A stretch of DNA of 64,000 nucleotides, from positions 96,001 to 160,000 of the IMG/VR virus record IMGVR_UViG_3300037483_001670; one strand, 5' to 3'. Below, piece after piece: positions 1-64,000 of the stretch. How positions within the stretch are numbered: position 1 is the stretch's first letter; every line of letters starts with the position of its first letter. The notes under the pieces are model-generated. The model saw only the letters and a list, made by a program, of their open reading frames with translations, did not search any database and was not told the DNA's origin. The position numbers and the translations under genes are program-made. Origin of the DNA: a virus.

Positions 1-2036
1 TTGATCAGGAGCCTCGCCCGGTCCTTCACGAACGTGCCCTCTTCCCGATCGTCTGGGCACTCGATCACCGTCACCCGCGGCCCGTCCGGGTTCGCGGTCC
101 AGAGCGACTTCGGTTCCCGGCCCTCGGCCACCTCGATGACGGCGAGGGCCGCGCCGACAATGTGCTTCGTCGATCGGTAGTTCTGCTCGAGTTTGACGAT
201 CCTCGCGTCGGGGAAGTCCGTCTTGAACCCGAGGATGATCGACCGGTCGGCCCCGCGCCACGAATAAATACCCTGATCGTCGTCGCCAACCACGCACACG
301 TTGCGCTTAGCTCCAAGGGCGCGCACCAGGCGGTACTGGGTCATGTTCGTATCCTGGAACTCGTCGACCATGACGTGCTCGAACCGGGCGCGGAGATCCA
401 TCCCAATCTCGTCCTCGCGCTCGGCGAGCCGCATCATGTTAACGATGAGATCCTCGAAGTCGAACGCGTCGCCGTACTGAAGCCAGTCCTCGTACTGAAT
501 CCAGATCTCCCGGAACCGCTCCTCGTCCTCGTCCATCGGGTTGATGTCGTGCGGCCTCAGCGCCTTCTGCTTGCAAAGGCCGATCTTTTCAAGTGTCTCG
601 CCGAGATCGACCACCTTGCGGTCGATCTTCATGTCGTCGAGCACCTGCTTCAGCACCACCTCCTGCTCGTCCCGCGTGTAGATCTCGAAGGACGGTGTTC
701 GCTGGACGTGCTGCGCGCGCTTCCGCAGCCCCGCCGCGCAGACCGAGTGGAACGTGCCCGACACGAGCCCCCGCGTCGCCCCGGGCGCCACCTTGTCGAT
801 CCTGTGGCGCATCTCCGCCGCCGCCTTCTTCGTGAAGGTAACGAGCAGCATCGCGCCGGGCCGGACGCCCTGCTGCAAGAGGCGCACGGTGCGGGCGGTG
901 AGCGTCTTGGTCTTGCCACTGTTGTGCGTTACCGTAAAATCGTCGAGCAGGTACCGACCGTCACCCTCGATCGAAAAGCCGCAATATCGTCCACGGCCCA
1001 CAGGCTCAACGGATTTGACGCCGGTACGCAGAACGTTCTTTTTCTGACGCCGCGGAGAGGCCATCTTCCTGCGGATTCGACATGGCACCGCCGACGTGTC
1101 CCCGGAAATGCTGACACGGTGGTACGTCCCACCGTGGCCGTTCTGGTCGTGCTTCTCGCACGCCCTCACGTAAGCGGCCAAGCCCACACTGCGAGACAAA
1201 AAAGCAACATCGTCCGCCAACTGCTTCGACTTATTGATCCAGTCGTACCCGTTGGCGTGCAAGTGCCCATCCGTGTCGAGCAGGCCGGCCAACACATGCA
1301 ACCGCACCGCTCGCGAGCCTTTCAGGTAGGGAGGCGGGACAAATCGGAGGTCGCTCCGCAACTTATACAGCCCCAGCTCACGCAATTCGTTGATGAGCTG
1401 ATTCGGATGCGCGTACCGACCCAAACGTGGTCCACGGTAACTGATGCCGTACGATCGCGACGACGGTCGAGGGTTTTCGTCCACCCTCACATGCAACCCA
1501 TACCTGCGCGCCTGCTTTCGCACCTCTCGATGAATCTCCACGTCTGGTTTCGACACGGCAACGCCAGCCCCCATCGAGCCATCGCCCAGAAGAACTCCTA
1601 AAAAGTACGGCTCCACCGTCACCTTGCCAGAGTCGCCGTGAAATACCGCAACCGGCGCCCTAAGAAGCTTGCTCTCCACTCTCCTCTTCTTGGACAACTT
1701 GAACCAATCGCGCACCTTCACATCGAACACACGGCCAGTCGTCGTGTCGACCAACGTCAGCACGTGCTGATCGTTCACCACGAACGCAGCCCCTTTTACC
1801 GGCGTTACCCGAAACATCGGAGCACGCCCCGCAACGGTACGCAGCACTTGCCTCTCAGTACCGTCCCAGCCCATTACACGATCGCCGACCATCACCGCGG
1901 CAGCGCGCTTGACGGAGCCATCCGACATCATGATGCCCTGATTGGGCTCGTGACACCCGGCGCCCGCAAAGATGAGCAGCGGCCCCGTCGTGTGCATGGC
2001 CGCCTCGCGCTGCGGCTCGTTCAGCTCGGCGAGCAT
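1..2036 (-). CDS. uvrD: UvrD/PcrA-family SF1 helicase, intein-containing, runs off window start
   Basis: Hand translation (absent from ORF track): MLAELNEPQREAAMHTTGPLLIFAGAG|intein|SGKTKTLTAR...LLVTFTKKAAAEMRHR...GTFHS...VMVDEFQDTNMTQY...VVGDDDQGIYSWRGAD...KLEQNYRST. Confidence 0.93.
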   Translation of the reverse strand, partial: MLAELNEPQREAAMHTTGPLLIFAGAGCHEPNQGIMMSDGSVKRAAAVMVGDRVMGWDGTERQVLRTVAGRAPMFRVTPVKGAAFVVNDQHVLTLVDTTTGRVFDVKVRDWFKLSKKRRVESKLLRAPVAVFHGDSGKVTVEPYFLGVLLGDGSMGAGVAVSKPDVEIHREVRKQARRYGLHVRVDENPRPSSRSYGISYRGPRLGRYAHPNQLINELRELGLYKLRSDLRFVPPPYLKGSRAVRLHVLAGLLDTDGHLHANGYDWINKSKQLADDVAFLSRSVGLAAYVRACEKHDQNGHGGTYHRVSISGDTSAVPCRIRRKMASPRRQKKNVLRTGVKSVEPVGRGRYCGFSIEGDGRYLLDDFTVTHNSGKTKTLTARTVRLLQQGVRPGAMLLVTFTKKAAAEMRHRIDKVAPGATRGLVSGTFHSVCAAGLRKRAQHVQRTPSFEIYTRDEQEVVLKQVLDDMKIDRKVVDLGETLEKIGLCKQKALRPHDINPMDEDEERFREIWIQYEDWLQYGDAFDFEDLIVNMMRLAEREDEIGMDLRARFEHVMVDEFQDTNMTQYRLVRALGAKRNVCVVGDDDQGIYSWRGADRSIILGFKTDFPDARIVKLEQNYRSTKHIVGAALAVIEVAEGREPKSLWTANPDGPRVTVIECPDDREEGTFVKDRARLLI
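921..1955 (-). mobile_element. 345-aa intein with LAGLIDADG homing endonuclease, inserted in helicase Walker A
   Basis: Starts CHEPNQGIMMSDGS after GAG, ends DFTVTHN before SGKT; internal YFLGVLLGDGS and VLAGLLDTDG motifs; 1035 nt in frame. Confidence 0.92.
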
Positions 2037-2353
2037 CAGTGGACGCGGACGAAGCCGAGCAGGTGGTACCCGGTGACCTCCGGATCGCCATCGCCGAAAT
2101 TGACGACGATCTCGTAGCACTCGTCCGGCGGCATCCCGACGGAGAGATCGATCGCCCGCTCTTCGAGCTCGACGCTGTGCTTGCCCGCGTCGAATGGCAC
2201 CGGCGAGCCCTCGATGTCGGCCTCGAAGCCATCCAGCACCGTCTTCATGGCGTGGAGCGCCTCAGCCTTCGTCGCGAACACGCCCTCGAGCTCGAGCGTG
2301 ACCTCGTTGTCGTCGTCCTCATCTGCGTCCGTATCCGTCACCAGCACGTACAT
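2036..2353 (-). CDS. hypothetical acidic protein
   Basis: 105 aa ORF, stop overlaps helicase ATG. Confidence 0.7.
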   Translation of the reverse strand: MYVLVTDTDADEDDDNEVTLELEGVFATKAEALHAMKTVLDGFEADIEGSPVPFDAGKHSVELEERAIDLSVGMPPDECYEIVVNFGDGDPEVTGYHLLGFVRVH

Positions 2354-2364
2354 GGCATCTCCCT

Positions 2365-2808
2365 TCAGGCAACGAGCTTCGTCTCGTCGACCTCAAACAA
2401 GTTCAGTTCACCAAGATAGGGAATCAACTTCGGAAAGACTTCGACGTTCTGCAAGATGAGCCCGTTTTGCAGCTTGCGGTTGTATTCGCGCATCCACCAC
2501 TTCACGTCGACGCCCCACTTGTCGGCCACCTTCTGCGCCTGATCGGCGAAGCTCCCCCTCGGGATCACGTCGACGAAGTCGCAGCGCCCCACGATGCCGC
2601 CAAAGGCCAGATCCTCGCGCCGCGGCGGCTCGACACCGATGCGGCGCATCCGCTCGCACGAATCCTCGTAGTAGGGCGTCGACATCGTGAGGGACGCATG
2701 CAGCAAGATGGGGCCGCGGTGCTTCGGCACCCAGCTCCGATTCTCGACCCGCTTACCGAGGTACAGCACGGCATGACACCAGGGATGCTTCATAGAAAGA
2801 GCGAACAT
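2365..2808 (-). CDS. ASCH domain protein
   Basis: LSMKHPWCHAVLYLGKRVENRSW...RGPILLHAS signature. Confidence 0.88.
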   Translation of the reverse strand: MFALSMKHPWCHAVLYLGKRVENRSWVPKHRGPILLHASLTMSTPYYEDSCERMRRIGVEPPRREDLAFGGIVGRCDFVDVIPRGSFADQAQKVADKWGVDVKWWMREYNRKLQNGLILQNVEVFPKLIPYLGELNLFEVDETKLVA

Positions 2809-3495
2809 CTACTCCTCGTCGATCGGAACAGCGAGGCCGGCACGCTTCAACGCGAGCAACGCCAGATCGCACACCTGGCCTGGCGTGTGGTACGGCTCGA
2901 CGTTCACGTAGTGCACTTCCCCCTTCGGAAGGAGACCCTCCAGCGCGTAGAGCTCGACCACCCGGCGCTGAATCGCCTCCGTCTCGAATACCTCCGCCGC
3001 TTTGCCTCGGCCGGCACGGCGAACGCTCGCGAGCCCCGGATCAATTTTGAGCACCAGCGTCACGGTGGGCCGAAGCAACATCCCATGGATCGACCGAATC
3101 CAATTGACCCGATTCGTCCACCGCTCGTCGCCCTGCACGAACCCAGAGCCCACCATCTGGTAGACGAGCGTCGACAGGTCGTACCGATCGCAAATCACCG
3201 TCTCGCCGCGGGCGAGCGCAGGATGCACCACGTAGTGCAGATGATCCGACCGGTCGGCCGCGAAAAGCAGCGCCATTGTGTTCGAGTCCGGGGGGCGCAC
3301 TGGGGCCTGCCGATCCATCGCAAGCCGCCCCGTCAGCACCTGGCGGATGAGCGACCCGATCGGACCATTCGTCGGTTCAGCCGTCGCTCTCACCGGCGTC
3401 TCGTGGTTCTCCCACCAGTCAACGAGTCGTTTCACCAAGGTCGTCTTGCCGCACCCGTCCGGACCCTCCACGACGATGAAAGCCGCCTCCGTCAT
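2809..3495 (-). CDS. tmk: thymidylate kinase
   Basis: Start reassigned to MTEAAFIVVEGPDGCGKTT; TAEPT, LLFAADRSDH, VICDRYDLST motifs. Confidence 0.93.
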   Translation of the reverse strand: MTEAAFIVVEGPDGCGKTTLVKRLVDWWENHETPVRATAEPTNGPIGSLIRQVLTGRLAMDRQAPVRPPDSNTMALLFAADRSDHLHYVVHPALARGETVICDRYDLSTLVYQMVGSGFVQGDERWTNRVNWIRSIHGMLLRPTVTLVLKIDPGLASVRRAGRGKAAEVFETEAIQRRVVELYALEGLLPKGEVHYVNVEPYHTPGQVCDLALLALKRAGLAVPIDEE

Positions 3496-3926
3496 GGCGG
3501 CCCCGGCTCCGCCGGCATCGGCGCAGCCCACAGGTCTTCGCCGTAGGGCACCACCTCGAACACCGTCGCGTAGAGCTCCGCGAACGGCGACCACTTCAAA
3601 AACTCTTCGCGCGTGAACCACGTCACCGGGCAACCGGTCTCCATCTCCCTCGGCTCCCCGGCCGCGAGCACCCGATAGACGTGGACATGTCTCGCGCGAT
3701 TGAGCTTGACCGATTCCGGGTTCTCGTACGCCGAGTCGAAGACCGGCGTGTACTTCGCCGCGCCGAGGCCGGTCTCCTCGCGGAGCTCGCGCAGAAGAGC
3801 CTCCTCGAGCGTCTCGGTGTCTTCGACCATGCCGCCCGGCAGGGACCAGCCGCCGTAGCGACGGTTCCACACGCAAAGGATACGACCGTCGGCACGCTCG
3901 ATCAAAGCTACGGCTGCGCGTTTCAT
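3492..3926 (-). CDS. NUDIX hydrolase
   Basis: Nudix box GGMVEDTETLEEALLRELREETGL. Confidence 0.92.
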   Translation of the reverse strand: MKRAAVALIERADGRILCVWNRRYGGWSLPGGMVEDTETLEEALLRELREETGLGAAKYTPVFDSAYENPESVKLNRARHVHVYRVLAAGEPREMETGCPVTWFTREEFLKWSPFAELYATVFEVVPYGEDLWAAPMPAEPGPP

Positions 3927-3986
3927 GACCGACGACGGTACTCGCCCCGGCGCTGCGCCGTCAAGAACGTACTAGTACGATCATAA

Positions 3987-4895
3987 CTATTCTAGGACAT
4001 TGACGGTCACGGCGTCGCGTGCCTGCGAAAGCGGCACCGCATGCCCCGGATCGGTGATGGCCCAGAAGGGGCGTTCGTGTGTGTCCCGCCGCACGTGCCC
4101 GACGTTGTTCAAGTGCACGTCGGCGAGCAGCAGTCCCCGCTCGAGATAAAAGTCGAGCGCTTCGCCCACTTCGGGACCGCCCGGCTCGTGCTCCATCAAT
4201 TCCGCAACGATCGCGCATGCCCGGACGAGCGCCGCCGCCCGTTGCGCGCCCTTCAAAGTCCCGAACGGCCCGGCGCGCTGACCCTCCCAATGCTGGCGAC
4301 CCATCCCCTCGCCGATGTCGTCGAGCTCGACCTTGTCCCGCGCCCAATCCTCGTAGCGCTTCATGCTCGCCAACGTGGCCGCCTGGTCGGCCGCGCGCGT
4401 CACAATGTCCTTGACGATGCCGGCACATGTCTGAAACACCCGCAGGTGCCAGACGAACTCCTGCATGGCACGCGGATCCTCGCCTGGGAGATTCTTAAGC
4501 CACACGAGCCGCCCGACGTCGTACGCCTCCTCGCGCCAAAGCACGAAGACGGGCCGACCTCGGTACTCTGCCGGCAGCCGGTAGATCGCAGCGTAGTGCA
4601 CGATGCCGTCGGGGAAGGCGCGCATCTTCATCGCCGACGCCACGAAGTGAGCCTCGAGCGGATCGCTCGTCACCTTCAGCACGAGCCCCTTGCGGCTGGT
4701 CGGCAGGACGCAGCCGTAATGACCGCACCCGTACTCCTCCACGCTCCGCCGCTTTCCACTGCTTCCCACTTTTTCCGTCGGCATGAGCTCCTTGCCGACG
4801 CGTTCCTGCATCGCGTCCCACGATTCCGCGAGGCTGCGGTTCACCCATGCCGGGTTCGGCTCGAACTCCTCGAGCTCGGCGCGACCGGCAGTCAT
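3987..4895 (-). CDS. protein-kinase-like (PKL fold) enzyme
   Basis: Gly loop YGCGHYGCV, VLKVT, catalytic DVHLNN, ITDPG; start reassigned to MTAGRAE. Confidence 0.75.
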   Translation of the reverse strand: MTAGRAELEEFEPNPAWVNRSLAESWDAMQERVGKELMPTEKVGSSGKRRSVEEYGCGHYGCVLPTSRKGLVLKVTSDPLEAHFVASAMKMRAFPDGIVHYAAIYRLPAEYRGRPVFVLWREEAYDVGRLVWLKNLPGEDPRAMQEFVWHLRVFQTCAGIVKDIVTRAADQAATLASMKRYEDWARDKVELDDIGEGMGRQHWEGQRAGPFGTLKGAQRAAALVRACAIVAELMEHEPGGPEVGEALDFYLERGLLLADVHLNNVGHVRRDTHERPFWAITDPGHAVPLSQARDAVTVNVLE

Positions 4896-5374
4896 AGGTG
4901 CACGAGCCACCGCGTGAGCAGGTAGGCACCGAGGCCGGTCATGCCCACTGCCAGCGCCCGACCGACGTTCGAGATCGCCGCCGTGCTCACGGCCGGCACC
5001 TCGACGTCCCACGGGTAGACGTCGGGGGGCGGCGGCTCGCATTCGGTCGCCATGAACGTCATCACGTTCGGGTTGCAGGTCGTCGGCGCCGGCTGGCCGC
5101 TCATGTCGTAGACGGTGACCCCTCGAATCGGAGGGTCGACGTTGACGCGCTTCCCGCCTCGGTTGGTCCACGTGTGCCATTCGACCCGCGCAAGCGCCGG
5201 CACGCCGGCAAACACATTCGGCACGGTCGCCCCCATCGGATACGCGGACGGATCATGCACGATCGCCGATGCCCACTTGCCCATCTCGGGCGGCACCGGG
5301 CGCGTCCATATTTTGGCTCCAGGAGGCGGGGGCGGGTTGAGTGCCACGACCCGTAAGACTACCCCGAAAACCAC
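4892..5374 (-). CDS. hypothetical protein with C-terminal TM helix
   Basis: 160 aa, hydrophobic C-terminus ALAVGMTGLGAYLLTRWLV. Confidence 0.6.
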   Translation of the reverse strand: MVFGVVLRVVALNPPPPPGAKIWTRPVPPEMGKWASAIVHDPSAYPMGATVPNVFAGVPALARVEWHTWTNRGGKRVNVDPPIRGVTVYDMSGQPAPTTCNPNVMTFMATECEPPPPDVYPWDVEVPAVSTAAISNVGRALAVGMTGLGAYLLTRWLVHL

Positions 5375-5428
5375 GTGCCGAAAAGCCGCCTTTGCGACGC
5401 GGGATCGGGCGTGCCAGGTTCATCCAGG

Positions 5429-5614
5429 ATGAACGCGATCCGACTCGAGAAGAAACGACGGGTGCGCGGCGCACGCTTGGTGCGCCGCCTCCTGCGCCGG
5501 GGACACGACAATGCTGGCCGTTGGTTTTGGCTTGGTCGGGTCGCCTTGAATCCGTGGCTTACGATACCCAACGAGGCCTACGCGTACTTGTGGGCGTACC
5601 TGCGGATCCGCTGA
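5429..5614 (+). CDS. small basic protein (cassette ORF)
   Basis: ATG 12 nt after repeat; MNAIRLEKKRRVRG. Confidence 0.6.
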   Translation: MNAIRLEKKRRVRGARLVRRLLRRGHDNAGRWFWLGRVALNPWLTIPNEAYAYLWAYLRIR

Positions 5615-5662
5615 TTTTTCGCCTTTGTGAATCGCCGGAGCGCGTGCCACGTCTGACGGACC

Positions 5663-5881
5663 ATGGCGAAGTCGACGCGAGCGTACCCCCTTCCGAGAGT
5701 AGAGAACGACCCGCGCTTCAATTTGGGGCTGCTCCTTGCGGTCGCCGAAGTTCTCGAAGCGAAGGGATTTCCCAAGCCAGACGCTTACGACTTCCCCGAT
5801 CTCTCGGTCGCGCTCTTTCGTTTCCTCTACCGAGATGAAGCCGCGGAAGCCGCGACGAAGGTTCCTGGCGAAGGGCGCTGA
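5663..5881 (+). CDS. small hypothetical protein (cassette ORF)
   Basis: 72 aa between two repeats. Confidence 0.7.
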   Translation: MAKSTRAYPLPRVENDPRFNLGLLLAVAEVLEAKGFPKPDAYDFPDLSVALFRFLYRDEAAEAATKVPGEGR

Positions 5882-5926
5882 TTTTTCGCCCTTGCGGGTC
5901 GAGCTCGCGCGTTTCACGATCGCCAG

Positions 5927-6115
5927 GTGCCTAGCTGCGAATGCGAGGATTTTCGTTCGGAACGACCCGCGGGGCAAAAGTTTGCCGTATGTGGAGATCC
6001 AGCTGAATGGCGGCGCGACGACAACGGGCCAGGCCCGCCCAACATCTGCACCAAGCACGCGGAGACGCTTCGGGCCGCCGGGCTTGCCGTGGTCAAACCC
6101 AACCCGTTGAACTGA
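5927..6115 (+). CDS. small Cys-rich protein (cassette ORF)
   Basis: CECED...C...CTKH; between repeats. Confidence 0.65.
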   Translation: MPSCECEDFRSERPAGQKFAVCGDPAEWRRDDNGPGPPNICTKHAETLRAAGLAVVKPNPLN

Positions 6116-6160
6116 GTTTTCGCCTTTGCGGAGCGCCTGCGGGCGTGCCAAGCCTTCGAC

Positions 6161-6337
6161 GTGACCTCCGACGAAGCCGATCGATACGTGCGGCGTGAGC
6201 TCGGAGAATGGCTCTGCAAGTGGCTCAGCGATGAGCATGAGGGGGCCGAACCGCGCTTTTCTCCAACCGGCGATCCCGACGAGCTCGCAGCCATCAATGA
6301 TGCCTGGGGCCGGCTGCGCCGCTATCTCTTGGGCTAA
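6161..6337 (+). CDS. small hypothetical protein, 58 aa (cassette ORF, below track cutoff)
   Basis: GTG start, MTSDEADRYVRRELGEWLCKWLS...RRYLLG. Confidence 0.65.
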   Translation: MTSDEADRYVRRELGEWLCKWLSDEHEGAEPRFSPTGDPDELAAINDAWGRLRRYLLG

Positions 6338-6382
6338 TTTTCGCCTTTGCGGCTCGCGAGCTCGCGTGTCACCGTCCGAAGC

Positions 6383-6655
6383 ATGCCCGCCGTGATCCTC
6401 GGACTGCCCCCCGACAAGTGCGACCACATCTACCCGCGGACCCGGGATGGCCGTTGCCAGGGCTGCGGTTCGGTGAGCTGCGCAGCGCCGAAGGATCGAA
6501 GCCTGGCTGGTCTCGGCGGCCCGCGCTGCGGAAAGCCGGCGACCATGCGGCGCGACGGTCAACCGCAGTGCGATGAGTGCTGGGCCGACCGGCCTCACCT
6601 CGCTTCGTGCGTGCACGGTGATTGCTGGTGTAAGCCCGGCAGCGACGGGACCTAG
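6383..6655 (+). CDS. Cys/His-rich putative Zn-binding protein (cassette ORF)
   Basis: CDH, CQGC, CDEC, CVHGDCWC. Confidence 0.65.
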   Translation: MPAVILGLPPDKCDHIYPRTRDGRCQGCGSVSCAAPKDRSLAGLGGPRCGKPATMRRDGQPQCDECWADRPHLASCVHGDCWCKPGSDGT

Positions 6656-6701
6656 TTTTTAGTCGTTGCGGCGCATCTGACCGCATATCACGATGACCGG
6701 A

Positions 6702-6905
6702 ATGACCACTCGCGATGATGTCGACTTCGTGAACGCGCTAGGAGCTCGGTGCGGAGACCTGTCGAAGCTCGAACGTGACGCACCGGCGCCGATCACCATC
6801 GGCGAGCTGCGCCGGCTTTTGACCATCCTAGCCAGCCAGATCCAAATGAACATGACGATCGTCGACGAACTCAAACGCAGGTGCGAGGCATTGGGCATCG
6901 GCTAA
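6702..6905 (+). CDS. small helical protein (cassette ORF)
   Basis: MTTRDDVDFVNALG; alternative start 6693. Confidence 0.65.
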   Translation: MTTRDDVDFVNALGARCGDLSKLERDAPAPITIGELRRLLTILASQIQMNMTIVDELKRRCEALGIG

Positions 6906-6950
6906 TTGCCGGTTTGCGGAGCGCTCGAGCGCGTGTCAGCGTCGATCCCC

Positions 6951-7220
6951 ATGAAGGACTGGGGCCCGAGGGGAGCTCTCATCGCCCCGCCGGGCCCAGC
7001 GTCCTCGGCGGCGCGAAAGGGTCTACCGCGTTTTTCGGCCCGCGATTGGGACGGATCGTACGGCCATGGGGCGCGGCGGGCCCACTACGCCGTTGGCGTG
7101 GTTCGGTGCCCTACTTGCGGAGCTCCCCGCGGCGCGCTTTGCCAAGGTGCGCTTGGGCCACATTTGGGAACCCACATCGAGCGGCGCAAGGCATACAGCC
7201 AAGCGAAGCGCGCGAAGTGA
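6951..7220 (+). CDS. phage Zn-finger-like protein (cassette ORF)
   Basis: VRCPTCGAPRGALC...THIERR. Confidence 0.65.
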   Translation: MKDWGPRGALIAPPGPASSAARKGLPRFSARDWDGSYGHGARRAHYAVGVVRCPTCGAPRGALCQGALGPHLGTHIERRKAYSQAKRAK

Positions 7221-7264
7221 CTTTCGCCCTTGTGAGCCGGCTCGAGCCGTATCAACCTGGATCG

Positions 7265-7447
7265 GTGGCAAAACACCGTACCAGTGCGCTCGACGGTTCT
7301 CCCGAATGGCGAGCACTCTTCGCCGGCCTCGTGGCCAAAGCCGAGATCGAAGAGCGCGCAGTCGAAGCTTTCGCCGAGCACTGGGGACTCAAGTACGACG
7401 CCGACCTCCGCGAGCTCGTCCGCTTTGCCCGCCAAGGCCCACACTGA
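7265..7447 (+). CDS. small hypothetical protein (cassette ORF)
   Basis: GTG start 10 nt after repeat. Confidence 0.55.
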   Translation: MAKHRTSALDGSPEWRALFAGLVAKAEIEERAVEAFAEHWGLKYDADLRELVRFARQGPH

Positions 7448-7623
7448 TTTTCGTCGTTGCGGCGCGCGCCCAGGCGTACCAGGATCAAAGCGCCGTGGCC
7501 TGGAGACGCCGGAAGGCCGGCCGCGGAAGTTCCGATGAGCTAAGACGCGTCTTCCGGCGCCGAGCTCGGCGGAGCGATTCGCCCTTGTGAATCGCTCCGC
7601 CGCGTGCCACGTCTTGACGCGAC

Positions 7624-7785
7624 ATGCGGTGGAAGCGTCGACGCCGGCTGAAGCTCCAACGTCGCACCCTCGACCGCTTCGAAAGAACGCGTCCCCTTAC
7701 CCGCAAGCTGGTCGCCCTTGGGCTCTTGGATCCGATCGTCGCCGAGCTTCACTACTACGCCGCGGCTCAACGCCATCGCGCCTAG
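7624..7785 (+). CDS. small Arg-rich protein, 53 aa (cassette ORF)
   Basis: MRWKRRRRLKLQRRTLDRFER...; between repeats. Confidence 0.55.
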   Translation: MRWKRRRRLKLQRRTLDRFERTRPLTRKLVALGLLDPIVAELHYYAAAQRHRA

Positions 7786-7966
7786 GTGGCTTTTTCGACT
7801 TGTAAGCCGGCTCGAGGCGTATCAACCTGGATCGAGGTCGCCAGCTCGGAGCGCGTGCGATGAAGCAGCGAAAGCTGCGGAGACCGCGACGGGTGATGGA
7901 ATCGCCTAGCTGGCGGCCCATTTTCGCCTTTGCGACACGACCTCGAGCGGTTCATCCTCTTGAACC

Positions 7967-7994
7967 ATGCCACGTCGTTCGTGCCCGAAGTGCG
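7967..7994 (+). pseudogene. 5' part of Cys-rich cassette ORF split by IS1-like element (3' part 10503-10666)
   Basis: Removing element plus one TSD restores 63-aa MPRRSCPKCG-RLEPSHICDSHCPEGGYC...NLGKA in frame. Confidence 0.85.
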
Positions 7995-8057
7995 GGTGGT
8001 GGGTCGATTCGGTTTCGGCCTTGGCCCGAAGCCTGCTTACCCGGCAGTCTGGCGCTC

Positions 8058-8363
8058 ATGGAGCGCACCATTCTGCACGTCCGCATCGAGCTGGCGATGT
8101 TCAACGCCGCCACACGGCGAGCCGTAGAGCACGCGTCGACCTGCGCGAGCTCCCTCATTCTGGTCGCCGAGCTCGCCAAGGACAGCATCGCCGATCTGTT
8201 CTTCGATGCCGAGCCGGACGAGCTGCGAGCTCGAGCGACACGTCTCCGGAGTGCTGTGCTGCACGCGTCGAATCTTGGGGCCGAGCTCCAGGCCGTTGCG
8301 GGCAGCTTGGAGCAGCTCGCCCTGCTCCGCGAGCTGGCCGAGCCGGAGACGGACGAAGACTAG
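8058..8363 (+). CDS. helical hypothetical protein (transposon passenger)
   Basis: MERTILHVRIELAMF..., 101 aa. Confidence 0.55.
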   Translation: MERTILHVRIELAMFNAATRRAVEHASTCASSLILVAELAKDSIADLFFDAEPDELRARATRLRSAVLHASNLGAELQAVAGSLEQLALLRELAEPETDED

Positions 8364-8569
8364 GCGTTGAGCCGCCGCCGTGCTGCGCGCCCGTCGGCGC
8401 GTCCGAGTTCGTAACAAATAGCTCCGACCACCAGCAGTCCGATACCCACCGCTACGGGTTCGGAAATACCGAAGATGCCGGCTTCAACCGTGCCATCCGG
8501 CCGTGCAGCAACAGCAAACGACGACCGCTGAATGGGTCGCCGGGACCGGCGAACGAGGGACTGCGACAT
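8360..8569 (-). CDS. small membrane protein (transposon passenger)
   Basis: AGIFG + TM VAVGIGLLVVGAICY + basic tail. Confidence 0.6.
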   Translation of the reverse strand: MSQSLVRRSRRPIQRSSFAVAARPDGTVEAGIFGISEPVAVGIGLLVVGAICYELGRADGRAARRRLNA

Positions 8570-8729
8570 TGTTTCTCCTGTCTGTCGCGGGACCTTTGCG
8601 TGGCTCGGGCGCCAACCCTTGCCACGTCCCGCGTCCCGGCGGCCTTTTTAGCGGCCGTCGAGCTTGTCCAGGATCCATTTAGGGTGAACGCATGTCAAGC
8701 CGATCGCAGCATGGTAAACTGCGCTTCGG

Positions 8730-8984
8730 ATGGCTCCGCGGATGCCTGTCGACGTCAACCAGCTAGCGCACTCAATCGTCGCGAGAGCGACGGGGCAACG
8801 CGAGCGTCTGGCGTCCCTTCCTGGTGGCAAAAAAGTGAAGAACAAGGCTGCGGTCGAACTCGGGCGCCGAGGCGGCCTGAAGGGCGGCAAGGCGCGCGCG
8901 GACAAGCTTTCTGCGAAGCGTCGTCGTGCCATCGCCAAGAAGGCGGCGGCTGCTCGCTGGGCAAAGAAACAAGCTTCGGGCTAG
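8730..8984 (+). CDS. small basic protein typical of IS1-like transposons
   Basis: NQLAHSIVARATG...KNKAAVELGRRGGLKGGKARADKLSAKRRRAIAKKAAAARW. Confidence 0.8.
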   Translation: MAPRMPVDVNQLAHSIVARATGQRERLASLPGGKKVKNKAAVELGRRGGLKGGKARADKLSAKRRRAIAKKAAAARWAKKQASG

Positions 8985-8997
8985 CCCTCAAATCGAC

Positions 8998-9252
8998 ATG
9001 GTTGTCTGCGAGAACTGCGGTCGAGAAAACCACGATCTCGGAGGCGATCTCACCGGCTGGGCATGCGGTTATTGCGGCCTTGGGCCGCTGCGTAGAATCC
9101 CTGCCGCTCCTGCGCCTCAGCCGCAACAAAACGATCCTGGGAAGGTACTCGTTGGAGGTGCACTCGGAGCGGCCGTTGGTGGCGCGCTCGGTGGACCGCC
9201 GGGCGCACTTGTCGGTGCGTTTTTGGGAGCAATCTTCGGGTCAAGACAATGA
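8998..9252 (+). CDS. Zn-ribbon + glycine-zipper membrane protein (passenger)
   Basis: CENC...CGYC; GGALGAAVGGALGGPPGALVGAFLG. Confidence 0.7.
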   Translation: MVVCENCGRENHDLGGDLTGWACGYCGLGPLRRIPAAPAPQPQQNDPGKVLVGGALGAAVGGALGGPPGALVGAFLGAIFGSRQ

Positions 9253-9575
9253 GCGATCTTTGGCTTTGGCTGAAGGATCACCCTCATGGCTGGCAACCAG
9301 TTCTCATCGTGGTCGGCGTCATGGCTAACGGAATTTGGGGCGGAAAGCGCTGGCCGAAGACGGGTCAGTGGATGCATTTGTTTGCGTGCGCTTGCAGTTT
9401 TAGTGGCGCAGCTCGCATTTGGTTGGATGCCGCAAGGAAGATGGACGATCCCTCTTCGTGGGGGCAGGTCCTCGGTGCCCTCGCGATGATCTTGATCACT
9501 GCTGAAAGCGCTTGGAAGGTCATGTCCGATCTTACGACTCGAGATCCAAAGCCTCCGCCCCTTGAGAAGCCGTGA
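9249..9575 (+). CDS. 3-TM membrane protein (passenger)
   Basis: three hydrophobic segments, overlaps upstream stop. Confidence 0.65.
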   Translation: MSDLWLWLKDHPHGWQPVLIVVGVMANGIWGGKRWPKTGQWMHLFACACSFSGAARIWLDAARKMDDPSSWGQVLGALAMILITAESAWKVMSDLTTRDPKPPPLEKP

Positions 9576-9594
9576 CAATTAATGTCCTAGCCGC

Positions 9595-9626
9595 GCTTGA
9601 GCATGCTTCACCGCTCAAGCATACTG
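9595..9626 (+). promoter_or_regulatory. transposase promoter with inverted repeat
   Basis: GCTTGAGC(9595-9602)/GCTCAAGC(9613-9620); TTGAGC-N17-CATACT. Confidence 0.5.
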
Positions 9627-9632
9627 ACCAGT

Positions 9633-10485
9633 ATGAACCGACTGGACAGCAAACGACGAAAGCAAGTCGTCGCTGCGCTGGTCGAGGGTTGCAGCATTCG
9701 CGCGACCTGCCGGATGACGGGCGTGGCAAAGGGCACGGTTCTGAGGCTGCTTACAGATCTCGGCACGGTGTGCGCGAACTACCTGGATCAGCGGCTACGC
9801 AATCTCACGTGCAAGAAGATCCAGTGCGACGAAATCTGGAGCTTCTGCTACGCGAAGGACAAGAACGTCCCGGACTCGATGAAGGACAAGCCTGGCGTCG
9901 GTTCGATCTGGACGGTGGACGGCCATCGACGCCGACACGAAGTTGATCGTCGCGTATCACGTGGGTACGCGCGACGCGACGTGTGCGAACCACTTCATGA
10001 AGGACGTTGCGAAGCGGCTGGCGCATCGGGTTCAGCTCACCACCGACGGGCTGCACCTGTACATGTGGGCCGTCGGCCTCGCGTTCGGTGGAGAAATCGA
10101 CTACGCGATGCTGGTCAAGCTCTACGGCCCGTCGCGGGGCGAAGGCACGTACAGCCCGCCAGAGTGCATCGGCACCAAGATTCGGGTGGTTCGTGGCGAA
10201 CCGGACTACGAGCACGTCTCGACGAGCTACGTCGAGCGACAGAACCTCACGATGCGCATGCAGATGCGCAGGTTCACGCGATTGACCAACGCGTTTTCCA
10301 AGAAGGTCGAGAACACGAAGCACGCGCTGGCACTGCATTTTCTCCACTACAACTTCGTTCGGATTCACCAAACGTTGCGGGTGACGCCAGCAATGGCCGC
10401 CGGGCTCACGGACCGGCTCTGGGACGTCGATGACATCGTTCCGCTGCTCGAACAGGCCGAAGCGACGGCCGTCAAGTCAAACTGA
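9633..10485 (+). pseudogene. IS1-family DDE transposase with +1 frameshift near 9915
   Basis: HTH VAALVEGCSIRATCRMTGVAKGTV; DDE QCDEIW, TTDG, YVERQN; extra G breaks IWTWTAID. Confidence 0.88.
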
Positions 10486-10502
10486 CCCACTACCGAAGTG
10501 CG

Positions 10503-10666
10503 GTCGCCTCGAACCAAGCCACATCTGCGATTCGCACTGCCCCGAAGGGGGCTATTGCAACTTCACCGAGATGACCCGGACCGATTGGAGCGACCTGATC
10601 GATCGGACTCGCACGCAGAACCACGACATTGCTTCGCAGCGAGCCAAGAACCTGGGCAAGGCCTGA
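10503..10666 (+). pseudogene. 3' part of IS-split Cys-rich ORF
   Basis: continues 7967 ORF in frame after TSD. Confidence 0.8.
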
Positions 10667-10783
10667 ATTTGCGCCCTTTCGGGGCGCGAACTCGCGTCTT
10701 TCGGCGTGATGTGACAGGATGGTTCGCAGCCGAGTTGACCTTGGTCGTTCCAAACGCGGGCCACAGCGGCAGCGAACGTCCAC

Positions 10784-10820
10784 CGATAGGCCGCCTTTCG
10801 GGGCGGCCTATCGTGTTTTC
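10784..10820 (+). terminator. intrinsic terminator
   Basis: 12 bp perfect stem CGATAGGCCGCC/GGCGGCCTATCG, loop TTTCGG, then TGTTTTC. Confidence 0.75.
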
Positions 10821-10859
10821 GTTGCGTTACGTTTGTACGCGTGACACCGTTGCAATGGA

Positions 10860-11048
10860 ATGCGTGAGCGTCAGAGTCGCTGTCCCCACTGCCGTCGCGT
10901 CCTGTTTTTCAACGATGCAAAGCGGACGATCCGTCACGAGGTTCCCATGTGCCCCGAGTTCGAAAAGCTGATGAACAACGCCGTGGCCTCAGGAACAGCA
11001 GTACCAGAGGGGACGTCGGAGCGGACCTTCGACGACGACAGCAACTAA
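10860..11048 (+). CDS. small Cys-containing protein
   Basis: RCPHC...CPEF; follows palindrome at 10826. Confidence 0.6.
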   Translation: MRERQSRCPHCRRVLFFNDAKRTIRHEVPMCPEFEKLMNNAVASGTAVPEGTSERTFDDDSN

Positions 11049-11596
11049 TGAAAGCAAGTTTCGTCTGTCTCGAATGCGGTAGCGAGCTCGACCTCGACAC
11101 CGACTTCGGATGGGACGGGTCGTCGCAAGACGTCGCCCACTACAACCTCGACATCGTCGTCTGCCGGGGCGAGCTCGTACCCGAAAACGACCCGCGCACC
11201 GCCAACGTCGTCCGCAAGGACATGACTCCCGAGCAGGAAGAGCGCCTCAAGCACATCGTGCAGGGCTCGATCGATAATGCCGCTCGAGAGCACGTCACCA
11301 TCCCGACGGTGCTTTTGGCAAAGGGACCTTTCCCCTGCCCGAACTGCGCCGAAGCGTTCAACACGGCCATCGAGCTCGCCGAGCACCGCAGCCAGCACAT
11401 CGTCGTCGATCATGTCATCGCGGTCTGCAAAGGCTGCCGGCGAGAGCGAACGTTCTACCCGGACGCCCATCTCGTGGGCGCTCCTGCCCTGCTCGACTGG
11501 ATGAAAACGTTGACGCAGTGCGACTGCGGCGCAGAGAAGGCCGACTTGAGGGCTCACATCAAAAACGCCGATGCGCTCGGCCTCCCGAAAGGCTGA
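11048..11596 (+). CDS. multi-Zn-finger protein with canonical C2H2 finger
   Basis: CPNCAEAFNTAIELAEHRSQH plus CLEC, CKGC, CDC. Confidence 0.8.
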   Translation: MKASFVCLECGSELDLDTDFGWDGSSQDVAHYNLDIVVCRGELVPENDPRTANVVRKDMTPEQEERLKHIVQGSIDNAAREHVTIPTVLLAKGPFPCPNCAEAFNTAIELAEHRSQHIVVDHVIAVCKGCRRERTFYPDAHLVGAPALLDWMKTLTQCDCGAEKADLRAHIKNADALGLPKG

Positions 11597-11599
11597 CGG

Positions 11600-11857
11600 G
11601 TGAACCACAAACGACGCCGACCAAAGAATCGCCAAGAGCACTTCGACGGGTTCTTCAACATCTTGGGCGCGCTCGTACCGTTCGTGAAGCTGGCGGTCGT
11701 CGTGGCGGTCATCTACCTCCTCGCGCATTCTTGCGGGTGCGGCCGGGCTCGTGGCACCATGGGCGCGCCTACGGGCTCAGTGACCACCCCGACCGCGGCC
11801 AGTCCTCCGCGCTGCGCGCAGCGTCGACCTGGCCCGGCCGGGCTGCTCTTCGCGTAA
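11600..11857 (+). CDS. small membrane protein
   Basis: TM LVPFVKLAVVVAVIYLLA. Confidence 0.55.
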   Translation: MNHKRRRPKNRQEHFDGFFNILGALVPFVKLAVVVAVIYLLAHSCGCGRARGTMGAPTGSVTTPTAASPPRCAQRRPGPAGLLFA

Positions 11858-11861
11858 AACC

Positions 11862-12185
11862 ATGGCAAAGCGCAAACACGACGGCAGAATCGAAGGCATC
11901 TCTGCCGCGCTCGAAGGTCTGCGCGACGAAGCCATCGCCGAGCTCGACGCCCAGATCCGGTGCGCTCGCGATGCCGCAAAGAAAGCGCTCGAGTTCCACG
12001 CCGCCGGCGACGGCACGCAGGCTCGCGCTTTTCTGAAAAAAGCGCTCGACGCCGAATACGATGCATTCGCGGACTGCGAAGTGCTCGGCCCCATCGCCCA
12101 GGAGCTCTTCCCGGACGAGGACACCGTTGACTGGCCCGACGTCGAAACGCCCCCTGTTGCCGGAGCCAGCAAGTCAACTCCATGA
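11862..12185 (+). CDS. hypothetical helical protein
   Basis: 107 aa, operon-coupled. Confidence 0.7.
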   Translation: MAKRKHDGRIEGISAALEGLRDEAIAELDAQIRCARDAAKKALEFHAAGDGTQARAFLKKALDAEYDAFADCEVLGPIAQELFPDEDTVDWPDVETPPVAGASKSTP

Positions 12186-12472
12186 CCGACAAACGCGAAG
12201 AGCGCATGCACCCGAGCATCCAACTTGCCGACGGTCGACCGATGATGGTGATTCGTCCCGCGACCGCGGAGGGAAAGCGCATCGCGCTCCAGACGGCGGC
12301 CGCGGCGATCTTGAGCCAGAAGCCACAGCTGCTCGAGCAGCCGCCCGCTGACGATTACATTTTCGTGGGCTATTTGAGCATGCGAGGCGACATCGTCGAC
12401 AGGCACGGCAAAAAGCTCGGCAGGCCTGAAGCCGGTGATTCTTTCGTGACCGCACGCGACGAGCCCTCCTGA
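12182..12472 (+). CDS. hypothetical protein
   Basis: ATGA overlap. Confidence 0.65.
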   Translation: MTDKREERMHPSIQLADGRPMMVIRPATAEGKRIALQTAAAAILSQKPQLLEQPPADDYIFVGYLSMRGDIVDRHGKKLGRPEAGDSFVTARDEPS

Positions 12473-12474
12473 TC

Positions 12475-12687
12475 ATGGGCACCCTCTTCGCAACCGACGC
12501 CGGACGCGGCTCGATCGCCTTCCATGGCCCCGACTGGCTACGCAACGTGTCGAACAACGCCCGCGTGCGCCTGGCCCGCGGCGAGGCCGTCACCATCGGC
12601 TGCGGCGTCTACCGGGTCTGCCGCATCTGCCACGACGTCGTTCGCGTCAACAAGCCGATCGTCGGCGATCTTCACCTCTGCGCGTGA
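12475..12687 (+). CDS. small Zn-binding hypothetical protein
   Basis: VCRICH...LHLC. Confidence 0.65.
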   Translation: MGTLFATDAGRGSIAFHGPDWLRNVSNNARVRLARGEAVTIGCGVYRVCRICHDVVRVNKPIVGDLHLCA

Positions 12688-12708
12688 GCGGTTGCGCAAA
12701 CGGCACTC

Positions 12709-13107
12709 TCACTTGCCCGTGCCGCCGCAGTCGTCGCAGTCGTACCACTCATGGTCCTCTTCACCGTTCTTCTCGCACCGACATGCCTGTGGCGCCTCGC
12801 CGCAGAGGTTGCAGAGCTTGCCAGTACCATCACATCGAAAGCAGCTCGCCGGGGCAACTGGAGCGACCGTCGCACGAATCCTACGAGACGGGACACTGAG
12901 ATTCCGAATCAAGCGACCACGCGGGTTGTCGTCCGCGCATTCTTCGCCTGTCATTAGATCGACCCGGCGCTCTTTGCCCTTCGGCAACTTAACCTTGTGC
13001 CAGCCGCGCCAATCGCTCAGCTTTCTGACGTACGTGGCAGGCTCCCAGGGCGCGTATGACACTGCACGCTGCACCTCGACGGCATCGCCTTCTTTGAATT
13101 TCTTCAC
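12709..13107 (-). CDS. hypothetical protein with DnaJ-type Cys repeats
   Basis: CFRCDGTGK, CDDCGGTGK. Confidence 0.7.
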   Translation of the reverse strand: MKKFKEGDAVEVQRAVSYAPWEPATYVRKLSDWRGWHKVKLPKGKERRVDLMTGEECADDNPRGRLIRNLSVPSRRIRATVAPVAPASCFRCDGTGKLCNLCGEAPQACRCEKNGEEDHEWYDCDDCGGTGK

Positions 13108-13149
13108 GTGTGTCGCCTCAGTGGCAGCGTCCTAACCGACGCGCCTGCG

Positions 13150-13599
13150 TCACGCCTGGGCCGCCCCGCGCCGGCCGAGCGCGAACACGTTGCACGGATC
13201 GACGATCGGCAGGTTGTCGCCACGCGGCAACCTGATGCCCTTGGCCATGATGGCGGTCACGAACGGCACCGCGCCGCCCACGAGCGCGAGCCACGAGTCG
13301 AGGATGCGGAACAGCTTCTGTTCGTCGAACGCGCTCCGGTTGAACTTGTTCGCAAACTCGGGCCAGAGCCGCTCGAACTCTGCCTTGGGAAGCCCGCGCA
13401 GGCCGTCGATGCGCATATTGAACTCCTTGCCCTGCGTGAAGAGGCGCACGAAGACCTCGCCGTCGCTCTCGGTCGACACAAAGATGTCCTCCGCCTCGAA
13501 GCCGAGCCGCCGAAGACCTTCGTGTGTCGCCCAGGTCCACTCCACAATACGCGGGTAACCCAAGAGGCCCTGCGGCGGCGTCCGCTTCTTCTTACCCAC
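13150..13599 (-). CDS. hypothetical protein
   Basis: 149 aa protein-like ORF. Confidence 0.7.
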   Translation of the reverse strand: MGKKKRTPPQGLLGYPRIVEWTWATHEGLRRLGFEAEDIFVSTESDGEVFVRLFTQGKEFNMRIDGLRGLPKAEFERLWPEFANKFNRSAFDEQKLFRILDSWLALVGGAVPFVTAIMAKGIRLPRGDNLPIVDPCNVFALGRRGAAQA

Positions 13600-13601
13600 G
13601 G

Positions 13602-13919
13602 CTACTCCTCGGGATCCTCTTCGCCCTCTTCGTCGTCTCGGCCTTCCGCATCGTCGACGATTTCGTCGAGAATCTTGTCGACCGCCTCGAGCATCTCGAT
13701 GGCGGCGTCGCCGTGCTCCTGGAGCGTCTCCAAGTCCTCTCCTATCGCCTCGAGCGGTTCGGAGTCGAGCAGCTTGTTCAGGTCGTTGACGAGCGCAGCC
13801 ATGTTTTCCGCGTCCGGGAGCTCCTCGTCCTCGTCGAGATCTTCACCCCGGAGCGTCTCCAGGGTCCCCTGTACCTTCTTGTGCAGGATCTTCACTTTCT
13901 TCAGCAGGCGTTTCTCCAT
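13602..13919 (-). CDS. highly acidic helical protein
   Basis: D/E-rich 105 aa. Confidence 0.7.
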   Translation of the reverse strand: MEKRLLKKVKILHKKVQGTLETLRGEDLDEDEELPDAENMAALVNDLNKLLDSEPLEAIGEDLETLQEHGDAAIEMLEAVDKILDEIVDDAEGRDDEEGEEDPEE

Positions 13920-14544
13920 CGGCTTTCGTCTCCTTCGTCAACACCACCACGCGGGAGTGATCGGCTTCCCACGTCACCACAGCTTTCGCGTACGTCTCGA
14001 CCCACGCGTCAAGGGCGGTCTGGAGCGCCGCCGTCGCGCCGGCCTCGAGCCAGTCGCGCGCATCCTCGTGATGGTCCGAAAGCTCGTTGTCGATCACGTC
14101 CCCCGCGTCGAACTTGCCGAAGCCGCGCGACGTGCACGCCCACACCCACTCGGGCAAATCGTCGCCATCGAAATATTCGCGGAGCTCTTCGAGCGACTCG
14201 AAGTAGCCTTCCTGCGATCCGTTCCCCCCTTCGTCGAAGACCGCTCCGTCGTACTCGGTCTCCGGCACTTTCGTGGCCTTCTCGTAGCGCTCCTGTTCTC
14301 TCTTCGCGTCGCGCTTGCCGTGGCAGGGCTTACACACGGTGTAGTGCCAGCCTTTTTCGAGCGGATCATTGCAATCTTCGCAGCGCCGGTCGCAGCACCG
14401 CACCGCCGCGTCCCGTGCCGCCTCGTACACGCTCGGCCCATTGCCCGCGTAGATCGTCGGCGAGTGGTAGAGGTTGCAAACCGAGCACGCGTAGCCGACA
14501 ACCTTTTCGCCACCTTTTACGACCACTTCGAGCGGTTCCGCCAT
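13843..14544 (-). CDS. Cys-rich hypothetical phage protein
   Basis: CSVC, CCDRRCEDC, CKPC. Confidence 0.7.
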   Translation of the reverse strand: MAEPLEVVVKGGEKVVGYACSVCNLYHSPTIYAGNGPSVYEAARDAAVRCCDRRCEDCNDPLEKGWHYTVCKPCHGKRDAKREQERYEKATKVPETEYDGAVFDEGGNGSQEGYFESLEELREYFDGDDLPEWVWACTSRGFGKFDAGDVIDNELSDHHEDARDWLEAGATAALQTALDAWVETYAKAVVTWEADHSRVVVLTKETKADGETPAEESEDPAQEGTGDPGDAPG

Positions 14545-14553
14545 CCGAGCCTC

Positions 14554-14673
14554 CTAGCAGCAGACAACGACCAGCGCGACAATCGCGCCGATCGCGAACA
14601 AGACCCAGCCGCCACCGGTGCGTACCACCGGCCGGTGACCGAGCAACGACTCCGACTCGTCCAGGCTCAACAT
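14554..14673 (-). CDS. 39-aa membrane peptide
   Basis: MLSLDES...WVLFAIGAIVALVVVCC. Confidence 0.4.
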   Translation of the reverse strand: MLSLDESESLLGHRPVVRTGGGWVLFAIGAIVALVVVCC

Positions 14674-15041
14674 CAACGGCACTTTCCGTCGTGATCCAAG
14701 GGAAGCCGGCATTCTCGCACGGGCAACACCTGGCGGTCATTCTCGAACTCCGCCGACAGCATCTTGCCGCACCGAATGTCCAAAGCTTCCCCTCGCGCCA
14801 GGACAACATGCAGCGGATGGTAGTCGGCCGACAGCCTTCCGCTCGCCACTTGCTCTCGAAACGTACGCACCCAGAGCGCCGCGTCGTCGAACCCGTCAGC
14901 GTAACACTCGCGCCCGAGCAGCACTTGCTGCGCCGCTTCGACACGGAGCGCCCCCTCGACGACATCTAGCACCGCCAGCGCCGTACGCTTATCGAGCGGC
15001 TTCGTCGGCATCCGGCTCGGGCGCGGTAGGGGGTCGGCCAT
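14673..15041 (-). CDS. hypothetical protein
   Basis: 122 aa, downstream of palindrome 15062. Confidence 0.6.
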   Translation of the reverse strand: MADPLPRPSRMPTKPLDKRTALAVLDVVEGALRVEAAQQVLLGRECYADGFDDAALWVRTFREQVASGRLSADYHPLHVVLARGEALDIRCGKMLSAEFENDRQVLPVRECRLPLDHDGKCR

Positions 15042-15126
15042 GGAACTGCTACAATCGCACTAGTACGTTCGTAACTCAAGGCTCTTGACTTCGTTTCTTG
15101 CCGCCAGCAGAGTGGCGCACTCGCCG

Positions 15127-15627
15127 ATGCCGTTCGACCCCGACATCCCGCAAAAGATCACCGGCTACGTCATCGTCGAACCTGGCGGCGACCGGCCCTA
15201 CTTCTCGCACAGCGCGCCGCTCGAGTACCTGCGCTCGAAACCCGACGCCCGCATTTTCGCATTCGCGCTGTGGCTGCCCGACGCGCCGAACAGGGCCGAG
15301 TCCTCCGGAGTCGTGGAGATCGACCTCACGCGAGCGAGCATCTTCGCTGCCATCGCGGCAAAGCACGCCAAAACGTTTTCCGAAGCGGGTCGCCCGAACG
15401 GCACCGGCGGCGACGCGGCCAGGAGCGCCGCGGAGCTCTTGCGCTCCATCTGCATTCGCGCCGAGGGCGCTTGGTCGTTCGCGGAGTCGCTCGCGAAGAC
15501 CGTGGCCAGCGCGTTCGCTGAGGTCGAAGACGAGAAGATCCTGCCCGAGCTCGTGCAGGTAGGCGTCACGGTCGTCCAATGGATGGAAACCATTCGGCGC
15601 CGCCAGCGCGAGCGCCGCGCGCTATGA
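15127..15627 (+). CDS. hypothetical protein with MazG-like helical C-terminus
   Basis: AFAEVEDEKILPELVQVGVTVVQWMETI resembles MazG-like EELVQVAAVAVAWIE. Confidence 0.5.
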   Translation: MPFDPDIPQKITGYVIVEPGGDRPYFSHSAPLEYLRSKPDARIFAFALWLPDAPNRAESSGVVEIDLTRASIFAAIAAKHAKTFSEAGRPNGTGGDAARSAAELLRSICIRAEGAWSFAESLAKTVASAFAEVEDEKILPELVQVGVTVVQWMETIRRRQRERRAL

Positions 15628-15907
15628 TTTGGAATGGGGCCTCGGCTGTTGGAACGCGGATGGCAGGGAGGATCTGCGTCTCGTCAGCCGAATCGCCTCG
15701 GACTTGCCCTCGCCCCCCGACATCCAAAGCCCGTTTATCTGCCGTCCATGCTGCTGCGACGGCCCACCGGTTCCCCAGTACCACTCCCTCGGAAGTTGTG
15801 CTCCGGGTCACGTTCGTCCGCTGTCCGGACAGCGGGTTCCACGACGTGAACGGGCTGAGGCGGCGTGGGGCGAGGGCGCGTCCATTCTCGAACCCAAGGA
15901 AAACGCC

Positions 15908-16483
15908 ATGAACGACAAGCAACTCTACGACGAACTGCTCAACATGCTTCGGACGCGTTCGATGCGTACCGGCCGCACCTTCAAACTCGCGTCCGGCCGC
16001 ACGAGCGATTTCTTCATCGACTGCAAGGCGACCGTGCTCTCCGGCCGTGGCCACCATTTGGTCGGCGCCGTCCTCTTGCCTCGCATCATGGAGATGGCGA
16101 ACGATGTCGAAGCGGTCGCCGGCGTTGAACTTGGCGGCTGCCCGCTCGCGAGCGCCGTCGCCATGATGAGCTCGATCCGCGGCATGGTCGGTAAGCTCGA
16201 CGCGCTCTACGTCCGCAAAGCGGCCAAGGACCACGGCACCGAACGCCTGATCGAGGGCACGGCACACGTCCGCCCACGAGCCACCGTCGTTCTGCTCGAG
16301 GACGTGCTCACTACCGGCGGCTCCGCTCTGTCCGCAGTCGAAACCTTGCTCCGGTCCGACTTCGTGGTGCGCGGCGTTCTCGCGCTCGTCGACCGGGAGG
16401 AGGGCGCCGCGGAGGCCTTCGCCAAGGCGCACATCCCCTTCGCGAGCGTGTACACGCAAACTGTCCTACGGGCCGAGCCATGA
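15908..16483 (+). CDS. pyrE: orotate phosphoribosyltransferase
   Basis: FKLASGRTSDFFIDCK, VAGVELGG, VRKAAKDHG, PRPP loop VVLLEDVLTTGGS. Confidence 0.95.
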   Translation: MNDKQLYDELLNMLRTRSMRTGRTFKLASGRTSDFFIDCKATVLSGRGHHLVGAVLLPRIMEMANDVEAVAGVELGGCPLASAVAMMSSIRGMVGKLDALYVRKAAKDHGTERLIEGTAHVRPRATVVLLEDVLTTGGSALSAVETLLRSDFVVRGVLALVDREEGAAEAFAKAHIPFASVYTQTVLRAEP

Positions 16484-17037
16484 GCGAGCCCACGATCCAT
16501 CTCTGGCGGTACCTGATTCCCAGCTCTGGCCTGGAAGGCTGGGGGCTCTTCCTCATCGCCTCCGACGGCTACTTCTCGTGCGTGTCCGACTACGGCAATT
16601 ACGCGTACCGGTGGAACGCCTTCGGTGACCGCGACTTCCGCGAGTTCCTGATCGGCCTGAACGCCGACTACCTCATCGGCAAGATCGCTCCCGAGCAGCG
16701 GTACGACGGCCCGCTCACGCTCGGGCACGTCAAAAAGTACATCGACGAGCTGCACGAGAAGAAAAACATTTCGGTCCACCGAATGAAAGAGGAGCTCGAG
16801 CTGATCGGGAAGACGTCTCTCGAGAACGAGTTCGCTTTTTTCGAATGGACGCAGGACACCTCGCTCGACGAACCGCAATCGTTCTACTCGACGTCGCACA
16901 GCTCCGACGTCCACAACTTCTGCAAACACCTCTGGCCGCGGTTCGTGGAGGTGCTGAAGAAAGATCTCGAGCTCGGCGCGGCGGCCGCGTTCCTCGCCCG
17001 CTCGCAAATGGGCGGAAACACCAAGGAGACCCCATGA
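16480..17037 (+). CDS. hypothetical phage protein
   Basis: 185 aa, ATGA overlap. Confidence 0.75.
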   Translation: MSEPTIHLWRYLIPSSGLEGWGLFLIASDGYFSCVSDYGNYAYRWNAFGDRDFREFLIGLNADYLIGKIAPEQRYDGPLTLGHVKKYIDELHEKKNISVHRMKEELELIGKTSLENEFAFFEWTQDTSLDEPQSFYSTSHSSDVHNFCKHLWPRFVEVLKKDLELGAAAAFLARSQMGGNTKETP

Positions 17038-17318
17038 GCCTGCTCGACAAGGAATCGATGGAAAATCTGGCTCGAGCCATCGCCGAGCAGCTGCCCAAGG
17101 AGTACGTCATCGAGATCATCGGCGCGGCCGTCAAAAACGCGATCGATCGCTTCAGCTGGGGCGACGACAAGGTCGCTGATCTCGTCAAGGAATGCATCGT
17201 CGAGCGGGCGAGGGAACTCGTAAAGACCAAGTACAAGGAGCAGATCGAGCAAAAAGCTGATCTGCTCGCTGCCAAGATGGTGTCCGACATGTCGCGGCTC
17301 GTCGTTCGGGATCGATGA
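17034..17318 (+). CDS. hypothetical protein
   Basis: AAGGAG RBS, ATGA overlap. Confidence 0.7.
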   Translation: MSLLDKESMENLARAIAEQLPKEYVIEIIGAAVKNAIDRFSWGDDKVADLVKECIVERARELVKTKYKEQIEQKADLLAAKMVSDMSRLVVRDR

Positions 17319-17671
17319 CGCCCGAGAATCCGCGCCGGGTCGGCCCCTCTCGCGAGATCGTCTCCCTCAACGATAAGCTCGTGCCTTGGGACGTGGGCCT
17401 GGAGCAGCCGATCCTCTTTGGGATGCCCGGCTCGACGTGGCTCTACGTGGCCGGCTTTCCGAGCGTGAGCGAACTCCACGCCTTCATGATGCGAATCGGC
17501 ATCGGCGAATATACGATCAAGCTCATCGAGAGCACCGACGTGTTTCTGGCCTCGTTCACGCCCACGCAGCGAAGCCAATACTGCATCATCATCGATCCGT
17601 GGTTCACGCCCGAGGGGCGCATCCGCTTCTCGCAGCTCGACTGGAGCTCCGCCGTCGAGCCGGCCAGTTGA
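17315..17671 (+). CDS. hypothetical protein
   Basis: 118 aa, ATGA overlap. Confidence 0.7.
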   Translation: MTPENPRRVGPSREIVSLNDKLVPWDVGLEQPILFGMPGSTWLYVAGFPSVSELHAFMMRIGIGEYTIKLIESTDVFLASFTPTQRSQYCIIIDPWFTPEGRIRFSQLDWSSAVEPAS

Positions 17672-17688
17672 CGAGAACGAGGAGACAG

Positions 17689-17779
17689 CGGAGAGGGCGG
17701 GATTCGAACCCGCGAAACCCCATATTCGGAGCTTTCACACTTAGCAGGTGCGCGCCTTCGACCGCTCGGCCACCTCTCC
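17689..17779 (-). tRNA. trnS: tRNA-Ser(GCT)
   Basis: GGAGAGG/CCTCTCC acceptor, loop CTGCTAA, long variable arm, GGTTCGAATCC; no CCA. Confidence 0.93.
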
Positions 17780-18234
17780 TAAAAATCGATACGTTCCCCG
17801 TCTAGCACGATGTTGTTGCGATGCGATTCCGGATTGATCCGCTTGTTCGTTGCATACTTCACGTTAGCGGTTTGGTCTGGATCGAGCGTTATTCCAGCCT
17901 TAATGTGCTCGATCTCTTCGATGGAAAAACAGTACGCGTCACCAGTCTGGCGTACGACGCCAACAATAAAATCGGTGTGCTCTTTGGTGTACCTGTAAAT
18001 TCGGAGCTGCTTCCCTGGGCTCATTTTGCGGAGGGGAACGCAGTACCTACCGTACGGCTTCACCAACATAGCTACCTTGACTTGGATTCGGAAAAAGCGA
18101 CCTTCTCGGTAAATAGCGAGATCGAAAGGCAAAGAATCTGACAGGGGCTGAAGAACGATGAGCCCCACCGCCATCAATCGTGAAGCGATCAGATACACGG
18201 CCGCGTCGCCACGCTGGGTCGTCGGTGAAAGCAT
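17779..18234 (-). CDS. PD-(D/E)XK endonuclease (free-standing homing type)
   Basis: RGDAAVYLIASRL...LPFDLAIY...FRIQVK; visibly lower GC; stop abuts tRNA-Ser 5' end. Confidence 0.85.
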   Translation of the reverse strand: MLSPTTQRGDAAVYLIASRLMAVGLIVLQPLSDSLPFDLAIYREGRFFRIQVKVAMLVKPYGRYCVPLRKMSPGKQLRIYRYTKEHTDFIVGVVRQTGDAYCFSIEEIEHIKAGITLDPDQTANVKYATNKRINPESHRNNIVLDGERIDF

Positions 18235-18299
18235 TTGCCAAGTAAGACGCGTCCATTGCGAAGTATGTTCACTTCAGACGGATTTTAAGGATTCGCTCC

Positions 18300-18500
18300 A
18301 TGAACGACGCCGAATTGAAGTTGGTCCATCGCGTTGAGGAACTCGCCCGCGAGCTCATCGACTCCGGCAGCAACCTGCGCCGCGGCGAGTGGCCCCGCGG
18401 GCGTGATAACCGCCGAGACATGGGCACGATCGCGCATGAGCTCGAGATCCTGCTCGTCCGCCTCGACGCCATTCGTTCGAACGCAGCCGTTTCGGTGTAG
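18300..18500 (+). CDS. small helical protein
   Basis: 66 aa. Confidence 0.55.
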   Translation: MNDAELKLVHRVEELARELIDSGSNLRRGEWPRGRDNRRDMGTIAHELEILLVRLDAIRSNAAVSV

Positions 18501-18510
18501 GCTGCCGCCC

Positions 18511-19122
18511 ATGGAATGGCGCGAACTGCGACCGATGTTCGAAGGCTGGGAGCTTTGCCTCGCTCTCATTCGGCGGTTCAACGATCACTACGCGATGGAC
18601 GAAGAGCAGCAGCACTACGTCTTCCGCTACGCCATGCAGGTGCCCGCCGGCGGCGTCGCCTTGGAGCTCGGCGTGTGCAATGGCAAAACAGCCGCGGTTC
18701 TCGCGTACTGCGCAGCGATGCGCGAGTTCGAGGCGCACGGCATCGACGGGTTCATCCTCGAGAACACCGCCGACGGCATCAACGAGACGATGCGCAAGCA
18801 CGATCTGCCGTTCACGCTCCACTACGGACTCACCGGCAACGAACCGATCCCCGGGCGGTACCTCCCCATTGTTCCGTGGGATCGACCGCTCGACCTATTG
18901 ATCGTCGACGGGAGCCACACGGACCCATGGGCGACCGACGACATCGCGCGCTGGACGCCGCTCGTCAAACCGGGCTGCGTCGCGCTGTTCCACGACTACG
19001 ACGGACGCGAGGACCAAACGAGCGCCCATCTCCCCGTGCGCCGCGCCGTCGATCGCCTCACGGCCGACTGGGGCATGGAGTACTACGTCAACGGCCTCAT
19101 GATCAAAAGGAAGCCGATCTAG
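18511..19122 (+). CDS. class I SAM methyltransferase (Methyltransf_24-like)
   Basis: ALELGVCNGKT, LLIVDGSH, LVKPGCVALFHDY. Confidence 0.88.
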   Translation: MEWRELRPMFEGWELCLALIRRFNDHYAMDEEQQHYVFRYAMQVPAGGVALELGVCNGKTAAVLAYCAAMREFEAHGIDGFILENTADGINETMRKHDLPFTLHYGLTGNEPIPGRYLPIVPWDRPLDLLIVDGSHTDPWATDDIARWTPLVKPGCVALFHDYDGREDQTSAHLPVRRAVDRLTADWGMEYYVNGLMIKRKPI

Positions 19123-19209
19123 CGGAGGAAGTGCGATTCGAACGCACGTCGCCCTGACGGACGATCCGGTTTTCGAGACCGGTGGCTTAAGCCTCTCACC
19201 CATTCCTCC
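19123..19209 (-). tRNA. trnS: tRNA-Ser(CGA)
   Basis: CCGGT-CTCGAAA-ACCGG, long variable arm. Confidence 0.93.
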
Positions 19210-19232
19210 AAAAGTTCAGTAAGCTGTTGGCG

Positions 19233-19406
19233 ATGGACATTCCCCGCCGCGCTCGCCTCGACCTGAGCACGCCCGCCGAGCTCGCCATCCGCGCGGCCGT
19301 GGACGCCGTCGAAAACCTGCCTGCCGATCCTCGCCTCACCCAGGCCGTCATTCTGCTTCAGCAGGCACGCGAAAAGGTCGCCGACTACGTTGACGACGTC
19401 CGGTAG
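19233..19406 (+). CDS. small phage protein, 57 aa
   Basis: MDIPRRARLDLSTPAELAIRAAVDAVE...LTQAVILLQQAREKVADYVD. Confidence 0.65.
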   Translation: MDIPRRARLDLSTPAELAIRAAVDAVENLPADPRLTQAVILLQQAREKVADYVDDVR

Positions 19407-19409
19407 CCG

Positions 19410-19637
19410 ATGCGGATCGTCGACTCCCGCTCCGGTCGCGAGGTGAAGCTCGGCGAGGTCGTGACCTACCCCGAAGACCGCTATTCGTGGCGCCTGCTCG
19501 GCGCTGTGCAGCTGTCCTTCGGCGTGGCGCGGTTCACCGTCCAGCTGCCCACGGGCCAAGTCAGCGTCGTCGACGGACCCATCCGCCGCACCCACCCGCG
19601 GCACTTCCTCCAGAAGGTCGCGTTTCTGCCGACGTGA
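19410..19637 (+). CDS. hypothetical protein
   Basis: 75 aa. Confidence 0.6.
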   Translation: MRIVDSRSGREVKLGEVVTYPEDRYSWRLLGAVQLSFGVARFTVQLPTGQVSVVDGPIRRTHPRHFLQKVAFLPT

Positions 19638-19758
19638 CGCTCTCGGGTTGTACACGAATTTCTACTATGTGCCGGACCGCGGTAAATCCCTCGCTCCCCG
19701 CAAAAAAAAAGTTCCTCGGCTTGTCAGATGGGCCTGGATCGGGGGGTAGGGTCCCGGC

Positions 19759-19944
19759 ATGACCCAAAAAGACGCCCTGCTCGACAAGATCGAAGACTGC
19801 TGCGATCACCAGCTCGACTTCTTCTGTCCGCGCCTGCGTGAGCGCCTGGCCCGCCGGCTCAGCCGGCGCGATCTCACCGCCCTGCGGGACGCGTTCATGC
19901 TCGCCTACCAAGAAGGCTTCCAGCGCGCGGAGTTACGCGACTGA
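19759..19944 (+). CDS. hypothetical protein
   Basis: 61 aa. Confidence 0.55.
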   Translation: MTQKDALLDKIEDCCDHQLDFFCPRLRERLARRLSRRDLTALRDAFMLAYQEGFQRAELRD

Positions 19945-20002
19945 CCGTATATGTATGTTCACATGTTGGCATTTCGTGGATAACCTCGGACCAAAGTCCG
20001 CC

Positions 20003-20034
20003 TAGACTGGGCTACGAAGACCGCGAGCTGAGCG
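20003..20034 (+). promoter_or_regulatory. putative late-type promoter TAGACT-N15-CGAGCTGAGCG
   Basis: same motif as 45087, 49722, 51495, 61740 copies. Confidence 0.7.
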
Positions 20035-20436
20035 TCGTCCCGAGGGACCAGCTCGTCTTGGCCATCTCATAAAGAACCGAACGCCACGCCTGACGTTCTC
20101 GTCGACCCCGACTACGAGAACCGAATCCTCGATCTGGCTATCGAGGCGCTCTCCGACGTCGTCGAGTGCGACGAGTCGGTCGTCCTCATCCGCTGGGTCT
20201 CGATCGCCGAGCTCCTTCGCGGGCGCCTTGCCGCCGGCTCGATCGGTCGCAAGGTCCCGCTGCTCTACGTCCTCTTCAGCGAGGTCTCCCACCCGACCCC
20301 ATGCCCGCTCCCCGGCATCGCCTGTGGCCTGTCGTTCCGTGGGCGCCGCCTTCGCGGCCGTGGCAATCTTGTTTGTCACCGCAACGTCCGCAGCGCCGCC
20401 GCCGGCTCGACGCAAACGCCGGCGGCCCAAGAGGGC

Positions 20437-20622
20437 ATGATGGTCATCAACTGGGAACACGAAGAACCGATGGCCGAGAACGAGATGCAAGCCGTCGTGG
20501 TGCTCATTCACCGCGGCAAGATCACGGACGGCACGCGGGTGACCCGCGCCCTGCTCGCGACCCTTCTCGGCTGCACGCATCCAAACGGGCCCTGCACGAC
20601 CTGCGCGAACCAGCTCAACTAG
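20437..20622 (+). CDS. hypothetical protein
   Basis: 61 aa, ends CTTCANQLN; may be the tail of a longer start-less frame. Confidence 0.5.
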   Translation: MMVINWEHEEPMAENEMQAVVVLIHRGKITDGTRVTRALLATLLGCTHPNGPCTTCANQLN

Positions 20623-20705
20623 CGGAGAGAGCGCGATTCGAACGCGCGATGCTTACGCACTCCCGTTTTCAAAACGGGCGCCTTCGTCCACTCAGCCACC
20701 TCTCC
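20623..20705 (-). tRNA. trnS: tRNA-Ser(TGA)
   Basis: CCCGT-TTTGAAA-ACGGG. Confidence 0.93.
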
Positions 20706-20813
20706 AGGCTCCCACGAGCCGAATCGACATCCTGCCCCTCCAACGCTCCCACTCTTCCTCCACGCTCCCACGCGGCGTCGAACTACGTTCGGCCTCCGAT
20801 GTCCCACCCCCTT

Positions 20814-21356
20814 CTAGTGGACATCGTGGCCGAAAAACTGCCGAGGGTCGAGCGGGTCCGCGTCGAGCACGTGGTCGTACATCGCGTCCGCGCGCACGAC
20901 GAGCTGCTCTTCCCACATCTCGCGCGTGTTCGTGTCGTACGTGTGAACGGCCACCCGAAAGACACCCTCTACCTCCTCCAGAATCGACACGTGCCGCCCC
21001 TCCGGATGCGCGTAGCCCGGCCGAACCTCACTCGGGATCGCCAAGCGCAGCTGCCCGCGCGGATCGAGCTCGAGAATGTGCTCGGGCCCGAACGCCACCT
21101 CGGCACCGAGCCGCATGGGCAAGGACGACGGAACATTGTCGAGCTTACCCACGTAGCGCTCGCCCTCTTGGCGCACAATCTCGAACCACATCCGCTCGCC
21201 GGCAGGCCGATCCGTTCGCCGCTCGTCGTGGTTGACGATGAGTTTGACGAAGTCGCCGACGCGCATCCCCTCGCGCGCGGCTCTCTCGACGATCTCAAAC
21301 GTCGTCGGGTGATCGCGATGCACTTGCTCTACATCCACAAGGTGACAGCCGTCCAT
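20814..21356 (-). CDS. DUF2314/YegJ-like protein
   Basis: ERMWFEIV...YVGKLDNVP...GAEVAFGPEHI. Confidence 0.65.
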   Translation of the reverse strand: MDGCHLVDVEQVHRDHPTTFEIVERAAREGMRVGDFVKLIVNHDERRTDRPAGERMWFEIVRQEGERYVGKLDNVPSSLPMRLGAEVAFGPEHILELDPRGQLRLAIPSEVRPGYAHPEGRHVSILEEVEGVFRVAVHTYDTNTREMWEEQLVVRADAMYDHVLDADPLDPRQFFGHDVH

Positions 21357-21384
21357 AAGTTACGTTTGTACCACTTTTGCTCAG

Positions 21385-21471
21385 CGGAAGGGACGCGATT
21401 CGAACGCGCGTGACCCTTGCGGGCCAACCTGCTTTCCAGACAGGTGTCTTGAGCCACTCGACCACCCTTCC
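21385..21471 (-). tRNA. trnS: tRNA-Ser(GGA)
   Basis: CCTGT-CTGGAAA-GCAGG. Confidence 0.93.
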
Positions 21472-21474
21472 AAG

Positions 21475-21702
21475 TTACTTCCGTGACGTCCGAGCGCGCG
21501 AAGCCTTCGGCAAAACGACCGATCCCATTTTTTGCAAGAGCGCCTGCATATTGGGAGCCTTCGGCGGCATCGTGTGCTCGACGTCCTCGCGGGTCAGCGC
21601 CCGGAGATTCGCGCCAACGAACGCCACCAATCGAGGAACGAGGGCGGCCCGCGGGTATTTGCCACGCTGCAAACGAAGTCGACGCCGGCGCCGAGGGTTC
21701 AT
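21475..21702 (-). CDS. small basic protein
   Basis: ATGA overlap with 21699 ORF. Confidence 0.45.
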   Translation of the reverse strand: MNPRRRRRLRLQRGKYPRAALVPRLVAFVGANLRALTREDVEHTMPPKAPNMQALLQKMGSVVLPKASRARTSRK

Positions 21703-21929
21703 GGGATTCGGGCCGCCAGCTTACACGCCCGACAGCGCCGCCGCACGGCGTTCGTGTACCCCATCAGATCGCGCTTGGCTTCGCGCTCGTGCCCGCATTC
21801 GTACCGCTCGAACACATATTTACCGACGCACCACGACGCCACGACACGCCGCAGCGGCCCCGACTTGGCCCCGTTGCTTCGCGGACGCGGCCCCCGGTTG
21901 TTCCAAAACAGGTTGCTGAGCGATCCCAT
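21699..21929 (-). CDS. small Zn-binding protein
   Basis: ECGH...CRAC; GGAGG RBS. Confidence 0.6.
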   Translation of the reverse strand: MGSLSNLFWNNRGPRPRSNGAKSGPLRRVVASWCVGKYVFERYECGHEREAKRDLMGYTNAVRRRCRACKLAARIP

Positions 21930-21987
21930 GCGACACCTCCGTCTCCTAGTCCCGAGCGTCTCAGCTCGTAGACGGAAGGTGTTGCAG

Positions 21988-22059
21988 TCAGAGTGGCGGG
22001 ACTCGAACCCGCGACCTCGTGGTCCCCAACCACGCGCGCTACCACTGCGCTACACCCTG
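21988..22059 (-). tRNA. trnP: tRNA-Pro(GGG)
   Basis: CGTGG-TTGGGGA-CCACG. Confidence 0.93.
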
Positions 22060-22063
22060 GAAA

Positions 22064-22264
22064 CTACAAATAGTCCCTCTTCCGACGAAAGTGGCCCACG
22101 TCGAGCCCCTCCGCCGTGTAGGCGAGCGGGTGGTGCTGCGCCGTGTGACCGACGTAGCACCACCCGCAAACCCGCTGCGGGCACCAGAGGCACCGCCAAT
22201 CGACATCCTCCTCGGGGATCCGTCGCCCACAGCCGACGCACTTCTGCGGCCAGGTCCGCGTCAA
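22064..22264 (-). CDS. small Cys-rich Zn-finger protein
   Basis: CVGC, CLWC, CGWC..H. Confidence 0.6.
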   Translation of the reverse strand: MTRTWPQKCVGCGRRIPEEDVDWRCLWCPQRVCGWCYVGHTAQHHPLAYTAEGLDVGHFRRKRDYL

Positions 22265-22791
22265 CCCGCCTCGCGCACGAGGTCAGTACAGAACGGCTCC
22301 CACTCTTCCGGCAGCTTCTTCGTGTGTACCCGGAACGCCGCGATCGGCAGCTGCTTCGGCTTGAACGGCAGCCGCTTCAGCGTCATACCCGCCTCCGCCG
22401 GCGTGCGCCGACCCTTGCGCGTGTTGCACGGGCGGCAGGCGGTGACCGCATTCTCCCAGTTCTTGCGGCCGCCCCGCGACTTCGGAACAACGTGGTCGAT
22501 GGTCAGCTTGAGAACCGGAAACTTGCCGTCGCAGTACTGGCAGCGCTGGCCGTCGCGCGCGAACACGTTTTCGCGCGAAAAGCGCACCTGGCGCATCATG
22601 CTCGGCGTCGGCTTCTTCAGCCGCAGCACCGCCGGGATTTTCATCGTGACCGACGGGCTCGACACCGTCTCGTCGTACTCGGCCACGATGTCGACCGTGC
22701 CCTTGTAAACCATCACGATCGCGCTCTGCCAGCAGACCACCTTGTGCCGCGAATAGTGCGGCGTCAGCACCAACGTTCTCGCCTCCATCAC
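22261..22791 (-). CDS. HNH endonuclease (McrA-like)
   Basis: FSRENVFARDGQRCQYC...LTIDHVVPKSRGG...WENAVTACRPCNTRKG. Confidence 0.93.
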   Translation of the reverse strand: MMEARTLVLTPHYSRHKVVCWQSAIVMVYKGTVDIVAEYDETVSSPSVTMKIPAVLRLKKPTPSMMRQVRFSRENVFARDGQRCQYCDGKFPVLKLTIDHVVPKSRGGRKNWENAVTACRPCNTRKGRRTPAEAGMTLKRLPFKPKQLPIAAFRVHTKKLPEEWEPFCTDLVREAG

Positions 22792-22824
22792 ACACCTACC
22801 TTATTGTTTGCATGTTAAACCTCG

Positions 22825-22909
22825 TGCTCACGGCAGGAGTCGAACCTGCATGCCCCGAAGGGCGGCTGGGTTTGGACCAGCTGCGTCTGCCTAGTTCCGC
22901 CACGCGAGC
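22825..22909 (-). tRNA. trnL: tRNA-Leu(CAA), C33
   Basis: GCTGG-TCCAAAC-CCAGC, long variable arm. Confidence 0.88.
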
Positions 22910-22912
22910 GCA

Positions 22913-23071
22913 CTACCAACCGACTGGCGACCAACACCATTCCACGTTTCCGTTCCGCTTGACCCGCACGTAGAGCCCCATCAGGCCGGTGACGTTCCGC
23001 CTCGCGCCTTTCACCTCGACGACGCGCTCGCCGTCAAGGATGACGACGGGGGCCTGCGTCACGTCCAGCAT
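22913..23071 (-). CDS. small hypothetical protein
   Basis: MLDVTQAPVVILDG. Confidence 0.45.
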   Translation of the reverse strand: MLDVTQAPVVILDGERVVEVKGARRNVTGLMGLYVRVKRNGNVEWCWSPVGW

Positions 23072-23340
23072 TCGACGATCTTCACGTCGTCGCGCGGATG
23101 GCGCGCCGTCCATAGGAAGCCAGGTGGAATCTTCGAGCGAGCCTCCTCGATCGTATCGACAACCTCGAACGCCTCGTCCGGGAGGCTGTGGTCGAGGTGC
23201 GACTTCCATCCGCGCACGAGGTACTTGCCCGGGTAAAACTCGGTGTCGAAGTAGATCGTGTACGTCTGAACGCCATGCTCGTACTTCTTGCGGTACTCCT
23301 CGGTCGTGTCGCGTCCGTCGCCTTCGAAGAGCATTTCCAA
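23059..23340 (-). CDS. hypothetical phage protein
   Basis: 93 aa, ends DDVKIVECWT. Confidence 0.7.
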   Translation of the reverse strand: MEMLFEGDGRDTTEEYRKKYEHGVQTYTIYFDTEFYPGKYLVRGWKSHLDHSLPDEAFEVVDTIEEARSKIPPGFLWTARHPRDDVKIVECWT

Positions 23341-23351
23341 AGTTTACCAGG

Positions 23352-23438
23352 TGTCACCGACCGGAGTCGAACCGGTACGCCCAGAAGGGCACCAGACTCT
23401 CATTCTGGCGCGTCTGCCTGTAGTTCCGCCACGGTGAC
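23352..23438 (-). tRNA. trnL: tRNA-Leu(GAG)
   Basis: CCAGA-ATGAGAG-TCTGG, long variable arm. Confidence 0.9.
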
Positions 23439-23975
23439 GATGCGTTTTTTCTGTCGACAGGACGTCTCCATCTGTGAGTGACAATTCGGGCAAAGAAACC
23501 TAAGATTTTCGAGACGATCGTCACTTCTGTCTCCGTTTGAATGATCGACCTCCAAGCGCAGCAGTTTGTCGTTCCACTCCGGAAGCAGACCGCATTCCGC
23601 GCAAACATACGGAACGCCCGCTTCCTTCATCGCTCGCGTCAACAGCGCGCCGGCCCGCCTACCGCCCGCAACGCGCTTGATCAGCAGTTCTACGTGCGTC
23701 TTTTTCGGTGGCACGTGATCGCGTCCACGATTCGTGCCCTGTAGCGTGAAGTGCGAGGTGTCGAGTCCGTATTCGAGAATCCGATCAACGATCATGTTGT
23801 GCGAACCGCCAGAAAATTTCACGAAACCAAGACTTCGCATGACACCTGCAACGCTTTTCGACGCAGCTACATGCGGCGCCAAGAACTCCACGGTGTATTT
23901 GCGCTTGCAATGCCTGACCGGACCTGGCCTCGGCCTTCGAAATGAAACCATGTCCGAAAATGATTTACCGCACAT
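23400..23975 (-). CDS. HNH homing endonuclease
   Basis: CAECG...LEVDHSNGDRSDDRLENLRFLCPNCHSQ; C-terminus runs into tRNA-Leu(GAG). Confidence 0.9.
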   Translation of the reverse strand: MCGKSFSDMVSFRRPRPGPVRHCKRKYTVEFLAPHVAASKSVAGVMRSLGFVKFSGGSHNMIVDRILEYGLDTSHFTLQGTNRGRDHVPPKKTHVELLIKRVAGGRRAGALLTRAMKEAGVPYVCAECGLLPEWNDKLLRLEVDHSNGDRSDDRLENLRFLCPNCHSQMETSCRQKKRIVTVAELQADAPE

Positions 23976-24026
23976 GAACAGCTGCGATCCACGAGCAACT
24001 TTCGCAGAACGGACAATCAATGTCAG

Positions 24027-24115
24027 TGCCAAGGACGAGATTCGAACTCGCACACCCCGAAGGGGTACGTCGTTCTGAGCGACGCGCGTCTACCGATTGG
24101 TTCCGCCACCTTGGC
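24027..24115 (-). tRNA. trnL: tRNA-Leu(CAG)
   Basis: CGTCG-CTCAGAA-CGACG. Confidence 0.93.
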
Positions 24116-24116
24116 C

Positions 24117-24191
24117 TGGTACCCCGGGACGGATTCGAACCGTCGGTCTTTCGCGTGTCGAGCGAACGCTCTTCCTCTGAGCTACCGGGGC
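24117..24191 (-). tRNA. trnV: tRNA-Val(GAC), C33, CCA encoded
   Basis: TTCGC-TCGACAC-GCGAA. Confidence 0.9.
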
Positions 24192-24218
24192 GTGATAGTT
24201 ACGATCGTACTTCTTTCC

Positions 24219-24407
24219 ATGCTCGACGTTGTCCACGTGATCCGCAAAGAGACCAGCATGCCGCTCTGCCACAACATCACCGGACTCGGCAAAACCCAGG
24301 ATTGGCCGAAGGGCCACAAGTGGGTCCTCCTCGGCGATCCCGACGACGGCAACGCTACGTGCCCCCACTGCGCCGGACTCCGCAAGGCGCTCCGCCAAGG
24401 ACGGTGA
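24219..24407 (+). CDS. small Zn-binding protein
   Basis: LCHN...TCPHC. Confidence 0.55.
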   Translation: MLDVVHVIRKETSMPLCHNITGLGKTQDWPKGHKWVLLGDPDDGNATCPHCAGLRKALRQGR

Positions 24408-24410
24408 CCG

Positions 24411-25646
24411 ATGCCCTACGGCGCCACCCTGGCAGAAATGCAGCGTCAGCCGTGGGGAGATCTCTCCGTTCTCGATGAAGTGGGCCGCACGCATTGCGGT
24501 CTGAAGCTTTGGCTCTGCACCTGCTCCTGCGGCCACAAGGCTTTGCGCACGACAACTCGGCTCCGTCGAGCCGTCAAAGATGGACAGACATCGATGTGTC
24601 TCGAGTGTCTACGAGAGCTTCGCAGCGGCCTCCACATCGAGTATGTCGATCGCCGCAGACAGTTCTTTCGCCAGATTTGGGACAAGTTTCACACGCTCTA
24701 CCTCGACGTCCACCTGCGCAAAATGGAGCTGGACATCTACGAAGAAAGCGAGCTGCCGTACCAAGATCACGATGTCCCCAACACAGACGTGCCGATCGGC
24801 TACCACGTGTACGAGCCTCCCGATCGCTCTCCTCGCACGCCCGCCTTCGAGATGACGCTCGATGAGCTCGGAGCGCACTTCCAGGTAAGCAGGGAGCGCG
24901 CCCGGCAAATGGAACGCAAAGCGCTCCGCATGTTGCGCCATCCGAGTCGAGCCAAATTTTTGCGCCAGTTCGTCTACGATTCGGAGTTCTTTTCGCCACC
25001 ACTGCAAGCGCAACCACGCAAGTCGCCGCAAATGGCAACAGCTGCCACTCCTCGACTCCACTGGACCGACCAGCACGACCAAGCTCTTCGACGCGCGCAG
25101 GACGCCGCTTACCACGGCGAAACCCTGCACGAACAACAACAGCGTTCCGAGATCGAGCAAGAGGCCAAGATCGAAAAACGACACCGCCAACAGGAGCAAC
25201 GAGCACTGCAAAGCATCGAGCGGGAACGTGTCCGCCTCGAAAAAGAACGCTCGCAACTCGACCGAGGGCTCGCAACCGTATCCGTCATGTTCTCGTGCTC
25301 TTGCTCTTCGCAATCCGAGCTACAATTCACCTGTGCCGAGCTCTTGACTCTCGAACGTCAGCTCGATCCAAGGCTCGTTCTCAGCGCTAAAACCATGTGC
25401 GAGACGCTGCACACCTGGTCCCTTGTCCGACGCCCCGACTTGGACCACTCCCGCTTCGGAGCGACCGGCTTATGCGGCTATTGTTTCCGCTCCGGCGTAA
25501 TCGCCCTATCCCACGACGACATTCGCATCGGGCTCGAGCGCGCGAGAGCGCAGGATCTCCTACCGCCCGACACCGAGGCGCAGCTGCGTCTCCTGCTCGA
25601 CGATTATTGCCTGCGACACGGAGTACCGACCCTGGAGATCGCATGA
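24411..25646 (+). CDS. sigma70 region-4 domain fusion protein (putative transcription regulator)
   Basis: [40 protein letters not shown] matches RpoD 4.2; N-terminal WLCTCSCG...MCLEC module; no region 2 seen. Confidence 0.8.
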
Positions 25647-25660
25647 AAAACAGACGCCCA

Positions 25661-25735
25661 TGGTGGGCCGCTGCCGATTCGAACGGCACCAAACCGCGTA
25701 TCAGACGATTCAGCTCAACCAGAGACTCGCGGCCC
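25661..25735 (-). tRNA. trnI: tRNA-Ile(GAT), atypical D-arm, CCA encoded
   Basis: GGGCCGC/GCGGCCC acceptor, loop CTGATAC, TTCGAAT. Confidence 0.75.
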
Positions 25736-25757
25736 AAAAAGAAAGGATCCGGAACAC

Positions 25758-26126
25758 ATGACTCAGTCAATGGACATCACCACTCCGCTTCGAACAACCA
25801 AGCCGTGGACGTGCGACACCTGCCACGACCCGATCGCGGCAGACGCTGGCTATATTGCAGTAATGGACGCCGCCACCCATGGCCATCCTAACGAGGCGCC
25901 GTCTGCCGACTCCCCCCAGATTCACATTCACGCGTACCATCGTGCCTGCGACCCGCATCCGGACAAGGAACCGTACTGGTTCGACGTGGCGCGAGCTGAC
26001 ACGATCGAGAAGTGGTGCTCGTGGGTGCGCCAGCTGGGCACAAAGCCTTGGATGAACGCCGGTGACCTCGCTCAGATGGTCTGCTTCTGGTTTGACAACC
26101 GGGACGAGCGACTTCCCAACCCATGA
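25758..26126 (+). CDS. hypothetical protein
   Basis: WTCDTC...YHRAC. Confidence 0.65.
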   Translation: MTQSMDITTPLRTTKPWTCDTCHDPIAADAGYIAVMDAATHGHPNEAPSADSPQIHIHAYHRACDPHPDKEPYWFDVARADTIEKWCSWVRQLGTKPWMNAGDLAQMVCFWFDNRDERLPNP

Positions 26127-26611
26127 GATACTACATCGACACGGAGTTCATCGAACGCGGCCACCGGTACCCGATCGAGCTCATCTCGATCGGCGTAGTC
26201 GCCGAAGACGGCCGCGAATATTACGCGGTGGCCAGCGACGGCTGGGACGAATCGCACGCAAGCGAGTGGGTGCGCACGAACGTCTTACCGAATCTCGGCG
26301 AGCTCGACGCCAACTGGCGAACGCCTAGGACCGCTATCGCGCAGAACATCATCGACTTCGTTGGAACGGACAAGCCAGAGTGGTGGTCGTACTATGGCGA
26401 CTACGACTGGGTCGTTTTCTGTCAACTCTTCGGCTTGATGATCGATCTTCCGAAGGGGTGGCCGATGTTCTGCCGGGACCTCATCCAACTCTGCAAAGAC
26501 CTCGGCAACCCCGAGCTCCCGAAGCAACTCGTCGACCGGCACAACGCGATCGAAGACGCCCGCCACTTCCGCGTGATGCACGACTTTCTGCTAGCCTTGC
26601 AGCGCAAGTGA
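26123..26611 (+). CDS. DEDD 3'-5' exoribonuclease (Rv2179c-like)
   Basis: YYIDTEF...LISIGVVAEDGREYYA...YDWVVFCQLFG...HNAIEDAR. Confidence 0.9.
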   Translation: MRYYIDTEFIERGHRYPIELISIGVVAEDGREYYAVASDGWDESHASEWVRTNVLPNLGELDANWRTPRTAIAQNIIDFVGTDKPEWWSYYGDYDWVVFCQLFGLMIDLPKGWPMFCRDLIQLCKDLGNPELPKQLVDRHNAIEDARHFRVMHDFLLALQRK

Positions 26612-26913
26612 ACCGGCTGACGACGTCAACCGAGGCCGCGCTCACCGCCGTCCGTTCGATGCCCTACGGCGCGCGCTCTCGACCCTTCGCGGAAGCCATG
26701 TGGCCGAGCAGCGAGGCGTGGGGCAAGCCCGCCAAGGTCTGCGGCCTCGTGGCCCGCGCCGGGCGCTGGCTCGCCGAGCTCGCCCGCGATGGCTACCTCG
26801 AAGTGCTCTACGACGCGAAGGGTGCTCGGTACAGGCTCACGAAGCACGGCAGATCGGCGCTCAACCAGCCGGTGCCGACGGCGGGAGTCGAACCCGCAAA
26901 CCCCGAAAGGTGA
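26608..26913 (+). CDS. putative winged-HTH protein
   Basis: WLAELARDGYLEV...YRLTKHGRSAL. Confidence 0.5.
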   Translation: MNRLTTSTEAALTAVRSMPYGARSRPFAEAMWPSSEAWGKPAKVCGLVARAGRWLAELARDGYLEVLYDAKGARYRLTKHGRSALNQPVPTAGVEPANPER

Positions 26914-26955
26914 CCGTTTTTAGGACGGCGGCGTCTGCCGTTCCGCCACGTCGGC
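26873..26955 (-). tRNA. trnL: tRNA-Leu(TAA), C33
   Basis: GCCGT-CCTAAAA-ACGGT. Confidence 0.88.
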
Positions 26956-27180
26956 ATGATGAGATTCGAAGAACAACTCCGCATCGAGCTCAGCTGCCTT
27001 CGGCCGCGGTGCCGCGGCGCGCTCATGAAGTTGAAAGGCAACCTGTCGCTCCGCGAAGCTGGCGCCGATTGCACGAGACTTCTCTACGAATGCCCGACGT
27101 GCTCGCGCCGGGTCACGGTCGCTGACGGGGCACCTCGCCCTTCCGCAGCACAGCTCGATGCGTTCGACACCGTCGAGTAG
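26956..27180 (+). CDS. small Zn-ribbon protein
   Basis: CLRPRC...ECPTC. Confidence 0.55.
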   Translation: MMRFEEQLRIELSCLRPRCRGALMKLKGNLSLREAGADCTRLLYECPTCSRRVTVADGAPRPSAAQLDAFDTVE

Positions 27181-27253
27181 TAGCCCCAGCAGGACTCGAA
27201 CCTGCGCCGCCCGGAGTGTAGAACCGGCGCTCTTGCCGCTGAGCTATGGGGCC
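27181..27253 (-). tRNA. trnV: tRNA-Val(TAC), C33
   Basis: CCGGT-TCTACAC-TCCGG. Confidence 0.88.
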
Positions 27254-27254
27254 A

Positions 27255-27332
27255 TGGTCGGGATGACTGGATTTGAACCAGCAACCTCCTGTGTCCGAGA
27301 CAGGCGCGCTAACCAGGTTGCGCTACATCCCG
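27255..27332 (-). tRNA. trnP: tRNA-Pro(CGG), CCA encoded
   Basis: CCTGT-CTCGGAC-ACAGG. Confidence 0.95.
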
Positions 27333-27333
27333 A

Positions 27334-27663
27334 TTACGTCACTTCACCGTTCGTCACCATGCCGTGCCACTCACATCCGCCCGACAACTTGACGGACGAG
27401 CTGCCCGCGACGAGCGACAGGTCGCCGAAACCGGTACCCGCCAGGTTCCATCGACCCGGGCCGGGCACCACCTCGGGCGGCACCGATGGCGACCAGCAAA
27501 TCACGCTGTGCGTGCCCACCGAGCCGCCGTTCGCCTGAAAGCACTTCGGGCATAGAAAGATCACGCCATGCGCTTCCCCGATCGTGTCGACCGACCGATG
27601 GTACTGCTGGCCGTCGATCATCTCGTACACCAGGAATTTCGGCCGGAGCTCCGTCAGGCGCAT
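27334..27663 (-). CDS. DUF6527-like phage protein
   Basis: FLCPKC...SSSVKLSGGCEWHGMVTNGEV. Confidence 0.6.
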   Translation of the reverse strand: MRLTELRPKFLVYEMIDGQQYHRSVDTIGEAHGVIFLCPKCFQANGGSVGTHSVICWSPSVPPEVVPGPGRWNLAGTGFGDLSLVAGSSSVKLSGGCEWHGMVTNGEVT

Positions 27664-28265
27664 CGTGGCCTTGCCAGCAGAGCGTTGTATCCACCTCGAC
27701 GAAGTAGAAAGTCGCCCGCGCCGACCCACTCTTCATCGGGCGTCTTTCTTGACGAGCATGACACCAGCACCTCGTTTTCGATGTCCGCACCGCCGCCCCG
27801 GTCCGCTGGCCTCGGGACCCACCGCTCGCGCACGCCGACGATCAGGACCCAGTGGTCGGGCTGCGCGACGGGGCCTTTGCGCTCGCTGTCGACCTCGGCA
27901 ATTGCGTAGTAGCCCGCGTCGAACGCCATCCGCAGGTAGGCCCACCACTCGAGACAGTGCCGCGAGGCGAGACCGCCGAAGTCGTCGAAGTATCCCTCGG
28001 CGGCCCGTGGCCAGCGCGCGGGCGTTGGGACGATTCGATCGGCCAACCCGAGGCTCTTGGCCTCGTAAAGCGCCGATCTCATCGGTCCTTGCGAGATGGC
28101 CTTCTGCTTGCCCTCGCACAGCCTCTCGTAGACTTCGGGCACGGTGAGTCCGAACAGGCCGCCAAGCACGCACGCGCCGCAATCCCCGCCTTGGACGACA
28201 TCCGGCGTCGGCTGTGGCACGACCCGACGGGCAAGCACGACCTCATGGTCCCTCAAGAATTGCAC
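27654..28265 (-). CDS. papain-like (C39-type) peptidase candidate
   Basis: QGGDCGACVL (Cys) and PDHWVLIVG (His). Confidence 0.6.
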   Translation of the reverse strand: MQFLRDHEVVLARRVVPQPTPDVVQGGDCGACVLGGLFGLTVPEVYERLCEGKQKAISQGPMRSALYEAKSLGLADRIVPTPARWPRAAEGYFDDFGGLASRHCLEWWAYLRMAFDAGYYAIAEVDSERKGPVAQPDHWVLIVGVRERWVPRPADRGGGADIENEVLVSCSSRKTPDEEWVGAGDFLLRRGGYNALLARPRCA

Positions 28266-28304
28266 TCCGTCAGGCGCATTTATATGGCCAATATATAATA
28301 GCGG

Positions 28305-28376
28305 TCCCGGGTGAGGGAGTCGAACCCACGTGGGCAGCTTCAAAGGCTGCTGTCTTGGCCGCTAGACGAACCCGGA
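28305..28376 (-). tRNA. trnQ: tRNA-Gln(TTG)
   Basis: GCAGC-CTTTGAA-GCTGC. Confidence 0.9.
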
Positions 28377-28645
28377 TCATCGTCATGTTTATCGATGCTT
28401 GTTGTCACCTTCCCACCGCGGCGCGCTGCAAACCTCTTCGCCCAGGCAACTACACGAGCAGTTCCGATCAGCTCTATCGCCAGAACGTACGGCACCCATA
28501 CAAACCAAAGAAGCGATGTAACGATTACGGTAATGTAGCGAAGGTCCAGCGTTCGACCGTTGTGGTCGACTTCAAGCGAACGGCAGGACCACAAATTGAA
28601 CGGTACCGCAAGCACCGCGCCCAACATCCAAATTTTCAAGACCAT
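28340..28645 (-). CDS. 2-TM membrane protein
   Basis: MVLKIWMLGAVLAVPF...IVTSLLWFVWVPYVLAI. Confidence 0.55.
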   Translation of the reverse strand: MVLKIWMLGAVLAVPFNLWSCRSLEVDHNGRTLDLRYITVIVTSLLWFVWVPYVLAIELIGTARVVAWAKRFAARRGGKVTTSIDKHDDDPGSSSGQDSSL

Positions 28646-28671
28646 CCCAGGGTTTCCTTCCAGCTCTTTCG

Positions 28672-28743
28672 TGCCGGTGCTCGGGGTCGAACCGAGACCT
28701 TGATCGTATGAAAATCCTGCTCTAACCGCTGAGCTACACCGGC
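28672..28743 (-). tRNA. tRNA CAT (Met or Ile2)
   Basis: loop TTCATAC; GCCGGTG/CACCGGC acceptor. Confidence 0.85.
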
Positions 28744-28745
28744 CT

Positions 28746-28819
28746 TGGATGCGGCGCCCTGAGTCGAACAGGGAAAACATCGGGCTTATGAGACCTGACT
28801 GGGACCGTCCCTCACCGCA
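28746..28819 (-). tRNA. trnM: tRNA-Met(CAT), minimal D-arm, CCA encoded
   Basis: TGCGGTG/CGCCGCA, loop CTCATAA, D-arm GGGA-CGG-TCCC. Confidence 0.78.
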
Positions 28820-28842
28820 CAAGCAACGTACCACAACTTGAG

Positions 28843-28915
28843 CGCCCTCGGCAGGACTCGAACCTGCAACATCAGGCTCCGGAGGCCTGCGGTCTATCCA
28901 TTGGCCTACGAGGGC
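28843..28915 (-). tRNA. trnR: tRNA-Arg(CCG)
   Basis: CAGGC-CTCCGGA-GCCTG. Confidence 0.93.
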
Positions 28916-29253
28916 AGCTTCTCTTTCGCCTTCAACTTCGCTTCGATGTCCCAGAGCACGTGCTCCGGCTTCCCCACGTCGAGCGGACCCGACGACGCCA
29001 GCGTCATCCCCGGCACGCGCACCTCACCGATGTAGCCCGACCGCATGCGGATGATCGTCACCTGCGCGCCGACGTCATTGCCCGCCATCCGAAAAATCTC
29101 GTCGAGCGTCGTCGCGGGGCGCGGCATCTCCTCGAGCCACTTGGCCAGCGCGCCGAGCTTCACCATGAACCGATCCAGCAGCACGTAAAGCGCCACCCAG
29201 CTCGTCGCAACCGTGACACCCAGCGTGACCGGGATGATCCACCAATAGCCCAT
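28906..29253 (-). CDS. N-terminal TM protein, probably leaderless
   Basis: TACAAT-N6-ATG; MGYWWIIPVTLGVTVATSWVALYVLL. Confidence 0.65.
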   Translation of the reverse strand: MGYWWIIPVTLGVTVATSWVALYVLLDRFMVKLGALAKWLEEMPRPATTLDEIFRMAGNDVGAQVTIIRMRSGYIGEVRVPGMTLASSGPLDVGKPEHVLWDIEAKLKAKEKLPS

Positions 29254-29275
29254 CGCACGATTGTACCACCCGAGG

Positions 29276-29347
29276 CGCCCTCCCCGCGATTCGAACGCGG
29301 AATGCCGGTTTCGTAGACCGGTATGATCTCCATTTCATCAGGAGGGC
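29276..29347 (-). tRNA. trnR: tRNA-Arg(ACG)
   Basis: CCGGT-CTACGAA-ACCGG. Confidence 0.9.
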
Positions 29348-29357
29348 AAAACCACAG

Positions 29358-29430
29358 CGTCCCGTGCGGGAGTCGAACCCGCGTTTGCTGAGTGAAAATC
29401 AGCGATCCTGGGCCCCTAGATGAACGGGAC
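29358..29430 (-). tRNA. trnE: tRNA-Glu(TTC)
   Basis: GCTGA-TTTTCAC-TCAGC. Confidence 0.93.
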
Positions 29431-29439
29431 AGTTCACAG

Positions 29440-29513
29440 CGCCCCACGGAGGATTCGAACCTCCAACCTGACCGATAGAAGCGGCCTGCGCTATCCGGTT
29501 GCGCCACTGGGGC
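29440..29513 (-). tRNA. trnR: tRNA-Arg(TCT)
   Basis: GGCCG-CTTCTAT-CGGTC. Confidence 0.9.
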
Positions 29514-29517
29514 GGAG

Positions 29518-30343
29518 CTACTTCAGCAAAGCAATGTTGGTCTGGTACTTCGCGCAAAGCACGCCGGGGTCGATCTCTTCGATCTCGCCGTTCTCCAAGA
29601 TCTCGACCACCTTGTGCCCGAAGCTCGTGAGCTTCTTAGCGAAGCGCATCGGGTCCTCGAAAAACATCGGCGTAAACTCGAGCACCAGCTGCATCTTCGG
29701 GTTCCGCTCGAGCAGGCCCTGCATCCCGTCCCACACCCGCTCCTCCGAGCCCTCGACGTCCATCACCACGAGATCGATCTCCTGCTTCGCGCCGAGTGCG
29801 ATGTCGAGCGTCGTCTGCGGCACCTGGTAATGCGAGGCGCCTCCGTGGACCAGATGCTTCGCCGCTTGGTCGTCGCGCACGTAGGCGTACCCGTTCCGGT
29901 GCTCGTTGATCGACATCTCGACCGGATCCGACGAGTTGCCCACCGCCGTATCGAACACCCCGACGCGCCCTTCGTAGAACCCGTTGGCGCGCGCCGAGCG
30001 ACCGACCAAAGTCCGCCAGGCGCTTCTGCGGCTCGAACGAATAGACGTACCCTTGCGGCCCGACGAGATCCGCGAGCAGCATCGTGTAGTAGCCGACGTT
30101 GGCGCCCACGTTGACGACGCGCGTCCGCGGCTTCACGAGCTTGACCACCTGCGTCGTAATCCACGGTTCCCAGATGCCGTCCATCAGCAAACTCGGCGCG
30201 ATCGATTCGTCGCGCGAGTCGACGTACATCTTGTACTTGTTGAGCACCCTGCAAATGTTGATGCCGCTCCCCACGTAGACGGACTTCGCACCTTCCCGTG
30301 AGACGCGCTCGAGCTGCTGCCGATCGACGATGTCGTAACCCAT
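29518..30343 (-). pseudogene. FkbM-family methyltransferase with +1 frameshift near 30009
   Basis: WEPWIT...VVNVGANVGYYT...SFEPQ in one frame; DLVVMDVEGSE in next; extra T in TTT run. Confidence 0.85.
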
Positions 30344-30368
30344 GGTTACGTTCGTAACACAGACACAG

Positions 30369-30441
30369 AGGCGCAGGCGAGAATCGAACTCACGCAATGG
30401 GGTTTTTGCAGAACCCTGCCTTTCCGCTTGGCTACTGCGCC
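30369..30441 (-). tRNA. trnC: tRNA-Cys(GCA)
   Basis: GGGTT-CTGCAAA-AACCC, U73. Confidence 0.93.
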
Positions 30442-30540
30442 AGGCGTGAAGCGCCATACGGTCACTTCACGGGGTCGACGGCTCGGCCCAGCCATCAACA
30501 ACTCTGCCGGCCTGGTTGGCCGCGAACACCGGCAGATCGG

Positions 30541-30612
30541 AGCGGTGCACCGGATTCGAACCGGTATTAACTGCCTGGCAGACAGCAGTCCTAACCATTG
30601 GACGAGCACCGC
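30541..30612 (-). tRNA. trnG: tRNA-Gly(GCC)
   Basis: GCTGT-CTGCCAG-GCAGT. Confidence 0.9.
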
Positions 30613-30683
30613 AAAAGATCGGCCGACGCCGAAAGAGCGCTCCCTCCCGGTGCGCATCCCCGAGAAGGCAGTCGACGGCGACC

Positions 30684-30757
30684 TGGAGCGGGCAGCGAGA
30701 CTCGAACTCGCATACTTGGCATGGAAGACCAAAGTCCTACCGTTGGACGATGCCCGC
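30684..30757 (-). tRNA. trnG: tRNA-Gly(TCC), CCA encoded
   Basis: TTGGT-CTTCCAT-GCCAA. Confidence 0.93.
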
Positions 30758-30792
30758 GCAACACGTGTACAATTGACTGTGGAGGTGCCCAC

Positions 30793-30951
30793 ATGGCCAC
30801 CATCATCGTTCCCCTGATCGTTTTGATCCTCGGCGCGCTCATGTACGCACTTGCCGCCAATCCGAAGCTCCAGGAGATGGGTCGCCTCCTGTTTTTCGTC
30901 GGTGCCTTCTGGCTCGTCCAGATGTTTGCCGGCCGACAAGTGCACTTCTGA
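30793..30951 (+). CDS. 52-aa 2-TM membrane protein
   Basis: GGAGG RBS; MATIIVPLIVLILGALMYALA. Confidence 0.7.
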   Translation: MATIIVPLIVLILGALMYALAANPKLQEMGRLLFFVGAFWLVQMFAGRQVHF

Positions 30952-31021
30952 GCCCTGCACGGGAATCGAACCCGCGTCGCGCTCTTACCAAGAGCGAGCT
31001 CTCCCACTGAGCTAACAGGGC
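30951..31021 (-). tRNA. trnT: tRNA-Thr(GGT)
   Basis: CGCTC-TTGGTAA-GAGCG. Confidence 0.93.
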
Positions 31022-31027
31022 ACTTCG

Positions 31028-31099
31028 TGGAGACCGGGAGAGTCGAACTCCCGTCGGCCGGGTGCAAACCGGCTGCTCTCCCAGTTGAGCTAGGTCCCC
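31028..31099 (-). tRNA. trnA: tRNA-Ala(TGC)
   Basis: GCCGG-TTTGCAC-CCGGC; G3:U70. Confidence 0.95.
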
Positions 31100-31281
31100 A
31101 TTTTCTGCGTCGTCGTTGATGCAAACACCACCATGTCGCCTTCGCGCACACACGCTTTGTGCACGTCGTGCTCGTTTCCCGCCTCGTCCCGAATGCGCGT
31201 GAACACCCGCCCATGAAAGCGCCGCGAGCACGCCCAGCAGAACTTGACCCTCGGCTGTTCTGGACCGGCCTTCCAGCTCAC
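31090..31281 (-). CDS. small Zn-binding protein
   Basis: FCWAC...VHKAC. Confidence 0.55.
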   Translation of the reverse strand: MSWKAGPEQPRVKFCWACSRRFHGRVFTRIRDEAGNEHDVHKACVREGDMVVFASTTTQKMGT

Positions 31282-31658
31282 GGCGCTTCCGGCTTGGGTG
31301 CGACCGGCATGGCGATCTGATCGAGCGGAAATCGTTGGTACCGCACGCCCGTCTCGGCAGCGGGATCATCTATCGCGACCAGAAGCGCGACGACCTTCCC
31401 GTCCTCGACGACGAACTCAGCCTTTCGTCCGGGCTTGTCGCTCGGCGGAAGAATGATCCTCGGCAGCCTTGGGTTGTACTGCATGCCGAGCGGCAAAAGA
31501 AACTGCTCGGTCCAGTCGACCTCGCCATCGTCCTTGCGCACGGTGAGCGTGATGAGCCGCATGCTGCCGTCGGGAGCCTCGCCAAGCTCGCACTCGGTAC
31601 CTGCAAAGTGCGTGAACCCAGGATGGGAGACGCTCGGTATCGGGCTCGAGATGAACAT
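31278..31658 (-). CDS. hypothetical protein
   Basis: 126 aa. Confidence 0.65.
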   Translation of the reverse strand: MFISSPIPSVSHPGFTHFAGTECELGEAPDGSMRLITLTVRKDDGEVDWTEQFLLPLGMQYNPRLPRIILPPSDKPGRKAEFVVEDGKVVALLVAIDDPAAETGVRYQRFPLDQIAMPVAPKPEAP

Positions 31659-31661
31659 TGG

Positions 31662-31877
31662 CTAACCCGTCGCTGAGATCCGCTCGACGCGGCGGAGCTC
31701 GAGCGGACCCTTCAGCGCTCGAACCAACTCCGCGGCGTGGTTACCGCAGCGCCAGTGCTTTCCGTGGCCTTCGACCTCTCGAATCGAAATGGTTGCTTCC
31801 CTGCGCTGCGTCGTCCCGACGTACAGACACCCATCGTGGTCGCAATACTTGTCCGACATCTCGATGCATTCACTCAT
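31662..31877 (-). CDS. small Zn-binding protein, probably leaderless
   Basis: TACGAT-N6-ATG; YCDHDGC...CGNH. Confidence 0.65.
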   Translation of the reverse strand: MSECIEMSDKYCDHDGCLYVGTTQRREATISIREVEGHGKHWRCGNHAAELVRALKGPLELRRVERISATG

Positions 31878-32526
31878 GTGACGATCGTACCATAACTGCG
31901 GAGCCAGAGGGGCGTCCCGCGCGGAGCAGAGCCGCCAGCTTGCACCTCGGACATCCCGGCCCAAAATACCCGATCTCACACTCTGGGCAGTACGCCTCGG
32001 CCATCTCTACGCCGTTCTGCCGAAGCTCCATTCCTAGCTCTTCGATCGGCCGAAGGCATCGATTCGGAACTTCGAAATATGGATGCTCGTAGTCGCCCTT
32101 CTTCCAGTACTCCACCTTCTTCGCGTCTTGTCCCCAGCACCAGCCAGCCACCACGCACGCCTGCTCCGTCGGCCGATCCGTGACCACAACAAATACGTAC
32201 GGAGACCGCTCGCTGTTGAACTCGGGAATCAGCAGATGGCCGCTCGCTCTGTCGGTCGCCTTCACTTCCAGCGGTCCCACGTCATGCCCGTCACGCCGCC
32301 ACTTTTGCCAGGCCGCGCTCGGCAAGAACATCCCGTCCCACGGCAACCGAAGCACCTTCGAGACGACCCATTCCCCCAGACACCCGACCATGTCGCTTCG
32401 CCCGATCCCCATCGGGTGAAAACCAAGCCTACCGTGTCGTTGGTTTTCAGCCGTTCGCATCCGTGCCACACCACGGATCAGGTCCCATTCTGGGCCGGTA
32501 AGAAGCACTTGGGCGCCTGCACGCAT
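31870..32526 (-). CDS. PD-(D/E)XK-like phage protein
   Basis: GCLGEWVVSKVL...DVGPLEVKAT...YVFVVV...VAGWCWG. Confidence 0.6.
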   Translation of the reverse strand: MRAGAQVLLTGPEWDLIRGVARMRTAENQRHGRLGFHPMGIGRSDMVGCLGEWVVSKVLRLPWDGMFLPSAAWQKWRRDGHDVGPLEVKATDRASGHLLIPEFNSERSPYVFVVVTDRPTEQACVVAGWCWGQDAKKVEYWKKGDYEHPYFEVPNRCLRPIEELGMELRQNGVEMAEAYCPECEIGYFGPGCPRCKLAALLRAGRPSGSAVMVRSSHE

Positions 32527-32605
32527 TCCAAGCGGAACGCTACCAACAAGACCACAATCTCGTCAGCAGCGATCGTGCCAGACGATAGGTCACGCAATGT
32601 CACAG

Positions 32606-32680
32606 TGGTGGAGACGAGGGGAGTCGGACCCCTGTCGGACGCGTGCGAGGCGGCTGCTCTCCCAGTTGAGCTACGTCCCC
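32606..32680 (-). tRNA. trnA: tRNA-Ala(CGC), T-loop TCCGACT, CCA encoded
   Basis: loop CTCGCAC; G3:U70. Confidence 0.88.
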
Positions 32681-32685
32681 AAAAG

Positions 32686-32753
32686 CAGGCCGGCGCAGAG
32701 TCGAACTGCGTCCCGCGGGGTTGGAATCCGCTCGGCTCCCCAGCCTCCGACCT
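32686..32753 (-). tRNA. trnW: tRNA-Trp(CCA), 68 nt, minimal D-arm
   Basis: AGGTCGG/CCGGCCT, loop TTCCAAC, D-arm GGCT-GGGG-AGCC. Confidence 0.78.
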
Positions 32754-32759
32754 ATGCAG

Positions 32760-32831
32760 CGCCGCGTTCCGGATTCGAACCGGACACCCGCCGTCGACAG
32801 CGGCGTCGCTTCCCGAGCTGCGTCACGCGGC
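32760..32831 (-). tRNA. trnD: tRNA-Asp(GTC)
   Basis: CGCCG-CTGTCGA-CGGCG. Confidence 0.88.
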
Positions 32832-32832
32832 T

Positions 32833-33411
32833 CTACTTCTTGTTGCGGCCCTTCTTCGGTGCCGCCTCGGGCAGCGCCAGGAACGACGTCTTGCCGGCGA
32901 GCATCGCCAGGAGCGCTTCAGGCTTCTTGCGGATCGCCTCGAGCCGGTTCCCAGCCGCTTCAATCGTCTCGCGCAACCGGCCGAGCGCCGCCCACGTTTC
33001 TTCCGTGTACGGCAGCAGCGTCCGCATCTCCGGGTACTCGACGTATCGCTCGCTTCGGCGCGTCGGATCGTCCGAGTCCTCAGAGTGGGCCCGCTGCAAT
33101 TGCCCACCGTCGAGCCGCTCCGCGAACTCGAATCGCACGTACGACAGCACGAGCCGCACGTGCTCGCAGTGATGCTTCTGAACCTCGTCGATGCCGCCCT
33201 CCACCTCGATCATCGGTTTCCACTCGAGCTGGACCGCGCGCGGAATCATCTCGACCGTCAGCTTCTTACAGGTCTCCACGTCGGGCGCTTCGACTCGCTC
33301 GATGCCGAGCTGCGCAAAGAACACCTTGTCCTCGCGATCGAACATGATGTCCACCTTGGCGAGACGGTGGTGCACGTCGTCAACCTTGTAGGGCTTCAGC
33401 TTCCTCGGCAT
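32833..33411 (-). CDS. hypothetical protein
   Basis: 192 aa protein-like ORF. Confidence 0.75.
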   Translation of the reverse strand: MPRKLKPYKVDDVHHRLAKVDIMFDREDKVFFAQLGIERVEAPDVETCKKLTVEMIPRAVQLEWKPMIEVEGGIDEVQKHHCEHVRLVLSYVRFEFAERLDGGQLQRAHSEDSDDPTRRSERYVEYPEMRTLLPYTEETWAALGRLRETIEAAGNRLEAIRKKPEALLAMLAGKTSFLALPEAAPKKGRNKK

Positions 33412-33424
33412 CGGGTCCCTTCCG

Positions 33425-33501
33425 CGCCCCCGGCAAGATTCGAACTTGCGTGCTTTTGCCGCTTTAGGAAAGCGGTGCCTGATCCACTAGGCTACGGGGG
33501 C
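33425..33501 (-). tRNA. trnR: tRNA-Arg(CCT)
   Basis: CCGCT-TTCCTAA-AGCGG, enlarged variable loop. Confidence 0.9.
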
Positions 33502-33533
33502 AAAACGTTACGATCGTACTAGCACGGTCGTGA

Positions 33534-33620
33534 TGGTGTGACGTACGGGAATCGAACCCGTGTGTGACCTTTCGGTCCTCGAGCCACAATCGAGCGCCTT
33601 ACCACTCGGCCAACGTCACC
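33534..33620 (-). tRNA. trnH: tRNA-His(GTG) with long variable arm and A73, CCA encoded
   Basis: CTCGA-TTGTGGC-TCGAG; variable arm GACC-GAAA-GGTC. Confidence 0.88.
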
Positions 33621-33625
33621 ACGAG

Positions 33626-33697
33626 TCGGGGTGAGAGGACTCGAACCTCCAGCATGCTGCACCCAAAACAGCCCCTCTACCTTTGAGGTACACCCCG
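33626..33697 (-). tRNA. trnP: tRNA-Pro(TGG)
   Basis: GCTGT-TTTGGGT-GCAGC. Confidence 0.92.
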
Positions 33698-33698
33698 G

Positions 33699-33771
33699 CG
33701 GACGACCCCGGTTTCGATCCGGGCTCTCCTAGGCTTCAGCTAGGCGCTTTCACCAGATTAGCTTGCCGTCC
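33699..33771 (-). tRNA. trnF: tRNA-Phe(GAA), T-loop ATCGAAA, G73
   Basis: CCTAG-CTGAAGC-CTAGG. Confidence 0.85.
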
Positions 33772-33790
33772 TTGTGTTACAAACGTAACT

Positions 33791-34009
33791 GTGCTCGGTT
33801 TCGAAGCTCTCCTCAGCTCCCTCCCAACCTGCGAGGGGCGCCACCGACGATCTGGGCGCAGATGCCGCGCCCCGGGCCGGGTGACCGACGTCTTTTCGCG
33901 CCGGGTCTACTGCTGCCTGCACGCCCCCGGCTGCCGCGACGAACGCCTCCAGCGTCAGCTCGAAAAGGTGCGCCTCCGTGACATGGTGCGTCAAGCGTAC
34001 GGTTTCTAG
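33791..34009 (+). CDS. small Cys-containing protein
   Basis: GTG 1 nt after palindrome 33776; stop abuts tRNA-Glu. Confidence 0.45.
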   Translation: MLGFEALLSSLPTCEGRHRRSGRRCRAPGRVTDVFSRRVYCCLHAPGCRDERLQRQLEKVRLRDMVRQAYGF

Positions 34010-34082
34010 TACCCCCGGCCGGATTCGAACCGGCCTTTGCTGATCGAGAATCAGCCGTCCTACCCGAGTAGACGACGGGGGC
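34010..34082 (-). tRNA. trnE: tRNA-Glu(CTC)
   Basis: GCTGA-TTCTCGA-TCAGC. Confidence 0.92.
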
Positions 34083-34086
34083 AGCA

Positions 34087-34160
34087 TGGAGCCGACGGCG
34101 GGAGTCGAACCCGCTCACGCCCGCTTACAAGACGGGGACCCTCCTCAGGGCGACATCGGC
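34087..34160 (-). tRNA. trnT: tRNA-Thr(TGT), short D-loop, CCA encoded
   Basis: CCCGT-CTTGTAA-GCGGG. Confidence 0.85.
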
Positions 34161-34275
34161 GGATGTCAATACGTTTCAGCTGGATCGTGCGAGCGATGCG
34201 TCTCCGCAAGTCGAGAGCGAAAATGCGGTTGTGTCTCGAGCCGCATCCCGAGTACGGTTGAGATCAGCTGCACCC

Positions 34276-34554
34276 ATGGCCACCGCTGAGCTTCCCAAAG
34301 ACGCCGACCCGTCGTTTCACGTTCTGAAGGCAGCTATCGAAGAGGTGAGCGCGGACTCGAGGGCGGCCCGGGAGGCGGTCGACCGACTGACGTCGAAGGA
34401 CGGTGCCCTCAAGCAGCTGTCGAACCACGTACTGAAGCTGCACCAAAGCATCAGCCCGATCGGCAAGCTTCAGCAGCTCGGTTTCATCGCGATCGTCAGC
34501 ATCATCGTCACGATGACAACGCTGGCCATCGCCGCCGGCCTCGCGCCGCACTGA
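34276..34554 (+). CDS. coiled-coil protein with C-terminal TM
   Basis: LGFIAIVSIIVTMTTLAIAAGL. Confidence 0.65.
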   Translation: MATAELPKDADPSFHVLKAAIEEVSADSRAAREAVDRLTSKDGALKQLSNHVLKLHQSISPIGKLQQLGFIAIVSIIVTMTTLAIAAGLAPH

Positions 34555-34555
34555 G

Positions 34556-34626
34556 AGCCACCGTCCGGAGTCGAACCGGAGCCTGCGCCTTACGAGTGCG
34601 CTGCTCGACCGATGAGCTACGATGGC
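34556..34626 (-). tRNA. trnT: tRNA-Thr(CGT)
   Basis: loop CTCGTAA. Confidence 0.9.
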
Positions 34627-34631
34627 CGTAG

Positions 34632-34706
34632 CTGTGGGGGCAGGCCTCGAACCTGCACATCAGCGCATTAACAGTGCGCCCGCTTGCCAAGTTTGCGTAC
34701 CCCACA
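34632..34706 (-). tRNA. trnN: tRNA-Asn(GTT)
   Basis: GCGCA-CTGTTAA-TGCGC. Confidence 0.9.
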
Positions 34707-34718
34707 ATGAATCTGAGC

Positions 34719-34743
34719 CGGGGACCCCACGATGGGGTCCCCG
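34719..34743. other. 11 bp perfect hairpin in tRNA spacer
   Basis: CGGGGACCCCA-CGA-TGGGGTCCCCG. Confidence 0.7.
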
Positions 34744-34905
34744 CTCCTCGTTCTCGAGAGAGGCAGCGCAGGTTGCGCCGAGTCGCGGAGGCTCCCAGTG
34801 TAATCGTGAGCACGCGTGCTCGTGCGCGTTTCGACCACGTGGTCGTGCCGGCACAAACCAGATCCCGTCAAATTGTCAACGAACATCCGTCTTGCGACGG
34901 AGTAG

Positions 34906-34976
34906 CTCGGGGACAAGGATTCGAACCTTGATCGACCGCTTCAGAGGCGGCTGCCCTACCGTTGGACGATCCCCGA
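34906..34976 (-). tRNA. trnQ: tRNA-Gln(CTG)
   Basis: GCCGC-CTCTGAA-GCGGT. Confidence 0.93.
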
Positions 34977-34986
34977 ATGTCTTCAG

Positions 34987-35060
34987 TGCGCTCGGTGGGC
35001 TTCGATCCCACGACCTTTCGCTTAAGAGGCGATTGCTCTGACCAGCTGAGCTACGAGCGC
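34987..35060 (-). tRNA. trnK: tRNA-Lys(CTT), T-loop ATCGAAG
   Basis: loop CTCTTAA. Confidence 0.88.
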
Positions 35061-35066
35061 GCTCAG

Positions 35067-35139
35067 TGGACCGGATGGGAGTCGAACCCACAACTTTCGA
35101 GTTAAAAGCTCGCTACGCTGCCAATTGCGTCACCGGTCC
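35067..35139 (-). tRNA. trnK: tRNA-Lys(TTT)
   Basis: loop CTTTTAA. Confidence 0.9.
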
Positions 35140-35186
35140 CTTCTCGGTTTTGGACCGCGCTTCTGTTTCTTCATCACGTCACCTCG

Positions 35187-35267
35187 TGGAGCGCGGTGGA
35201 GTCGAACCACCTGCCGTAGGCCACCGGTTTACAGCCGGCTAGAGCTCCCGGGCTCTCTACGCGCTCC
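35187..35267 (-). tRNA. trnY: tRNA-Tyr(GTA)
   Basis: GCCGG-CTGTAAA-CCGGT, variable arm. Confidence 0.9.
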
Positions 35268-35501
35268 AGAAACGCCGAAGGCCGCTCTCAGTTTCCCGAG
35301 GCGGCCTTCACGTCGAACAACTTGAGTGAATGGCCGCCTTACGTATCCACCTCCGGATTGGCGAGCTGCTTTTCGGAGGTGGTATGCGCAGGTAGATAGC
35401 TAAAACCGCGCCCCGAAATGACACACCACGCCATCGCGAAGGGTGACCTTCGCAACGTCGATGTGGCTATCGAGAGCGCATTTCTTTGCATGACCCTGTT
35501 G

Positions 35502-35529
35502 ACGCTACCACAGCTACGAGGCACGTCAA
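35502..35529 (-). promoter_or_regulatory. sigma70-type promoter heading the tRNA array
   Basis: TTGACG-N16-TAGCGT on minus strand. Confidence 0.6.
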
Positions 35530-35553
35530 GTACCGAAGGAGTACGATCGTAAC

Positions 35554-35832
35554 ATGAGCGAAACAGGCCCCGACTTCACCGACGAACTTCCGCCGATTGT
35601 CATCCCGACGATCGGCCGCATCGTGCTGTACACCCTGACCAACGGCCCACACTCGGGCGAGGACCGACCCGCAATGGTCACGAAGGTTCTCGAACACGGC
35701 CAGCTCCACCTCAACGTCTTCACGTTGGGCGTCGACGACGGAGCGACCTACAGCAAGTCGCCCACTGTCACAGTTGCCGAGCCGAGCCGCCACCGCGACT
35801 TAGGCAAGTGGCACTGGCCCGCACGCGTATGA
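35554..35832 (+). CDS. conserved small phage protein, probably leaderless
   Basis: PTIGRIVLY...RPAMVTKV...WHWPARV; TACGAT-N6-ATG. Confidence 0.8.
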   Translation: MSETGPDFTDELPPIVIPTIGRIVLYTLTNGPHSGEDRPAMVTKVLEHGQLHLNVFTLGVDDGATYSKSPTVTVAEPSRHRDLGKWHWPARV

Positions 35833-36008
35833 GCAAAAAGACGTACGATCGGTTCGTTGACTTTGCGATGTCGCGCGGAGCTCACGCCTCCACTCCGCGC
35901 GGCATCGCGCTTTTTCAGCAGTACATCTGCGCCATGCTCGACAAGCTCGCGGAGGGCGGCAGCCCTCACGTCCCCGCCACCGGCCAGCGCGTCTTCTCGG
36001 GCATCTAG
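35829..36008 (+). CDS. hypothetical protein
   Basis: ATGA overlap. Confidence 0.55.
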   Translation: MSKKTYDRFVDFAMSRGAHASTPRGIALFQQYICAMLDKLAEGGSPHVPATGQRVFSGI

Positions 36009-36061
36009 TCTCACCGACCGACAGCGGAGAAGCAACGTGGCTCCTCGAGCATCCGGACGAC

Positions 36062-36268
36062 GTGCGCGTGACGACGCGCGACGAGGATTGGTTCGGGTGG
36101 GCCGAAGGCAAGCACGTCGAGATCATCGTGCGGCGCGCGGAGGCAGCACCGGCTGCTTCCCGTGGCCGTGCTGCGTCGCGTACATCAAAACCCAGTAAGA
36201 AGTCCGCGCAGGCTGCGAGCACTGCTTCCGCGAAACGTCGCCGCAAGCGCGGCAATGGAAGTGAATGA
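36062..36268 (+). CDS. small basic protein
   Basis: 68 aa. Confidence 0.45.
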   Translation: MRVTTRDEDWFGWAEGKHVEIIVRRAEAAPAASRGRAASRTSKPSKKSAQAASTASAKRRRKRGNGSE

Positions 36269-36337
36269 AGTACCGCGAGTACGCGTCGGTCGTCGTCGCG
36301 TAGAGGACGTGCTCCAGGTTCGGAACGGCGACCCAGT

Positions 36338-36784
36338 TCAGCTGGGGCCTCCCGCTGGCTGCGCCGCGGCGCCGTTGGTCGCCGGCGGCTGATCCGGCGC
36401 GGCCGCGGGGACCACCTCGATCGACCGGAAAAGCTCGAGGGCGCGCACCCTCTTCGATTCCGCTTCGCCGGCCTTCGCGAGCGCGACGGTCATCGTATCG
36501 AGGAGCTCGTGGTTCGGGTTGACCATCACGTGCCGGCAGATGTCGAGCAGATCGGTCACCGCCTTGTAGGCCGCGATGCGCTTCTGCCGCCCGATCTCCT
36601 TCAAGAGATCGTCCGGGTCCGGCACGCCATCCGCGTCCGCCGACGCCACCGGCGGCCGACGATTGGGCAGCACTCGACGGACGACGTGCATGACGGCGGA
36701 GGCCGCCACGCCGACGGCGGCGAACCCGAGAAGACTGGACGCGAAGACCGCGTCGCGGACCTGACCACGGTTGGAGGGCGACAT
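36338..36784 (-). CDS. N-terminal TM hypothetical protein
   Basis: AVFASSLLGFAAVGVAASAVM. Confidence 0.6.
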   Translation of the reverse strand: MSPSNRGQVRDAVFASSLLGFAAVGVAASAVMHVVRRVLPNRRPPVASADADGVPDPDDLLKEIGRQKRIAAYKAVTDLLDICRHVMVNPNHELLDTMTVALAKAGEAESKRVRALELFRSIEVVPAAAPDQPPATNGAAAQPAGGPS

Positions 36785-36794
36785 CCCCGACACC

Positions 36795-37184
36795 CTACCC
36801 CGACTTGGTCGGAAATTCAGCTTCCTCGGCTGCCGTAAAGCCGTAGTCGCGACCATCGTACTCGGGCCTATCGGTCTCCATCCCCGCTTCCTTGGCGCTG
36901 TGCTCCCTCCAAAACTGCCGCACCTCGCCGAGGCCGTCGATGACGGGCTTGAGGCCACGCATGCCCTTGCCGCGCGAGCGCGCCTTGACGCCGATGAGCT
37001 CGTCGAGCGCCCCGTCGATCATGGAGAGCGACACCGCGTGCCGCATGCCGGTCGACGCGAGCGCGTAGACCATCGACGATTGCCCGCCGTGCCAATCGAA
37101 GAGCCGCTCGACCAGCGTGTCCGGGAGGACGATCTGGCGCTTGCGCCAAGCCGTCTCGTGGGTTCCGTTCCTTTTGGCTGCCAT
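36795..37184 (-). CDS. hypothetical protein
   Basis: GGAGG RBS, 129 aa. Confidence 0.7.
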   Translation of the reverse strand: MAAKRNGTHETAWRKRQIVLPDTLVERLFDWHGGQSSMVYALASTGMRHAVSLSMIDGALDELIGVKARSRGKGMRGLKPVIDGLGEVRQFWREHSAKEAGMETDRPEYDGRDYGFTAAEEAEFPTKSG

Positions 37185-37193
37185 CGCGACCTC

Positions 37194-37436
37194 CTACTTG
37201 TCGAACCGGAGCCGCATGCGCTCCTCCCAATCGGCACGCATCGAGAGAAGGAGAGGGTCCGCGTCGTGGATGCGCTGGATCTGCGCGACCGGGTCCATAC
37301 CGGCCGAGGCGAACGCCGCTGCGGCCCCGAGCGACATTTCGAGCACCTTGACGACGGTGCCGACGGGCCCGCTCACGTGCGGCGAGAGCGCCGAAACCCC
37401 GCTATGAAGCTTCTCGAGAACCGTCACCAGATCCAT
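37194..37436 (-). CDS. hypothetical protein
   Basis: 80 aa. Confidence 0.6.
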   Translation of the reverse strand: MDLVTVLEKLHSGVSALSPHVSGPVGTVVKVLEMSLGAAAAFASAGMDPVAQIQRIHDADPLLLSMRADWEERMRLRFDK

Positions 37437-37866
37437 GATTTCCTCCCGAACAAAGCACGCCGGCAATCGGCGCTATTTTGATGTCGTCGCGCTTCGGCAA
37501 GAGCGGCGCGAGCTGGCAGAACGCCCGTTCCACGGCGCTGTACGCGGCCGTCGTGTCGCCACCCTGCTCGAGAATCTTCGCCCAGGCGTCCTCGGCGATG
37601 GAAAGCGCCTTGTGCGCGTTCCACATGGGCTGCCACTTCGCTTCGATGGCGACGAGCCACATCTTTGCGGTGGCCTTGTCAGGGGCGCGGTCGATGGCGT
37701 CGTTGCCCTCTTTTTGCTCCATGTCGCGGAGCAGTGGCGTGAGCGCGTTGACGCTCGCCGCGATCGTGTTCGCGGCTTTCGTCTGCACTTCGATCGACTT
37801 CGGGCCGCAACCCGGCGAGAGGATGAGCACCGCAGCAAACACGATCGCACTAAGGAATCTGCGCAT
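37402..37866 (-). CDS. lipoprotein (possible o-spanin-like)
   Basis: MRRFLSAIVFAAVLILSPG-C lipobox; GGAGG RBS. Confidence 0.7.
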   Translation of the reverse strand: MRRFLSAIVFAAVLILSPGCGPKSIEVQTKAANTIAASVNALTPLLRDMEQKEGNDAIDRAPDKATAKMWLVAIEAKWQPMWNAHKALSIAEDAWAKILEQGGDTTAAYSAVERAFCQLAPLLPKRDDIKIAPIAGVLCSGGNHGSGDGSREAS

Positions 37867-38134
37867 TTTCGCCTCCAACTTGCTCGTCGAGCCAAGCAAA
37901 CGGGTTGATCAGGTACTTGTACGGCTCGAGGTCGACGATCATGGACAAGCCGTAGAGGACGGCCGCGCCGGCGCCGAACTTGATCATATTCTTGCGCGCG
38001 TCGTCCTCCATCCCCTCGACGAACAGGTGATGGAACGCGTGGTAACCGATCCCGACGCCGCCGATAAGACCCATGGCGATGAGCAGGAGCTGTTTGTCCT
38101 CTGCCGTCGGGTTGATGACACCAAGACCGTTCAC
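37850..38134 (-). CDS. 2-TM membrane protein starting MNGLG
   Basis: GTG start; two hydrophobic helices. Confidence 0.65.
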   Translation of the reverse strand: MNGLGVINPTAEDKQLLLIAMGLIGGVGIGYHAFHHLFVEGMEDDARKNMIKFGAGAAVLYGLSMIVDLEPYKYLINPFAWLDEQVGGENAQIP

Positions 38135-38187
38135 CGCGCCGGACGGCCGACACGTTTGCCCGGGTGAGCTCGGGTCGGTTGTCCAGT

Positions 38188-39048
38188 TCATGGAAGCGGC
38201 GGCCGTTGGTTGCAACCCGCTTCCGCCGCGGTAAGCGCACGTTCGGTTGCCACGAGGCTCGGACGAATCGCTTCGTCGCGCCACGATCGCATCCCGTCGT
38301 CGACGACAAACGGAGAACCCACCGGAGCCGCCGCGTCACTAAAGGAGACCGGCAGCCAATAGTCGCCGTCCGCGCTGGCGTGCAGACCCAGCAAGAACTC
38401 GAGAAACGGATTGCGACCACCGATCCAACCGTTCGCGTCTCTCCGCACCGCATCCAGAACGATGCGAACTTTGTCGTTCCTCCGGTCGTGGCATTTTCGA
38501 TAGTAGTCGCTCCGTTCTTGGTCAGTCAGCGCATCGATCGCAGCTCCAACTTCGCGTTCGAGAAGACGATCGTCCGTGCTGAGACCTTCGATCGCGTCCG
38601 CCACATGACCTGTCGCGCGCAAAGCTACCGCTGTCTCAGCAGCCAAAAGCTGCAATTTCGCAAACGGCACCAAACTCGCCAAATGCAGCTCCGGTCCAGG
38701 TCGGGAAATGTACAGCTGGTTGCGACGAGCCTCGGCCAGATATTCACCGTCGGCCGCGCGTCGTGTCGGCGGCACCAACGCAGTTTCATCCACCGCGATC
38801 CGCCCGAACGCATCGAACTGCCTCACCCGACCGAGCGCATCCTCTCGCGTCCCAGCTGGCATCAACTGCTCACCACCAATCGGCACATTGGCGATCTCCT
38901 GCGGCGCTGTCGCCACCATGGGCAGCGGCTGTGGCTCCACCTCGACAGCCCCTCCAAGCCGCATCGCGATCACCGATAGCACCGTACCAACGCCGTACCG
39001 CGCCAAAAGATCATCGATCTCTTTTTTGCCTTTTGCGTCGAGCATCAC
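38188..39048 (-). CDS. hypothetical protein
   Basis: 286 aa, AGGGAG RBS. Confidence 0.7.
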   Translation of the reverse strand: MMLDAKGKKEIDDLLARYGVGTVLSVIAMRLGGAVEVEPQPLPMVATAPQEIANVPIGGEQLMPAGTREDALGRVRQFDAFGRIAVDETALVPPTRRAADGEYLAEARRNQLYISRPGPELHLASLVPFAKLQLLAAETAVALRATGHVADAIEGLSTDDRLLEREVGAAIDALTDQERSDYYRKCHDRRNDKVRIVLDAVRRDANGWIGGRNPFLEFLLGLHASADGDYWLPVSFSDAAAPVGSPFVVDDGMRSWRDEAIRPSLVATERALTAAEAGCNQRPPLP

Positions 39049-39069
39049 ATCTCTCCCTTATCGAAGGCC

Positions 39070-39357
39070 CTACGGAACGCGTCCCTGCGCGGTCACCTTG
39101 ATCTCGAAGCGCTGAAACACCGACGCCTCCGGGTCCTCGTCGTACTGCTCGACCGCGTCGTCCCCGCCATACCACTTCGCCCCGGCTCGGCTCCAAACGA
39201 GCACGTCGAGCACCGACGTGCCGCGGTCTCCGGTGGTCTCAAGTGTGGCGGCGACGCTGATCGCGAAGCCGGCCGCCTCGTCGAACTTCTTGAACGTGCG
39301 CTGCTTGCCTCGCGCGTCGTCCACCGCGAACTCGACATCCTTGTGCGTCGTTGCCAT
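39070..39357 (-). CDS. hypothetical protein
   Basis: GAGGTG RBS. Confidence 0.7.
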   Translation of the reverse strand: MATTHKDVEFAVDDARGKQRTFKKFDEAAGFAISVAATLETTGDRGTSVLDVLVWSRAGAKWYGGDDAVEQYDEDPEASVFQRFEIKVTAQGRVP

Positions 39358-39360
39358 CGT

Positions 39361-39903
39361 TCACCTCAATCCGGCGGGGCGCTCTTCGCCACCGCTGAAG
39401 CACTGGAGCATGCAATCCCCGCAGTAGCCGATCTTCCGACCGGTCACCAGCTCGGCAATGCTGTCGGCCGACCACTCGATCTGGTCGCGCGTACGATCTC
39501 GCCAAAGCCGCTGCCACGTGCGATGCCGCTTCGTATCCTCGGGCGTGACCCACACGGGCGACCCGGTGCCTTGAGGTGGCGTCATCCAATGCGCCGGGTA
39601 CGCATGATCGGCCGCGTGCCCGAACTCGTGCGCGAGAATCGCCACGAGCGTCTGCACGGGCAGGGAGACGATGTCCGGCGCGTAGTACATGACGCGCCCG
39701 TCGTCGCGCGTCGCTGCGAAATGACGGCCGTCGCAACCGGGCAACTTCGAGCCGCCTCGCCCCACCTTGGGATCGATGATGAACTTGATCTTCTTCAGAC
39801 GATCGAGCTTCACGCCGGGCGCTGGCGAGTACGCCAGAAAAACGTCGCGCACCGCATCGAAATGCGGCTGGAGCACGGCGTAGACGATCTCCTCGAGCTT
39901 CAC
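39361..39903 (-). CDS. HExxH metallopeptidase-like protein
   Basis: LVAILAHEFGHAADH. Confidence 0.7.
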   Translation of the reverse strand: MKLEEIVYAVLQPHFDAVRDVFLAYSPAPGVKLDRLKKIKFIIDPKVGRGGSKLPGCDGRHFAATRDDGRVMYYAPDIVSLPVQTLVAILAHEFGHAADHAYPAHWMTPPQGTGSPVWVTPEDTKRHRTWQRLWRDRTRDQIEWSADSIAELVTGRKIGYCGDCMLQCFSGGEERPAGLR

Positions 39904-40802
39904 ATCACCGGCCCTGCCCAGCCGTGCGCCTGAAACCACCCGGCACGATTCAGGACGTCGACCGAGTAGTCTCGCCCCGTCGTGTAGTAGTCGATGTCGA
40001 GGTTTGCGTTGAGGGCGCGCACCACGTTGCCCCCACCGCAGTTGTACGCCGCGAGCGAGGCACGAAGGAGACCGAGGCCGCGAATGGCGGTGCGGTCGTG
40101 CATGAACTTCCACATCCCGTTGAGCACGCCCGCGCCGTAGCGAATGTTCGCGGCCGCGTCCTGCCAGTTACCCGTCCGCGCAAACTCGTGCGCGTCGAAG
40201 TCGATCTGGAGGAGTCCGCGGCCGTACCCGGTGTTGCCCGGCGGGAGCGCCGCTGTCCGGAACTTCGACGGGAATCGCCGCTTCGTGAAGTCCCCCGTAC
40301 CGGTCGGACCGACAGGACGGAGCTGTAGGCCCCACCCGCTCTCCCGCGACCCGATCCCCGCAAGGACGCACGGCGCGACCCAGTCGTTGCTCGTGCGTCC
40401 CGCTGCGTCGACGACCAGATCGCGGTACTTCTCCGCCTGCTCGAGCTGGCGAATGAGCCCGGGCGAGTCGAGCTCGAAGGTCGTCGTCAGCACCGGATCG
40501 GTGTTGAGGAGACGGCTCCACGTAAGGGCCCCCACGATGCCGTCATCGGAGAGTTGGCACTCCGCTTGGAAATGCCGAACGGCCGCATCGGTCCCACGCC
40601 CGAAAAGCCCGTCCAGCTCGATCCGCATGCCGTGCTCGTTCAAGAGCCGCTGAAGCCGCTCGACGTCCGGACGAAGGTTCGGCGACGTATGGTCGTAGCC
40701 ATCGAAGAGACGCAGCATCGGAAATGCCTCCGTCCCGCCGCCGTTTGCCGCTCCGTCCCGCGGCGTGATCGGCGGCTCTTCCTCTGTCGCTTCGTCGACC
40801 AT
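39900..40802 (-). CDS. modular endolysin: peptidoglycan-binding domain + lysozyme-like domain
   Basis: DVERLQRLL...DGLFGRGTDAAVRHFQ...LSDDGIVGALTW; GIGSRESGWG...GYGRGLLQID...AAYNCG. Confidence 0.92.
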   Translation of the reverse strand: MVDEATEEEPPITPRDGAANGGGTEAFPMLRLFDGYDHTSPNLRPDVERLQRLLNEHGMRIELDGLFGRGTDAAVRHFQAECQLSDDGIVGALTWSRLLNTDPVLTTTFELDSPGLIRQLEQAEKYRDLVVDAAGRTSNDWVAPCVLAGIGSRESGWGLQLRPVGPTGTGDFTKRRFPSKFRTAALPPGNTGYGRGLLQIDFDAHEFARTGNWQDAAANIRYGAGVLNGMWKFMHDRTAIRGLGLLRASLAAYNCGGGNVVRALNANLDIDYYTTGRDYSVDVLNRAGWFQAHGWAGPVM

Positions 40803-40806
40803 GGAT

Positions 40807-41325
40807 TCAGCGCCCTTGCTGAAGTGCCGCGTTCGCCATCATCTGGGCGGTGGCGTACGAGATCTTCGACACGTACTCCTCGCCCTTGGCGTCGATCCAG
40901 CCCATGCGCCTCGCTTTGCGCAGGAGCTCGTCAGCCTCTTCCGGCGTGAACATGGGGCCAACGATGTTGCGGCAGCCCGAGCACGTTTGCACCGGCCACC
41001 AGGCCTGCTGCTGCTGGCTGTAGCGCCACTCGGTCACCTCTTGCAGCACCGGCGGGAGCCGCTGCGCCGCCGCGTACCGCGCGACTTCCTGCGGCGGCAC
41101 GTTGTACTTGATCGCCACGAGCTCGGGGTACTCGACGGTGAGCCGAAGGGGGCGCGGGCATCCGCGGCACTGCATTTCGACAGCCACGCCGTGCTGCGTC
41201 GCCTGCGTGCGGACGCTGTCGTGGGCTTTCAGCCCGCCGTCTTGCCCCGCGATGTTCGGCTCGCTCGCTCCGAAGATTCCGTCGGAACGGTTGATGATGT
41301 CTCCAAATCCATCGAACTGGCTCAT
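40807..41325 (-). CDS. Zn-binding hypothetical protein with N-terminal GFG motif
   Basis: MSQFDGFGDI...DGIFG; CRGC, CSGC. Confidence 0.75.
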   Translation of the reverse strand: MSQFDGFGDIINRSDGIFGASEPNIAGQDGGLKAHDSVRTQATQHGVAVEMQCRGCPRPLRLTVEYPELVAIKYNVPPQEVARYAAAQRLPPVLQEVTEWRYSQQQQAWWPVQTCSGCRNIVGPMFTPEEADELLRKARRMGWIDAKGEEYVSKISYATAQMMANAALQQGR

Positions 41326-41660
41326 GGCTTGTCTCCCTTTGTGGCGTCAGGTGGCGGCTTCGACGGCAACGTCTGCAATTCCGGGTTGGTACGGAGGGCG
41401 TCCCGAAGTACGTCCCGCGTAGGATCCACCGGAGCAGGCGATGCGGCCAAAATCCACTTGAGGTTACCAGGAACCTTGGCGGCCGTCAGGATGCAAAGCC
41501 GGTCGATCACGAGCCAGAAAAGCCGCACGATCGGCTTCTGCTCTTCGTTCGGGAGCGGCCGCGGCGCGAAATTCGCAACGAGCCACACGGTCACGACGAA
41601 CGCGCCGAACCAATGGGTCTGGAGCCACGGAACGGTACTTGCCCAATTCATGACATACAC
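41322..41660 (-). CDS. holin-like membrane protein
   Basis: two hydrophobic segments, upstream of endolysin. Confidence 0.5.
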   Translation of the reverse strand: MYVMNWASTVPWLQTHWFGAFVVTVWLVANFAPRPLPNEEQKPIVRLFWLVIDRLCILTAAKVPGNLKWILAASPAPVDPTRDVLRDALRTNPELQTLPSKPPPDATKGDKP

Positions 41661-41855
41661 CTAATTTTTCCGGGTTAGCTTGCCTAACTTTTGCCGTGCC
41701 GGCCGAGGCGGGGGCGGACGGCGCGTGACCAACTCTTTCACTTCCCCCGCCAAATCGTCAGCTTTCATGAGCCCCTGAAGGCTCGGTTCGACGGCATTCA
41801 CGAACGCCGGGCGCACCGAACCACCGCGCGAACTTTTGCGCTCCGCCATGATCAC
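41661..41855 (-). CDS. small basic protein
   Basis: ATGA overlap. Confidence 0.5.
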   Translation of the reverse strand: MIMAERKSSRGGSVRPAFVNAVEPSLQGLMKADDLAGEVKELVTRRPPPPRPARQKLGKLTRKN

Positions 41856-42229
41856 GTGTCGTCCTCCCTCCCGCCGAGCCGCCCCTTGATCCAGCCGAGC
41901 CGCGCCAGGATGGTTTCGATCTTACCGCCCGCGAGCTGCGTGTAGCTCCGAAATTCATCGTCGGTGACCACCTCGCCCCTGAACTCGTCCATGGCCCGGC
42001 GGAAGTCCTCGAGCTCCTCGATGCGTCGCATGAGCTCGGCCATCGTGGGCGCCCCCTCGGTGATCGACTGCCGCGGACTGACGAGCTTCTCGAGCGCCTC
42101 GACCTTCGAAGTAAGTATCGCGATACGCGCGTCGATCGGAGCGGTCAGCAACTTGTAGACGACCCCGAGCGCCGAGCCGTTGGCCAGCACCCACGTGGCG
42201 ACGTACCCGACGATCGCTTCCGATGCCAT
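41852..42229 (-). CDS. N-terminal TM + coiled-coil protein (holin/i-spanin-like)
   Basis: AIVGYVATWVLANGSALGVVY then heptads. Confidence 0.6.
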   Translation of the reverse strand: MASEAIVGYVATWVLANGSALGVVYKLLTAPIDARIAILTSKVEALEKLVSPRQSITEGAPTMAELMRRIEELEDFRRAMDEFRGEVVTDDEFRSYTQLAGGKIETILARLGWIKGRLGGREDDT

Positions 42230-42233
42230 CTCC

Positions 42234-42542
42234 CTAATCCAACTTCGACCAGGCCGCGCCGGTCCACTGCGCGCTGACGCCGGCACCAGCCGCGACGGTC
42301 GCACCCAATAGGGTGAACGACTGGCTGCCGACGTTGTTGACGGTCACCCAGAGTCCGGCGGCCGTGTTGGTCGGATTCGGTAGCGAGAGCGCCTGGCCCG
42401 CCGTCGTCTGGTTCACGTTGAACGTGGGCGCCAGATCAACCGTCGCCGCAGCCGTACCAATCGCGCCACCACCGGCAAGGTTACCGATCGGGATCACCCG
42501 AAGGCGGTTGCCTAGGCTGCCAAAGTTCGCATTGACCGGCAT
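42234..42542 (-). CDS. small beta-rich virion protein candidate
   Basis: Ala/Gly/Thr-rich, 102 aa. Confidence 0.7.
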   Translation of the reverse strand: MPVNANFGSLGNRLRVIPIGNLAGGGAIGTAAATVDLAPTFNVNQTTAGQALSLPNPTNTAAGLWVTVNNVGSQSFTLLGATVAAGAGVSAQWTGAAWSKLD

Positions 42543-42557
42543 CGCATCAACCTTTCT

Positions 42558-43229
42558 CTAGCGCGCCGTGCCGCCAGCGAGCGCAATCGCAATCGTCCCC
42601 GGTGTGCCCACCACCCCCGCCTCCGCGGCCAACATGCGCACGGTGGTCGCGCCTCGCGGAATGCGCACCGGGATCACGTAGTCGATGGCACCGGCACCCG
42701 CCGGAATCGGACCGGCCAGTTCCTGCATGTAGAACTGCTGTCGGCCCTGGGGCGCCGTTGGTACAATCGTGGCGTCGACCGTGATGTCCTGCCCTTCTTC
42801 GGTGCCGTTACCGAAGAGCACGTGGAAGATCGGGAAGCCTCCCGCCGCGCCACGGGTATACGTCACCCAGAACGCGATCTCTCCGACCCCGCTCGACACG
42901 GCAAACGCAGCCTGAGCGGTGAACGCGCCTGCGGCAGGCAGAGCTGCCGAGGCGAGATGCACCGTGCGCGCGAACTCGTTGCCGCCGATCTTGAGATCGA
43001 AGAGGGTCGAAGCGACCGAGCCGATTCGCACGCGGTTCCAGCCATCGGTCGCGTTGAAACCCATGCCGCGCGAACCAATGAGCGGCACCAAGGCCGCGTT
43101 GGTCATCGCATCCGCCAGTGTCACGGCCGCGGCAACCGCGACGCTGCCCCACTGCGTGATGTTGACGGCGCTCGGCGAGCCCGACGTGCCGGTCAGCCGT
43201 TGTAGCCTTTCTTGAAATCGGTTGCTCAT
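42558..43229 (-). CDS. beta-rich virion protein candidate (jelly-roll-like C-terminal part)
   Basis: alternating beta-strand pattern, 223 aa. Confidence 0.65.
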   Translation of the reverse strand: MSNRFQERLQRLTGTSGSPSAVNITQWGSVAVAAAVTLADAMTNAALVPLIGSRGMGFNATDGWNRVRIGSVASTLFDLKIGGNEFARTVHLASAALPAAGAFTAQAAFAVSSGVGEIAFWVTYTRGAAGGFPIFHVLFGNGTEEGQDITVDATIVPTAPQGRQQFYMQELAGPIPAGAGAIDYVIPVRIPRGATTVRMLAAEAGVVGTPGTIAIALAGGTAR

Positions 43230-43244
43230 CGCCTCTCCACTCCC

Positions 43245-44066
43245 TTACGTGGCCACGCCGATATTGATCATCACTCCGATGTCGGGACTTCCCTCGAAGA
43301 AGCGCAGCACGCCCAGATCGCTCGTAGTAAAATCCCAGGTGACGCCCGCGCCGTCGGTCGCCGGCCGAATGAAACCGATCAACAGTTCATCGCCCTGGGC
43401 TTGCAACTCGTGGACGACGTACGACGGAAACAAGTTGTTGATGAGCCCAACACGTTGCTGTGCGAAAGTGGCAGGCGCCCCCAGCGCCACAGGCGCAATC
43501 GGGATGTTCGGGAAAAGAGTGCCAGGGGAGCTTGCGCCTGCGCCGGCACCGTCCGTCACCCGAAACTTCTCCGATACCATGTCCCCCGCCTGAACGAGCG
43601 GATACTGCGTAACGTTGTCGACGGCGAGCCCGAGGACCACATCGCTGTACTGCATGATCGATCCCTGCGCAGCCATCGGGATCAGGAACTCGTTATTTCC
43701 TTGCAAATTTTGCATAGGAAAATGAAACGGAATGCGCTGGTTGCGGTAGTCGAACACATTGCGCTGCCGCCAGCCGATACACCAGTCGTACGGCAAGATG
43801 TCGCCGAAACCGATTCCAGGCGACGGAATGATCGGCAGCCAAATCGACACGCGGGCCCCGAACGGCACGGGCAGACCACGCAGCAGGCCCGCGTTGTATC
43901 CGGGCAATCCCGCCCTGCCATCGAAAGGAACGCCGCCCTCGGTCACCATGATCGGCCGAGTGACGGACTGACCCTGGTACCGCGTCGTGTAACCGGTGTA
44001 CGGACGCAGAATGCTCGTCACACCAAACTGCGGATCATTCAGAACCGGAACCGCTTCTCCGCTCAT
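43245..44066 (-). CDS. beta-rich virion protein candidate (possible penton/minor capsid)
   Basis: 273 aa, Pro/Gly and beta-strand pattern; GGAGTG RBS. Confidence 0.6.
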   Translation of the reverse strand: MSGEAVPVLNDPQFGVTSILRPYTGYTTRYQGQSVTRPIMVTEGGVPFDGRAGLPGYNAGLLRGLPVPFGARVSIWLPIIPSPGIGFGDILPYDWCIGWRQRNVFDYRNQRIPFHFPMQNLQGNNEFLIPMAAQGSIMQYSDVVLGLAVDNVTQYPLVQAGDMVSEKFRVTDGAGAGASSPGTLFPNIPIAPVALGAPATFAQQRVGLINNLFPSYVVHELQAQGDELLIGFIRPATDGAGVTWDFTTSDLGVLRFFEGSPDIGVMINIGVAT

Positions 44067-44105
44067 GTCGCCACTCCATTCAAAACAGGAACCGCATTCA
44101 TCCGA

Positions 44106-44462
44106 TCAGCCGTCCCCGAGTAGCCAGCGAGCGATGGCCGCATCGACGACGGCGACGGTGCCCGTCAGCGCCGCCACGTTGCGGTACGCCGGCTCCGCTT
44201 GTCCCTGCCGAAGGTAGACGACGGTGCCGATGCCGTGCTTCAGCGCCGCGGCCGCGGCCCAGCCGCCGAGCGCGCCGCGCAGGCCACTCCACAAGAGACC
44301 GCCGACGATGCCGACGCCGTACGCGGCGGTGACGATCACTTTCGCCTGATCGCGCGAGTCGTCCGTCGCGAGGTGCGCCGGCCACTCCTGAAAGTTTTGC
44401 ACGCCGAGAAAGGTCACCCCGGCCGGCGCCTGCACCGCGTCTTCCGCAAACCCCTGTCTCAT
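44106..44462 (-). CDS. multi-TM membrane protein
   Basis: three hydrophobic helices. Confidence 0.7.
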   Translation of the reverse strand: MRQGFAEDAVQAPAGVTFLGVQNFQEWPAHLATDDSRDQAKVIVTAAYGVGIVGGLLWSGLRGALGGWAAAAALKHGIGTVVYLRQGQAEPAYRNVAALTGTVAVVDAAIARWLLGDG

Positions 44463-45058
44463 GCCGGGTAATCCTTCTTCTTCCCGCCCTTGTCGTGGAG
44501 GCCACGGTAGAGGAGATACGACGCCAGCGCTCCCCCGAGTACCGCATACGTCCCCGAGACAACGGCCTCTCTGTCAGCCTCCGGCGTTCCGATCGTCACC
44601 GCCCGCGCGGCGCGCGCGAGGTTCATGATCGAGCCGCCGTAGAGCCCGCCAGAGAGCCCGCCGAACATGCCGCCGCCGTACTTTGCACCGATCGCGCTCC
44701 CCACCCCGACGAGGAGCAGCCCCAACCCGAGCGTGTGTGCGTTGTCTTGCGGGATTCTCTCGGGCGGCCTCTGCGGCTCAGCCGCAGAGGGATCGACACC
44801 GAACGCCTGCGGGTAGTGGGGCGCCGCTACGCTGTGTCGCGCGTCGACAGCGTTCGGACGCGTGGGCATCCTCGGCGCCATCGCCATCATGGGCGGTCCG
44901 AAGCTAGGCTCCGGACCGGAGGGCGACTGAAACCTCGCCGCGAGGGGCGCGGAGCCCGGCGCAGGAGGCAGGTTGTCGTTCGGCGTCCAGGTGGAGCCGA
45001 TGAAGCCGTTCGATTCGGCTCCGATGTCTTCGATACCGTCGAGGGGGATGGCGGACAT
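44459..45058 (-). CDS. membrane protein with Pro-rich N-terminus and Gly-rich TMs
   Basis: TLGLGLLLVGVGSAIG...GGALASYLLY + KKK tail. Confidence 0.75.
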   Translation of the reverse strand: MSAIPLDGIEDIGAESNGFIGSTWTPNDNLPPAPGSAPLAARFQSPSGPEPSFGPPMMAMAPRMPTRPNAVDARHSVAAPHYPQAFGVDPSAAEPQRPPERIPQDNAHTLGLGLLLVGVGSAIGAKYGGGMFGGLSGGLYGGSIMNLARAARAVTIGTPEADREAVVSGTYAVLGGALASYLLYRGLHDKGGKKKDYPA

Positions 45059-45086
45059 GGGTGAGCGTGCGTGTCCCTACGGACGA

Positions 45087-45117
45087 CGCTCAGCTCGCAG
45101 TCCTGCCCCTCAGTCTA
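45087..45117 (-). promoter_or_regulatory. putative late promoter TAGACT-N14-CGAGCTGAGCG
   Basis: recurrent motif, 28 nt upstream of ATG 45058. Confidence 0.75.
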
Positions 45118-45158
45118 GCGGAAATTTGGCCCGGGCGGCAAGTTGCCGGTGCCCGATG

Positions 45159-45821
45159 TCAAATCCGGCCCGATGCGGCGTGATTCAGCGCGCGAAGCAC
45201 GGGCTCGGGCAGCGGATCGTCCGCTCCGAAGGGATGCGCTTTCACCCAGCTGAGAGCCTTCATGAGCCGCGCGTCGGCGTTCGGGTGGAGGCCCTTGCAG
45301 GGCTCGCCGCTGTAGACGCAGAGGCTCCGCGTCGCCGTCATCGACTGCCGCGCCATGTGAAGCGCGACGCGGGTCGCGAGCCGCCGATCTCGGAGCAGAT
45401 CCTCGCCGACGATGCGCAGTCCCGTGCTTCGCTTCGTCCACCAGGTCCACTCGCCGTTTTGAAGCGCAAGGCCGCGCCCCGGCTGGATCTGAAAGATGGA
45501 GAACGCCCGCCCGTTGTCGCAGGTGCCCCGCCGGTCGGCCTTGTACCCCTTCCGGTTGCACGCCCCCTCGTCCACGAACTTGAAGAAGCGACCCTCATGG
45601 AAGGCGAGCGACGTGAGCAGGATCGCCGTCGGCGCCGGCCCGCTGACACCCGGCCGTAACACCAGCGGTGCCTCCACTCCATCGGCAGCGACCTCGGCGA
45701 TGTCGGTGGCGATGGCCACGTACCGCTTGAGGACTTCGCTCTCGGGTTCGTGGTGCTCCACCGGGGGCGACCAGGTCAAAATCGCACGCAGGACGTAGAC
45801 AACGAGGGCTAGGCTTTTCAT
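45159..45821 (-). CDS. signal-anchored lysozyme/transglycosylase-like protein
   Basis: N-terminal hydrophobic segment; LAFHEGRF (catalytic Glu) and GRAFSIFQIQ. Confidence 0.6.
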   Translation of the reverse strand: MKSLALVVYVLRAILTWSPPVEHHEPESEVLKRYVAIATDIAEVAADGVEAPLVLRPGVSGPAPTAILLTSLAFHEGRFFKFVDEGACNRKGYKADRRGTCDNGRAFSIFQIQPGRGLALQNGEWTWWTKRSTGLRIVGEDLLRDRRLATRVALHMARQSMTATRSLCVYSGEPCKGLHPNADARLMKALSWVKAHPFGADDPLPEPVLRALNHAASGRI

Positions 45822-45877
45822 GGCCGAGCAGCAAAACCCAGCTGGGCTCGCCCGTCAACCCTTGTGCCACTATGTGA

Positions 45878-46408
45878 CTACGTACGTATTGCCGATCTTC
45901 GAGATTTCGCGCGCCCGGAGATCGCGCGCGTCAACCAAAAGGCGAGCGCTCCGCCGAGCGCGCCGGCGAGCACGTTCGTCAGCATCGGCGACGATTCGGA
46001 GACGGGCTCTGGCGGCAGGACGACGGGGGGCGCTGGCGCGGGAACGGGAGCCGGCTGAGCCGTCGGCGACGGCAAGGGAATGAGGTGGGTCCACATGCCG
46101 AGCACCTCGACGGTGCCGGGGAGCTCCGCGAACGTGATGGTGCGATCGGTGAGCGAGAAGCGCCCTTGCAGGTACGCGGTCCACGAGAACGCGCCCGACG
46201 GGTCCTCGTACTCGTCGGCGGGCCAATCGGGCGGCAGCGCCTTCTTGTCGACGAACTGCACCTCGCGAAAGCCCTGCCCCTCGAGCGCTTCGCGGACCTT
46301 GCCTTCGGTCGCCGCGAAGCCGGGCGCTTTGATGAGCATCCGCGCGCGGTAGATGACGTTCTGCCGCAGCGCGAGCCCGGCGGGGGACAAGATCGAGTTC
46401 GCCGGCAT
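45878..46408 (-). CDS. C-terminally anchored membrane protein
   Basis: Pro linker + VLAGALGGALAFWL + basic tail. Confidence 0.75.
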   Translation of the reverse strand: MPANSILSPAGLALRQNVIYRARMLIKAPGFAATEGKVREALEGQGFREVQFVDKKALPPDWPADEYEDPSGAFSWTAYLQGRFSLTDRTITFAELPGTVEVLGMWTHLIPLPSPTAQPAPVPAPAPPVVLPPEPVSESSPMLTNVLAGALGGALAFWLTRAISGRAKSRRSAIRT

Positions 46409-46417
46409 GGGAGCGCC

Positions 46418-46897
46418 TTATCTCGAAACGATCCCGAGCTCCATCAGGTTTTCTTTGCCGCAGCAGTACGGCACCGGCGGCACGTGATCCGACATGAACC
46501 ACCCGGCATCGAGCGCGCTTTTCAGCGCCTGCTCTTCGGTCCAGGCTTCTGGACCGGGCCGACCGCAACCTCCGCACCGGAAAAACTCTCGCAGCGGCCC
46601 AGTCGCCTCGTCAACGGCCCGTGCGACTGGCTCTACCTCAACGGGGAGCGCCGACGCGGCAGCGAGCGTCTCGAGCATGGCCGGCTCGGCGATGGGCGTC
46701 TCGATCGACGCATCGGCGAGCAGCTCGGTCGAGGGATCGCCCTCGACCGTCGGCCGGTCCGTCGCCTCTGGATCGGAAGCGAACGAGGTCTCCGGATCCG
46801 GAGATTCGGCGACAGTTCCCACTTCGGGCTCCACCGTCGACTCCATGGACGGCTCGGCGGTCGTTTCCTCTTTGGGTTTGCTCGTTCGACGTCCCAT
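46418..46897 (-). CDS. acidic low-complexity protein with Zn-binding C-terminus
   Basis: E/P/T-rich; CGGC...YCC. Confidence 0.65.
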   Translation of the reverse strand: MGRRTSKPKEETTAEPSMESTVEPEVGTVAESPDPETSFASDPEATDRPTVEGDPSTELLADASIETPIAEPAMLETLAAASALPVEVEPVARAVDEATGPLREFFRCGGCGRPGPEAWTEEQALKSALDAGWFMSDHVPPVPYCCGKENLMELGIVSR

Positions 46898-46900
46898 GGT

Positions 46901-47176
46901 TCATTCCTCCACTTTCACCGCCGGGGGCGGTTCGCCAGTCATGTGCTCGGGCTGCGGTTTCGGCTCTTCGATCTCGAACAGCGTCAAGGCGTCCCGCAGC
47001 ACCGCGCGCGCGGCTCGCTCCGGGTACGGGTAACCTAGCCTGACAAAGCGCTCGAGCACCTCACGCTCAGCCTCGGTCAACGCTCGAACCTTCCCCTTGT
47101 CCTTTGGCGTGATCAGACGCGCGCCGCTGCGCTCCCGCACGAGGGCAACCAGATCTGCATCGTCGATGTGGTCCAT
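46901..47176 (-). CDS. hypothetical protein
   Basis: MDHIDDADLVALVRERSG. Confidence 0.65.
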   Translation of the reverse strand: MDHIDDADLVALVRERSGARLITPKDKGKVRALTEAEREVLERFVRLGYPYPERAARAVLRDALTLFEIEEPKPQPEHMTGEPPPAVKVEE

Positions 47177-47177
47177 T

Positions 47178-48740
47178 TTATGGCCTCGAGACCAGCCGGC
47201 CACCGCTGACCGGATCGTTGACGTTGCCTCCAAAGCCGGTACCGCCACCGACCGCTGCCGCAAGAATGGCCCAAGTGGTCGCCGCTGTCGCGACATACGC
47301 ACCCGTCGTGTTGTCGAACGGACGAATGGTCGTCACGGCGCGCACCGAGAAGTCGCCACCGGTGCCAGTGATTGTGAACCCGGCCACTTGCCCGGCCAGA
47401 TAGCTGACCGTCCCCACGCCCACCGCAAGGCCCACGACCGCGTTGCCCTTGCCCCAGCAAAAGAAGCTGCCTGCCTGCGTCGAACCGTCGAACCGACCGT
47501 TCGTGATCATCTGAACCGCACCAGGACCAGGCGCGTCGAAGACCGCGCCACGCAGCCAACCCACGGGCCCGTTGACGAGGAACCTCGCGCCCTGGACCAT
47601 GAAGTCGCTTTGCACGGTCACGTTGTTGTTGCCGCCGGCCGACGACGACACGGTGGTCGCGGAAAACCCGGCCGCTAAGAGCAAGATCGCCACGTTCGCA
47701 CCGAGATTCGCGGACACCTCAGCGATCGAGCCCGAGATCAAGAGCTCGATGCACTCGGCCAGCAGATCGAACATCGTCCAGCCGCAGCCGTCGAGCACGA
47801 TCACATCCGACGACTTGAGAACGAAATCGCCAAGCGTTTGCGCCGCGTTGATGCCGAGCACGACGCTGTCGAAGATGACAGGCGAGCCCAAGTTCGTCGA
47901 AAAGTTGTCCGCCGAGTCGAGCGTAATGAGCACCGTCGGCAGACACACGAGGGACTCGACCACGAACGTGTTGGTGGCCACCGGCGTCGACGTCGACGTG
48001 AACCCGCTCGGATTGACCGGCACCGTGTAGCTGACCGGCGCGCGGAATTGGCAGACGCGGGCCTGCTTCGCGCCGAGGTCTTTCATCACGCCGCTGATCG
48101 CGCCCGTTGCCGCGCCGCTCGTCAGCCGAATACGCTTGTTGAGGAGGCCGCTCGCGGTCCAGCTGACCGGCAGCGCGTTCGACGTGATGAGCCACGACTC
48201 GTTCGTACCTGTCGCGCGATTCAACGTACCGAGAACGTCGATCACGCCCGTGAACAGCGTCGCCTTGCCTTGGTGGTCGACCGTGCTGCCGTGGACGAAG
48301 ATCTGAGAGTTTGTCTCACGTCGCCCTGCGAGCACGAAGGTGTCGCTCGGCAGCAAGTCGTTTAAGTATCGAAGGTGGTACGCGCCGGAACTCCAAATCG
48401 GGTACGAGCCCATACGGCGCTGCCGCTCGGCGTCGGACTGGAGGGCGGTGGCTGCGGTCGCGCCGTCGTTCGCATCGTTCCCGTTCACGGGATCGATGAA
48501 CCAGTTGAGCTGCTGCATGTAGAAGAGGTTGCTGCCTCCCGTGCTCTTCTGAATCCAGTTGCCGGCGAGGAAGATCGACTTGACGACGCTCTTGCCGTCC
48601 GCCACCAACGACGGCGGCGGGAGGCGGTACACGTAGTCCGCGTCCTCCGAGACGACGTAGATCTCGTCGCCCGGAATGACCCGCGAGTCTCCGAAGCCGG
48701 AGAGAGCGGTCGGAGTCGCTACGCTGCCTAGATCGGCCAT
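47178..48740 (-). CDS. spike/fibre-like paralogue A (beta-helix type)
   Basis: shared N-terminus LSGFGDSRVIPGDEIYVV...DADYVYR; WFIDPVNGNDANDG...DAERQRR. Confidence 0.8.
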   Translation of the reverse strand: MADLGSVATPTALSGFGDSRVIPGDEIYVVSEDADYVYRLPPPSLVADGKSVVKSIFLAGNWIQKSTGGSNLFYMQQLNWFIDPVNGNDANDGATAATALQSDAERQRRMGSYPIWSSGAYHLRYLNDLLPSDTFVLAGRRETNSQIFVHGSTVDHQGKATLFTGVIDVLGTLNRATGTNESWLITSNALPVSWTASGLLNKRIRLTSGAATGAISGVMKDLGAKQARVCQFRAPVSYTVPVNPSGFTSTSTPVATNTFVVESLVCLPTVLITLDSADNFSTNLGSPVIFDSVVLGINAAQTLGDFVLKSSDVIVLDGCGWTMFDLLAECIELLISGSIAEVSANLGANVAILLLAAGFSATTVSSSAGGNNNVTVQSDFMVQGARFLVNGPVGWLRGAVFDAPGPGAVQMITNGRFDGSTQAGSFFCWGKGNAVVGLAVGVGTVSYLAGQVAGFTITGTGGDFSVRAVTTIRPFDNTTGAYVATAATTWAILAAAVGGGTGFGGNVNDPVSGGRLVSRP

Positions 48741-49696
48741 GCTCTATGCCCTCGTAATGAACTTGGCGCCGTTGGCGGCGATCTTGTTCGGCGCGATGGC
48801 CGCGTAGAGCGTGTCTTCGCCGGTCCGAAGATGCCACCCGCCTGGAAGTTGCCGTCCAGGTTGAGCGAATCGAACGTGACAGCGTTCTGCACGACGGCGC
48901 CGTTGACCGGCCCGTTGTTCGTCTTCATGCCGAAGTCCATCATGCCGACGCTCAAGGTCGGCACGGTCACGACTTCGTACGGATCGCCGTTCACCGGCGT
49001 CACGAGCAGCATGAGCTGCCCGAAGGCCACCGGATTGAACGTGCCGAACGGCGACACGCGCGCCGCGCCGGCGCCCAGATCCTTCACAAGCCGCGCGTAC
49101 GCGCCCACCCGCGCACCGCCCGTGATCCGAATGATGCGGCCGATGTGCGGCGTAAATCCGCCGACCAGCGCGCCGTCCGTGATCGACATCGGGGTCTGCG
49201 CGCCACGGTTGATGGGCGTCACCGCCGTGAAGGTTCCGGTCGCGACCGACGTGCGCGTTCCTTGAAAGAGCAGGCCAGCGCCGTCGTAGATGATCGCGTT
49301 GCAGTTCACCTTGTCCGTCGTCGGCGGCGAGCTCAGGTAGGTGACCGTCGTCGGCAGCACGATCCGCGTGATGGCTCCCCAGCGGCGTTGCCTCTCCGCG
49401 TCCGTCCGAAGGGCGGTTCCCGCGGTATCTCCCGCGTTGGCATCGTTGCCGTTGACCGGATCGATGAACCACGCGGTCTGCACCAGGAAGTCGACCGCCA
49501 CGCGCCGCATCCAGGTACCGACGAGGTTGATCGCCTTCACCGAGTTCACGCCATCGGCGACGAAGGTGGGGGGCGGTATCCGGTAGACGAAGTCCGCATC
49601 CTCCGCGACGACGTAGATCTCGTCGCCGGGGATGACCCGCGAGTCGCCGAACCCCGAGAGGGTCGTAAGAGTCGGTGTCGATCCGAGGTCGGCCAA
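48728..49696 (-). pseudogene. spike-like paralogue B, truncated/fused at about residue 290
   Basis: TTG start; colinear with paralogue D up to DSLNLDG, then unrelated tail. Confidence 0.7.
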
Positions 49697-49721
49697 AGCT
49701 GAAACGTCTCCCTACAGACGA

Positions 49722-49751
49722 CGCTCAGCTCGCGGTCTTACGCCCAAGGTA
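49722..49751 (-). promoter_or_regulatory. putative late promoter TACCTT-N13-CGAGCTGAGCG
   Basis: recurrent motif upstream of paralogue B. Confidence 0.7.
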
Positions 49752-49886
49752 CCCCAAACCGGGGGCCGCCGGCAACTCAGCGCTGGTTCGTGACCGTGAC
49801 GAGCAGCAACGAGCCGTCCGCGGCGTTGATCGTGCCCGCCGCGATGGGCCGCGATGACGGTGACCGAGCCGCAACTGGGCTCTTTC

Positions 49887-51467
49887 TTACAACGAGCGCA
49901 AGGCGCATCCCGTCAACGGATCGAAAAATTGGCCGTTGAAACCGCCCCCGGCGATCGTGGCCTGAATGAGTACGGACGTCAGGTTTCGATACGCCGTGAA
50001 GGCCGAAGTCGCGGGGTCCCAGGCCGGCGCAGTCGTGCGGAGCGCCTGCGCGTTGCGCAGCGAAATCCACGCATTCGCTGGCGCTGCGGTGAGATCGATA
50101 AAGAAGTACCCCGCCACACCAGGCGGCACGGGCGTATAGCTCAGCGAGTTTCCGCTCGAGAGCAGGAACGCTCCCCCTCCTGCCCCAGCCACGCCCCACA
50201 CCTCACACCCCGCGTTCAAACAAGCGCCGCTGGCCTCGTACCCCGGCGCGGCCGTGTTGTTGAACACGCCCATGCCGTTCTGGAAGGTCCAAGATTTCAC
50301 GGCGCCCACCTGCGTCTCGGTCAGGCCCAAAAACCGCACACCCCCTCGCTGCTGGCTCACGAACCGAATGACCGCGCTAGCTTGGAAGGTGCGGAACGAC
50401 GGAGCTCCGGAGGCCGAGTCGTCCGCGTAACAATTCGCAAGCGTGATGCTGCTCGGAAGAAAGAGAATGGAGTTCGGCCGAATCCTGCACCCGACCATGC
50501 TGACCGCGCGCCCGGTCGCAGTGCCGTTCGCAGTACCCGTGCTGGCCCAATCCGAGCCCCACATGTAGACGCCCGCGTTGCCGGCCAGCGACATCGTCGT
50601 AATGGTCATGCTGTCGACCACGACCGCATTCGCCGTACCGTTGGTCTGCGCCGTCAAGTTGATAACGAGTTGCGCGATGCTCGTCAGATCTTCGACGACA
50701 AACGTGTCCGTCGGAGCTGGGTTGAACGTGTTGGTAGCGAAGGCGAGCGGATTGGTGAACGTCTGCGTCACCTGACACTCGTTCATGCGCGCTTGCTTCG
50801 CGCCGAGGTCGGCCATCGGCCATACGACGCCGCCAACGTTCGCGCCGCTTGTAAACCGACACCGCTTGTTGAGCAGCCCGTCAGCGGTCCACGAGGTCAC
50901 GATCGCGTTCGCGGTGATCTGAAGCGGCGTGTTGGTCGCGTGCGCCACCACCGTCACCGCATCCGCCGTCAACGATGCCAGGGTGGTCTTGCCCTGGTTG
51001 TTCGTGACGCTCGAGTGCAAGTAGATGTTGCACGCGGACGATTGAAGCTGCCCTGTCAGGATCACCGGGTCGGACGACGGCACGTCGGTCAGATACCGCA
51101 AGTGGTATTCGGCCAGCGTCCACATGGGCGCCGGTCCCATGCGCCGCTGCCGCTCGGCGTCCGTCTTCAGCGCCGTGGTCGAGGTGAGCCCATCGTTCGC
51201 ATCGCTGCCGTTGGTGAAATCGATGAACCAGTTCTGCTGGCTCATCATCGCGGCCGACCCGCTCGCGTTCCGCCGTTCCCAGAAGCCAGGCAAAAAGATC
51301 GCCTTGACAAGGTTCACGCCGTCGATCGGCGGCAGTGGCGACTGGAGGCGGTAAACGAAATCCGCGTCGATGTCGACGACGTAGACCTCGTCGCCAGGAT
51401 TCACTCGCGAGTCGCCGTACCCAGCGAGCTGCGCGAGCGTCGGAATCGTCGGGGCTAGATCGGGCAT
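49887..51467 (-). CDS. spike/fibre-like paralogue C
   Basis: LAGYGDSRVNPGDE; colinear with A (AERQRRMG..YHLRYL). Confidence 0.8.
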   Translation of the reverse strand: MPDLAPTIPTLAQLAGYGDSRVNPGDEVYVVDIDADFVYRLQSPLPPIDGVNLVKAIFLPGFWERRNASGSAAMMSQQNWFIDFTNGSDANDGLTSTTALKTDAERQRRMGPAPMWTLAEYHLRYLTDVPSSDPVILTGQLQSSACNIYLHSSVTNNQGKTTLASLTADAVTVVAHATNTPLQITANAIVTSWTADGLLNKRCRFTSGANVGGVVWPMADLGAKQARMNECQVTQTFTNPLAFATNTFNPAPTDTFVVEDLTSIAQLVINLTAQTNGTANAVVVDSMTITTMSLAGNAGVYMWGSDWASTGTANGTATGRAVSMVGCRIRPNSILFLPSSITLANCYADDSASGAPSFRTFQASAVIRFVSQQRGGVRFLGLTETQVGAVKSWTFQNGMGVFNNTAAPGYEASGACLNAGCEVWGVAGAGGGAFLLSSGNSLSYTPVPPGVAGYFFIDLTAAPANAWISLRNAQALRTTAPAWDPATSAFTAYRNLTSVLIQATIAGGGFNGQFFDPLTGCALRSL

Positions 51468-51494
51468 GGGGCGCAGGCGTCCTTCCGGACCGCG

Positions 51495-51526
51495 CGCTCA
51501 GCTCGAGCGTCCTACCCCAGAGGATA
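51495..51526 (-). promoter_or_regulatory. putative late promoter TATCCT-N15-CGAGCTGAGCG
   Basis: recurrent motif upstream of paralogue C. Confidence 0.7.
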
Positions 51527-51564
51527 CATGAGCCGGGGGCCAGGGCCAATCCCAAGCCGCAAAT

Positions 51565-52965
51565 TCATGGACTGAACGCGACCACGCCCCCCGAAGCGCC
51601 AGCCCCCGAGTCGTTGAACGGTATGGCGGACCAGTCCTTGTCCGTGGATCCGACCACCACCTGCCGAGCGGGCGTCAGATTGTCGTTGATCGTCGGCTTC
51701 GTCACGTACGTGAGCGCCGCCGCTGCCTTACACTTGACCGCGTGACCGGCGTTTCCGGTCCCCCATAGCAAATCCGCACCGAAAACCGCGCGACTGCGGT
51801 AGGTCGCACGCTCCTGAAGGTTGAGCGCCGCGTCCGGGACAGTCACGTCAAAGATCGAGAACAGGCCCGCCTCGACGTGACCGTTCGTGGTGATCTTGAG
51901 CCTCGAATCTTGGCAGATCCAATCCTTGTCCACGTAGAGGTACCCGCCCGTGTAGACATTCAACTGGCCACCGACCGAACCGCCGCCGAGCAGCATCGTC
52001 TGAGCTCCAGGCAGAAGGTTGCAATTGTCAACGCCGCCACCCACCACGTAGTAAAAGCCACTGCCCCCGCCGCCCATGGACATCTTTTTCATGATGCACT
52101 GGGAGAACCAGCACACCATCGTCGAATTGAAGGCGCCGCCTCCGCTCAACGAGATGCCTCCGTCGAGAAAAATCGAATCGATGGCGATGGCGTTCGCAGA
52201 CGGTCCGGCCGTCGCGTTCGACTGTTGCGCGAACTGCATCGTCCCAATCTGGAGCGTCGGCAACGAAGCAACTTCGTAGGGGTCGCCGATCACCGGAGTC
52301 ACCTGCGTAAAAGGGTCCCCGCTGATCGTCGCAGTGCCCCACGGACTCGTTCGATGCCGCGTACCCGTGAGGCTCAGCACGAGACGCGCGTACGCCCCCG
52401 ATCGCGCCCCGCCCGTGATCCGAATGAGGCTGCCAGCGTCGCCGGCGACGAGCTCGGCGGCCGTTGCGTCCCACGGAGTATGGGTGGCGCGATTGACCGA
52501 CGTCACTCCCGTCAGAAGTCCCGACTTCACGGTCGTTCGTGCACCCTGAAGGCGGAGCGTTCCGCCGGTAAGCATTTGCACATTGTAGTTCGTGGGCGTC
52601 GCCGGGGAGTCGACGTAGGTCACCGTCGTCGGCTGCGCCAACTGCGTCACAATCCCCCATCGCCGCTGCCGCTCCGCCTCGGTAATCGCCGACAGCAACG
52701 TGGCTCCGTCGTTCGCGTTGTTGCCCGCCGCGCTCACGAACCAATCTGCCTGCCCGAGAAACGCGCCCAGCGACCTACGCACCCAGTAACCAGGCAGAAA
52801 GATGCTCTTGACGATCGAGTCCGCGTCCGCGACTAGCAGCGGCGGCGCGACACGGTACACGAAGTCCGCATCGTCACTCGTGACGTAGACCTCGTCGCCG
52901 GGAATAATGCGCGAATCTCCGAACCCGGCCAGAGCTGCTGTGGTCGCTACACTCCCGCGATCCAC
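51565..52965 (-). CDS. spike/fibre-like paralogue D
   Basis: LAGFGDSRIIPGDE; AERQRRWG..PTTVTY, IRITGGAR.GAYARLV shared with B. Confidence 0.8.
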   Translation of the reverse strand: MDRGSVATTAALAGFGDSRIIPGDEVYVTSDDADFVYRVAPPLLVADADSIVKSIFLPGYWVRRSLGAFLGQADWFVSAAGNNANDGATLLSAITEAERQRRWGIVTQLAQPTTVTYVDSPATPTNYNVQMLTGGTLRLQGARTTVKSGLLTGVTSVNRATHTPWDATAAELVAGDAGSLIRITGGARSGAYARLVLSLTGTRHRTSPWGTATISGDPFTQVTPVIGDPYEVASLPTLQIGTMQFAQQSNATAGPSANAIAIDSIFLDGGISLSGGGAFNSTMVCWFSQCIMKKMSMGGGGSGFYYVVGGGVDNCNLLPGAQTMLLGGGSVGGQLNVYTGGYLYVDKDWICQDSRLKITTNGHVEAGLFSIFDVTVPDAALNLQERATYRSRAVFGADLLWGTGNAGHAVKCKAAAALTYVTKPTINDNLTPARQVVVGSTDKDWSAIPFNDSGAGASGGVVAFSP

Positions 52966-52968
52966 GTC

Positions 52969-53586
52969 TCAACCCACGATGCCGTCGCGCTCGATGTCGA
53001 GCTCGTCACCGAAAATCAGCATGAGCGGCCCGGCGCTCTCGGTATAGACCACGAGAAACGGCTGGTCTTCGCGCCCGCTGGAGCGCGACCACAAGATCTT
53101 GCTGCCCCCGACGTAGGCGTGCCTGACCCGCACATGCACGACGCCGTCATCCTTGCCACCGAACCCGGGATCACTGTCCGTGCCCGCCGTGTGGAGCTGG
53201 ATGTCGACCGCTTCGAAGAGGCCGAGCAGGGCGAAGTGCTTCGGCATCGGCACGCCGGCGAAGGACACCAGGGGACCGATGACCGGCACCGGCGCACGCG
53301 GGCGGCGCTCGCTCACCAAGAAGTCGGGTCGGCAAAGGATGCGGTTGCGGCTCTCGGCGATGTGCTTGTAGAGCTCCTGCTTGCCGTCCGGCACCCACTT
53401 CTTCGGCCGGTCCGGGTTGATCTTGTCCGACGCGTACGCGATGCCGAGCGAGTCGCCCACGTGCTGAAACGAGCTCGGCCACGTGAACGGGTACTCCTTG
53501 TCCCCCTTCAGCGGCTTCGCGCTGAACACAGAACGGTAGCCCTCGGCGATTTCGCGCGCGTCGACCACCCGAGGCTTCGCGCTCAC
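52969..53586 (-). CDS. hypothetical virion-module protein
   Basis: GTGA overlap start; 205 aa. Confidence 0.7.
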   Translation of the reverse strand: MSAKPRVVDAREIAEGYRSVFSAKPLKGDKEYPFTWPSSFQHVGDSLGIAYASDKINPDRPKKWVPDGKQELYKHIAESRNRILCRPDFLVSERRPRAPVPVIGPLVSFAGVPMPKHFALLGLFEAVDIQLHTAGTDSDPGFGGKDDGVVHVRVRHAYVGGSKILWSRSSGREDQPFLVVYTESAGPLMLIFGDELDIERDGIVG

Positions 53587-53915
53587 CGAAACCACCCCTG
53601 CCGGCTCGCGTAGTATCCTACCGCGAAGAGCGCCGCGCCCACCAAGGCGAGCGTCGCATTCGAGCTTGTTCCGAAGTTGATCGCGCCCATCGCGCCCTTG
53701 CCGCATTGCACGACCATGCCTCGAGCGTGCCACCCTTGCCCGACCAGCTTTGCGCTGCTCGGCAAGGGACGACCTGCGACGATCGCCGGCACGCCGACAC
53801 CGTTCGTGGGCGCGGGCAGGTTCGGCACGGGCAAGTCTGCGTTGAGCGGCAGATCGTCGGCCGACTCGTAATACAAATAGAGCCCCTTCTTCGGGTCGAA
53901 GCACGAATGGATCAA
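53583..53915 (-). CDS. C-terminally anchored membrane protein
   Basis: GAMG/NFG + ALVGAALFAVGYY. Confidence 0.75.
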   Translation of the reverse strand: MIHSCFDPKKGLYLYYESADDLPLNADLPVPNLPAPTNGVGVPAIVAGRPLPSSAKLVGQGWHARGMVVQCGKGAMGAINFGTSSNATLALVGAALFAVGYYASRQGWFR

Positions 53916-54760
53916 GCGAACGCTCCCGCCCGGCGCGGCGTACGGTCAACGAGCACGGGCAACCCGTACCGCACGAGCACGTACAACACGCCCGTCACCA
54001 TCGCTGCCGTTCCGAGCTGGTTCAAGAACGTGCCGGCCGCGCCGAACGGGTCTTCCTTCTGGAGGCCCTCGGCCGCGCGCACGCACTGCTGCACCGTGGC
54101 CATGTCGCCTTTCTCCTGCGCCCGCGTGCAGAGATCGGCCATGGTCTTGTTGTTCAGCTCGAGCCGCTTCGCGTTGTAGAGGTAGACGACGATGACGACG
54201 GCAAGCGCAACGACGGCCACCACGACCGCCCACGTGATGATCGGCGCCACGCCGAGCCCGCTCACCGGTACGGCCGCGAAAAACTGCGCGAGATGCCCGT
54301 CGCGATCCATCTTGACGATCCCGGCGAACACCTGAAGCCGGCTCGCCGCATCGGTGCGCGCCCACTGCGACTGGATGACGCTCCCTTCCGCGGCTTCCCG
54401 GTCGACCGCTCCCGAGAGCCACGGGCCGAGCCCGAGCGACGCCTGCGTGAACACCGCCACGACGAACGATCGTGCCATGTCAGCGCCGAACGAAAGGTGC
54501 AGCTGATCCGGCAGCGCTTCGGCGCTCGGGTCCGCGAACACGGAGGCCAGCGTCGACGTGTTGCGATCGGCCCACACCTGCACCTGGCGGAGCGTGGCGG
54601 CCGCGCTGACCGGATCGAACTTGAGGTTCGGGTCGTACTTGCGGAGGGCTGCAAGGGCGGCGTCGTGCCCCGCGACGAGCTGTTCCGGCAGAGTCGCACC
54701 CGGGAAGGACGGAAGGTTCGCGCGCGCCAGACTGAGAGTTGCCAGATCGGAACTAGCCAC
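53912..54760 (-). CDS. 2-TM membrane protein
   Basis: VSGLG then TM IITWAVVVAVVALAVVIVVYLY; second TM near C-terminus. Confidence 0.8.
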   Translation of the reverse strand: MASSDLATLSLARANLPSFPGATLPEQLVAGHDAALAALRKYDPNLKFDPVSAAATLRQVQVWADRNTSTLASVFADPSAEALPDQLHLSFGADMARSFVVAVFTQASLGLGPWLSGAVDREAAEGSVIQSQWARTDAASRLQVFAGIVKMDRDGHLAQFFAAVPVSGLGVAPIITWAVVVAVVALAVVIVVYLYNAKRLELNNKTMADLCTRAQEKGDMATVQQCVRAAEGLQKEDPFGAAGTFLNQLGTAAMVTGVLYVLVRYGLPVLVDRTPRRAGAFA

Positions 54761-55034
54761 GTCGCCTCCTCGCGCCCGCCGTGGGCTGGCGCGCAAAGTC
54801 CATGATAGCCGCGAGGCCCACGAGCGCGCCGCAAAGAATCGCGCCCCAGCCCATCGGTCCCATGGACGCTTGCAACGGCCCGTTCGGCACGCACTTGAAC
54901 GAAATCGGATCGGTATGCTGGCCCGACGGACACGCCCGCAGCTCTTCGCTGGCGAAGATGACCGCGCACCCGCCCGGCGCCTGCGCGTCGGCGACCTGAC
55001 CCCTCGGACACAGCGTCTCTCCGAGCCCCATCAT
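54753..55034 (-). CDS. Cys-hairpin membrane protein starting MMGLG
   Basis: CPRGQ..C, CPSGQHTDPISFKC; C-terminal TM + RRRR. Confidence 0.75.
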   Translation of the reverse strand: MMGLGETLCPRGQVADAQAPGGCAVIFASEELRACPSGQHTDPISFKCVPNGPLQASMGPMGWGAILCGALVGLAAIMDFARQPTAGARRRRG

Positions 55035-56098
55035 CAGCGGTGCCTCTTCGCGTGTTTGACCGGCGCACCCGTGAAGAGCGCCGCCCCTAGCGCGAGCCCG
55101 ACCCCCGCCACCACGAACCAGCCCGCCGATGCCGCCTTCGGGGGCACCGGCTTCGGCACGCACCGCTCGAGCGCTTCGTCGAAAACGTCGTTCGGGCCCC
55201 CGCACGTCACCGTCGTCGACCCCTGCCGCTTCGGCATCTTCGCGATGATTTCGCGCGCGGTCTGGTCGCGCTCGATGCGCTTCATCTCCAGCCGGGCCAA
55301 GACGTCGGACCGAGTCGATTCGTTCGTCGCCTTCGCGAGCGTCGCGTAGAGCGCGTCGAGCTCGCGCTCCGCGGCCTTCCACTTCGAGTAGAGCGTCGAG
55401 TCCCCGTCGGGGGGCGCCACTGGGTGCAGGGCCACGTTGATCGTCGGCACGACCGAAACGCTGTTGCGCACGCTCGGGTTCAGATCGACACCCGCGCCCA
55501 CCTCCGCCGCTGCCCCGAGCAGCGCGTCCTCGAAGAGTCCGAGCCGCGCAGACGACGGACCGCCGTAGCCGCACGCCTGGAGCGCCGCGATGCCGCGCTG
55601 AAGCAGGTTCGCCGCCTCGTACCGGAGCGCGACGTCGAGCAAAAGGAGCCCGTTGGTCGTCGGCTGCGCGAGCCCGTTCACCACCCCAAACAGCGGAAAC
55701 GCGAAGCACATGTACCGCGGCGCCCACCGCGACAGGAAGGCCACGAACTCGTCCGCCGCGACGTCACTCCAGGTGTCATCGTCGACAAGCTGCGCCCAGA
55801 GCGATTCCTTGATCAGCTCTTGCTCGCTCCACGGAATGATCCCGGGCGTCGCGCCCGCCTGGCCAAGACGCTTCAGGGCTCCCTTGATCTCGCGCACGCG
55901 ACCGGGAGCGCCGAGATCGTACGACACGATGGGGTCCGCGCCCAATGCCGCGCGGTGGCGTTGCCCGTACTCGAACGGCTCGTAGGCGCGCTCTCCGACG
56001 CCGGGGCCCTCGTATTCGCCCATCGTGCCGGCGAGATCGCGCCGCTCACGCAGCGTCCAAAAGGGCTGCGTACCGGCAGGCATTCCAAGCCCGCTCAT
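55034..56098 (-). CDS. C-terminally anchored membrane protein starting MSGLG
   Basis: 354 aa; CGGPNDVFDEALERC; TM + KHAKRHR. Confidence 0.8.
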   Translation of the reverse strand: MSGLGMPAGTQPFWTLRERRDLAGTMGEYEGPGVGERAYEPFEYGQRHRAALGADPIVSYDLGAPGRVREIKGALKRLGQAGATPGIIPWSEQELIKESLWAQLVDDDTWSDVAADEFVAFLSRWAPRYMCFAFPLFGVVNGLAQPTTNGLLLLDVALRYEAANLLQRGIAALQACGYGGPSSARLGLFEDALLGAAAEVGAGVDLNPSVRNSVSVVPTINVALHPVAPPDGDSTLYSKWKAAERELDALYATLAKATNESTRSDVLARLEMKRIERDQTAREIIAKMPKRQGSTTVTCGGPNDVFDEALERCVPKPVPPKAASAGWFVVAGVGLALGAALFTGAPVKHAKRHR

Positions 56099-56496
56099 CC
56101 GAAAAGCCTCTGCGCCTTCGGACGGCGCCGATCGATGAAGTAGAGAATCGCTCCGCCGACCGCAGCGCCGCCCGCGAGCCACCCGGCGGTGCCGCCGAAC
56201 ACGCTCGCCCGCGAGAACGACGCGCCGCCCGGCATCGACGTCGAGCTCCCCCTACGGATGATTTGCGCGGGACCGATGGAAACCGACACCGCATCCCTCG
56301 GCACGCACTGCTGCGCGCTCTCGCTCCAGACATCGTCGCCCGGACAAGGAAGACTCGGATCGACGCAGTCGTTCGGCGACCTCGGATCGAAGACCAGTCC
56401 CGCTGCGCAGTGACACCGCAGCGTGAACGGATCATAGATCGTGTTGTCGCCGCACGGGGGCGGCCGATCCGGACCGGCAAAAGCGGCGTAGCTCAC
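56095..56496 (-). CDS. Cys-hairpin C-terminally anchored protein
   Basis: CAAGLVFDPRSPNDC, CPGDDVWSESAQQC; TM + RRRPK. Confidence 0.75.
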   Translation of the reverse strand: MSYAAFAGPDRPPPCGDNTIYDPFTLRCHCAAGLVFDPRSPNDCVDPSLPCPGDDVWSESAQQCVPRDAVSVSIGPAQIIRRGSSTSMPGGASFSRASVFGGTAGWLAGGAAVGGAILYFIDRRRPKAQRLFG

Positions 56497-56506
56497 TGAG
56501 CTCGCC

Positions 56507-56929
56507 TTACTTCTTCTTGGCGAGCAGCGCGAGTACCAGACCGCCCGCCGCGATCCCGCCGATGATGTAGGGCGTGTTCGGCCCGAAGATCGACATGAGC
56601 GACTTCTTCGGCGCGAGCGAGGGGGGCGTCACCGTGGCCGTTCGGATCGGGACCTGCTGGGCGCCCGCACCCTTGCCGGTCAGATCGACACCGGCCTTGA
56701 CGGCCGCCGCGATCTGCGCCGACGACATGTACTTCGTGAGCGCCACGCAAGCTTTGTCGGCGTCGACCCATTGCGTTCCCGGACCGCACATCGTCGACTG
56801 GTCCTTGCAGACGCCGCCGACGTCGATCGAATCTTCGCCGCAAATGCACCTTGACGCGTCGTCGTCCCAATGCCGGCCCGGCGGACAGTCCTCGGCGCCC
56901 ATACCGTACGAAATGAATTGCTGCCTCAT
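56507..56929 (-). CDS. Cys-hairpin C-terminally anchored protein
   Basis: YGMG; CPPGRHWDDDASRC, CGPGTQWVDADKAC; TM + KKK. Confidence 0.8.
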   Translation of the reverse strand: MRQQFISYGMGAEDCPPGRHWDDDASRCICGEDSIDVGGVCKDQSTMCGPGTQWVDADKACVALTKYMSSAQIAAAVKAGVDLTGKGAGAQQVPIRTATVTPPSLAPKKSLMSIFGPNTPYIIGGIAAGGLVLALLAKKK

Positions 56930-56944
56930 CGTCTTGCCTCTTCC

Positions 56945-57313
56945 TTAGAACGCCGACTGCGTTGTTGGTTTGCGCACCCAAAGAGCCGCGCCGAGCAGGC
57001 CGGCGAGGCCAAACGTTCCTGCCATCGCGCCCGCGACCGCTCCGCCAGCGGCCCAGAAGGCGCGGTCGGTTGGCCGGGGCGCCGCGAAATAGCCGAGCGC
57101 TCCGACGAGCAGCGCGTCCCCGATCGTGTACCCGGTCACGGTGCCGAATAGCAGCGGACGGTCAGCGGCCCCGATGCCGGCCGGCGCAGTCGGGGCGACC
57201 TGCCCGACCTTCTGCATGGCCGAGCAGCCGCAGCCGATCCCGTTCACTGAGCGCGGCGCGAGATCGGTGCGCACGAGAGGGTACGGATTGATCGTCTGTC
57301 CCGCTACGAACAT
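56945..57313 (-). CDS. multi-TM membrane protein
   Basis: VNGIG, AGIG; Gly-zipper TMs. Confidence 0.75.
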   Translation of the reverse strand: MFVAGQTINPYPLVRTDLAPRSVNGIGCGCSAMQKVGQVAPTAPAGIGAADRPLLFGTVTGYTIGDALLVGALGYFAAPRPTDRAFWAAGGAVAGAMAGTFGLAGLLGAALWVRKPTTQSAF

Positions 57314-57318
57314 CGTCC

Positions 57319-58005
57319 CTACTTCTTCCTCGGGGCCGGTTTCCCGAAGCCTTGCGCGAGCGCGATGGCAGGCGTGATGACCGGAAACGCGCCGCCCATG
57401 AGACCCCACCAGATCGCCCAACCGATCGACTCGTTGCGCCTGTAGCCGTGGTACGCCGACGCGGCGAGCGACGCCGAGCTGAGCGCCCACCAACCCGTCT
57501 TGCCGAGCCAGCTGTTCGCCGGGTTGAACCTGAGCCATTGACCTGGACCAGCCACCAGCGGGACACCCTGTCGTGCCTGCACGAGCCGGCTCTGAAACGC
57601 CTGCGCCGTATAGAGCCGCTTCTCGGCCTGAAGCATCTCGATGTAGGTCTGAAGCTGCGACGGCACTCCACGAAGAAAGCCCGCCGTCAGATCGTCGAGC
57701 GCGTCCGCGTTGTACGCGCCAGCGCCGGCAGCCACGTCGGCGTCCATCGCCTGCTTGATCGCGCCCTTGGTCTGATCGACCTCCGCGGCGGTCACGCCCT
57801 CCGGCAGCGGAAAGGGTGCCGCGTCGAGACCCGCGTAGGGCGCGAGCGCGTACGGGTTGATCGCCAGCTGCTGACTGAACATCGGCTGGTTGAAAATCGG
57901 CCCGTGGTAGCGCGTCGGGTACGGGTGCACGTGCGGCACGAGCGGACTCGGCACGCCGTTCTCCGTGTCTCCAAAAATCGACTCGTTGCCCGATTGCATA
58001 CGCAT
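57319..58005 (-). CDS. membrane protein with SAYHGYRRN..GWA.WWG motif
   Basis: C-terminal 2-3 TMs, ends AQGFGKPAPRKK. Confidence 0.8.
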   Translation of the reverse strand: MRMQSGNESIFGDTENGVPSPLVPHVHPYPTRYHGPIFNQPMFSQQLAINPYALAPYAGLDAAPFPLPEGVTAAEVDQTKGAIKQAMDADVAAGAGAYNADALDDLTAGFLRGVPSQLQTYIEMLQAEKRLYTAQAFQSRLVQARQGVPLVAGPGQWLRFNPANSWLGKTGWWALSSASLAASAYHGYRRNESIGWAIWWGLMGGAFPVITPAIALAQGFGKPAPRKK

Positions 58006-58018
58006 CGCTCGTCGTCTC

Positions 58019-58234
58019 CTACGTTCCTGCGGGCGGTCGCGCCATCACGACAAGCGCCGCCACCGGTCCCACGATCGCCCCCGTCACCGCGAACTCCTTG
58101 CCACCGAGCGCGTGCCCGAGAAAATAGCCGGCGATCCCCGCCCCGACGATCGCGATGCTATGCGTCAGCGCGGGCGGCACCTCGGCCGGTGCGCCAACGC
58201 CCGCGGTGGGGCACATCATCGCCGGCCACTCCAT
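58019..58234 (-). CDS. small 2-TM membrane protein
   Basis: TAGVG; two hydrophobic helices. Confidence 0.65.
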   Translation of the reverse strand: MEWPAMMCPTAGVGAPAEVPPALTHSIAIVGAGIAGYFLGHALGGKEFAVTGAIVGPVAALVVMARPPAGT

Positions 58235-59082
58235 CAGCGCGCTCTCCTCCGCCTCTTCGTCGGATGGCCCGTCACGGTCCCCGCGAAGATCGCCGCGCCG
58301 ACACCCACGAGCGCCGCGGCGAAGAAATACGCTGTCCACGATTTTGCGCCGCTCGCGTCGGCGGTGTCACCGACAGCCGGAATGCTCTGCTGAAACGCGA
58401 CCGTGTACTGCGGGTTCGTCGCCGAGTACGCGTCGACAGTCGACCGCATCGGCACTTCCGCGCGCGTGTCGGGCACCGCCACCGTGCCGCCGTAGTACGC
58501 CGGCGTGACACCGTGCGGAGGCGGACCCGAGTCGCGCACTGGACCCACCGGCACTTGCAGCGAGCTGCCATCGCCCGGCTTCCGATCGCCACGAATGACG
58601 ACGTAGGGGTTGTTGTGATCGTCGACCTGAAGCGGCCCGACGAGGCGCCCGCCGCGCTCGACGTACGCCATGCCGCCGCCAGGGACGACCACGACATCGG
58701 CCCCGCTCGGGAGATCGATGACCTCCTTGCTGACGGCGAATTGCACCTCGCGCGCGATGTAGCCGGGAAGGCTTGGATGGTCCGAGAAGACTCCCATCGT
58801 CTTGTGGACCGTTCCGGGCCGACCCGATTCGTCGAAGATGCCGGAGCCGACGACGTCGTCGTCGCTCTCGATTTGCTGAACGTAGTCGTCGTGGCGCTCG
58901 CCCTGGTAGCTTTCAGGTACGGCGCCGAAACCTGCAACGGCTCGACCTTGGGACAAGCTCCACCTCTCTTCGATCACGGGGTTCAGCTGCCCGATGAGCG
59001 GCAACCGGCTGCTGATCGGGTCCTTGTTGACGAGACGCCCCGTGTAGGGCTGTCGACTGGGCAAATGGATGATACCGGGCAT
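58234..59082 (-). CDS. C-terminally anchored membrane protein
   Basis: VAGFG; TM + KRRRRAR. Confidence 0.8.
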   Translation of the reverse strand: MPGIIHLPSRQPYTGRLVNKDPISSRLPLIGQLNPVIEERWSLSQGRAVAGFGAVPESYQGERHDDYVQQIESDDDVVGSGIFDESGRPGTVHKTMGVFSDHPSLPGYIAREVQFAVSKEVIDLPSGADVVVVPGGGMAYVERGGRLVGPLQVDDHNNPYVVIRGDRKPGDGSSLQVPVGPVRDSGPPPHGVTPAYYGGTVAVPDTRAEVPMRSTVDAYSATNPQYTVAFQQSIPAVGDTADASGAKSWTAYFFAAALVGVGAAIFAGTVTGHPTKRRRRAR

Positions 59083-59083
59083 C

Positions 59084-59944
59084 CTACGCCGCCTTTCGCT
59101 TCTTTTTCGCCACGTAGTACGCACCGCCGCCGATCGCGAGCGCCGCGACGCCGAGGGCGACGAAGAGACCGGTCTTGCTCGAGCTCGCCGGCTGCGTCAT
59201 CGCGTACGTCGTCGTCACGGCCGCCGCAGGCGAGTCCATCTTCTTGATCTGAAGGAAGCCGGCCCCGGGCCGCACGACCTGCGGCGTGTAGTCGACCGCC
59301 GGCTTCGGCGTCTTCGACGGCTCCTCGAACGACTCCGGCCACTGCGTCGGATCCTCGCACACGCTCGGACGGGTCAGCCCCTTCGGCACCGGCGCGACAT
59401 AGTTGCCCGAGGCATCCATCTCGAGCTTGCACATGTCGGTCATCCACTGGCTCTTGCCGAATGGTGGAATGCCCTTGGTGGGCACCATCGACTTCTCTTC
59501 GGCGATGAACCGCGGCCTGCTCGGTTCGAGACCCTTGTAGTTCAGGTACGCGACGGTCGCGTTGTAGGAGTTCTGTTCCGTGCACGGCCACGCCCGGTCC
59601 CAGGTGGTCATGCGCCCGTAGATGCCGCAGTTCCCAACCACGCCGTTGACGGTGAGAGATGGCCCCTTCTCGAACCCGGCCGCGTCCCACGGGTTGGCGG
59701 GCGCGTCACCGAAGCCAGAAATCGCGCGCGCCTGGCGATCCGCCGTCCACGATGGGGGCACCACCTGCGGCACGACGTCCGACGCATAGACGCGCTGACC
59801 GAAGATGTCCCGGCCCACGCCCGCGTGACCGTCAATCCGACCCGCCACGGTCTTCGTGATGGGCTTTGGGCTCATGTCCGCCGAGTACCGACTCGTATCG
59901 GTTTGCGCCAACGATCCGAGCCCACCAAAGATTCCGTTCGTCAT
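59084..59944 (-). CDS. C-terminally anchored membrane protein (YSADM family)
   Basis: IFGGLG, ISGFG; TM + KKKRK. Confidence 0.8.
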   Translation of the reverse strand: MTNGIFGGLGSLAQTDTSRYSADMSPKPITKTVAGRIDGHAGVGRDIFGQRVYASDVVPQVVPPSWTADRQARAISGFGDAPANPWDAAGFEKGPSLTVNGVVGNCGIYGRMTTWDRAWPCTEQNSYNATVAYLNYKGLEPSRPRFIAEEKSMVPTKGIPPFGKSQWMTDMCKLEMDASGNYVAPVPKGLTRPSVCEDPTQWPESFEEPSKTPKPAVDYTPQVVRPGAGFLQIKKMDSPAAAVTTTYAMTQPASSSKTGLFVALGVAALAIGGGAYYVAKKKRKAA

Positions 59945-60543
59945 GTCGCTGCTCCTCCTGCGGTCTTCGTGCCCGTTACGAGCCACGCGACACCACCGAT
60001 CGCGGCGAGCGCCAGAATCCCGACTCCAGCGTAGATCGCCGCCTTGCTCTTCGGCTGCTCTACGGCGTACGTCGTGACAACCGCCTGCGCCTGCGCCGGC
60101 GCCGGGGCGGGAGCAGAGGGAGGCGCGGCCGGTTTCTTGAACAGCGCCGGGAAGCCTGGCGGCGACGGAACCGCGCCCGAGCGGATCGCAGCGATGTACG
60201 CAGCCGCGCCCGTGTAGTTGCTACCGCCAGCAGCGTTCTGCGCCTCGCGGTAGACGCTCAGAATCATCGCATTCGGCAGGTTGCAGGCCCACTCGGGCGG
60301 CCATCCGCCCCGCGGAATCAACGCCGTGCACGAGTTCGGCGGCCAGCCGTATTTCGCGTTCAGCTCGAACTGGTGCGGCTCGTCACGACTGTAGTAGCCG
60401 TGCGTCACCATGTCGGGCAGCGGCGGGCAGCACGCCCCATCGGGGGACGGCACCCATGCGCCCACGACGGCGCCGAACGCACCGATCGCATGCGGCATGT
60501 CCGCCGAGTACCACGTCGAGCCGCCAAACGAATTTTGACGCAT
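59941..60543 (-). CDS. C-terminally anchored membrane protein (YSADM family)
   Basis: NSFG, GAFG; TM AAIYAGVGILALAAIGGVAWLV. Confidence 0.75.
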   Translation of the reverse strand: MRQNSFGGSTWYSADMPHAIGAFGAVVGAWVPSPDGACCPPLPDMVTHGYYSRDEPHQFELNAKYGWPPNSCTALIPRGGWPPEWACNLPNAMILSVYREAQNAAGGSNYTGAAAYIAAIRSGAVPSPPGFPALFKKPAAPPSAPAPAPAQAQAVVTTYAVEQPKSKAAIYAGVGILALAAIGGVAWLVTGTKTAGGAAT

Positions 60544-60549
60544 TCGAGC

Positions 60550-61041
60550 CTACGCCTTCTTGCGGGACATGAACCAGAGCCCGGCGCCGATGGCCGCGAG
60601 CGCGAGGCCGGCACCGACGACGTACGTCGTGGTCGACATCTCCCCGAGGCCCTCGACGGGCTCGCCGTAGCGGTTCATTCCGTACGGTCCGCGCCGGAGG
60701 GGTCCGCCGAAGATGCCGTGGCCGCCCCACTGCAAGCCGACCGGAATCTGCTGATCGATCGGATCGCCGAAGCCCTGCACCGCGGCAAGCTTGCCCTCCC
60801 ACGAGGGGTTGATGGCCTGGGGGATCGAGTCGGACGCGTAGATGTACTGCCCGAAAATGCTCTCACCGATCACCTGCGCGCTCTGGCCCAAGATCGGAGA
60901 CGGCTGCGTCGGCAGCACGGTCGGCACCTTCGTCTCCGTGATCGGCTTCGGCTGCATGTCGGCCGAGTACTTCTCCATCGCACCGGCCGTACGCGTGCCG
61001 ATGCTGGACACTACCCCGAAAACACCGCCCATTCCGTTCAT
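60550..61041 (-). CDS. C-terminally anchored membrane protein (YSADM family)
   Basis: MNGMG, VQGFG, VEGLG; TM + RKK. Confidence 0.8.
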   Translation of the reverse strand: MNGMGGVFGVVSSIGTRTAGAMEKYSADMQPKPITETKVPTVLPTQPSPILGQSAQVIGESIFGQYIYASDSIPQAINPSWEGKLAAVQGFGDPIDQQIPVGLQWGGHGIFGGPLRRGPYGMNRYGEPVEGLGEMSTTTYVVGAGLALAAIGAGLWFMSRKKA

Positions 61042-61058
61042 GTTGACTCCTTTGGACC

Positions 61059-61721
61059 TCAGTCGAGTTTCATCTTCAAGAGCGTCTGGGCCCGCCCTGC
61101 GGCTTCCAGCTCGCGCGGCCCTGCGACGCCGTCGAGCAAAATCCATTTCTCACTTTTCGGCTCTTGCGCCGTGATCGCCACGTGCGAGAGCTTCCCCGGC
61201 GCGAATCCCATTGCGACGAGCGTGACGTTGCGGCCGATGGTGAGGCACATCGTCGCCGCCATCGTCGAGACGTCGTCACAGTCGACGACGGTCGAACCGT
61301 AGGCGTTGATCTCTTCGACCTGGCGCTGCGGGTCCTTCACCATCTCGACGTGCCGCGGATCGTTCGCGTACCGAAAGAGCGCGATGCCGGGCACCCAAGG
61401 ACTCGGTTGCACGAACACGTTGCGAATCGCGAGGATTTCGCCGAGGTAGTCCTTCGGCTGCACGCCGCGCAGCGCCCACTCGGTGAACTGCCGCACCTCC
61501 ATGGAGCGCTCGCCGCGCGCGCCGAGGGCCGCGTCCGCCATCTGTTTCAGCGTCGTCTCGGGTCCGCGAAACGGCCGCACGGTGTACGAGCTCGGCCGAA
61601 ACGCGGCCTGCTCGGCCGCAAACCCAAGGAACCCGCCGCCCACGCTCGCGCCGCCCGCCAAAGCTTGCGGCATGAGCGGCATCCCTGTGCGAGCGTTTTT
61701 CTCTACCAAGCTGAACGACAT
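61059..61721 (-). CDS. transglutaminase-like Cys-His-Asp enzyme (candidate maturation protease)
   Basis: FRYANDP..E.V..P, VVDCDD (Cys), LSHVA (His), WILLD (Asp). Confidence 0.85.
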   Translation of the reverse strand: MSFSLVEKNARTGMPLMPQALAGGASVGGGFLGFAAEQAAFRPSSYTVRPFRGPETTLKQMADAALGARGERSMEVRQFTEWALRGVQPKDYLGEILAIRNVFVQPSPWVPGIALFRYANDPRHVEMVKDPQRQVEEINAYGSTVVDCDDVSTMAATMCLTIGRNVTLVAMGFAPGKLSHVAITAQEPKSEKWILLDGVAGPRELEAAGRAQTLLKMKLD

Positions 61722-61739
61722 GCGTGTCCCGTTGGACAA

Positions 61740-61769
61740 CGCTCAGCTCGAGGTCCCAAAACAAGTCTA
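61740..61769 (-). promoter_or_regulatory. putative late promoter TAGACT-N13-CGAGCTGAGCG
   Basis: heads the TGase + membrane-protein operon. Confidence 0.75.
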
Positions 61770-61834
61770 CCGGACCCAGCCTGCGAGCACAAGTCGCCGG
61801 GAAGCTACCGAAAAACTGGCCCGGCCGGGAGCCC

Positions 61835-62371
61835 TCAACTGGCCTGCGCCGGCTCGACGAGCTTCTCGAGCTCGACCCAAACCTTCGCGGCATGCGACTC
61901 TACCAGCTCGGCGAGCTCCGCCGATGGCTCCTTTTCCAAGAGGGCGTTGCGCACGATGTCCATCGCCTGCGACGCGCCCATCTCGACGAGCCGCTTGACG
62001 TTGTCGACCCCGATCGTTTCGGTGAACGCCCGCGCGATGCTCACCGGATCGTCCCCCTCGGGAACGGCGATCATGTGCTCGATGTAGCCCTCGAGCGCCT
62101 TGCCCATGAGCTCGACGGGCATGAGCTCGACGCCGAGCTGCACCCCGAACATGCCCAACATGGCCGACGCGGCGGCCTGAACGTGCGTCGGCATCATGTG
62201 GGGCGGGCACTTCGCCACCAAAGATTGAGAGAACTCGATACGCAGCTGGGTTTCGCCGCCCGACGCGAACTCGATCCGGATGCGTTCGGCGTCGGCCGTT
62301 GCCGTCACCGTCGATTCTTCGTTCGTCAGTCTGAGCTCACCCGTCCACGGCTTCTTCTTTTTCGTTTCCAT
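61835..62371 (-). CDS. hypothetical protein
   Basis: 178 aa. Confidence 0.75.
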   Translation of the reverse strand: METKKKKPWTGELRLTNEESTVTATADAERIRIEFASGGETQLRIEFSQSLVAKCPPHMMPTHVQAAASAMLGMFGVQLGVELMPVELMGKALEGYIEHMIAVPEGDDPVSIARAFTETIGVDNVKRLVEMGASQAMDIVRNALLEKEPSAELAELVESHAAKVWVELEKLVEPAQAS

Positions 62372-62387
62372 TCCCGATCTCCCTTTT

Positions 62388-64000
62388 TTACGCAGCCGCG
62401 CCAGCCATCTGGTTGATGATCGCTACGGCCTCGTCCCAAACGGCGCGCACGTACTTCTGTCCCGCGCGCGTCACGATCGCCGTCTGCTGACCAGCGGGCT
62501 GGCCATTGACGAACTCGATGAACACGTCGGCCGACACCGCAGCGATGACCTGGTTGGCCACCTGCGGACCCGCGTGCTGAATGAATCCCTCGGCGAATTG
62601 CCGCGGCGCAACGACGCCGCTCCGAATCGCCTGATCGAGCTGGCCGACGAACATGCCGATCGCTTCCGCCGGAATCACCTGCGGTTGCTGCTGCGGAGGC
62701 GGCGGCTGGCTCGGCGCGGCCTGCACCGGCGGCTGACCGGCGGCCCTCACCTGTTCGGGCGTCGGACCCCAGACGGGCTGCGTCGGCGGAGCGACCGGAG
62801 CTCCCCACCCTCCCGCGGGCGCTACCCCTTCGGGCGGAGCGTGAGGCGGCATCCCGTCGTTGAGCGGGCTGACGCCCATCCGAACTTCTGTCTCGGTGCC
62901 AGCGACCGGCGGCGAAGCCGGTCCCTGGATCCGCGACCCCTCGATGACGCTCGGCGCGGCAATTCCCATCGGCGAGAGCGGCGGTGGCGGCCCCTGAAAC
63001 GGAGCCGGAATCCCCGCGGGCGCGGCGCCGGGAGGAGGCGGCGACCACCGCATCGCCGGCGCCATGACCGGCGGCTGCCGCTGAACGGGTCGACGCACCA
63101 TGTTCGGCGGTCCTGCCTGGAGCCGCGGAGCCGCCGCCTGCTGCGCCGCGGCGACCTGCCGGTTGTTGTCGCGCGCCGCGACCACACCTTCGCGCACATC
63201 TCGGACGAGCTCGGGCGCCTTCGCGAGAAGCGACTGGAGCCCCAGCGCGAGCGCCGACTTCCAATCGGTCGGCGGCGCGGCCTCGGCCTCGTTTTCGCCC
63301 GGCGCCGTGTACCCGAGCACTTCCGCGGTCTGCTTGATTTCCTCGAGCTGCTGTCCGAACGGCTTGTTGTTTTGCTGCCGAGCTTCACTGATCTCGCGCT
63401 CGAGCCGGTGATTTTCGCTACGCAGGCGCGTGAGCTCGCTGTTGTGCGACTCGATCTTGACGTTCGCCGTCTCCTTCGAAAAGGTCGTCATGCTGTCGTA
63501 TTGGGTCTTGAGCGCCGACACTTCCCGATCGCGCTGCTCGCGCACGGTTGCGATCTCGCGCTGCGTCGACCGCTCGATGTCCTGCACGCGTCCCTCGTGG
63601 GTCGTCTTCAGGTAGGTCATTTGCAACTCGTGCGCGTCCTTGAGCGCCTGCTCGCGCCGGGCCGCTTCTTCTCGGATCCGCTCGCGCTCCCGCTGCGCCT
63701 CTTCCAAGATGCGCGCACGCTCCCGATCGAGTCCCGCGGCTTTGACCTCGTTCTCTCGACTCGCGGCGCCAAGCTGCTTTTCGTATTCGCCGCGCTGTCG
63801 ATCGATTTCGCCCTGCTTCTCGGTCCGCAGCCGATCCGTGTCTTCGCGCTGGCGCAGGTTCGACTGCTCCAGCTCGGTCTTGTGCCGCAGGTTCAATTGC
63901 TCGAGGTCAGTTTTGTTCCGGTCTTTGATCTCGTTCGTCTCCCGAAGCAGGCGCTCGTTCATGGCCTTCATTTCGGCCACGTGCGCATCCTTGAGGGTGT
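62388..64000 (-). CDS. long coiled-coil + Pro/Gln-rich protein (scaffold/tape-measure-like), 5' end outside window
   Basis: E/R/Q heptads, then a Pro-rich linker, then a helical C-domain; frame open past 64000. Confidence 0.75.
   Translation of the reverse strand, partial: TLKDAHVAEMKAMNERLLRETNEIKDRNKTDLEQLNLRHKTELEQSNLRQREDTDRLRTEKQGEIDRQRGEYEKQLGAASRENEVKAAGLDRERARILEEAQRERERIREEAARREQALKDAHELQMTYLKTTHEGRVQDIERSTQREIATVREQRDREVSALKTQYDSMTTFSKETANVKIESHNSELTRLRSENHRLEREISEARQQNNKPFGQQLEEIKQTAEVLGYTAPGENEAEAAPPTDWKSALALGLQSLLAKAPELVRDVREGVVAARDNNRQVAAAQQAAAPRLQAGPPNMVRRPVQRQPPVMAPAMRWSPPPPGAAPAGIPAPFQGPPPPLSPMGIAAPSVIEGSRIQGPASPPVAGTETEVRMGVSPLNDGMPPHAPPEGVAPAGGWGAPVAPPTQPVWGPTPEQVRAAGQPPVQAAPSQPPPPQQQPQVIPAEAIGMFVGQLDQAIRSGVVAPRQFAEGFIQHAGPQVANQVIAAVSADVFIEFVNGQPAGQQTAIVTRAGQKYVRAVWDEAVAIINQMAGAAA

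Follow-up and report, generated by a model that had tools for sequence, protein, structure and literature searches.

In Tectiviridae and Corticoviridae (PRD1 and PM2), a tailless shell over an internal membrane is combined with many small membrane proteins, vertex spikes, and virion lytic enzymes. Sphaerolipoviridae/Matsushitaviridae (Helvetiavirae: SH1, HHIV-2, HCIV-1, and P23-77), which are likewise tailless and contain an internal membrane, encode two side-by-side single jelly-roll capsid genes and keep a conserved FtsK/HerA-type packaging ATPase adjoining them. In Sulfolobus polyhedral virus 1 (SPV1; Portogloboviridae), the shell consists of single jelly-roll proteins, the nucleoprotein core is wrapped in a membrane, a basic protein coats the DNA, and no packaging ATPase is known. 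SSIP-1, a tailless membrane phage, is icosahedral (T=49; PMC6260650); its gp34, annotated as a "structural protein," is a proven virion protein. The SSIP-1 genome is 44 kb long, compared with 15 kb for PRD1 and 10 kb for PM2 (PMC6260650, Table 1).

Here, we analyzed a 64,000-nucleotide stretch of viral DNA (the window), corresponding to positions 96,001 to 160,000 of IMG/VR record IMGVR_UViG_3300037483_001670. In the reading that we favor with moderate confidence, the right half of the window is the main morphogenesis block of an uncultured, ~182-kb dsDNA bacterial virus, representing an undescribed and widespread lineage without HK97-capsid, portal, terminase, or tail machinery. Because it shares a virion protein with SSIP-1, the virus is a probable member of an undescribed group of very large phages without tails. 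It is known here from its genes alone, and from these we infer its particle, lipid, protein roles, and host. No paper describing such modules was found in the open-access literature. The observations of an initial annotation of the window were confirmed item by item; its interpretation stood with regard to the module, the lack of tailed-phage hallmarks, and the exceptional size, but not with regard to an assignment to Varidnaviria.

Genome size and completeness

The contig is 182,423 bp long and contains 252 genes. It is listed in IMG/VR as linear, with a CheckV completeness of 73%; we consider the genome probably complete instead, because its ends overlap and the gene order at the junction is that of complete relatives. 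The last 130 nt are identical to the first 130 nt at 128 positions (126 of them consecutive, with the reading frame kept), which would fit the circularity that the initial annotation had left to be checked. The order of h242 to h245, the tail-anchored genes, h008, h013, and the glycosyltransferases crosses the contig junction in exactly the arrangement that relatives G008, G014, and G002 show in one uninterrupted stretch. The overlap is broken in its final 4 nt and falls within coding sequence that is repetitive and Pro-rich; a repeat, instead of closure, could therefore account for it.

ARAGORN identified 38 tRNAs (40 had been counted initially), all on the minus strand between 17.7 and 35.3 kb of the window and together covering all 20 amino acids. 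With its ~182 kb and 38 tRNAs, the genome far exceeds any described tailless bacterial virus that we found, and the lineage would be exceptional, as had been anticipated. The contig also carries inteins, HNH genes, a replication and repair set, a CRISPR-Cas12f-like locus, glycosyltransferases, and a recombinase-domain protein.

Gene content of the proposed morphogenesis block

The features of the block are listed in Table 1. Between 44.4 and 61.2 kb of the window, the minus strand harbors 14 high-GC3 ORFs with a hydrophobic 17-mer (mean Kyte-Doolittle value, 1.37 to 2.24) in the last 45 residues. About 14 proteins ending in a transmembrane helix plus a basic tail had been proposed; the C-terminal helix is present in all 14 ORFs, but the basic tail (2 to 6 Lys/Arg after the helix) is present in only 12. 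Stricter gene calls gave 17 tail-anchored proteins for the whole contig, with 8 located here and 4 at the contig start. These proteins lack signal peptides, and their bulk is therefore predicted to be cytoplasmic rather than on the cell surface. Similar tail-anchored runs recur beside the same core genes in all relatives, and two ORFs of the ten-ORF run (57319-58005 and 58234-59124) have conserved counterparts in relatives. The run encodes candidate virion-membrane proteins, and the tail-anchored proteins are what points to an internal membrane.

Table 1. Features of the proposed morphogenesis block (window coordinates)
Feature	Position	Strand	Remarks
Two small genes, 129 and 90 aa	36795-37466	-	Distal end of the module; 52% and 51% identical homologs, with order kept, in metagenome locus L019
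h198, lysin-like protein	39900-40802	-	PG_binding_1, E 4.8e-13; weak SLT, E 0.0044
Conserved 172-aa protein	40807-41325	-	Four Cys in two CxxC pairs (zinc-ribbon-like)
Candidate structural protein, 223 aa	42558-43229	-	Homolog in L019 only (65% identity)
h205, single jelly-roll-like beta-sandwich protein	43245-44066	-	AF2 model, mean pLDDT 64
Conserved protein, C-terminal helix and basic tail	44459-45058	-	Homologs in L016-L019, G008, G012
Tail-anchored protein	45878-46408	-	6 Lys/Arg in tail; 47% homolog in L019
Four paralogs, 520, 322, 526, and 466 aa	47178-48740, 48728-49696, 49887-51467, 51565-52965	-	Common N-terminal domain, divergent C termini
Conserved core protein	52969-53949	-	47-71% homologs in L014, L018, L019; also in G002, G008, G014
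Polytopic membrane protein	53912-54796	-	Three hydrophobic segments; 43% homolog in L014; homologs in G008, G012
Ten-ORF run, each ending in one hydrophobic helix	55034-61146	-	8 of 10 with at least 2 Lys/Arg after the helix
h225, SSIP-1 gp34 homolog	61059-61739	-	Family profile versus gp34
Acidic protein, 178 aa	61835-62371	-
h227, acidic, partly coiled-coil core protein, 897 aa	62388-65081 (to contig 161081)	-	Window holds the C-terminal part (62388-64000)

Over their first 120 columns, the four paralogs share 51 to 63% identity, and beyond these, 21 to 46%. This upholds the paralogy that had been noted for four "spike-like" proteins; as to the role implied by that name, they are candidate receptor-binding spikes. 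They had no Pfam or PHROG match and are not conserved in the relatives, the exception being the N-terminal 43 residues, found again in a 1,695-aa protein of G002.

The profile of the h225 family matched residues 22 to 156 of SSIP-1 gp34 (E value, 7.5e-17; 52.7 bits), and the reverse phmmer search gave E values of 1.5e-11 to 1.5e-5. Proteins of this family are 36 to 65% identical in seven genomes and have invariant Cys153, His185, and Asp202 residues (Cys-His-Asp order); a sequence-based search of solved structures with h225 gave no match. The lysin-like protein, correctly described at the outset as a peptidoglycan-binding endolysin, matched PHROG endolysin families (E values down to 3.6e-13) and SSIP-1 ORF54 (phmmer E value, 1.1e-10). 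Its PG_binding_1 and SLT domains point to a peptidoglycan-bearing host, and several lysins are encoded. The long coiled-coil protein of the initial annotation proved to be h227, which contains stretches of 88 and 76 residues devoid of Pro and Gly. It has homologs of 840 to 1,124 aa in G002, G008, G012, and G014 and no match in Pfam or PHROG.

Among the other genes, homologs of the 172-aa protein (32 to 69% identity) come after the jelly-roll gene in L014, L016, L018, and L019. The conserved core protein at positions 52969 to 53949 is probably encoded by a real gene of ~206 aa, as in the relatives, and the two small genes at the distal end had no PHROG match.

Predicted jelly-roll proteins

Two conserved proteins were folded, namely, h205 and h244, which is encoded just outside the window. 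The model of h205 agrees with the beta-rich character predicted for this protein and includes a disordered insert of ~75 aa; 20 homologs (32 to 41% identity) were found, and all four compared relatives have one. Its fold neighbors were generic jelly rolls only (VIA Z up to 6.2), and on the basis of the model, h205 is a candidate minor capsid or vertex protein. The adjacent 223-aa candidate structural protein matched no Pfam or PHROG family.

The model of h244 comprises a 55-aa helix and a single jelly roll (pLDDT, 76). Its best Foldseek match was the SPV1 capsid protein (6oj0; E value, 7.4e-3; probability, 0.69), with which it aligned over 139 residues (VIA Z, 6.2; rmsd, 3.7; identity, 11 to 12%), and the neighbor list consisted mostly of viral capsid proteins (SH1, HHIV-2, PRD1 P3, PBCV-1, and P23-77 VP17). 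All of the fold matches are weak (VIA Z of ≤6.9), and the nonviral enzyme PHM scored equal to any capsid protein; the fold calls therefore extend to "jelly roll" only.

The genes for h243, h244, and h245 are adjacent, and h243 and h245 look beta-rich from their sequences. Located outside the window (contig positions 174808 to 177785), they encode the best candidates for the capsid proteins. h243 (255 aa) is the most conserved protein; its family gave an hhalign probability of 0.1% against PM2 P2, and its nearest named ESM Atlas clusters were the PM2 P2 and PRD1 P3 families, at a chance-level score of 0.76 to 0.77. The h243 and h244 families have >677 and >723 homologs, respectively, with 50 to 90% identity and no Pfam domain, as would be expected of the capsid proteins from an abundant group of viruses. 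The search for single or double jelly rolls, for which Foldseek had been recommended, yielded single jelly rolls in both folded proteins, with viral capsids as weak nearest folds. Because no double jelly roll was seen in these two models and no FtsK/A32 ATPase was found, the membership in Varidnaviria proposed initially is unsupported.

Relatives and conserved core

The h244 family was present in 13 IMG/VR records, five of which have terminal repeats. G008, G012, and G014 are circular (111 to 136 kb), with exact terminal repeats of 132, 123, and 141 nt, respectively. We counted as core those contig genes that recur in three or more of the four relatives retrieved. It comprises h205, h215, h222, h225, h227, h229, and h242 to h245, as well as a recombinase-domain protein of 1,200 to 1,400 aa, two glycosyltransferases, an SLT lysin, and two small proteins. 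The part common to the three circular relatives includes the jelly-roll, membrane, and protamine-like proteins. Apart from the coiled-coil h227 and one tail-anchored protein, no unassigned core protein was of portal or TerL size (≥400 aa). The block is supported as a module with conserved genes and synteny, carried by a genome that is virus-like and extrachromosomal.

It is very unlikely that the genome is not viral at all but a large plasmid or mobile element, in which the block would encode cell-envelope proteins, e.g., surface or secretion components. No conjugation or partition machinery was found in the conserved core, and the lack of signal peptides in the tail-anchored proteins, the several lysins, the viral-capsid neighbors of the jelly-roll proteins, the homology of h225 to an SSIP-1 protein that occurs in virions, and the classification of the related records as viral by IMG/VR all argue for a virus. 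The plasmid interpretation draws on the candidate status of the capsid and packaging functions, on the location of some homologs in MAG bins, and on the fact that membrane proteins, glycosyltransferases, recombinase-domain proteins, CRISPR-Cas12f-like loci, and tRNA arrays also occur on plasmids.

Searches for tailed-phage hallmarks

Every protein of ≥110 aa encoded by the contig, and by this contig only, was compared with 38,880 PHROG families. Terminase, portal, major head, tail, sheath, baseplate, and tape-measure families gave no valid match, in line with the initial annotation, which had recognized no terminase, portal, HK97 capsid, tail-tube, or sheath motif in the window. The scan included the remainder of the contig, where a TerL, portal, or HK97 capsid gene would have spoken against that annotation, and none of them was found. 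Of the proteins encoded between 36 and 64 kb of the window and at the 3' end of the contig, 31 had no PHROG match better than an E value of 0.001; for 16 others, the only matches were to endolysin or DnaB-helicase families (three proteins). Several nominal matches were rejected: a "terminase" was the intein of a UvrD helicase, a "portal" was a NUDIX domain that gave the same match in all 14 control genomes, and a "lytic tail protein" and "tail fiber" were one protein with an SLT lytic-transglycosylase domain.

The UvrD intein apart, no Pfam terminase family matched the contig proteins of ≥110 aa. In the 15 related records, Terminase_6N and TerL_ATPase, Phage_portal, and Phage_capsid were all absent (0/15). 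This four-family screen is insensitive, with no family detected in phiKZ, RSL1, and Bxz1 (whose terminases it also missed), one in MW202482, and three in phage G. Phage_capsid was positive in one of the five tailed controls; Phage_portal was positive in none and is therefore uninformative. Instead of the HK97 fold, the two folded conserved proteins have jelly rolls.

Such misses leave some room for a very divergent tailed jumbo phage (Caudoviricetes), with its hallmarks too diverged or in unassembled DNA and with the tail-anchored block as an accessory membrane module. The CheckV estimate and the "linear" record are compatible with this idea, the genome size, tRNAs, inteins, HNH genes, and replication/repair set are typical of jumbo phages, and the nearest unnamed ESM Atlas clusters are mostly labeled "Uroviricota." We nevertheless regard it as quite improbable. 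PHROGs covers the hallmarks of every known jumbo phage, the contig ends overlap with synteny across the junction, and the core of the closed relatives contains neither a portal/TerL-sized unassigned protein nor an ATPase. Among phage genes, TerL normally shows the strongest conservation; h243 retains 56 to 68% identity between genomes, yet nothing TerL-like is common to them. Moreover, the module encodes a homolog of a tailless-phage virion protein.

DNA packaging and proposed particle organization

The FtsK/A32-type packaging ATPase that the initial annotation had suggested looking for beyond the window was not found as a gene conserved in the relatives. A HerA-like protein encoded upstream (contig positions 79138 to 81225) was rejected for this role, as it is not common to the relatives; its gene has a 34% identical homolog within the replication module of a tailed phage with a terminase of its own. 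The P-loop proteins of the closed relatives were DnaB-like (Walker motif and BLAST match to a DnaB-like gene), RavA/MoxR-like, a Mg-chelatase/ComM homolog, RecA-like, and G012_108 (no assignment), and no ATPase was conserved in their core. The virus encodes an 859-aa protamine-like protein with a net charge of +197 and a hydrophobic, Gly-rich C-terminal part.

The absence of a packaging ATPase, the hydrophobic end of the +197 protein, and the presence of at least 12 tail-anchored proteins would also suit an enveloped or pleomorphic virus, with a protamine-like nucleoprotein core inside a membrane and with jelly rolls as spikes or matrix. Jelly rolls do act as spikes or adhesins (among the h205 fold neighbors), and SPV1, the best fold neighbor, wraps its nucleoprotein core in a membrane. 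This arrangement seems unlikely to us, since three to four distinct and very conserved proteins, jelly-roll or beta-rich, are encoded together, the h244 neighbors are shell proteins of icosahedral membrane viruses, and the coiled-coil core protein would be suited to setting the size of a large shell. The sole cultured virus with a homolog, SSIP-1, is icosahedral (PMC6260650).

In the favored reading, a tailless shell would be built of small jelly-roll proteins, i.e., h205 and the three very conserved proteins encoded outside the window. A dozen or more tail-anchored proteins would reside in a virus membrane under or around the shell, and the four paralogs would be exchangeable receptor-binding spikes held by their common N terminus. 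h225, with its Cys-His-Asp residues, may belong to the virion and could act as a protease or a cross-linking enzyme; h227 may scaffold or measure the large shell; and the lysins would open the cell wall. The +197 protein probably condenses the DNA, in place of pumping by a conserved motor; no ATPase is common to the lineage.

Comparison with known viruses

PRD1 and PM2 differ from this virus in their 10- to 15-kb genomes (PMC6260650). They also encode a packaging ATPase and a capsid protein with a double jelly roll, and our searches found no counterpart of either. The jelly rolls of PRD1 P3 aligned with h244 at Z scores of 5.4 to 5.8. The adjacent h243, h244, and h245 genes recall the paired capsid genes of Helvetiavirae, whose proteins aligned with h244 at Z scores of 6.2 (SH1), 5.9 (HHIV-2), 5.7 (HCIV-1), and 5.1 (P23-77 VP17). 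However, Helvetiavirae genomes are 17 to 31 kb, no sequence similarity to them was found, and their packaging ATPase has no conserved counterpart here. SPV1, the top fold neighbor of h244, has a putative analog of its basic core protein in the +197 protein. It is an archaeal virus of ~20 kb, whereas the host here is predicted to bear peptidoglycan, and unrelated jelly rolls can also reach a Z score of 6.2.

SSIP-1 is the only cultured virus with detectable homologs, namely, gp34 (h225) and ORF54 (h198); its gp43 also matches a protein of relative G008. Profile comparisons of h243, h244, h245, h205, h215, h222, and h227 with all SSIP-1 proteins gave no similarity. The relationship, as judged from one structural protein and one lysin, is therefore distant, since these seven other core families show nothing. 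The genome described here is four times larger, with its 38 tRNAs, and unlike this virus, SSIP-1 has no annotated protamine-like giant protein; its predicted packaging ATPase, gp40 (PMC4124505), has no homolog here. The likeness to SSIP-1 lies in almost no database matches, a long one-strand structural gene block, and a shell that is large for a tailless phage (PMC6356626).

A putative tailless morphogenesis module

The block of genes in the last part of the window probably belongs to a tailless, membrane-containing virus with a jelly-roll shell. The initial annotation had described tail-anchored proteins, paralogs, a peptidoglycan (PG)-binding protein, and a long coiled-coil protein here, and our ORF and domain checks agree with that description. 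The region is almost wholly on the minus strand. Between 44.4 and 61.2 kb, 14 ORFs encode a C-terminal hydrophobic helix, with a short Lys/Arg-rich tail in 12 of them; no second helix and no N-terminal signal-like segment were seen in these proteins, except for the polytopic product of 53912-54796. A second tail-anchored group, Pro-rich in this case, lies at contig positions 23 to 9793 (h002, h005, h006, and h007); h008, in the same group, shows weak similarity to DnaJ and is kept in relatives.

The best capsid protein candidates of the lineage are three adjacent genes beyond the window, h243, h244, and h245. Environmental homologs sharing 50 to 90% identity number more than 723 for h243 and more than 677 for h244, all of them lacking a name or Pfam domain and carried on contigs of up to 177 kb. 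The AF2 model of h244 (pLDDT, 76) has a single jelly roll behind a long N-terminal helix. The capsid protein of Sulfolobus polyhedral virus 1 (SPV1) tops its Foldseek list, and capsids of membrane-containing and other icosahedral viruses fill it, at VIA Z values of 5 to 6.9. PHM, a nonviral jelly roll, ranks equal. We regard a non-icosahedral or enveloped virus as unlikely. A profile search of h244 against the Protein Data Bank returned only noise in the N-terminal helix. For h205, encoded within the window at 43245-44066, the model (pLDDT, 64) shows a jelly-roll-like sandwich interrupted by a disordered insert; its structural neighbors are all generic. No relation was detected by hhalign for h243/h244, h205/h244, h205/h243, or h243 versus PM2 P2, and the ESM Atlas returned solely unnamed viral clusters, with named neighbors at chance level.

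The gene preceding this trio, h242, encodes a giant basic protein whose charge is concentrated in the first 600 residues; the C-terminal third is hydrophobic and Gly-rich. It is kept in all relatives, adjoining the jelly-roll genes.

Features of the contig and of the window, with coordinates as numbered in each
Feature	Coordinates	Strand	Description
UvrD helicase	window 1-2120 (gene running from contig 94998)		1040 aa; split by a Hint + LAGLIDADG intein
tRNA array	window 17688-35267	minus	38 tRNAs, all 20 amino acids; ARAGORN
PG-binding protein	window 39900-40802		PG_binding_1 domain; weak SLT match
Four paralogs	window 47178-52965		N-terminal part well conserved, divergent beyond
Acidic protein (h227)	window 62388-65081		897 aa; long Pro/Gly-free runs
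Topoisomerase-like gene	contig 54941-57265		second intein
GroES homolog	contig 71812-72144		
HerA-like ATPase	contig 79138-81225		initial FtsK/HerA packaging candidate, rejected (see text)
Recombinase-domain protein	contig 88085-91717		1210 aa; tyrosine-recombinase domain at residues 325-515; about 700 residues without assignment
h242	contig 172066-174645		859 aa; 229 Lys+Arg versus 32 Asp+Glu, net +197
h243, h244, h245	contig 174808-177785		adjacent conserved proteins of 255, 368, and 306 aa; two very highly conserved

Search for hallmark genes of tailed phages

The window spans bases 96001 to 160000 of a 182,423-bp IMG/VR virus record (G000), and subtracting 96000 from a contig position gives the window position. 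Every protein of at least 110 aa encoded on this record was scanned against PHROG, directly or as a member of dummy alignments, and a Pfam scan covered many of them as well. Among these proteins, there was no match to a family for terminase, portal, head, tail, sheath, baseplate, or tape measure. The initial annotation, which had proposed a tailless internal-membrane virus in an unusually large genome, thus holds on this point: the PHROG scan found no terminase, portal, or HK97 capsid genes on the same contig. When 31 proteins from 36 to 64 kb of the window and from the 3' end of the contig were scanned jointly, no PHROG match was better than an E value of 0.001. Two nominal matches were rejected. 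The large-subunit "terminase" phrog_19299 aligns to the UvrD intein and is false, and the "portal" phrog_15528 aligns to a NUDIX domain and also matches 14 of 14 control genomes.

A Pfam screen of 15 related records for Terminase_6N, TerL_ATPase, Phage_capsid, and Phage_portal gave no positives. We give this screen little weight because tailed control phages revealed its weak sensitivity: none of the four families was detected in phiKZ, RSL1, or Bxz1, one was detected in MW202482, and three were detected in phage G. A negative from these four families alone is no basis for calling a genome tailless. What counts against a tailed phage is instead the PHROG scan of G000 together with the analysis of core genes (see below), in light of which a divergent tailed phage appears distinctly unlikely.

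The HerA-like protein was not counted as a packaging ATPase because its phage homolog belongs to the replication genes of a tailed phage and because the gene is not common to the relatives of G000. That nearest phage homolog (34% identity) is located in the replication arm of MW202482, a 43-kb tailed phage with its own terminase and portal, where its neighbor is an SMC-like gene; the "terminase" match of the HerA-like protein (phrog_2666) was discarded, its homolog sitting in the replication module of the same phage. SbcC/SMC-like and HerA-like ATPases lie close together in G000 (contig positions 75355 to 81225), and a comparable SMC-like and HerA pair occurs in MW202482. The pair looks like a repair or replication system rather than a packaging system.

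Relatives and the conserved core

The h205 protein has 20 metagenomic homologs, of which two belong to MAG bins, assigned to Acidimicrobiia and Gemmatimonadota, respectively; it retrieved no IMG/VR records as a single sequence and one as an alignment, and tblastn with h225 or h205 gave no match at E values of up to 1. The gene order h225, h222, h221, h216, h215, h207, h205, h199 is kept in five metagenome loci (L014, L015, L016, L018, and L019). No Pfam domain is on record for this block, and the few neighboring genes with matches encode lysozyme, HTH, integrase, and chaperonin proteins. In the 110.7-kb IMG/VR record G002, the h229-h215 block is contiguous with the h242-h245 block, which in G000 lies beyond the window at contig positions 172066 to 177785. 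A further 13 IMG/VR records encode h244, five of them with terminal repeats, and exact repeats (132, 123, and 141 nt) were verified in three. We consider a nonviral element highly improbable.

Genes common to G000 and most of G002, G008, G012, and G014 are h205, h215, h222, h225, h227, h229, and h242 to h245, together with genes for a tyrosine-recombinase-domain protein, an SLT lysin, two glycosyltransferases, and several small proteins. The genes that the relatives keep and G000 lacks encode a DnaB-like helicase and proteins that are small or tail anchored. The shared-gene comparison therefore describes a lineage without a conserved ATPase or portal-sized protein, despite h243 identities of 56 to 68% between genomes. 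The recombinase-domain protein, kept at 1194 to 1414 aa in L014, G008, G012, and G014, is a candidate integrase, resolvase, or telomere resolvase.

Gene content and completeness of the genome

Gene calling by GC3 and GC2 frame bias yielded 252 genes (h001 to h252) covering 81% of the contig, whose GC content is 60 to 69%. A megablast search with 19 kb of the window found no match among 50,697 phage records. A search of sequencing runs located the stretch in two sediment metagenomes, from which it may derive, with no RNA datasets listed. PHROG and Pfam scans recognized replication genes (DnaB, primase, and SSB), UvrD and a topoisomerase (each intein bearing), SNF2 and other helicases, SbcC-like and HerA-like proteins, RNase H, thymidylate synthase, methyltransferases, many HNH endonucleases, GroES, a sigma factor, glycosyltransferases, a DegT aminotransferase, a Cas12f/TnpB-like protein, and three PG-binding or SLT lysins. 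As judged from these matches, the recognized functions are replication, repair, and metabolism. In the 93-kb locus L014, GroES and GroEL (positions 19729 to 20609) adjoin a large recombinase-domain gene; GroEL was not seen in G000.

The 40 tRNAs of the initial annotation were revised to 38 by ARAGORN (17.7 to 35.3 kb). ORFs of the HNH endonuclease family, with many PHROG HNH matches, lie within this stretch (window positions 17688 to 35267). G002, G008, G012, and G014 have zero to two tRNAs each, and the array is therefore a recent gain of G000 rather than a trait of the lineage.

IMG/VR lists G000 as linear, with a CheckV completeness of 73%. Contig positions 1 to 130 and 182294 to 182423 agree at 128 of 130 nt, with 126 matches in a row, and the reading frame still open where the contig ends is continued by that of the first gene. 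The order h242-h243-h244-h245, tail-anchored genes, h008, h013, and glycosyltransferases is unbroken in G008, G014, and G002; in G000, this order begins at the contig end and carries on at the contig start. Because the ends overlap in frame and synteny with relatives crosses the junction, G000 probably represents a whole genome, circularly permuted and about 182.3 kb long, and its database label is probably wrong. Some doubt about closure comes from the final 4 nt, where the match breaks down, and from the Pro-rich repeats in which the overlap lies.

Homology to the tailless phage SSIP-1

SSIP-1 is a 44-kb tailless phage with an internal membrane and T=49 symmetry (PMC6260650), and it is said to encode two types of capsid protein (PMC6356626). 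The profile of the h225 family, encoded near the end of the window, matched SSIP-1 gp34, an annotated structural protein, over gp34 residues 22 to 156 (E value of 7.5e-17; 52.7 bits), with conserved motifs that include D-C-D and H-V. The reverse search from gp34 gave E values of 1.5e-11 to 1.5e-5. In h225, Cys153, His185, and Asp202 are invariant across seven genomes, making a Cys-His-Asp enzyme plausible. Because the h225 profile matched nothing in the Protein Data Bank, a transglutaminase-fold protease is suggested only at the level of motifs. SSIP-1 ORF54 also matches the PG-binding lysin of G000. Comparisons of seven core families with 21 SSIP-1 proteins by hhalign gave no probability above 10%, and no homolog of gp40, the predicted ATPase of SSIP-1 (PMC4124505), was found here.

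Proposed virion and comparison with known viruses

We infer the following mechanism entirely from the genes that are present and by analogy with SSIP-1, SPV1, sphaerolipoviruses, and PRD1. Small jelly-roll proteins would form a tailless shell surrounding or resting on a membrane, and this membrane would carry the tail-anchored proteins, with the four paralogs serving as swappable spikes. The h225 protein would be a virion enzyme, h227 a scaffold or ruler, and h242 would condense the DNA. We class the finding as a probable tailless jelly-roll membrane virus whose genome is far larger than those of known members and which lacks a motor. The Varidnaviria-type assignment of the initial annotation is not established because neither a double jelly roll nor an A32-type ATPase was found.

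It is possible, and we put it forward tentatively, that G000 represents a high-rank lineage of bacterial viruses not yet described. The lineage would be widespread, its closed genomes would measure 111 to 182 kb, and G000 would be its largest member to date. Such viruses would combine a single-jelly-roll, tailless, membrane-lined shell, DNA condensed by a giant protamine-like protein without a packaging motor, and a full tRNA set, in an architecture known to date only from viruses 4 to 15 times smaller. How about 180 kb of DNA enters a shell without a recognizable motor would then become a question, for which the protamine-like protein suggests condensation and coassembly. The genomes of the lineage offer candidate capsid proteins with hundreds of environmental homologs, as well as tRNA sets, inteins, CRISPR-like loci, and chaperonins.

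In the open-access literature, we found no account of such large tailless viruses of bacteria. To our knowledge, every bacterial virus described to date whose genome exceeds about 50 kb has a tail, and tailless membrane-containing phages are considered to be confined to small genomes. Jelly-roll shells do scale to giant genomes in eukaryotic giant viruses. If the lineage is as proposed, tailless genomes of 110 to 180 kb would break the rule that large bacterial viruses are tailed and would show that, in bacteria too, jelly-roll shells can enclose jumbo genomes. Its nearest relative by fold is SPV1, and its nearest by homology is SSIP-1, an orphan for more than 10 years that would thereby gain its first relatives.

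Follow-up and report, generated by a model that had tools for sequence, protein, structure and literature searches.

The best functional analogy for the locus described here is the vaccinia virus system of the protease I7, the membrane protein A17, and the scaffold D13, in which the A17 N-terminus first attaches to a jelly-roll lattice and is cut afterwards (PMC4213562). As in our locus, the sites (AG|X) are short, end in Gly, and lie on the shell-facing side, at both termini of A17. I7 belongs to the C05/C57/C63 group (PMC10318531), outside the transglutaminase-like group and without homology to the enzyme encoded at 61059; moreover, our virus has dozens of tagged proteins and presumably a bacterial host. 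The adenain (MEROPS C5) system likewise pairs a virus-encoded cysteine enzyme with many virion proteins that carry a short site containing Gly, and the strict matches reported below formally fit its (M/L/I)xGx-G site. Adenain, however, has the catalytic order His-Glu-Cys and belongs to another family than 61059, in which the order is Cys-His-Asp. This order and the fold are shared by LapG/BTLCP (C93) and PeiW/PeiP (C71) (Z 8.3-8.9), so the fold can be that of a peptidase, but identity to 61059 is 9-13% and the substrates are not virion proteins. LapG acts on a periplasmic adhesin. PeiW/PeiP act on pseudomurein (PMC10318531). Halopanivirales/Singelaviria (SH1, HCIV-1, P23-77) and SPV1 resemble our virus in having many small membrane proteins and may resemble it in the capsid, for which our candidate protein is modelled as a single beta-sandwich, yet the genomes of SH1, P23-77, and IN93 are about 17-31 kb, compared with 182 kb, and lack the enzyme. 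We found no description of the enzyme-motif pair in a searched literature with few subscription papers; Yutin et al. 2018 mention neither a protease nor a transglutaminase (PMC5894146).

The window, i.e., the whole 64,000-nucleotide stretch analysed, derives from a large, uncultured virus whose 182-kb genome is probably circular. We infer the virion architecture: the virus is probably a tailless bacterial virus with a single-jelly-roll capsid and an internal membrane. The model of the candidate capsid protein (genome positions 174808-175575) is a single beta-sandwich with an SPV1 capsid chain as best match (Z 6.7, rmsd 4.0, 136 aligned; this Z is under the tool's reliable level), and a Foldseek search with it gave no match at E<=0.001. 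An internal lipid membrane is suggested only by the many TM proteins. No conserved FtsK/HerA packaging ATPase was identified in the genome and its relatives, and the SSIP-1 ATPase as query had no match. The genome has one HerA-like gene, which we set aside as packaging motor because it is missing from 10 relatives. Terminase_6N, the sole terminase family searched, had no match in the genome.

A transglutaminase-fold enzyme linked to the morphogenesis module

The initial annotation had proposed a transglutaminase-type enzyme with an intact Cys-His-Asp triad, and both features are borne out. The triad consists of C148, H180, and D197 (codons starting at 61280, 61184, and 61133), is invariant in 107 homologues, and is placed so that C148 opens a helix (148-161) and H180 a strand. 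The best structural match is the putative protease 3kd4 (Z 13.6, rmsd 2.7, 139 aligned), followed by human transglutaminases (Z 10-11; TG2 11.1) and by LapG and PeiP (Z 8.9). Adenain is not among the fold matches listed, the top ones being transglutaminase-like, which does not in itself exclude it; a Peptidase_C5 search of the genome found nothing at E<=0.1. Enzymes with this fold also include transglutaminases, amidases, and acyltransferases. Pfam and PHROG scans gave no useful match for the enzyme or the module proteins in the genome, nor did a sequence search with the enzyme against the PDB. Atlas links it at 0.95-0.96 to clusters with PF01841 in 11-66% of their members, one homologue (P0275) passes the PF01841 cut-off, and the enzyme profile matches 1,240 clusters at 50% identity. 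In five homologues, inteins immediately precede the catalytic Cys, which fits an active site that is essential.

The enzyme was said to head its operon; it is indeed the first gene of the tail-anchored cluster (Table 1), but three same-strand genes lie upstream. It is present in all 14 genomes retrieved by the capsid gene, and the capsid gene in all six near-complete enzyme-bearing records; the enzyme is a core gene linked to the morphogenesis module. A conserved variant of the Gly motif, FLG, closes the N-terminal leader of the enzyme itself. Among 20 distant homologues with C-terminal extensions, many of which end in a TM and a basic tail, 11 have a Gly motif within 60 residues and one has an Asn motif; the Gly motif often joins such enzymes to their membrane anchors. 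The small membrane protein 53583, a candidate tether or partner, is found in distant viruses as a fusion downstream of the enzyme and a Gly motif.

Table 1. Enzyme, membrane proteins, and other module proteins encoded in the window (res, residue)
Feature	Position	Strand	Details
Transglutaminase-fold Cys-His-Asp enzyme, candidate maturation protease	61059..61721	-	leader, triad, fold
Tail-anchored protein	60550..61041	-	MNGMG res 1, VQGFG res 88, VEGLG res 129, then C-terminal TM
Tail-anchored Pro-rich protein	59941..60543	-	relaxed SFG, AFG only; paralogue in second arm
Tail-anchored protein	59084..59944	-	FGGLG (core res 8), ISGFG (res 75)
Conserved tail-anchored protein	58234..59082	-	homologues in 54 loci
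TM-hairpin protein	57319..58005	-	AQGFG after second helix, N-terminus face
Membrane protein	56945..57313	-	VNGIG res 23
Cys-rich tail-anchored protein	56507..56929	-	SYGMG leader
Tail-anchored protein	55034..56098	-	begins MSGLG
Small Cys-rich tail-anchored protein	54753..55034	-	begins MMGLG
Conserved two-TM protein	53912..54760	-	VSGLG directly before TM1
Conserved small membrane protein	53583..53915	-	46 loci
Conserved soluble protein, unknown family	52969..53706	-	invariant Y, S, K, Y, H; C-terminal DGIVG
Four paralogous spike-like proteins	47178-48740, 48728-49696, 49887-51467, 51565-52965	-	shared N-terminal module with L[SA]G[FY]G
Protein with FDGFG leader (core res 6)	40807..41325	-	
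Endolysin-like protein	39900..40802	-	PG_binding_1 and weak SLT match; homologue of SSIP-1 gp54
Two-TM protein	37850..38191	-	[MV]NGLG before TM1

A Gly-hydrophobic-Gly motif on one face of the membrane

All 14 strict pentapeptides ([MLIV]xG[FLMIY]G) listed in the initial annotation occur in the genes named, on the minus strand, but the total of 14 in 12 proteins rises to 16 in 13: LAGIG and IRGLG, both in the endolysin-like gene 39900-40802 and probably incidental, had been overlooked. MNGLG at 37850 exists only with the GTG start at 38134; with the ATG at 38191, which is coupled to the upstream stop, it becomes VNGLG at residues 20-24. The four spike matches are present but represent a single paralogous site, absent at the aligned columns in four homologues from other viruses, and are probably not true sites. 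Outside the module, both reported background matches exist (LAGLG at 6383, in an ORF not called as a gene by the codon model, and MTGLG at 4892, inside a C-terminal hydrophobic segment), and IDGLG (36795 ORF) and ITGLG (24219 ORF) had been missed.

The comparison with a shuffled null that the annotation had called for favours the motif. Per-protein shuffles predict 4.3 strict matches where 16 occur (p=0.001), 3.3 when TMs are masked (16 observed), and 3.2 without the spikes (12 observed), whereas non-structural genes have 9 compared with 9.5 expected. Since the counts exceed expectation in structural but not in non-structural genes, a chance origin is rejected. Out of sample, in a second structural arm beyond the window, there are 40 G[FLMIY]G cores (13 expected, p=0.001) but only six strict matches (2.7 expected, p=0.065).

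The same tag is found in this virus and about 100 related loci, on dozens of unrelated membrane proteins. In 817 non-redundant structural-module proteins from the related loci, with membrane helices masked, the G[FLMIY]G core occurs 838 times (317 expected, 2.65-fold) and the strict form 323 times (62 expected, 5.2-fold); control genes are at 1.07x and 0.98x, and G[AVSTP]G is not enriched. The description of the motif as adenain-like is not supported, as neither [MLI]xGG (1.07x) nor [MLI]xG[non-hydrophobic]G (0.94x) is enriched over the null. The signal is G-hydrophobic-G, with the upstream hydrophobic residue merely a preference that is weak in the second arm. Homologues preserve the motif: at 20 conserved family-level sites, the first Gly is retained in 86%, the hydrophobic residue in about 93%, and the last Gly in 84%, although some orthologues lose the last Gly (73% keep it at the 58234 site). 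That site, VAGFG at residue 49, lies within a conserved R-x-L-A-G-L-G, and in most 58234 orthologues a second site precedes the TM. VSGLG of 53912 is retained in 12/15 and 9/10 orthologues of two subfamilies.

The Gly motif is confined to the non-basic membrane face. Two-TM proteins carry 7.1 motifs per 1000 aa ahead of TM1 and 17.8 behind TM2, but 0.9 in the intervening loop; on the same scale, TM proteins have 6.5 motifs, the capsid family has 0.7, and the 52969 family has 0.3. For 94 of 842 sites, the end falls at residue 15 or earlier. A second motif, [HMYLF]xxN, is on the opposite face, 3-fold enriched in basic segments (89 vs 29), and competes with the Gly motif as enzyme target.

As had been claimed, enzyme and motif are co-encoded, and they co-occur across distant viruses. 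Six model prokaryotic membrane-containing viruses without the enzyme (PRD1, PM2, STIV, SH1, P23-77, and IN93) are not enriched when pooled (38 cores, 32.7 expected; seven strict matches, 6.8 expected), with nominal core enrichment in P23-77 and STIV (p=0.03 and 0.04, uncorrected). The GacPV1 transglutaminase, a distant, lipoprotein-like homologue in a virus whose genes have no strict matches, was left out of the count.

Cleavage, docking, and other readings

We give a probability of roughly one half to the reading that 61059 is a virion maturation cysteine protease that cuts Gly-tagged membrane proteins, much as I7 cuts A17 but from a different family. Here we infer catalysis on the Gly sites, the cut register, and the docking step. 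In this reading a small or acidic residue follows the signal (hydrophobic)-(small)-G-[LFMIY]-G, and the cut would most likely fall behind the final Gly. Such tags occupy, on the non-basic face, N-terminal leaders, positions before TM helices and after TM hairpins, and repeats of the core polyprotein. The tag would probably first gather membrane proteins at the assembling shell and then be cut, releasing leaders, domains, and the enzyme itself, as with vaccinia I7 and A17. Register comparisons show a slight excess of x-hydrophobic-G (z +2.1, and +3.1 for a distant clade) and a deficit of G-hydrophobic-x (z -8). A filtered test of 12 fusion junctions, a small sample, found a Gly or Asn motif at eight (3.8 expected) and the Gly motif alone at four (2.2 expected).

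Less likely, though the leading rival, is that the Gly tag is an uncut docking or sorting motif for the capsid lattice or a scaffold, and that the enzyme targets something different, such as Asn sites in the basic core proteins or, like PeiW/PeiP, host cell-wall peptides. Sites near termini or in short tandem repeats suit a binding tag equally well, and the strict sidedness and absence from the capsid protein also agree with docking. The enriched Asn motif also speaks for this reading, as does the frequent action of transglutaminase-fold enzymes on carboxamide side chains. Yet the Gly motif marks gene-fusion junctions and the very beginning of a TM peptide, enzyme homologues with fusions are anchored on the Gly face through Gly and not Asn motifs (11 vs 1, n=20), and what follows Asn sites in polyprotein fusions is the other conserved protein, 52969.

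The 52969 family, itself without the Gly motif, might speculatively be a second protease, although no protease match was found. Its likeness to the C-terminus of SSIP-1 gp43 is visible by eye but not significant (E 0.43), and a further search gave no match. A more tentative proposal, which we regard as rather improbable, is a two-signal code in which 61059 would cut shell-side Gly tags and 52969, as a protease of a new family, would cut hydrophobic-x-x-Asn in DNA-side basic core proteins, in an undescribed, widespread lineage of bacterial viruses with a single jelly-roll and genomes of 110-180 kb.

The initial annotation had also allowed for cross-linking, and human transglutaminases are indeed among the top fold matches. 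The enzyme would then be a transpeptidase that passes the acyl end of the Gly site to an amine (Lys of virion proteins, or lipid) or would form Gln-Lys cross-links. We consider this quite improbable: where the tag lies at residues 1-5, a peptide of five residues would be what is transferred, and Gln is no defining part of the motif logo. Still harder to credit is that another enzyme, of the 52969 family or a host protease, cuts the sites and the transglutaminase-fold gene is a mere neighbour; 52969 is equally conserved (10/10 related genomes) and has invariant Ser, Lys, and His, but associates with Asn junctions. A compositional artefact of Gly-rich linkers and TM helices would suit the Gly content of the module proteins (10.7%, compared with 7.4% elsewhere) and the incidental-looking spike and endolysin matches, but composition-matched, TM-masked nulls give z of about 30, the control patterns G[AVSTP]G and [MLI]xGG are unenriched, and orthologues retain the sites; it is refuted for the motif as a class, and its remaining probability is negligible.

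A cultured relative and the meaning for tailless viruses

SSIP-1 is a membrane-containing icosahedral phage (PMC6356626, PMC6260650) whose gp34 has a catalytic domain homologous to that of 61059 (the close profile gives E 5e-10, the broad profile 9e-38) and the same triad. The protein is annotated as structural and consists of catalytic domain, GMG, and TM, its gene follows a coiled-coil gene, and G[ML]G occurs in the leaders of gp36, gp37, gp52, and gp53. Unlike our virus, SSIP-1 has a 44-kb genome and a membrane-anchored enzyme; its capsid genes have no HMM match to our capsid candidate, its motif enrichment is marginal with TMs masked (15 vs 9.0, p=0.06), and no protease function is annotated for gp34. 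Because this cultured phage encodes the homologue as an annotated virion protein, the enzyme-motif idea is directly testable.

In the current model, a maturation protease joined the jelly-roll lineage only after its entry into eukaryotes (PMC6260650). If the cleavage reading is true, protease-driven maturation arose independently in bacterial tailless viruses, and the enzyme would serve as a marker for a large family missed by Pfam and PHROG profiles in this genome. The two-signal code, if true, would give bacterial viruses their own, independent equivalent of the morphogenic proteolysis of poxviruses and ASFV.

The glycine motif in the structural module

The initial annotation had listed 14 pentapeptides matching [MLIV]-x-G-[FLMIY]-G in 12 proteins of the structural module. 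All 14 lie where it placed them, but the total is larger, at 16 strict matches in 13 proteins, with both additional matches in an endolysin-like gene. Shuffling each protein separately leads to an expectation of 4.3 (p=0.001), and 219 other genes hold 9 strict matches against 9.5 expected. The four spike matches represent one paralogous site, which is absent in four outside homologues; without the spikes the count is 12 against 3.2 expected. In a second structural arm of the genome, analyzed out of sample, the core G[FLMIY]G occurs 40 times against 13 expected and the strict form only 6 times against 2.7, so the signal is the core and not the upstream hydrophobic residue.

Genes were called on ~100 related loci, and 817 non-redundant structural-module proteins were kept, with predicted transmembrane (TM) helices masked. 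These contain 838 cores against 317 expected and 323 strict forms against 62, whereas 286 control proteins show no enrichment (1.07x and 0.98x). The motif logo reads (A/G/P/S)-(M/L/V/I)-(S/A/Q/N)-G-(L/F/M/I/Y)-G-(A/E/D/Q). Twenty sites are kept at the family level, including one immediately before TM1 in the 53912 protein, and the R-x-L-A-G-L-G site of the 58234 protein is conserved across 42 orthologues. The proposed adenain-like site did not hold up, as neither [MLI]xGG (1.07x) nor [MLI]xG[non-hydrophobic]G (0.94x) is enriched. The peptide after the conserved 53912 site may resemble the N-terminal fusion peptides of pleolipovirus spikes.

The motif is carried by 62% of TM proteins (6.5 per 1000 aa) and is almost lacking in the family of the capsid candidate (0.7 per 1000 aa). 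In two-helix proteins it is common before helix 1 and after helix 2 and eight-fold rarer in the loop; seeming exceptions, with the motif after a single helix, are mostly mis-called hairpins. Partial forms are asymmetric (x-hydrophobic-G is tolerated, G-hydrophobic-x depleted), a weak hint that hydrophobic-Gly is what is recognized and that the cut would follow the last Gly. This inferred register is unlike that of adenain; papain-like proteases such as Atg4 are precedents for it.

The cysteine enzyme and the opposite membrane face

The enzyme (61059 protein) has its triad where the initial annotation located it, and C148, H180, and D197 are invariant across 107 homologues. The proposed transglutaminase fold is borne out by a model (pLDDT 86) that matches transglutaminase-like proteases, transglutaminases, LapG, and PeiW/PeiP, and the enzyme is a member of the transglutaminase-like superfamily. 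In five homologues (P0241, P0242, P0253, P0263, P0267), an intein (147-331 aa) interrupts the sequence directly ahead of the catalytic Cys. The enzyme gene is present in 14/14 records found via the capsid gene, the capsid gene in 6/6 near-complete records found via the enzyme, and the enzyme profile matches 1,240 clusters. Among 20 distant members with a C-terminal extension, the Gly motif comes next in 11 and an Asn motif (hydrophobic-x-x-Asn) in one, and the extensions often end in a TM helix and basic tail. Two distant members are joined via Gly motifs to the 53583-53915 module (E 6e-12, 1e-8), a separate gene here, and in close homologues FLG forms the end of the N-terminal leader. The enzyme thus tends to share the membrane face of the tags and to be tagged itself.

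The basic face, opposite the Gly tag, bears the Asn motif (89 against 29 expected), which is followed by P/R/G/A and recurs along basic segments, including the basic tails that several proteins of the module have; comparable ENP sites are seen in gp41, gp43, and gp44 of SSIP-1 (Salisaeta icosahedral phage 1), a cultured membrane-containing phage. The conserved 52969 protein, which belongs to no known family and is possibly a second protease, has Ser, Lys, and His positions that do not vary and carries DGIVG at its C-terminus; in three relatives it follows Asn sites as part of a fusion.

SSIP-1 gp34, annotated as a structural protein, was reached via a distant enzyme homologue and keeps the triad. 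It is laid out as catalytic domain, GMG, and TM helix, and G[ML]G is also found in the leaders of gp36, gp37, gp52, and gp53 (motif enrichment in SSIP-1: p=0.008 unmasked, p=0.06 TM-masked). In six membrane-containing viruses without the enzyme, the pooled counts are not enriched (38 against 32.7; strict form, 7 against 6.8); counts are nominally raised in P23-77 and STIV, both of which lack it.

Genome and virus type

The virus record is 182,423 bp long, with the window at bases 96001-160000, and is probably a complete circle, because a direct repeat of ~127 bp occurs at both ends; in IMG/VR it is entered as linear, with 73% completeness. Products of the second arm are a basic core polyprotein of 851 aa, a 255-aa protein that is highly conserved, and many tail-anchored proteins; half of the latter (9 of 18) carry G-hydrophobic-G within the first 25 residues. 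The 255-aa protein is modeled as a single beta-sandwich, and its best match, an SPV1 capsid chain (Z 6.7, rmsd 4.0, 136 aligned), suggests, short of proof, a candidate single-jelly-roll capsid protein.

A HerA/DUF87-like ATPase was rejected as the group's conserved packaging ATPase, being missing from 10 relatives, and for the group as a whole no such conserved ATPase was identified. Terminase_6N, the one terminase family searched, has no match in the genome. Related viral contigs within two bacterial MAGs (L125 and L126; Pseudomonadota and Pirellulales) are probably binning companions and not host evidence.

Features of the window, the wider genome (G000), and a related record (G001)
Feature	Coordinates	Strand	Remarks
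Putative UvrD-like helicase	window 3-2036		by eye; apparent intein
Putative thymidylate kinase	window 2809-3495		by eye
Putative IS1-type transposase, frameshifted	window 9603-10485		by eye; overlapping ORFs
Putative orotate phosphoribosyltransferase	window 15908-16483		by eye
Array of 38 tRNA genes	window 17688-35267	all (-)	small ORFs in between
Short spike paralogue	window 48728-49696		322 aa vs 466-526; tail unlike other three paralogues; possible truncation or assembly error
52969 protein	window 52969-53706
53912 protein, hydrophobic peptide after Gly site	window 53912-54760		VAPII-like (IAPIV in relatives)
HerA/DUF87-like ATPase	G000 79396-81225 (L141)
Second structural arm	G000 172090 across junction to ~9800		outside window
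Recurring Asn motif	G000 172090-174645 (L001:9667-12222)
Second capsid-candidate copy	G001, L031 (32850-34040)		matches in three pieces; in addition to intact gene

A proposed model for particle maturation

The initial observation is confirmed and its interpretation stands in part: the transglutaminase fold holds, and the adenain-type site does not. We consider tether-then-cut particle maturation by the predicted cysteine protease the most likely reading (probability about 0.5). Its main rival, somewhat doubtful but serious, is that the Gly tag serves for docking and escapes cleavage altogether, with Asn sites or the cell wall as the enzyme's targets; terminal and tandem tag placement fits this equally well. 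It is unlikely that the enzyme performs transpeptidation or cross-linking and rather less likely that another protease cuts the sites, and we think it very improbable that the motif is an artefact.

Vaccinia A17 has both termini on the outer face, its N-terminus docks on the D13 lattice, and I7 cuts at AG|X (PMC4213562). I7, A17, and D13 thus offer an analogy for docking on a shell lattice followed by cutting at a Gly-ending site. The mode of action proposed is similar to that of I7 and adenain, although by profile and by site the enzyme falls outside that group. No publication describing the enzyme-motif pair was found in a literature search that missed most subscription journals. In tether-then-cut maturation, the assembling shell would gather the tagged membrane proteins, and the cysteine enzyme would then cut after the tag, releasing leaders, soluble domains, and the enzyme itself.
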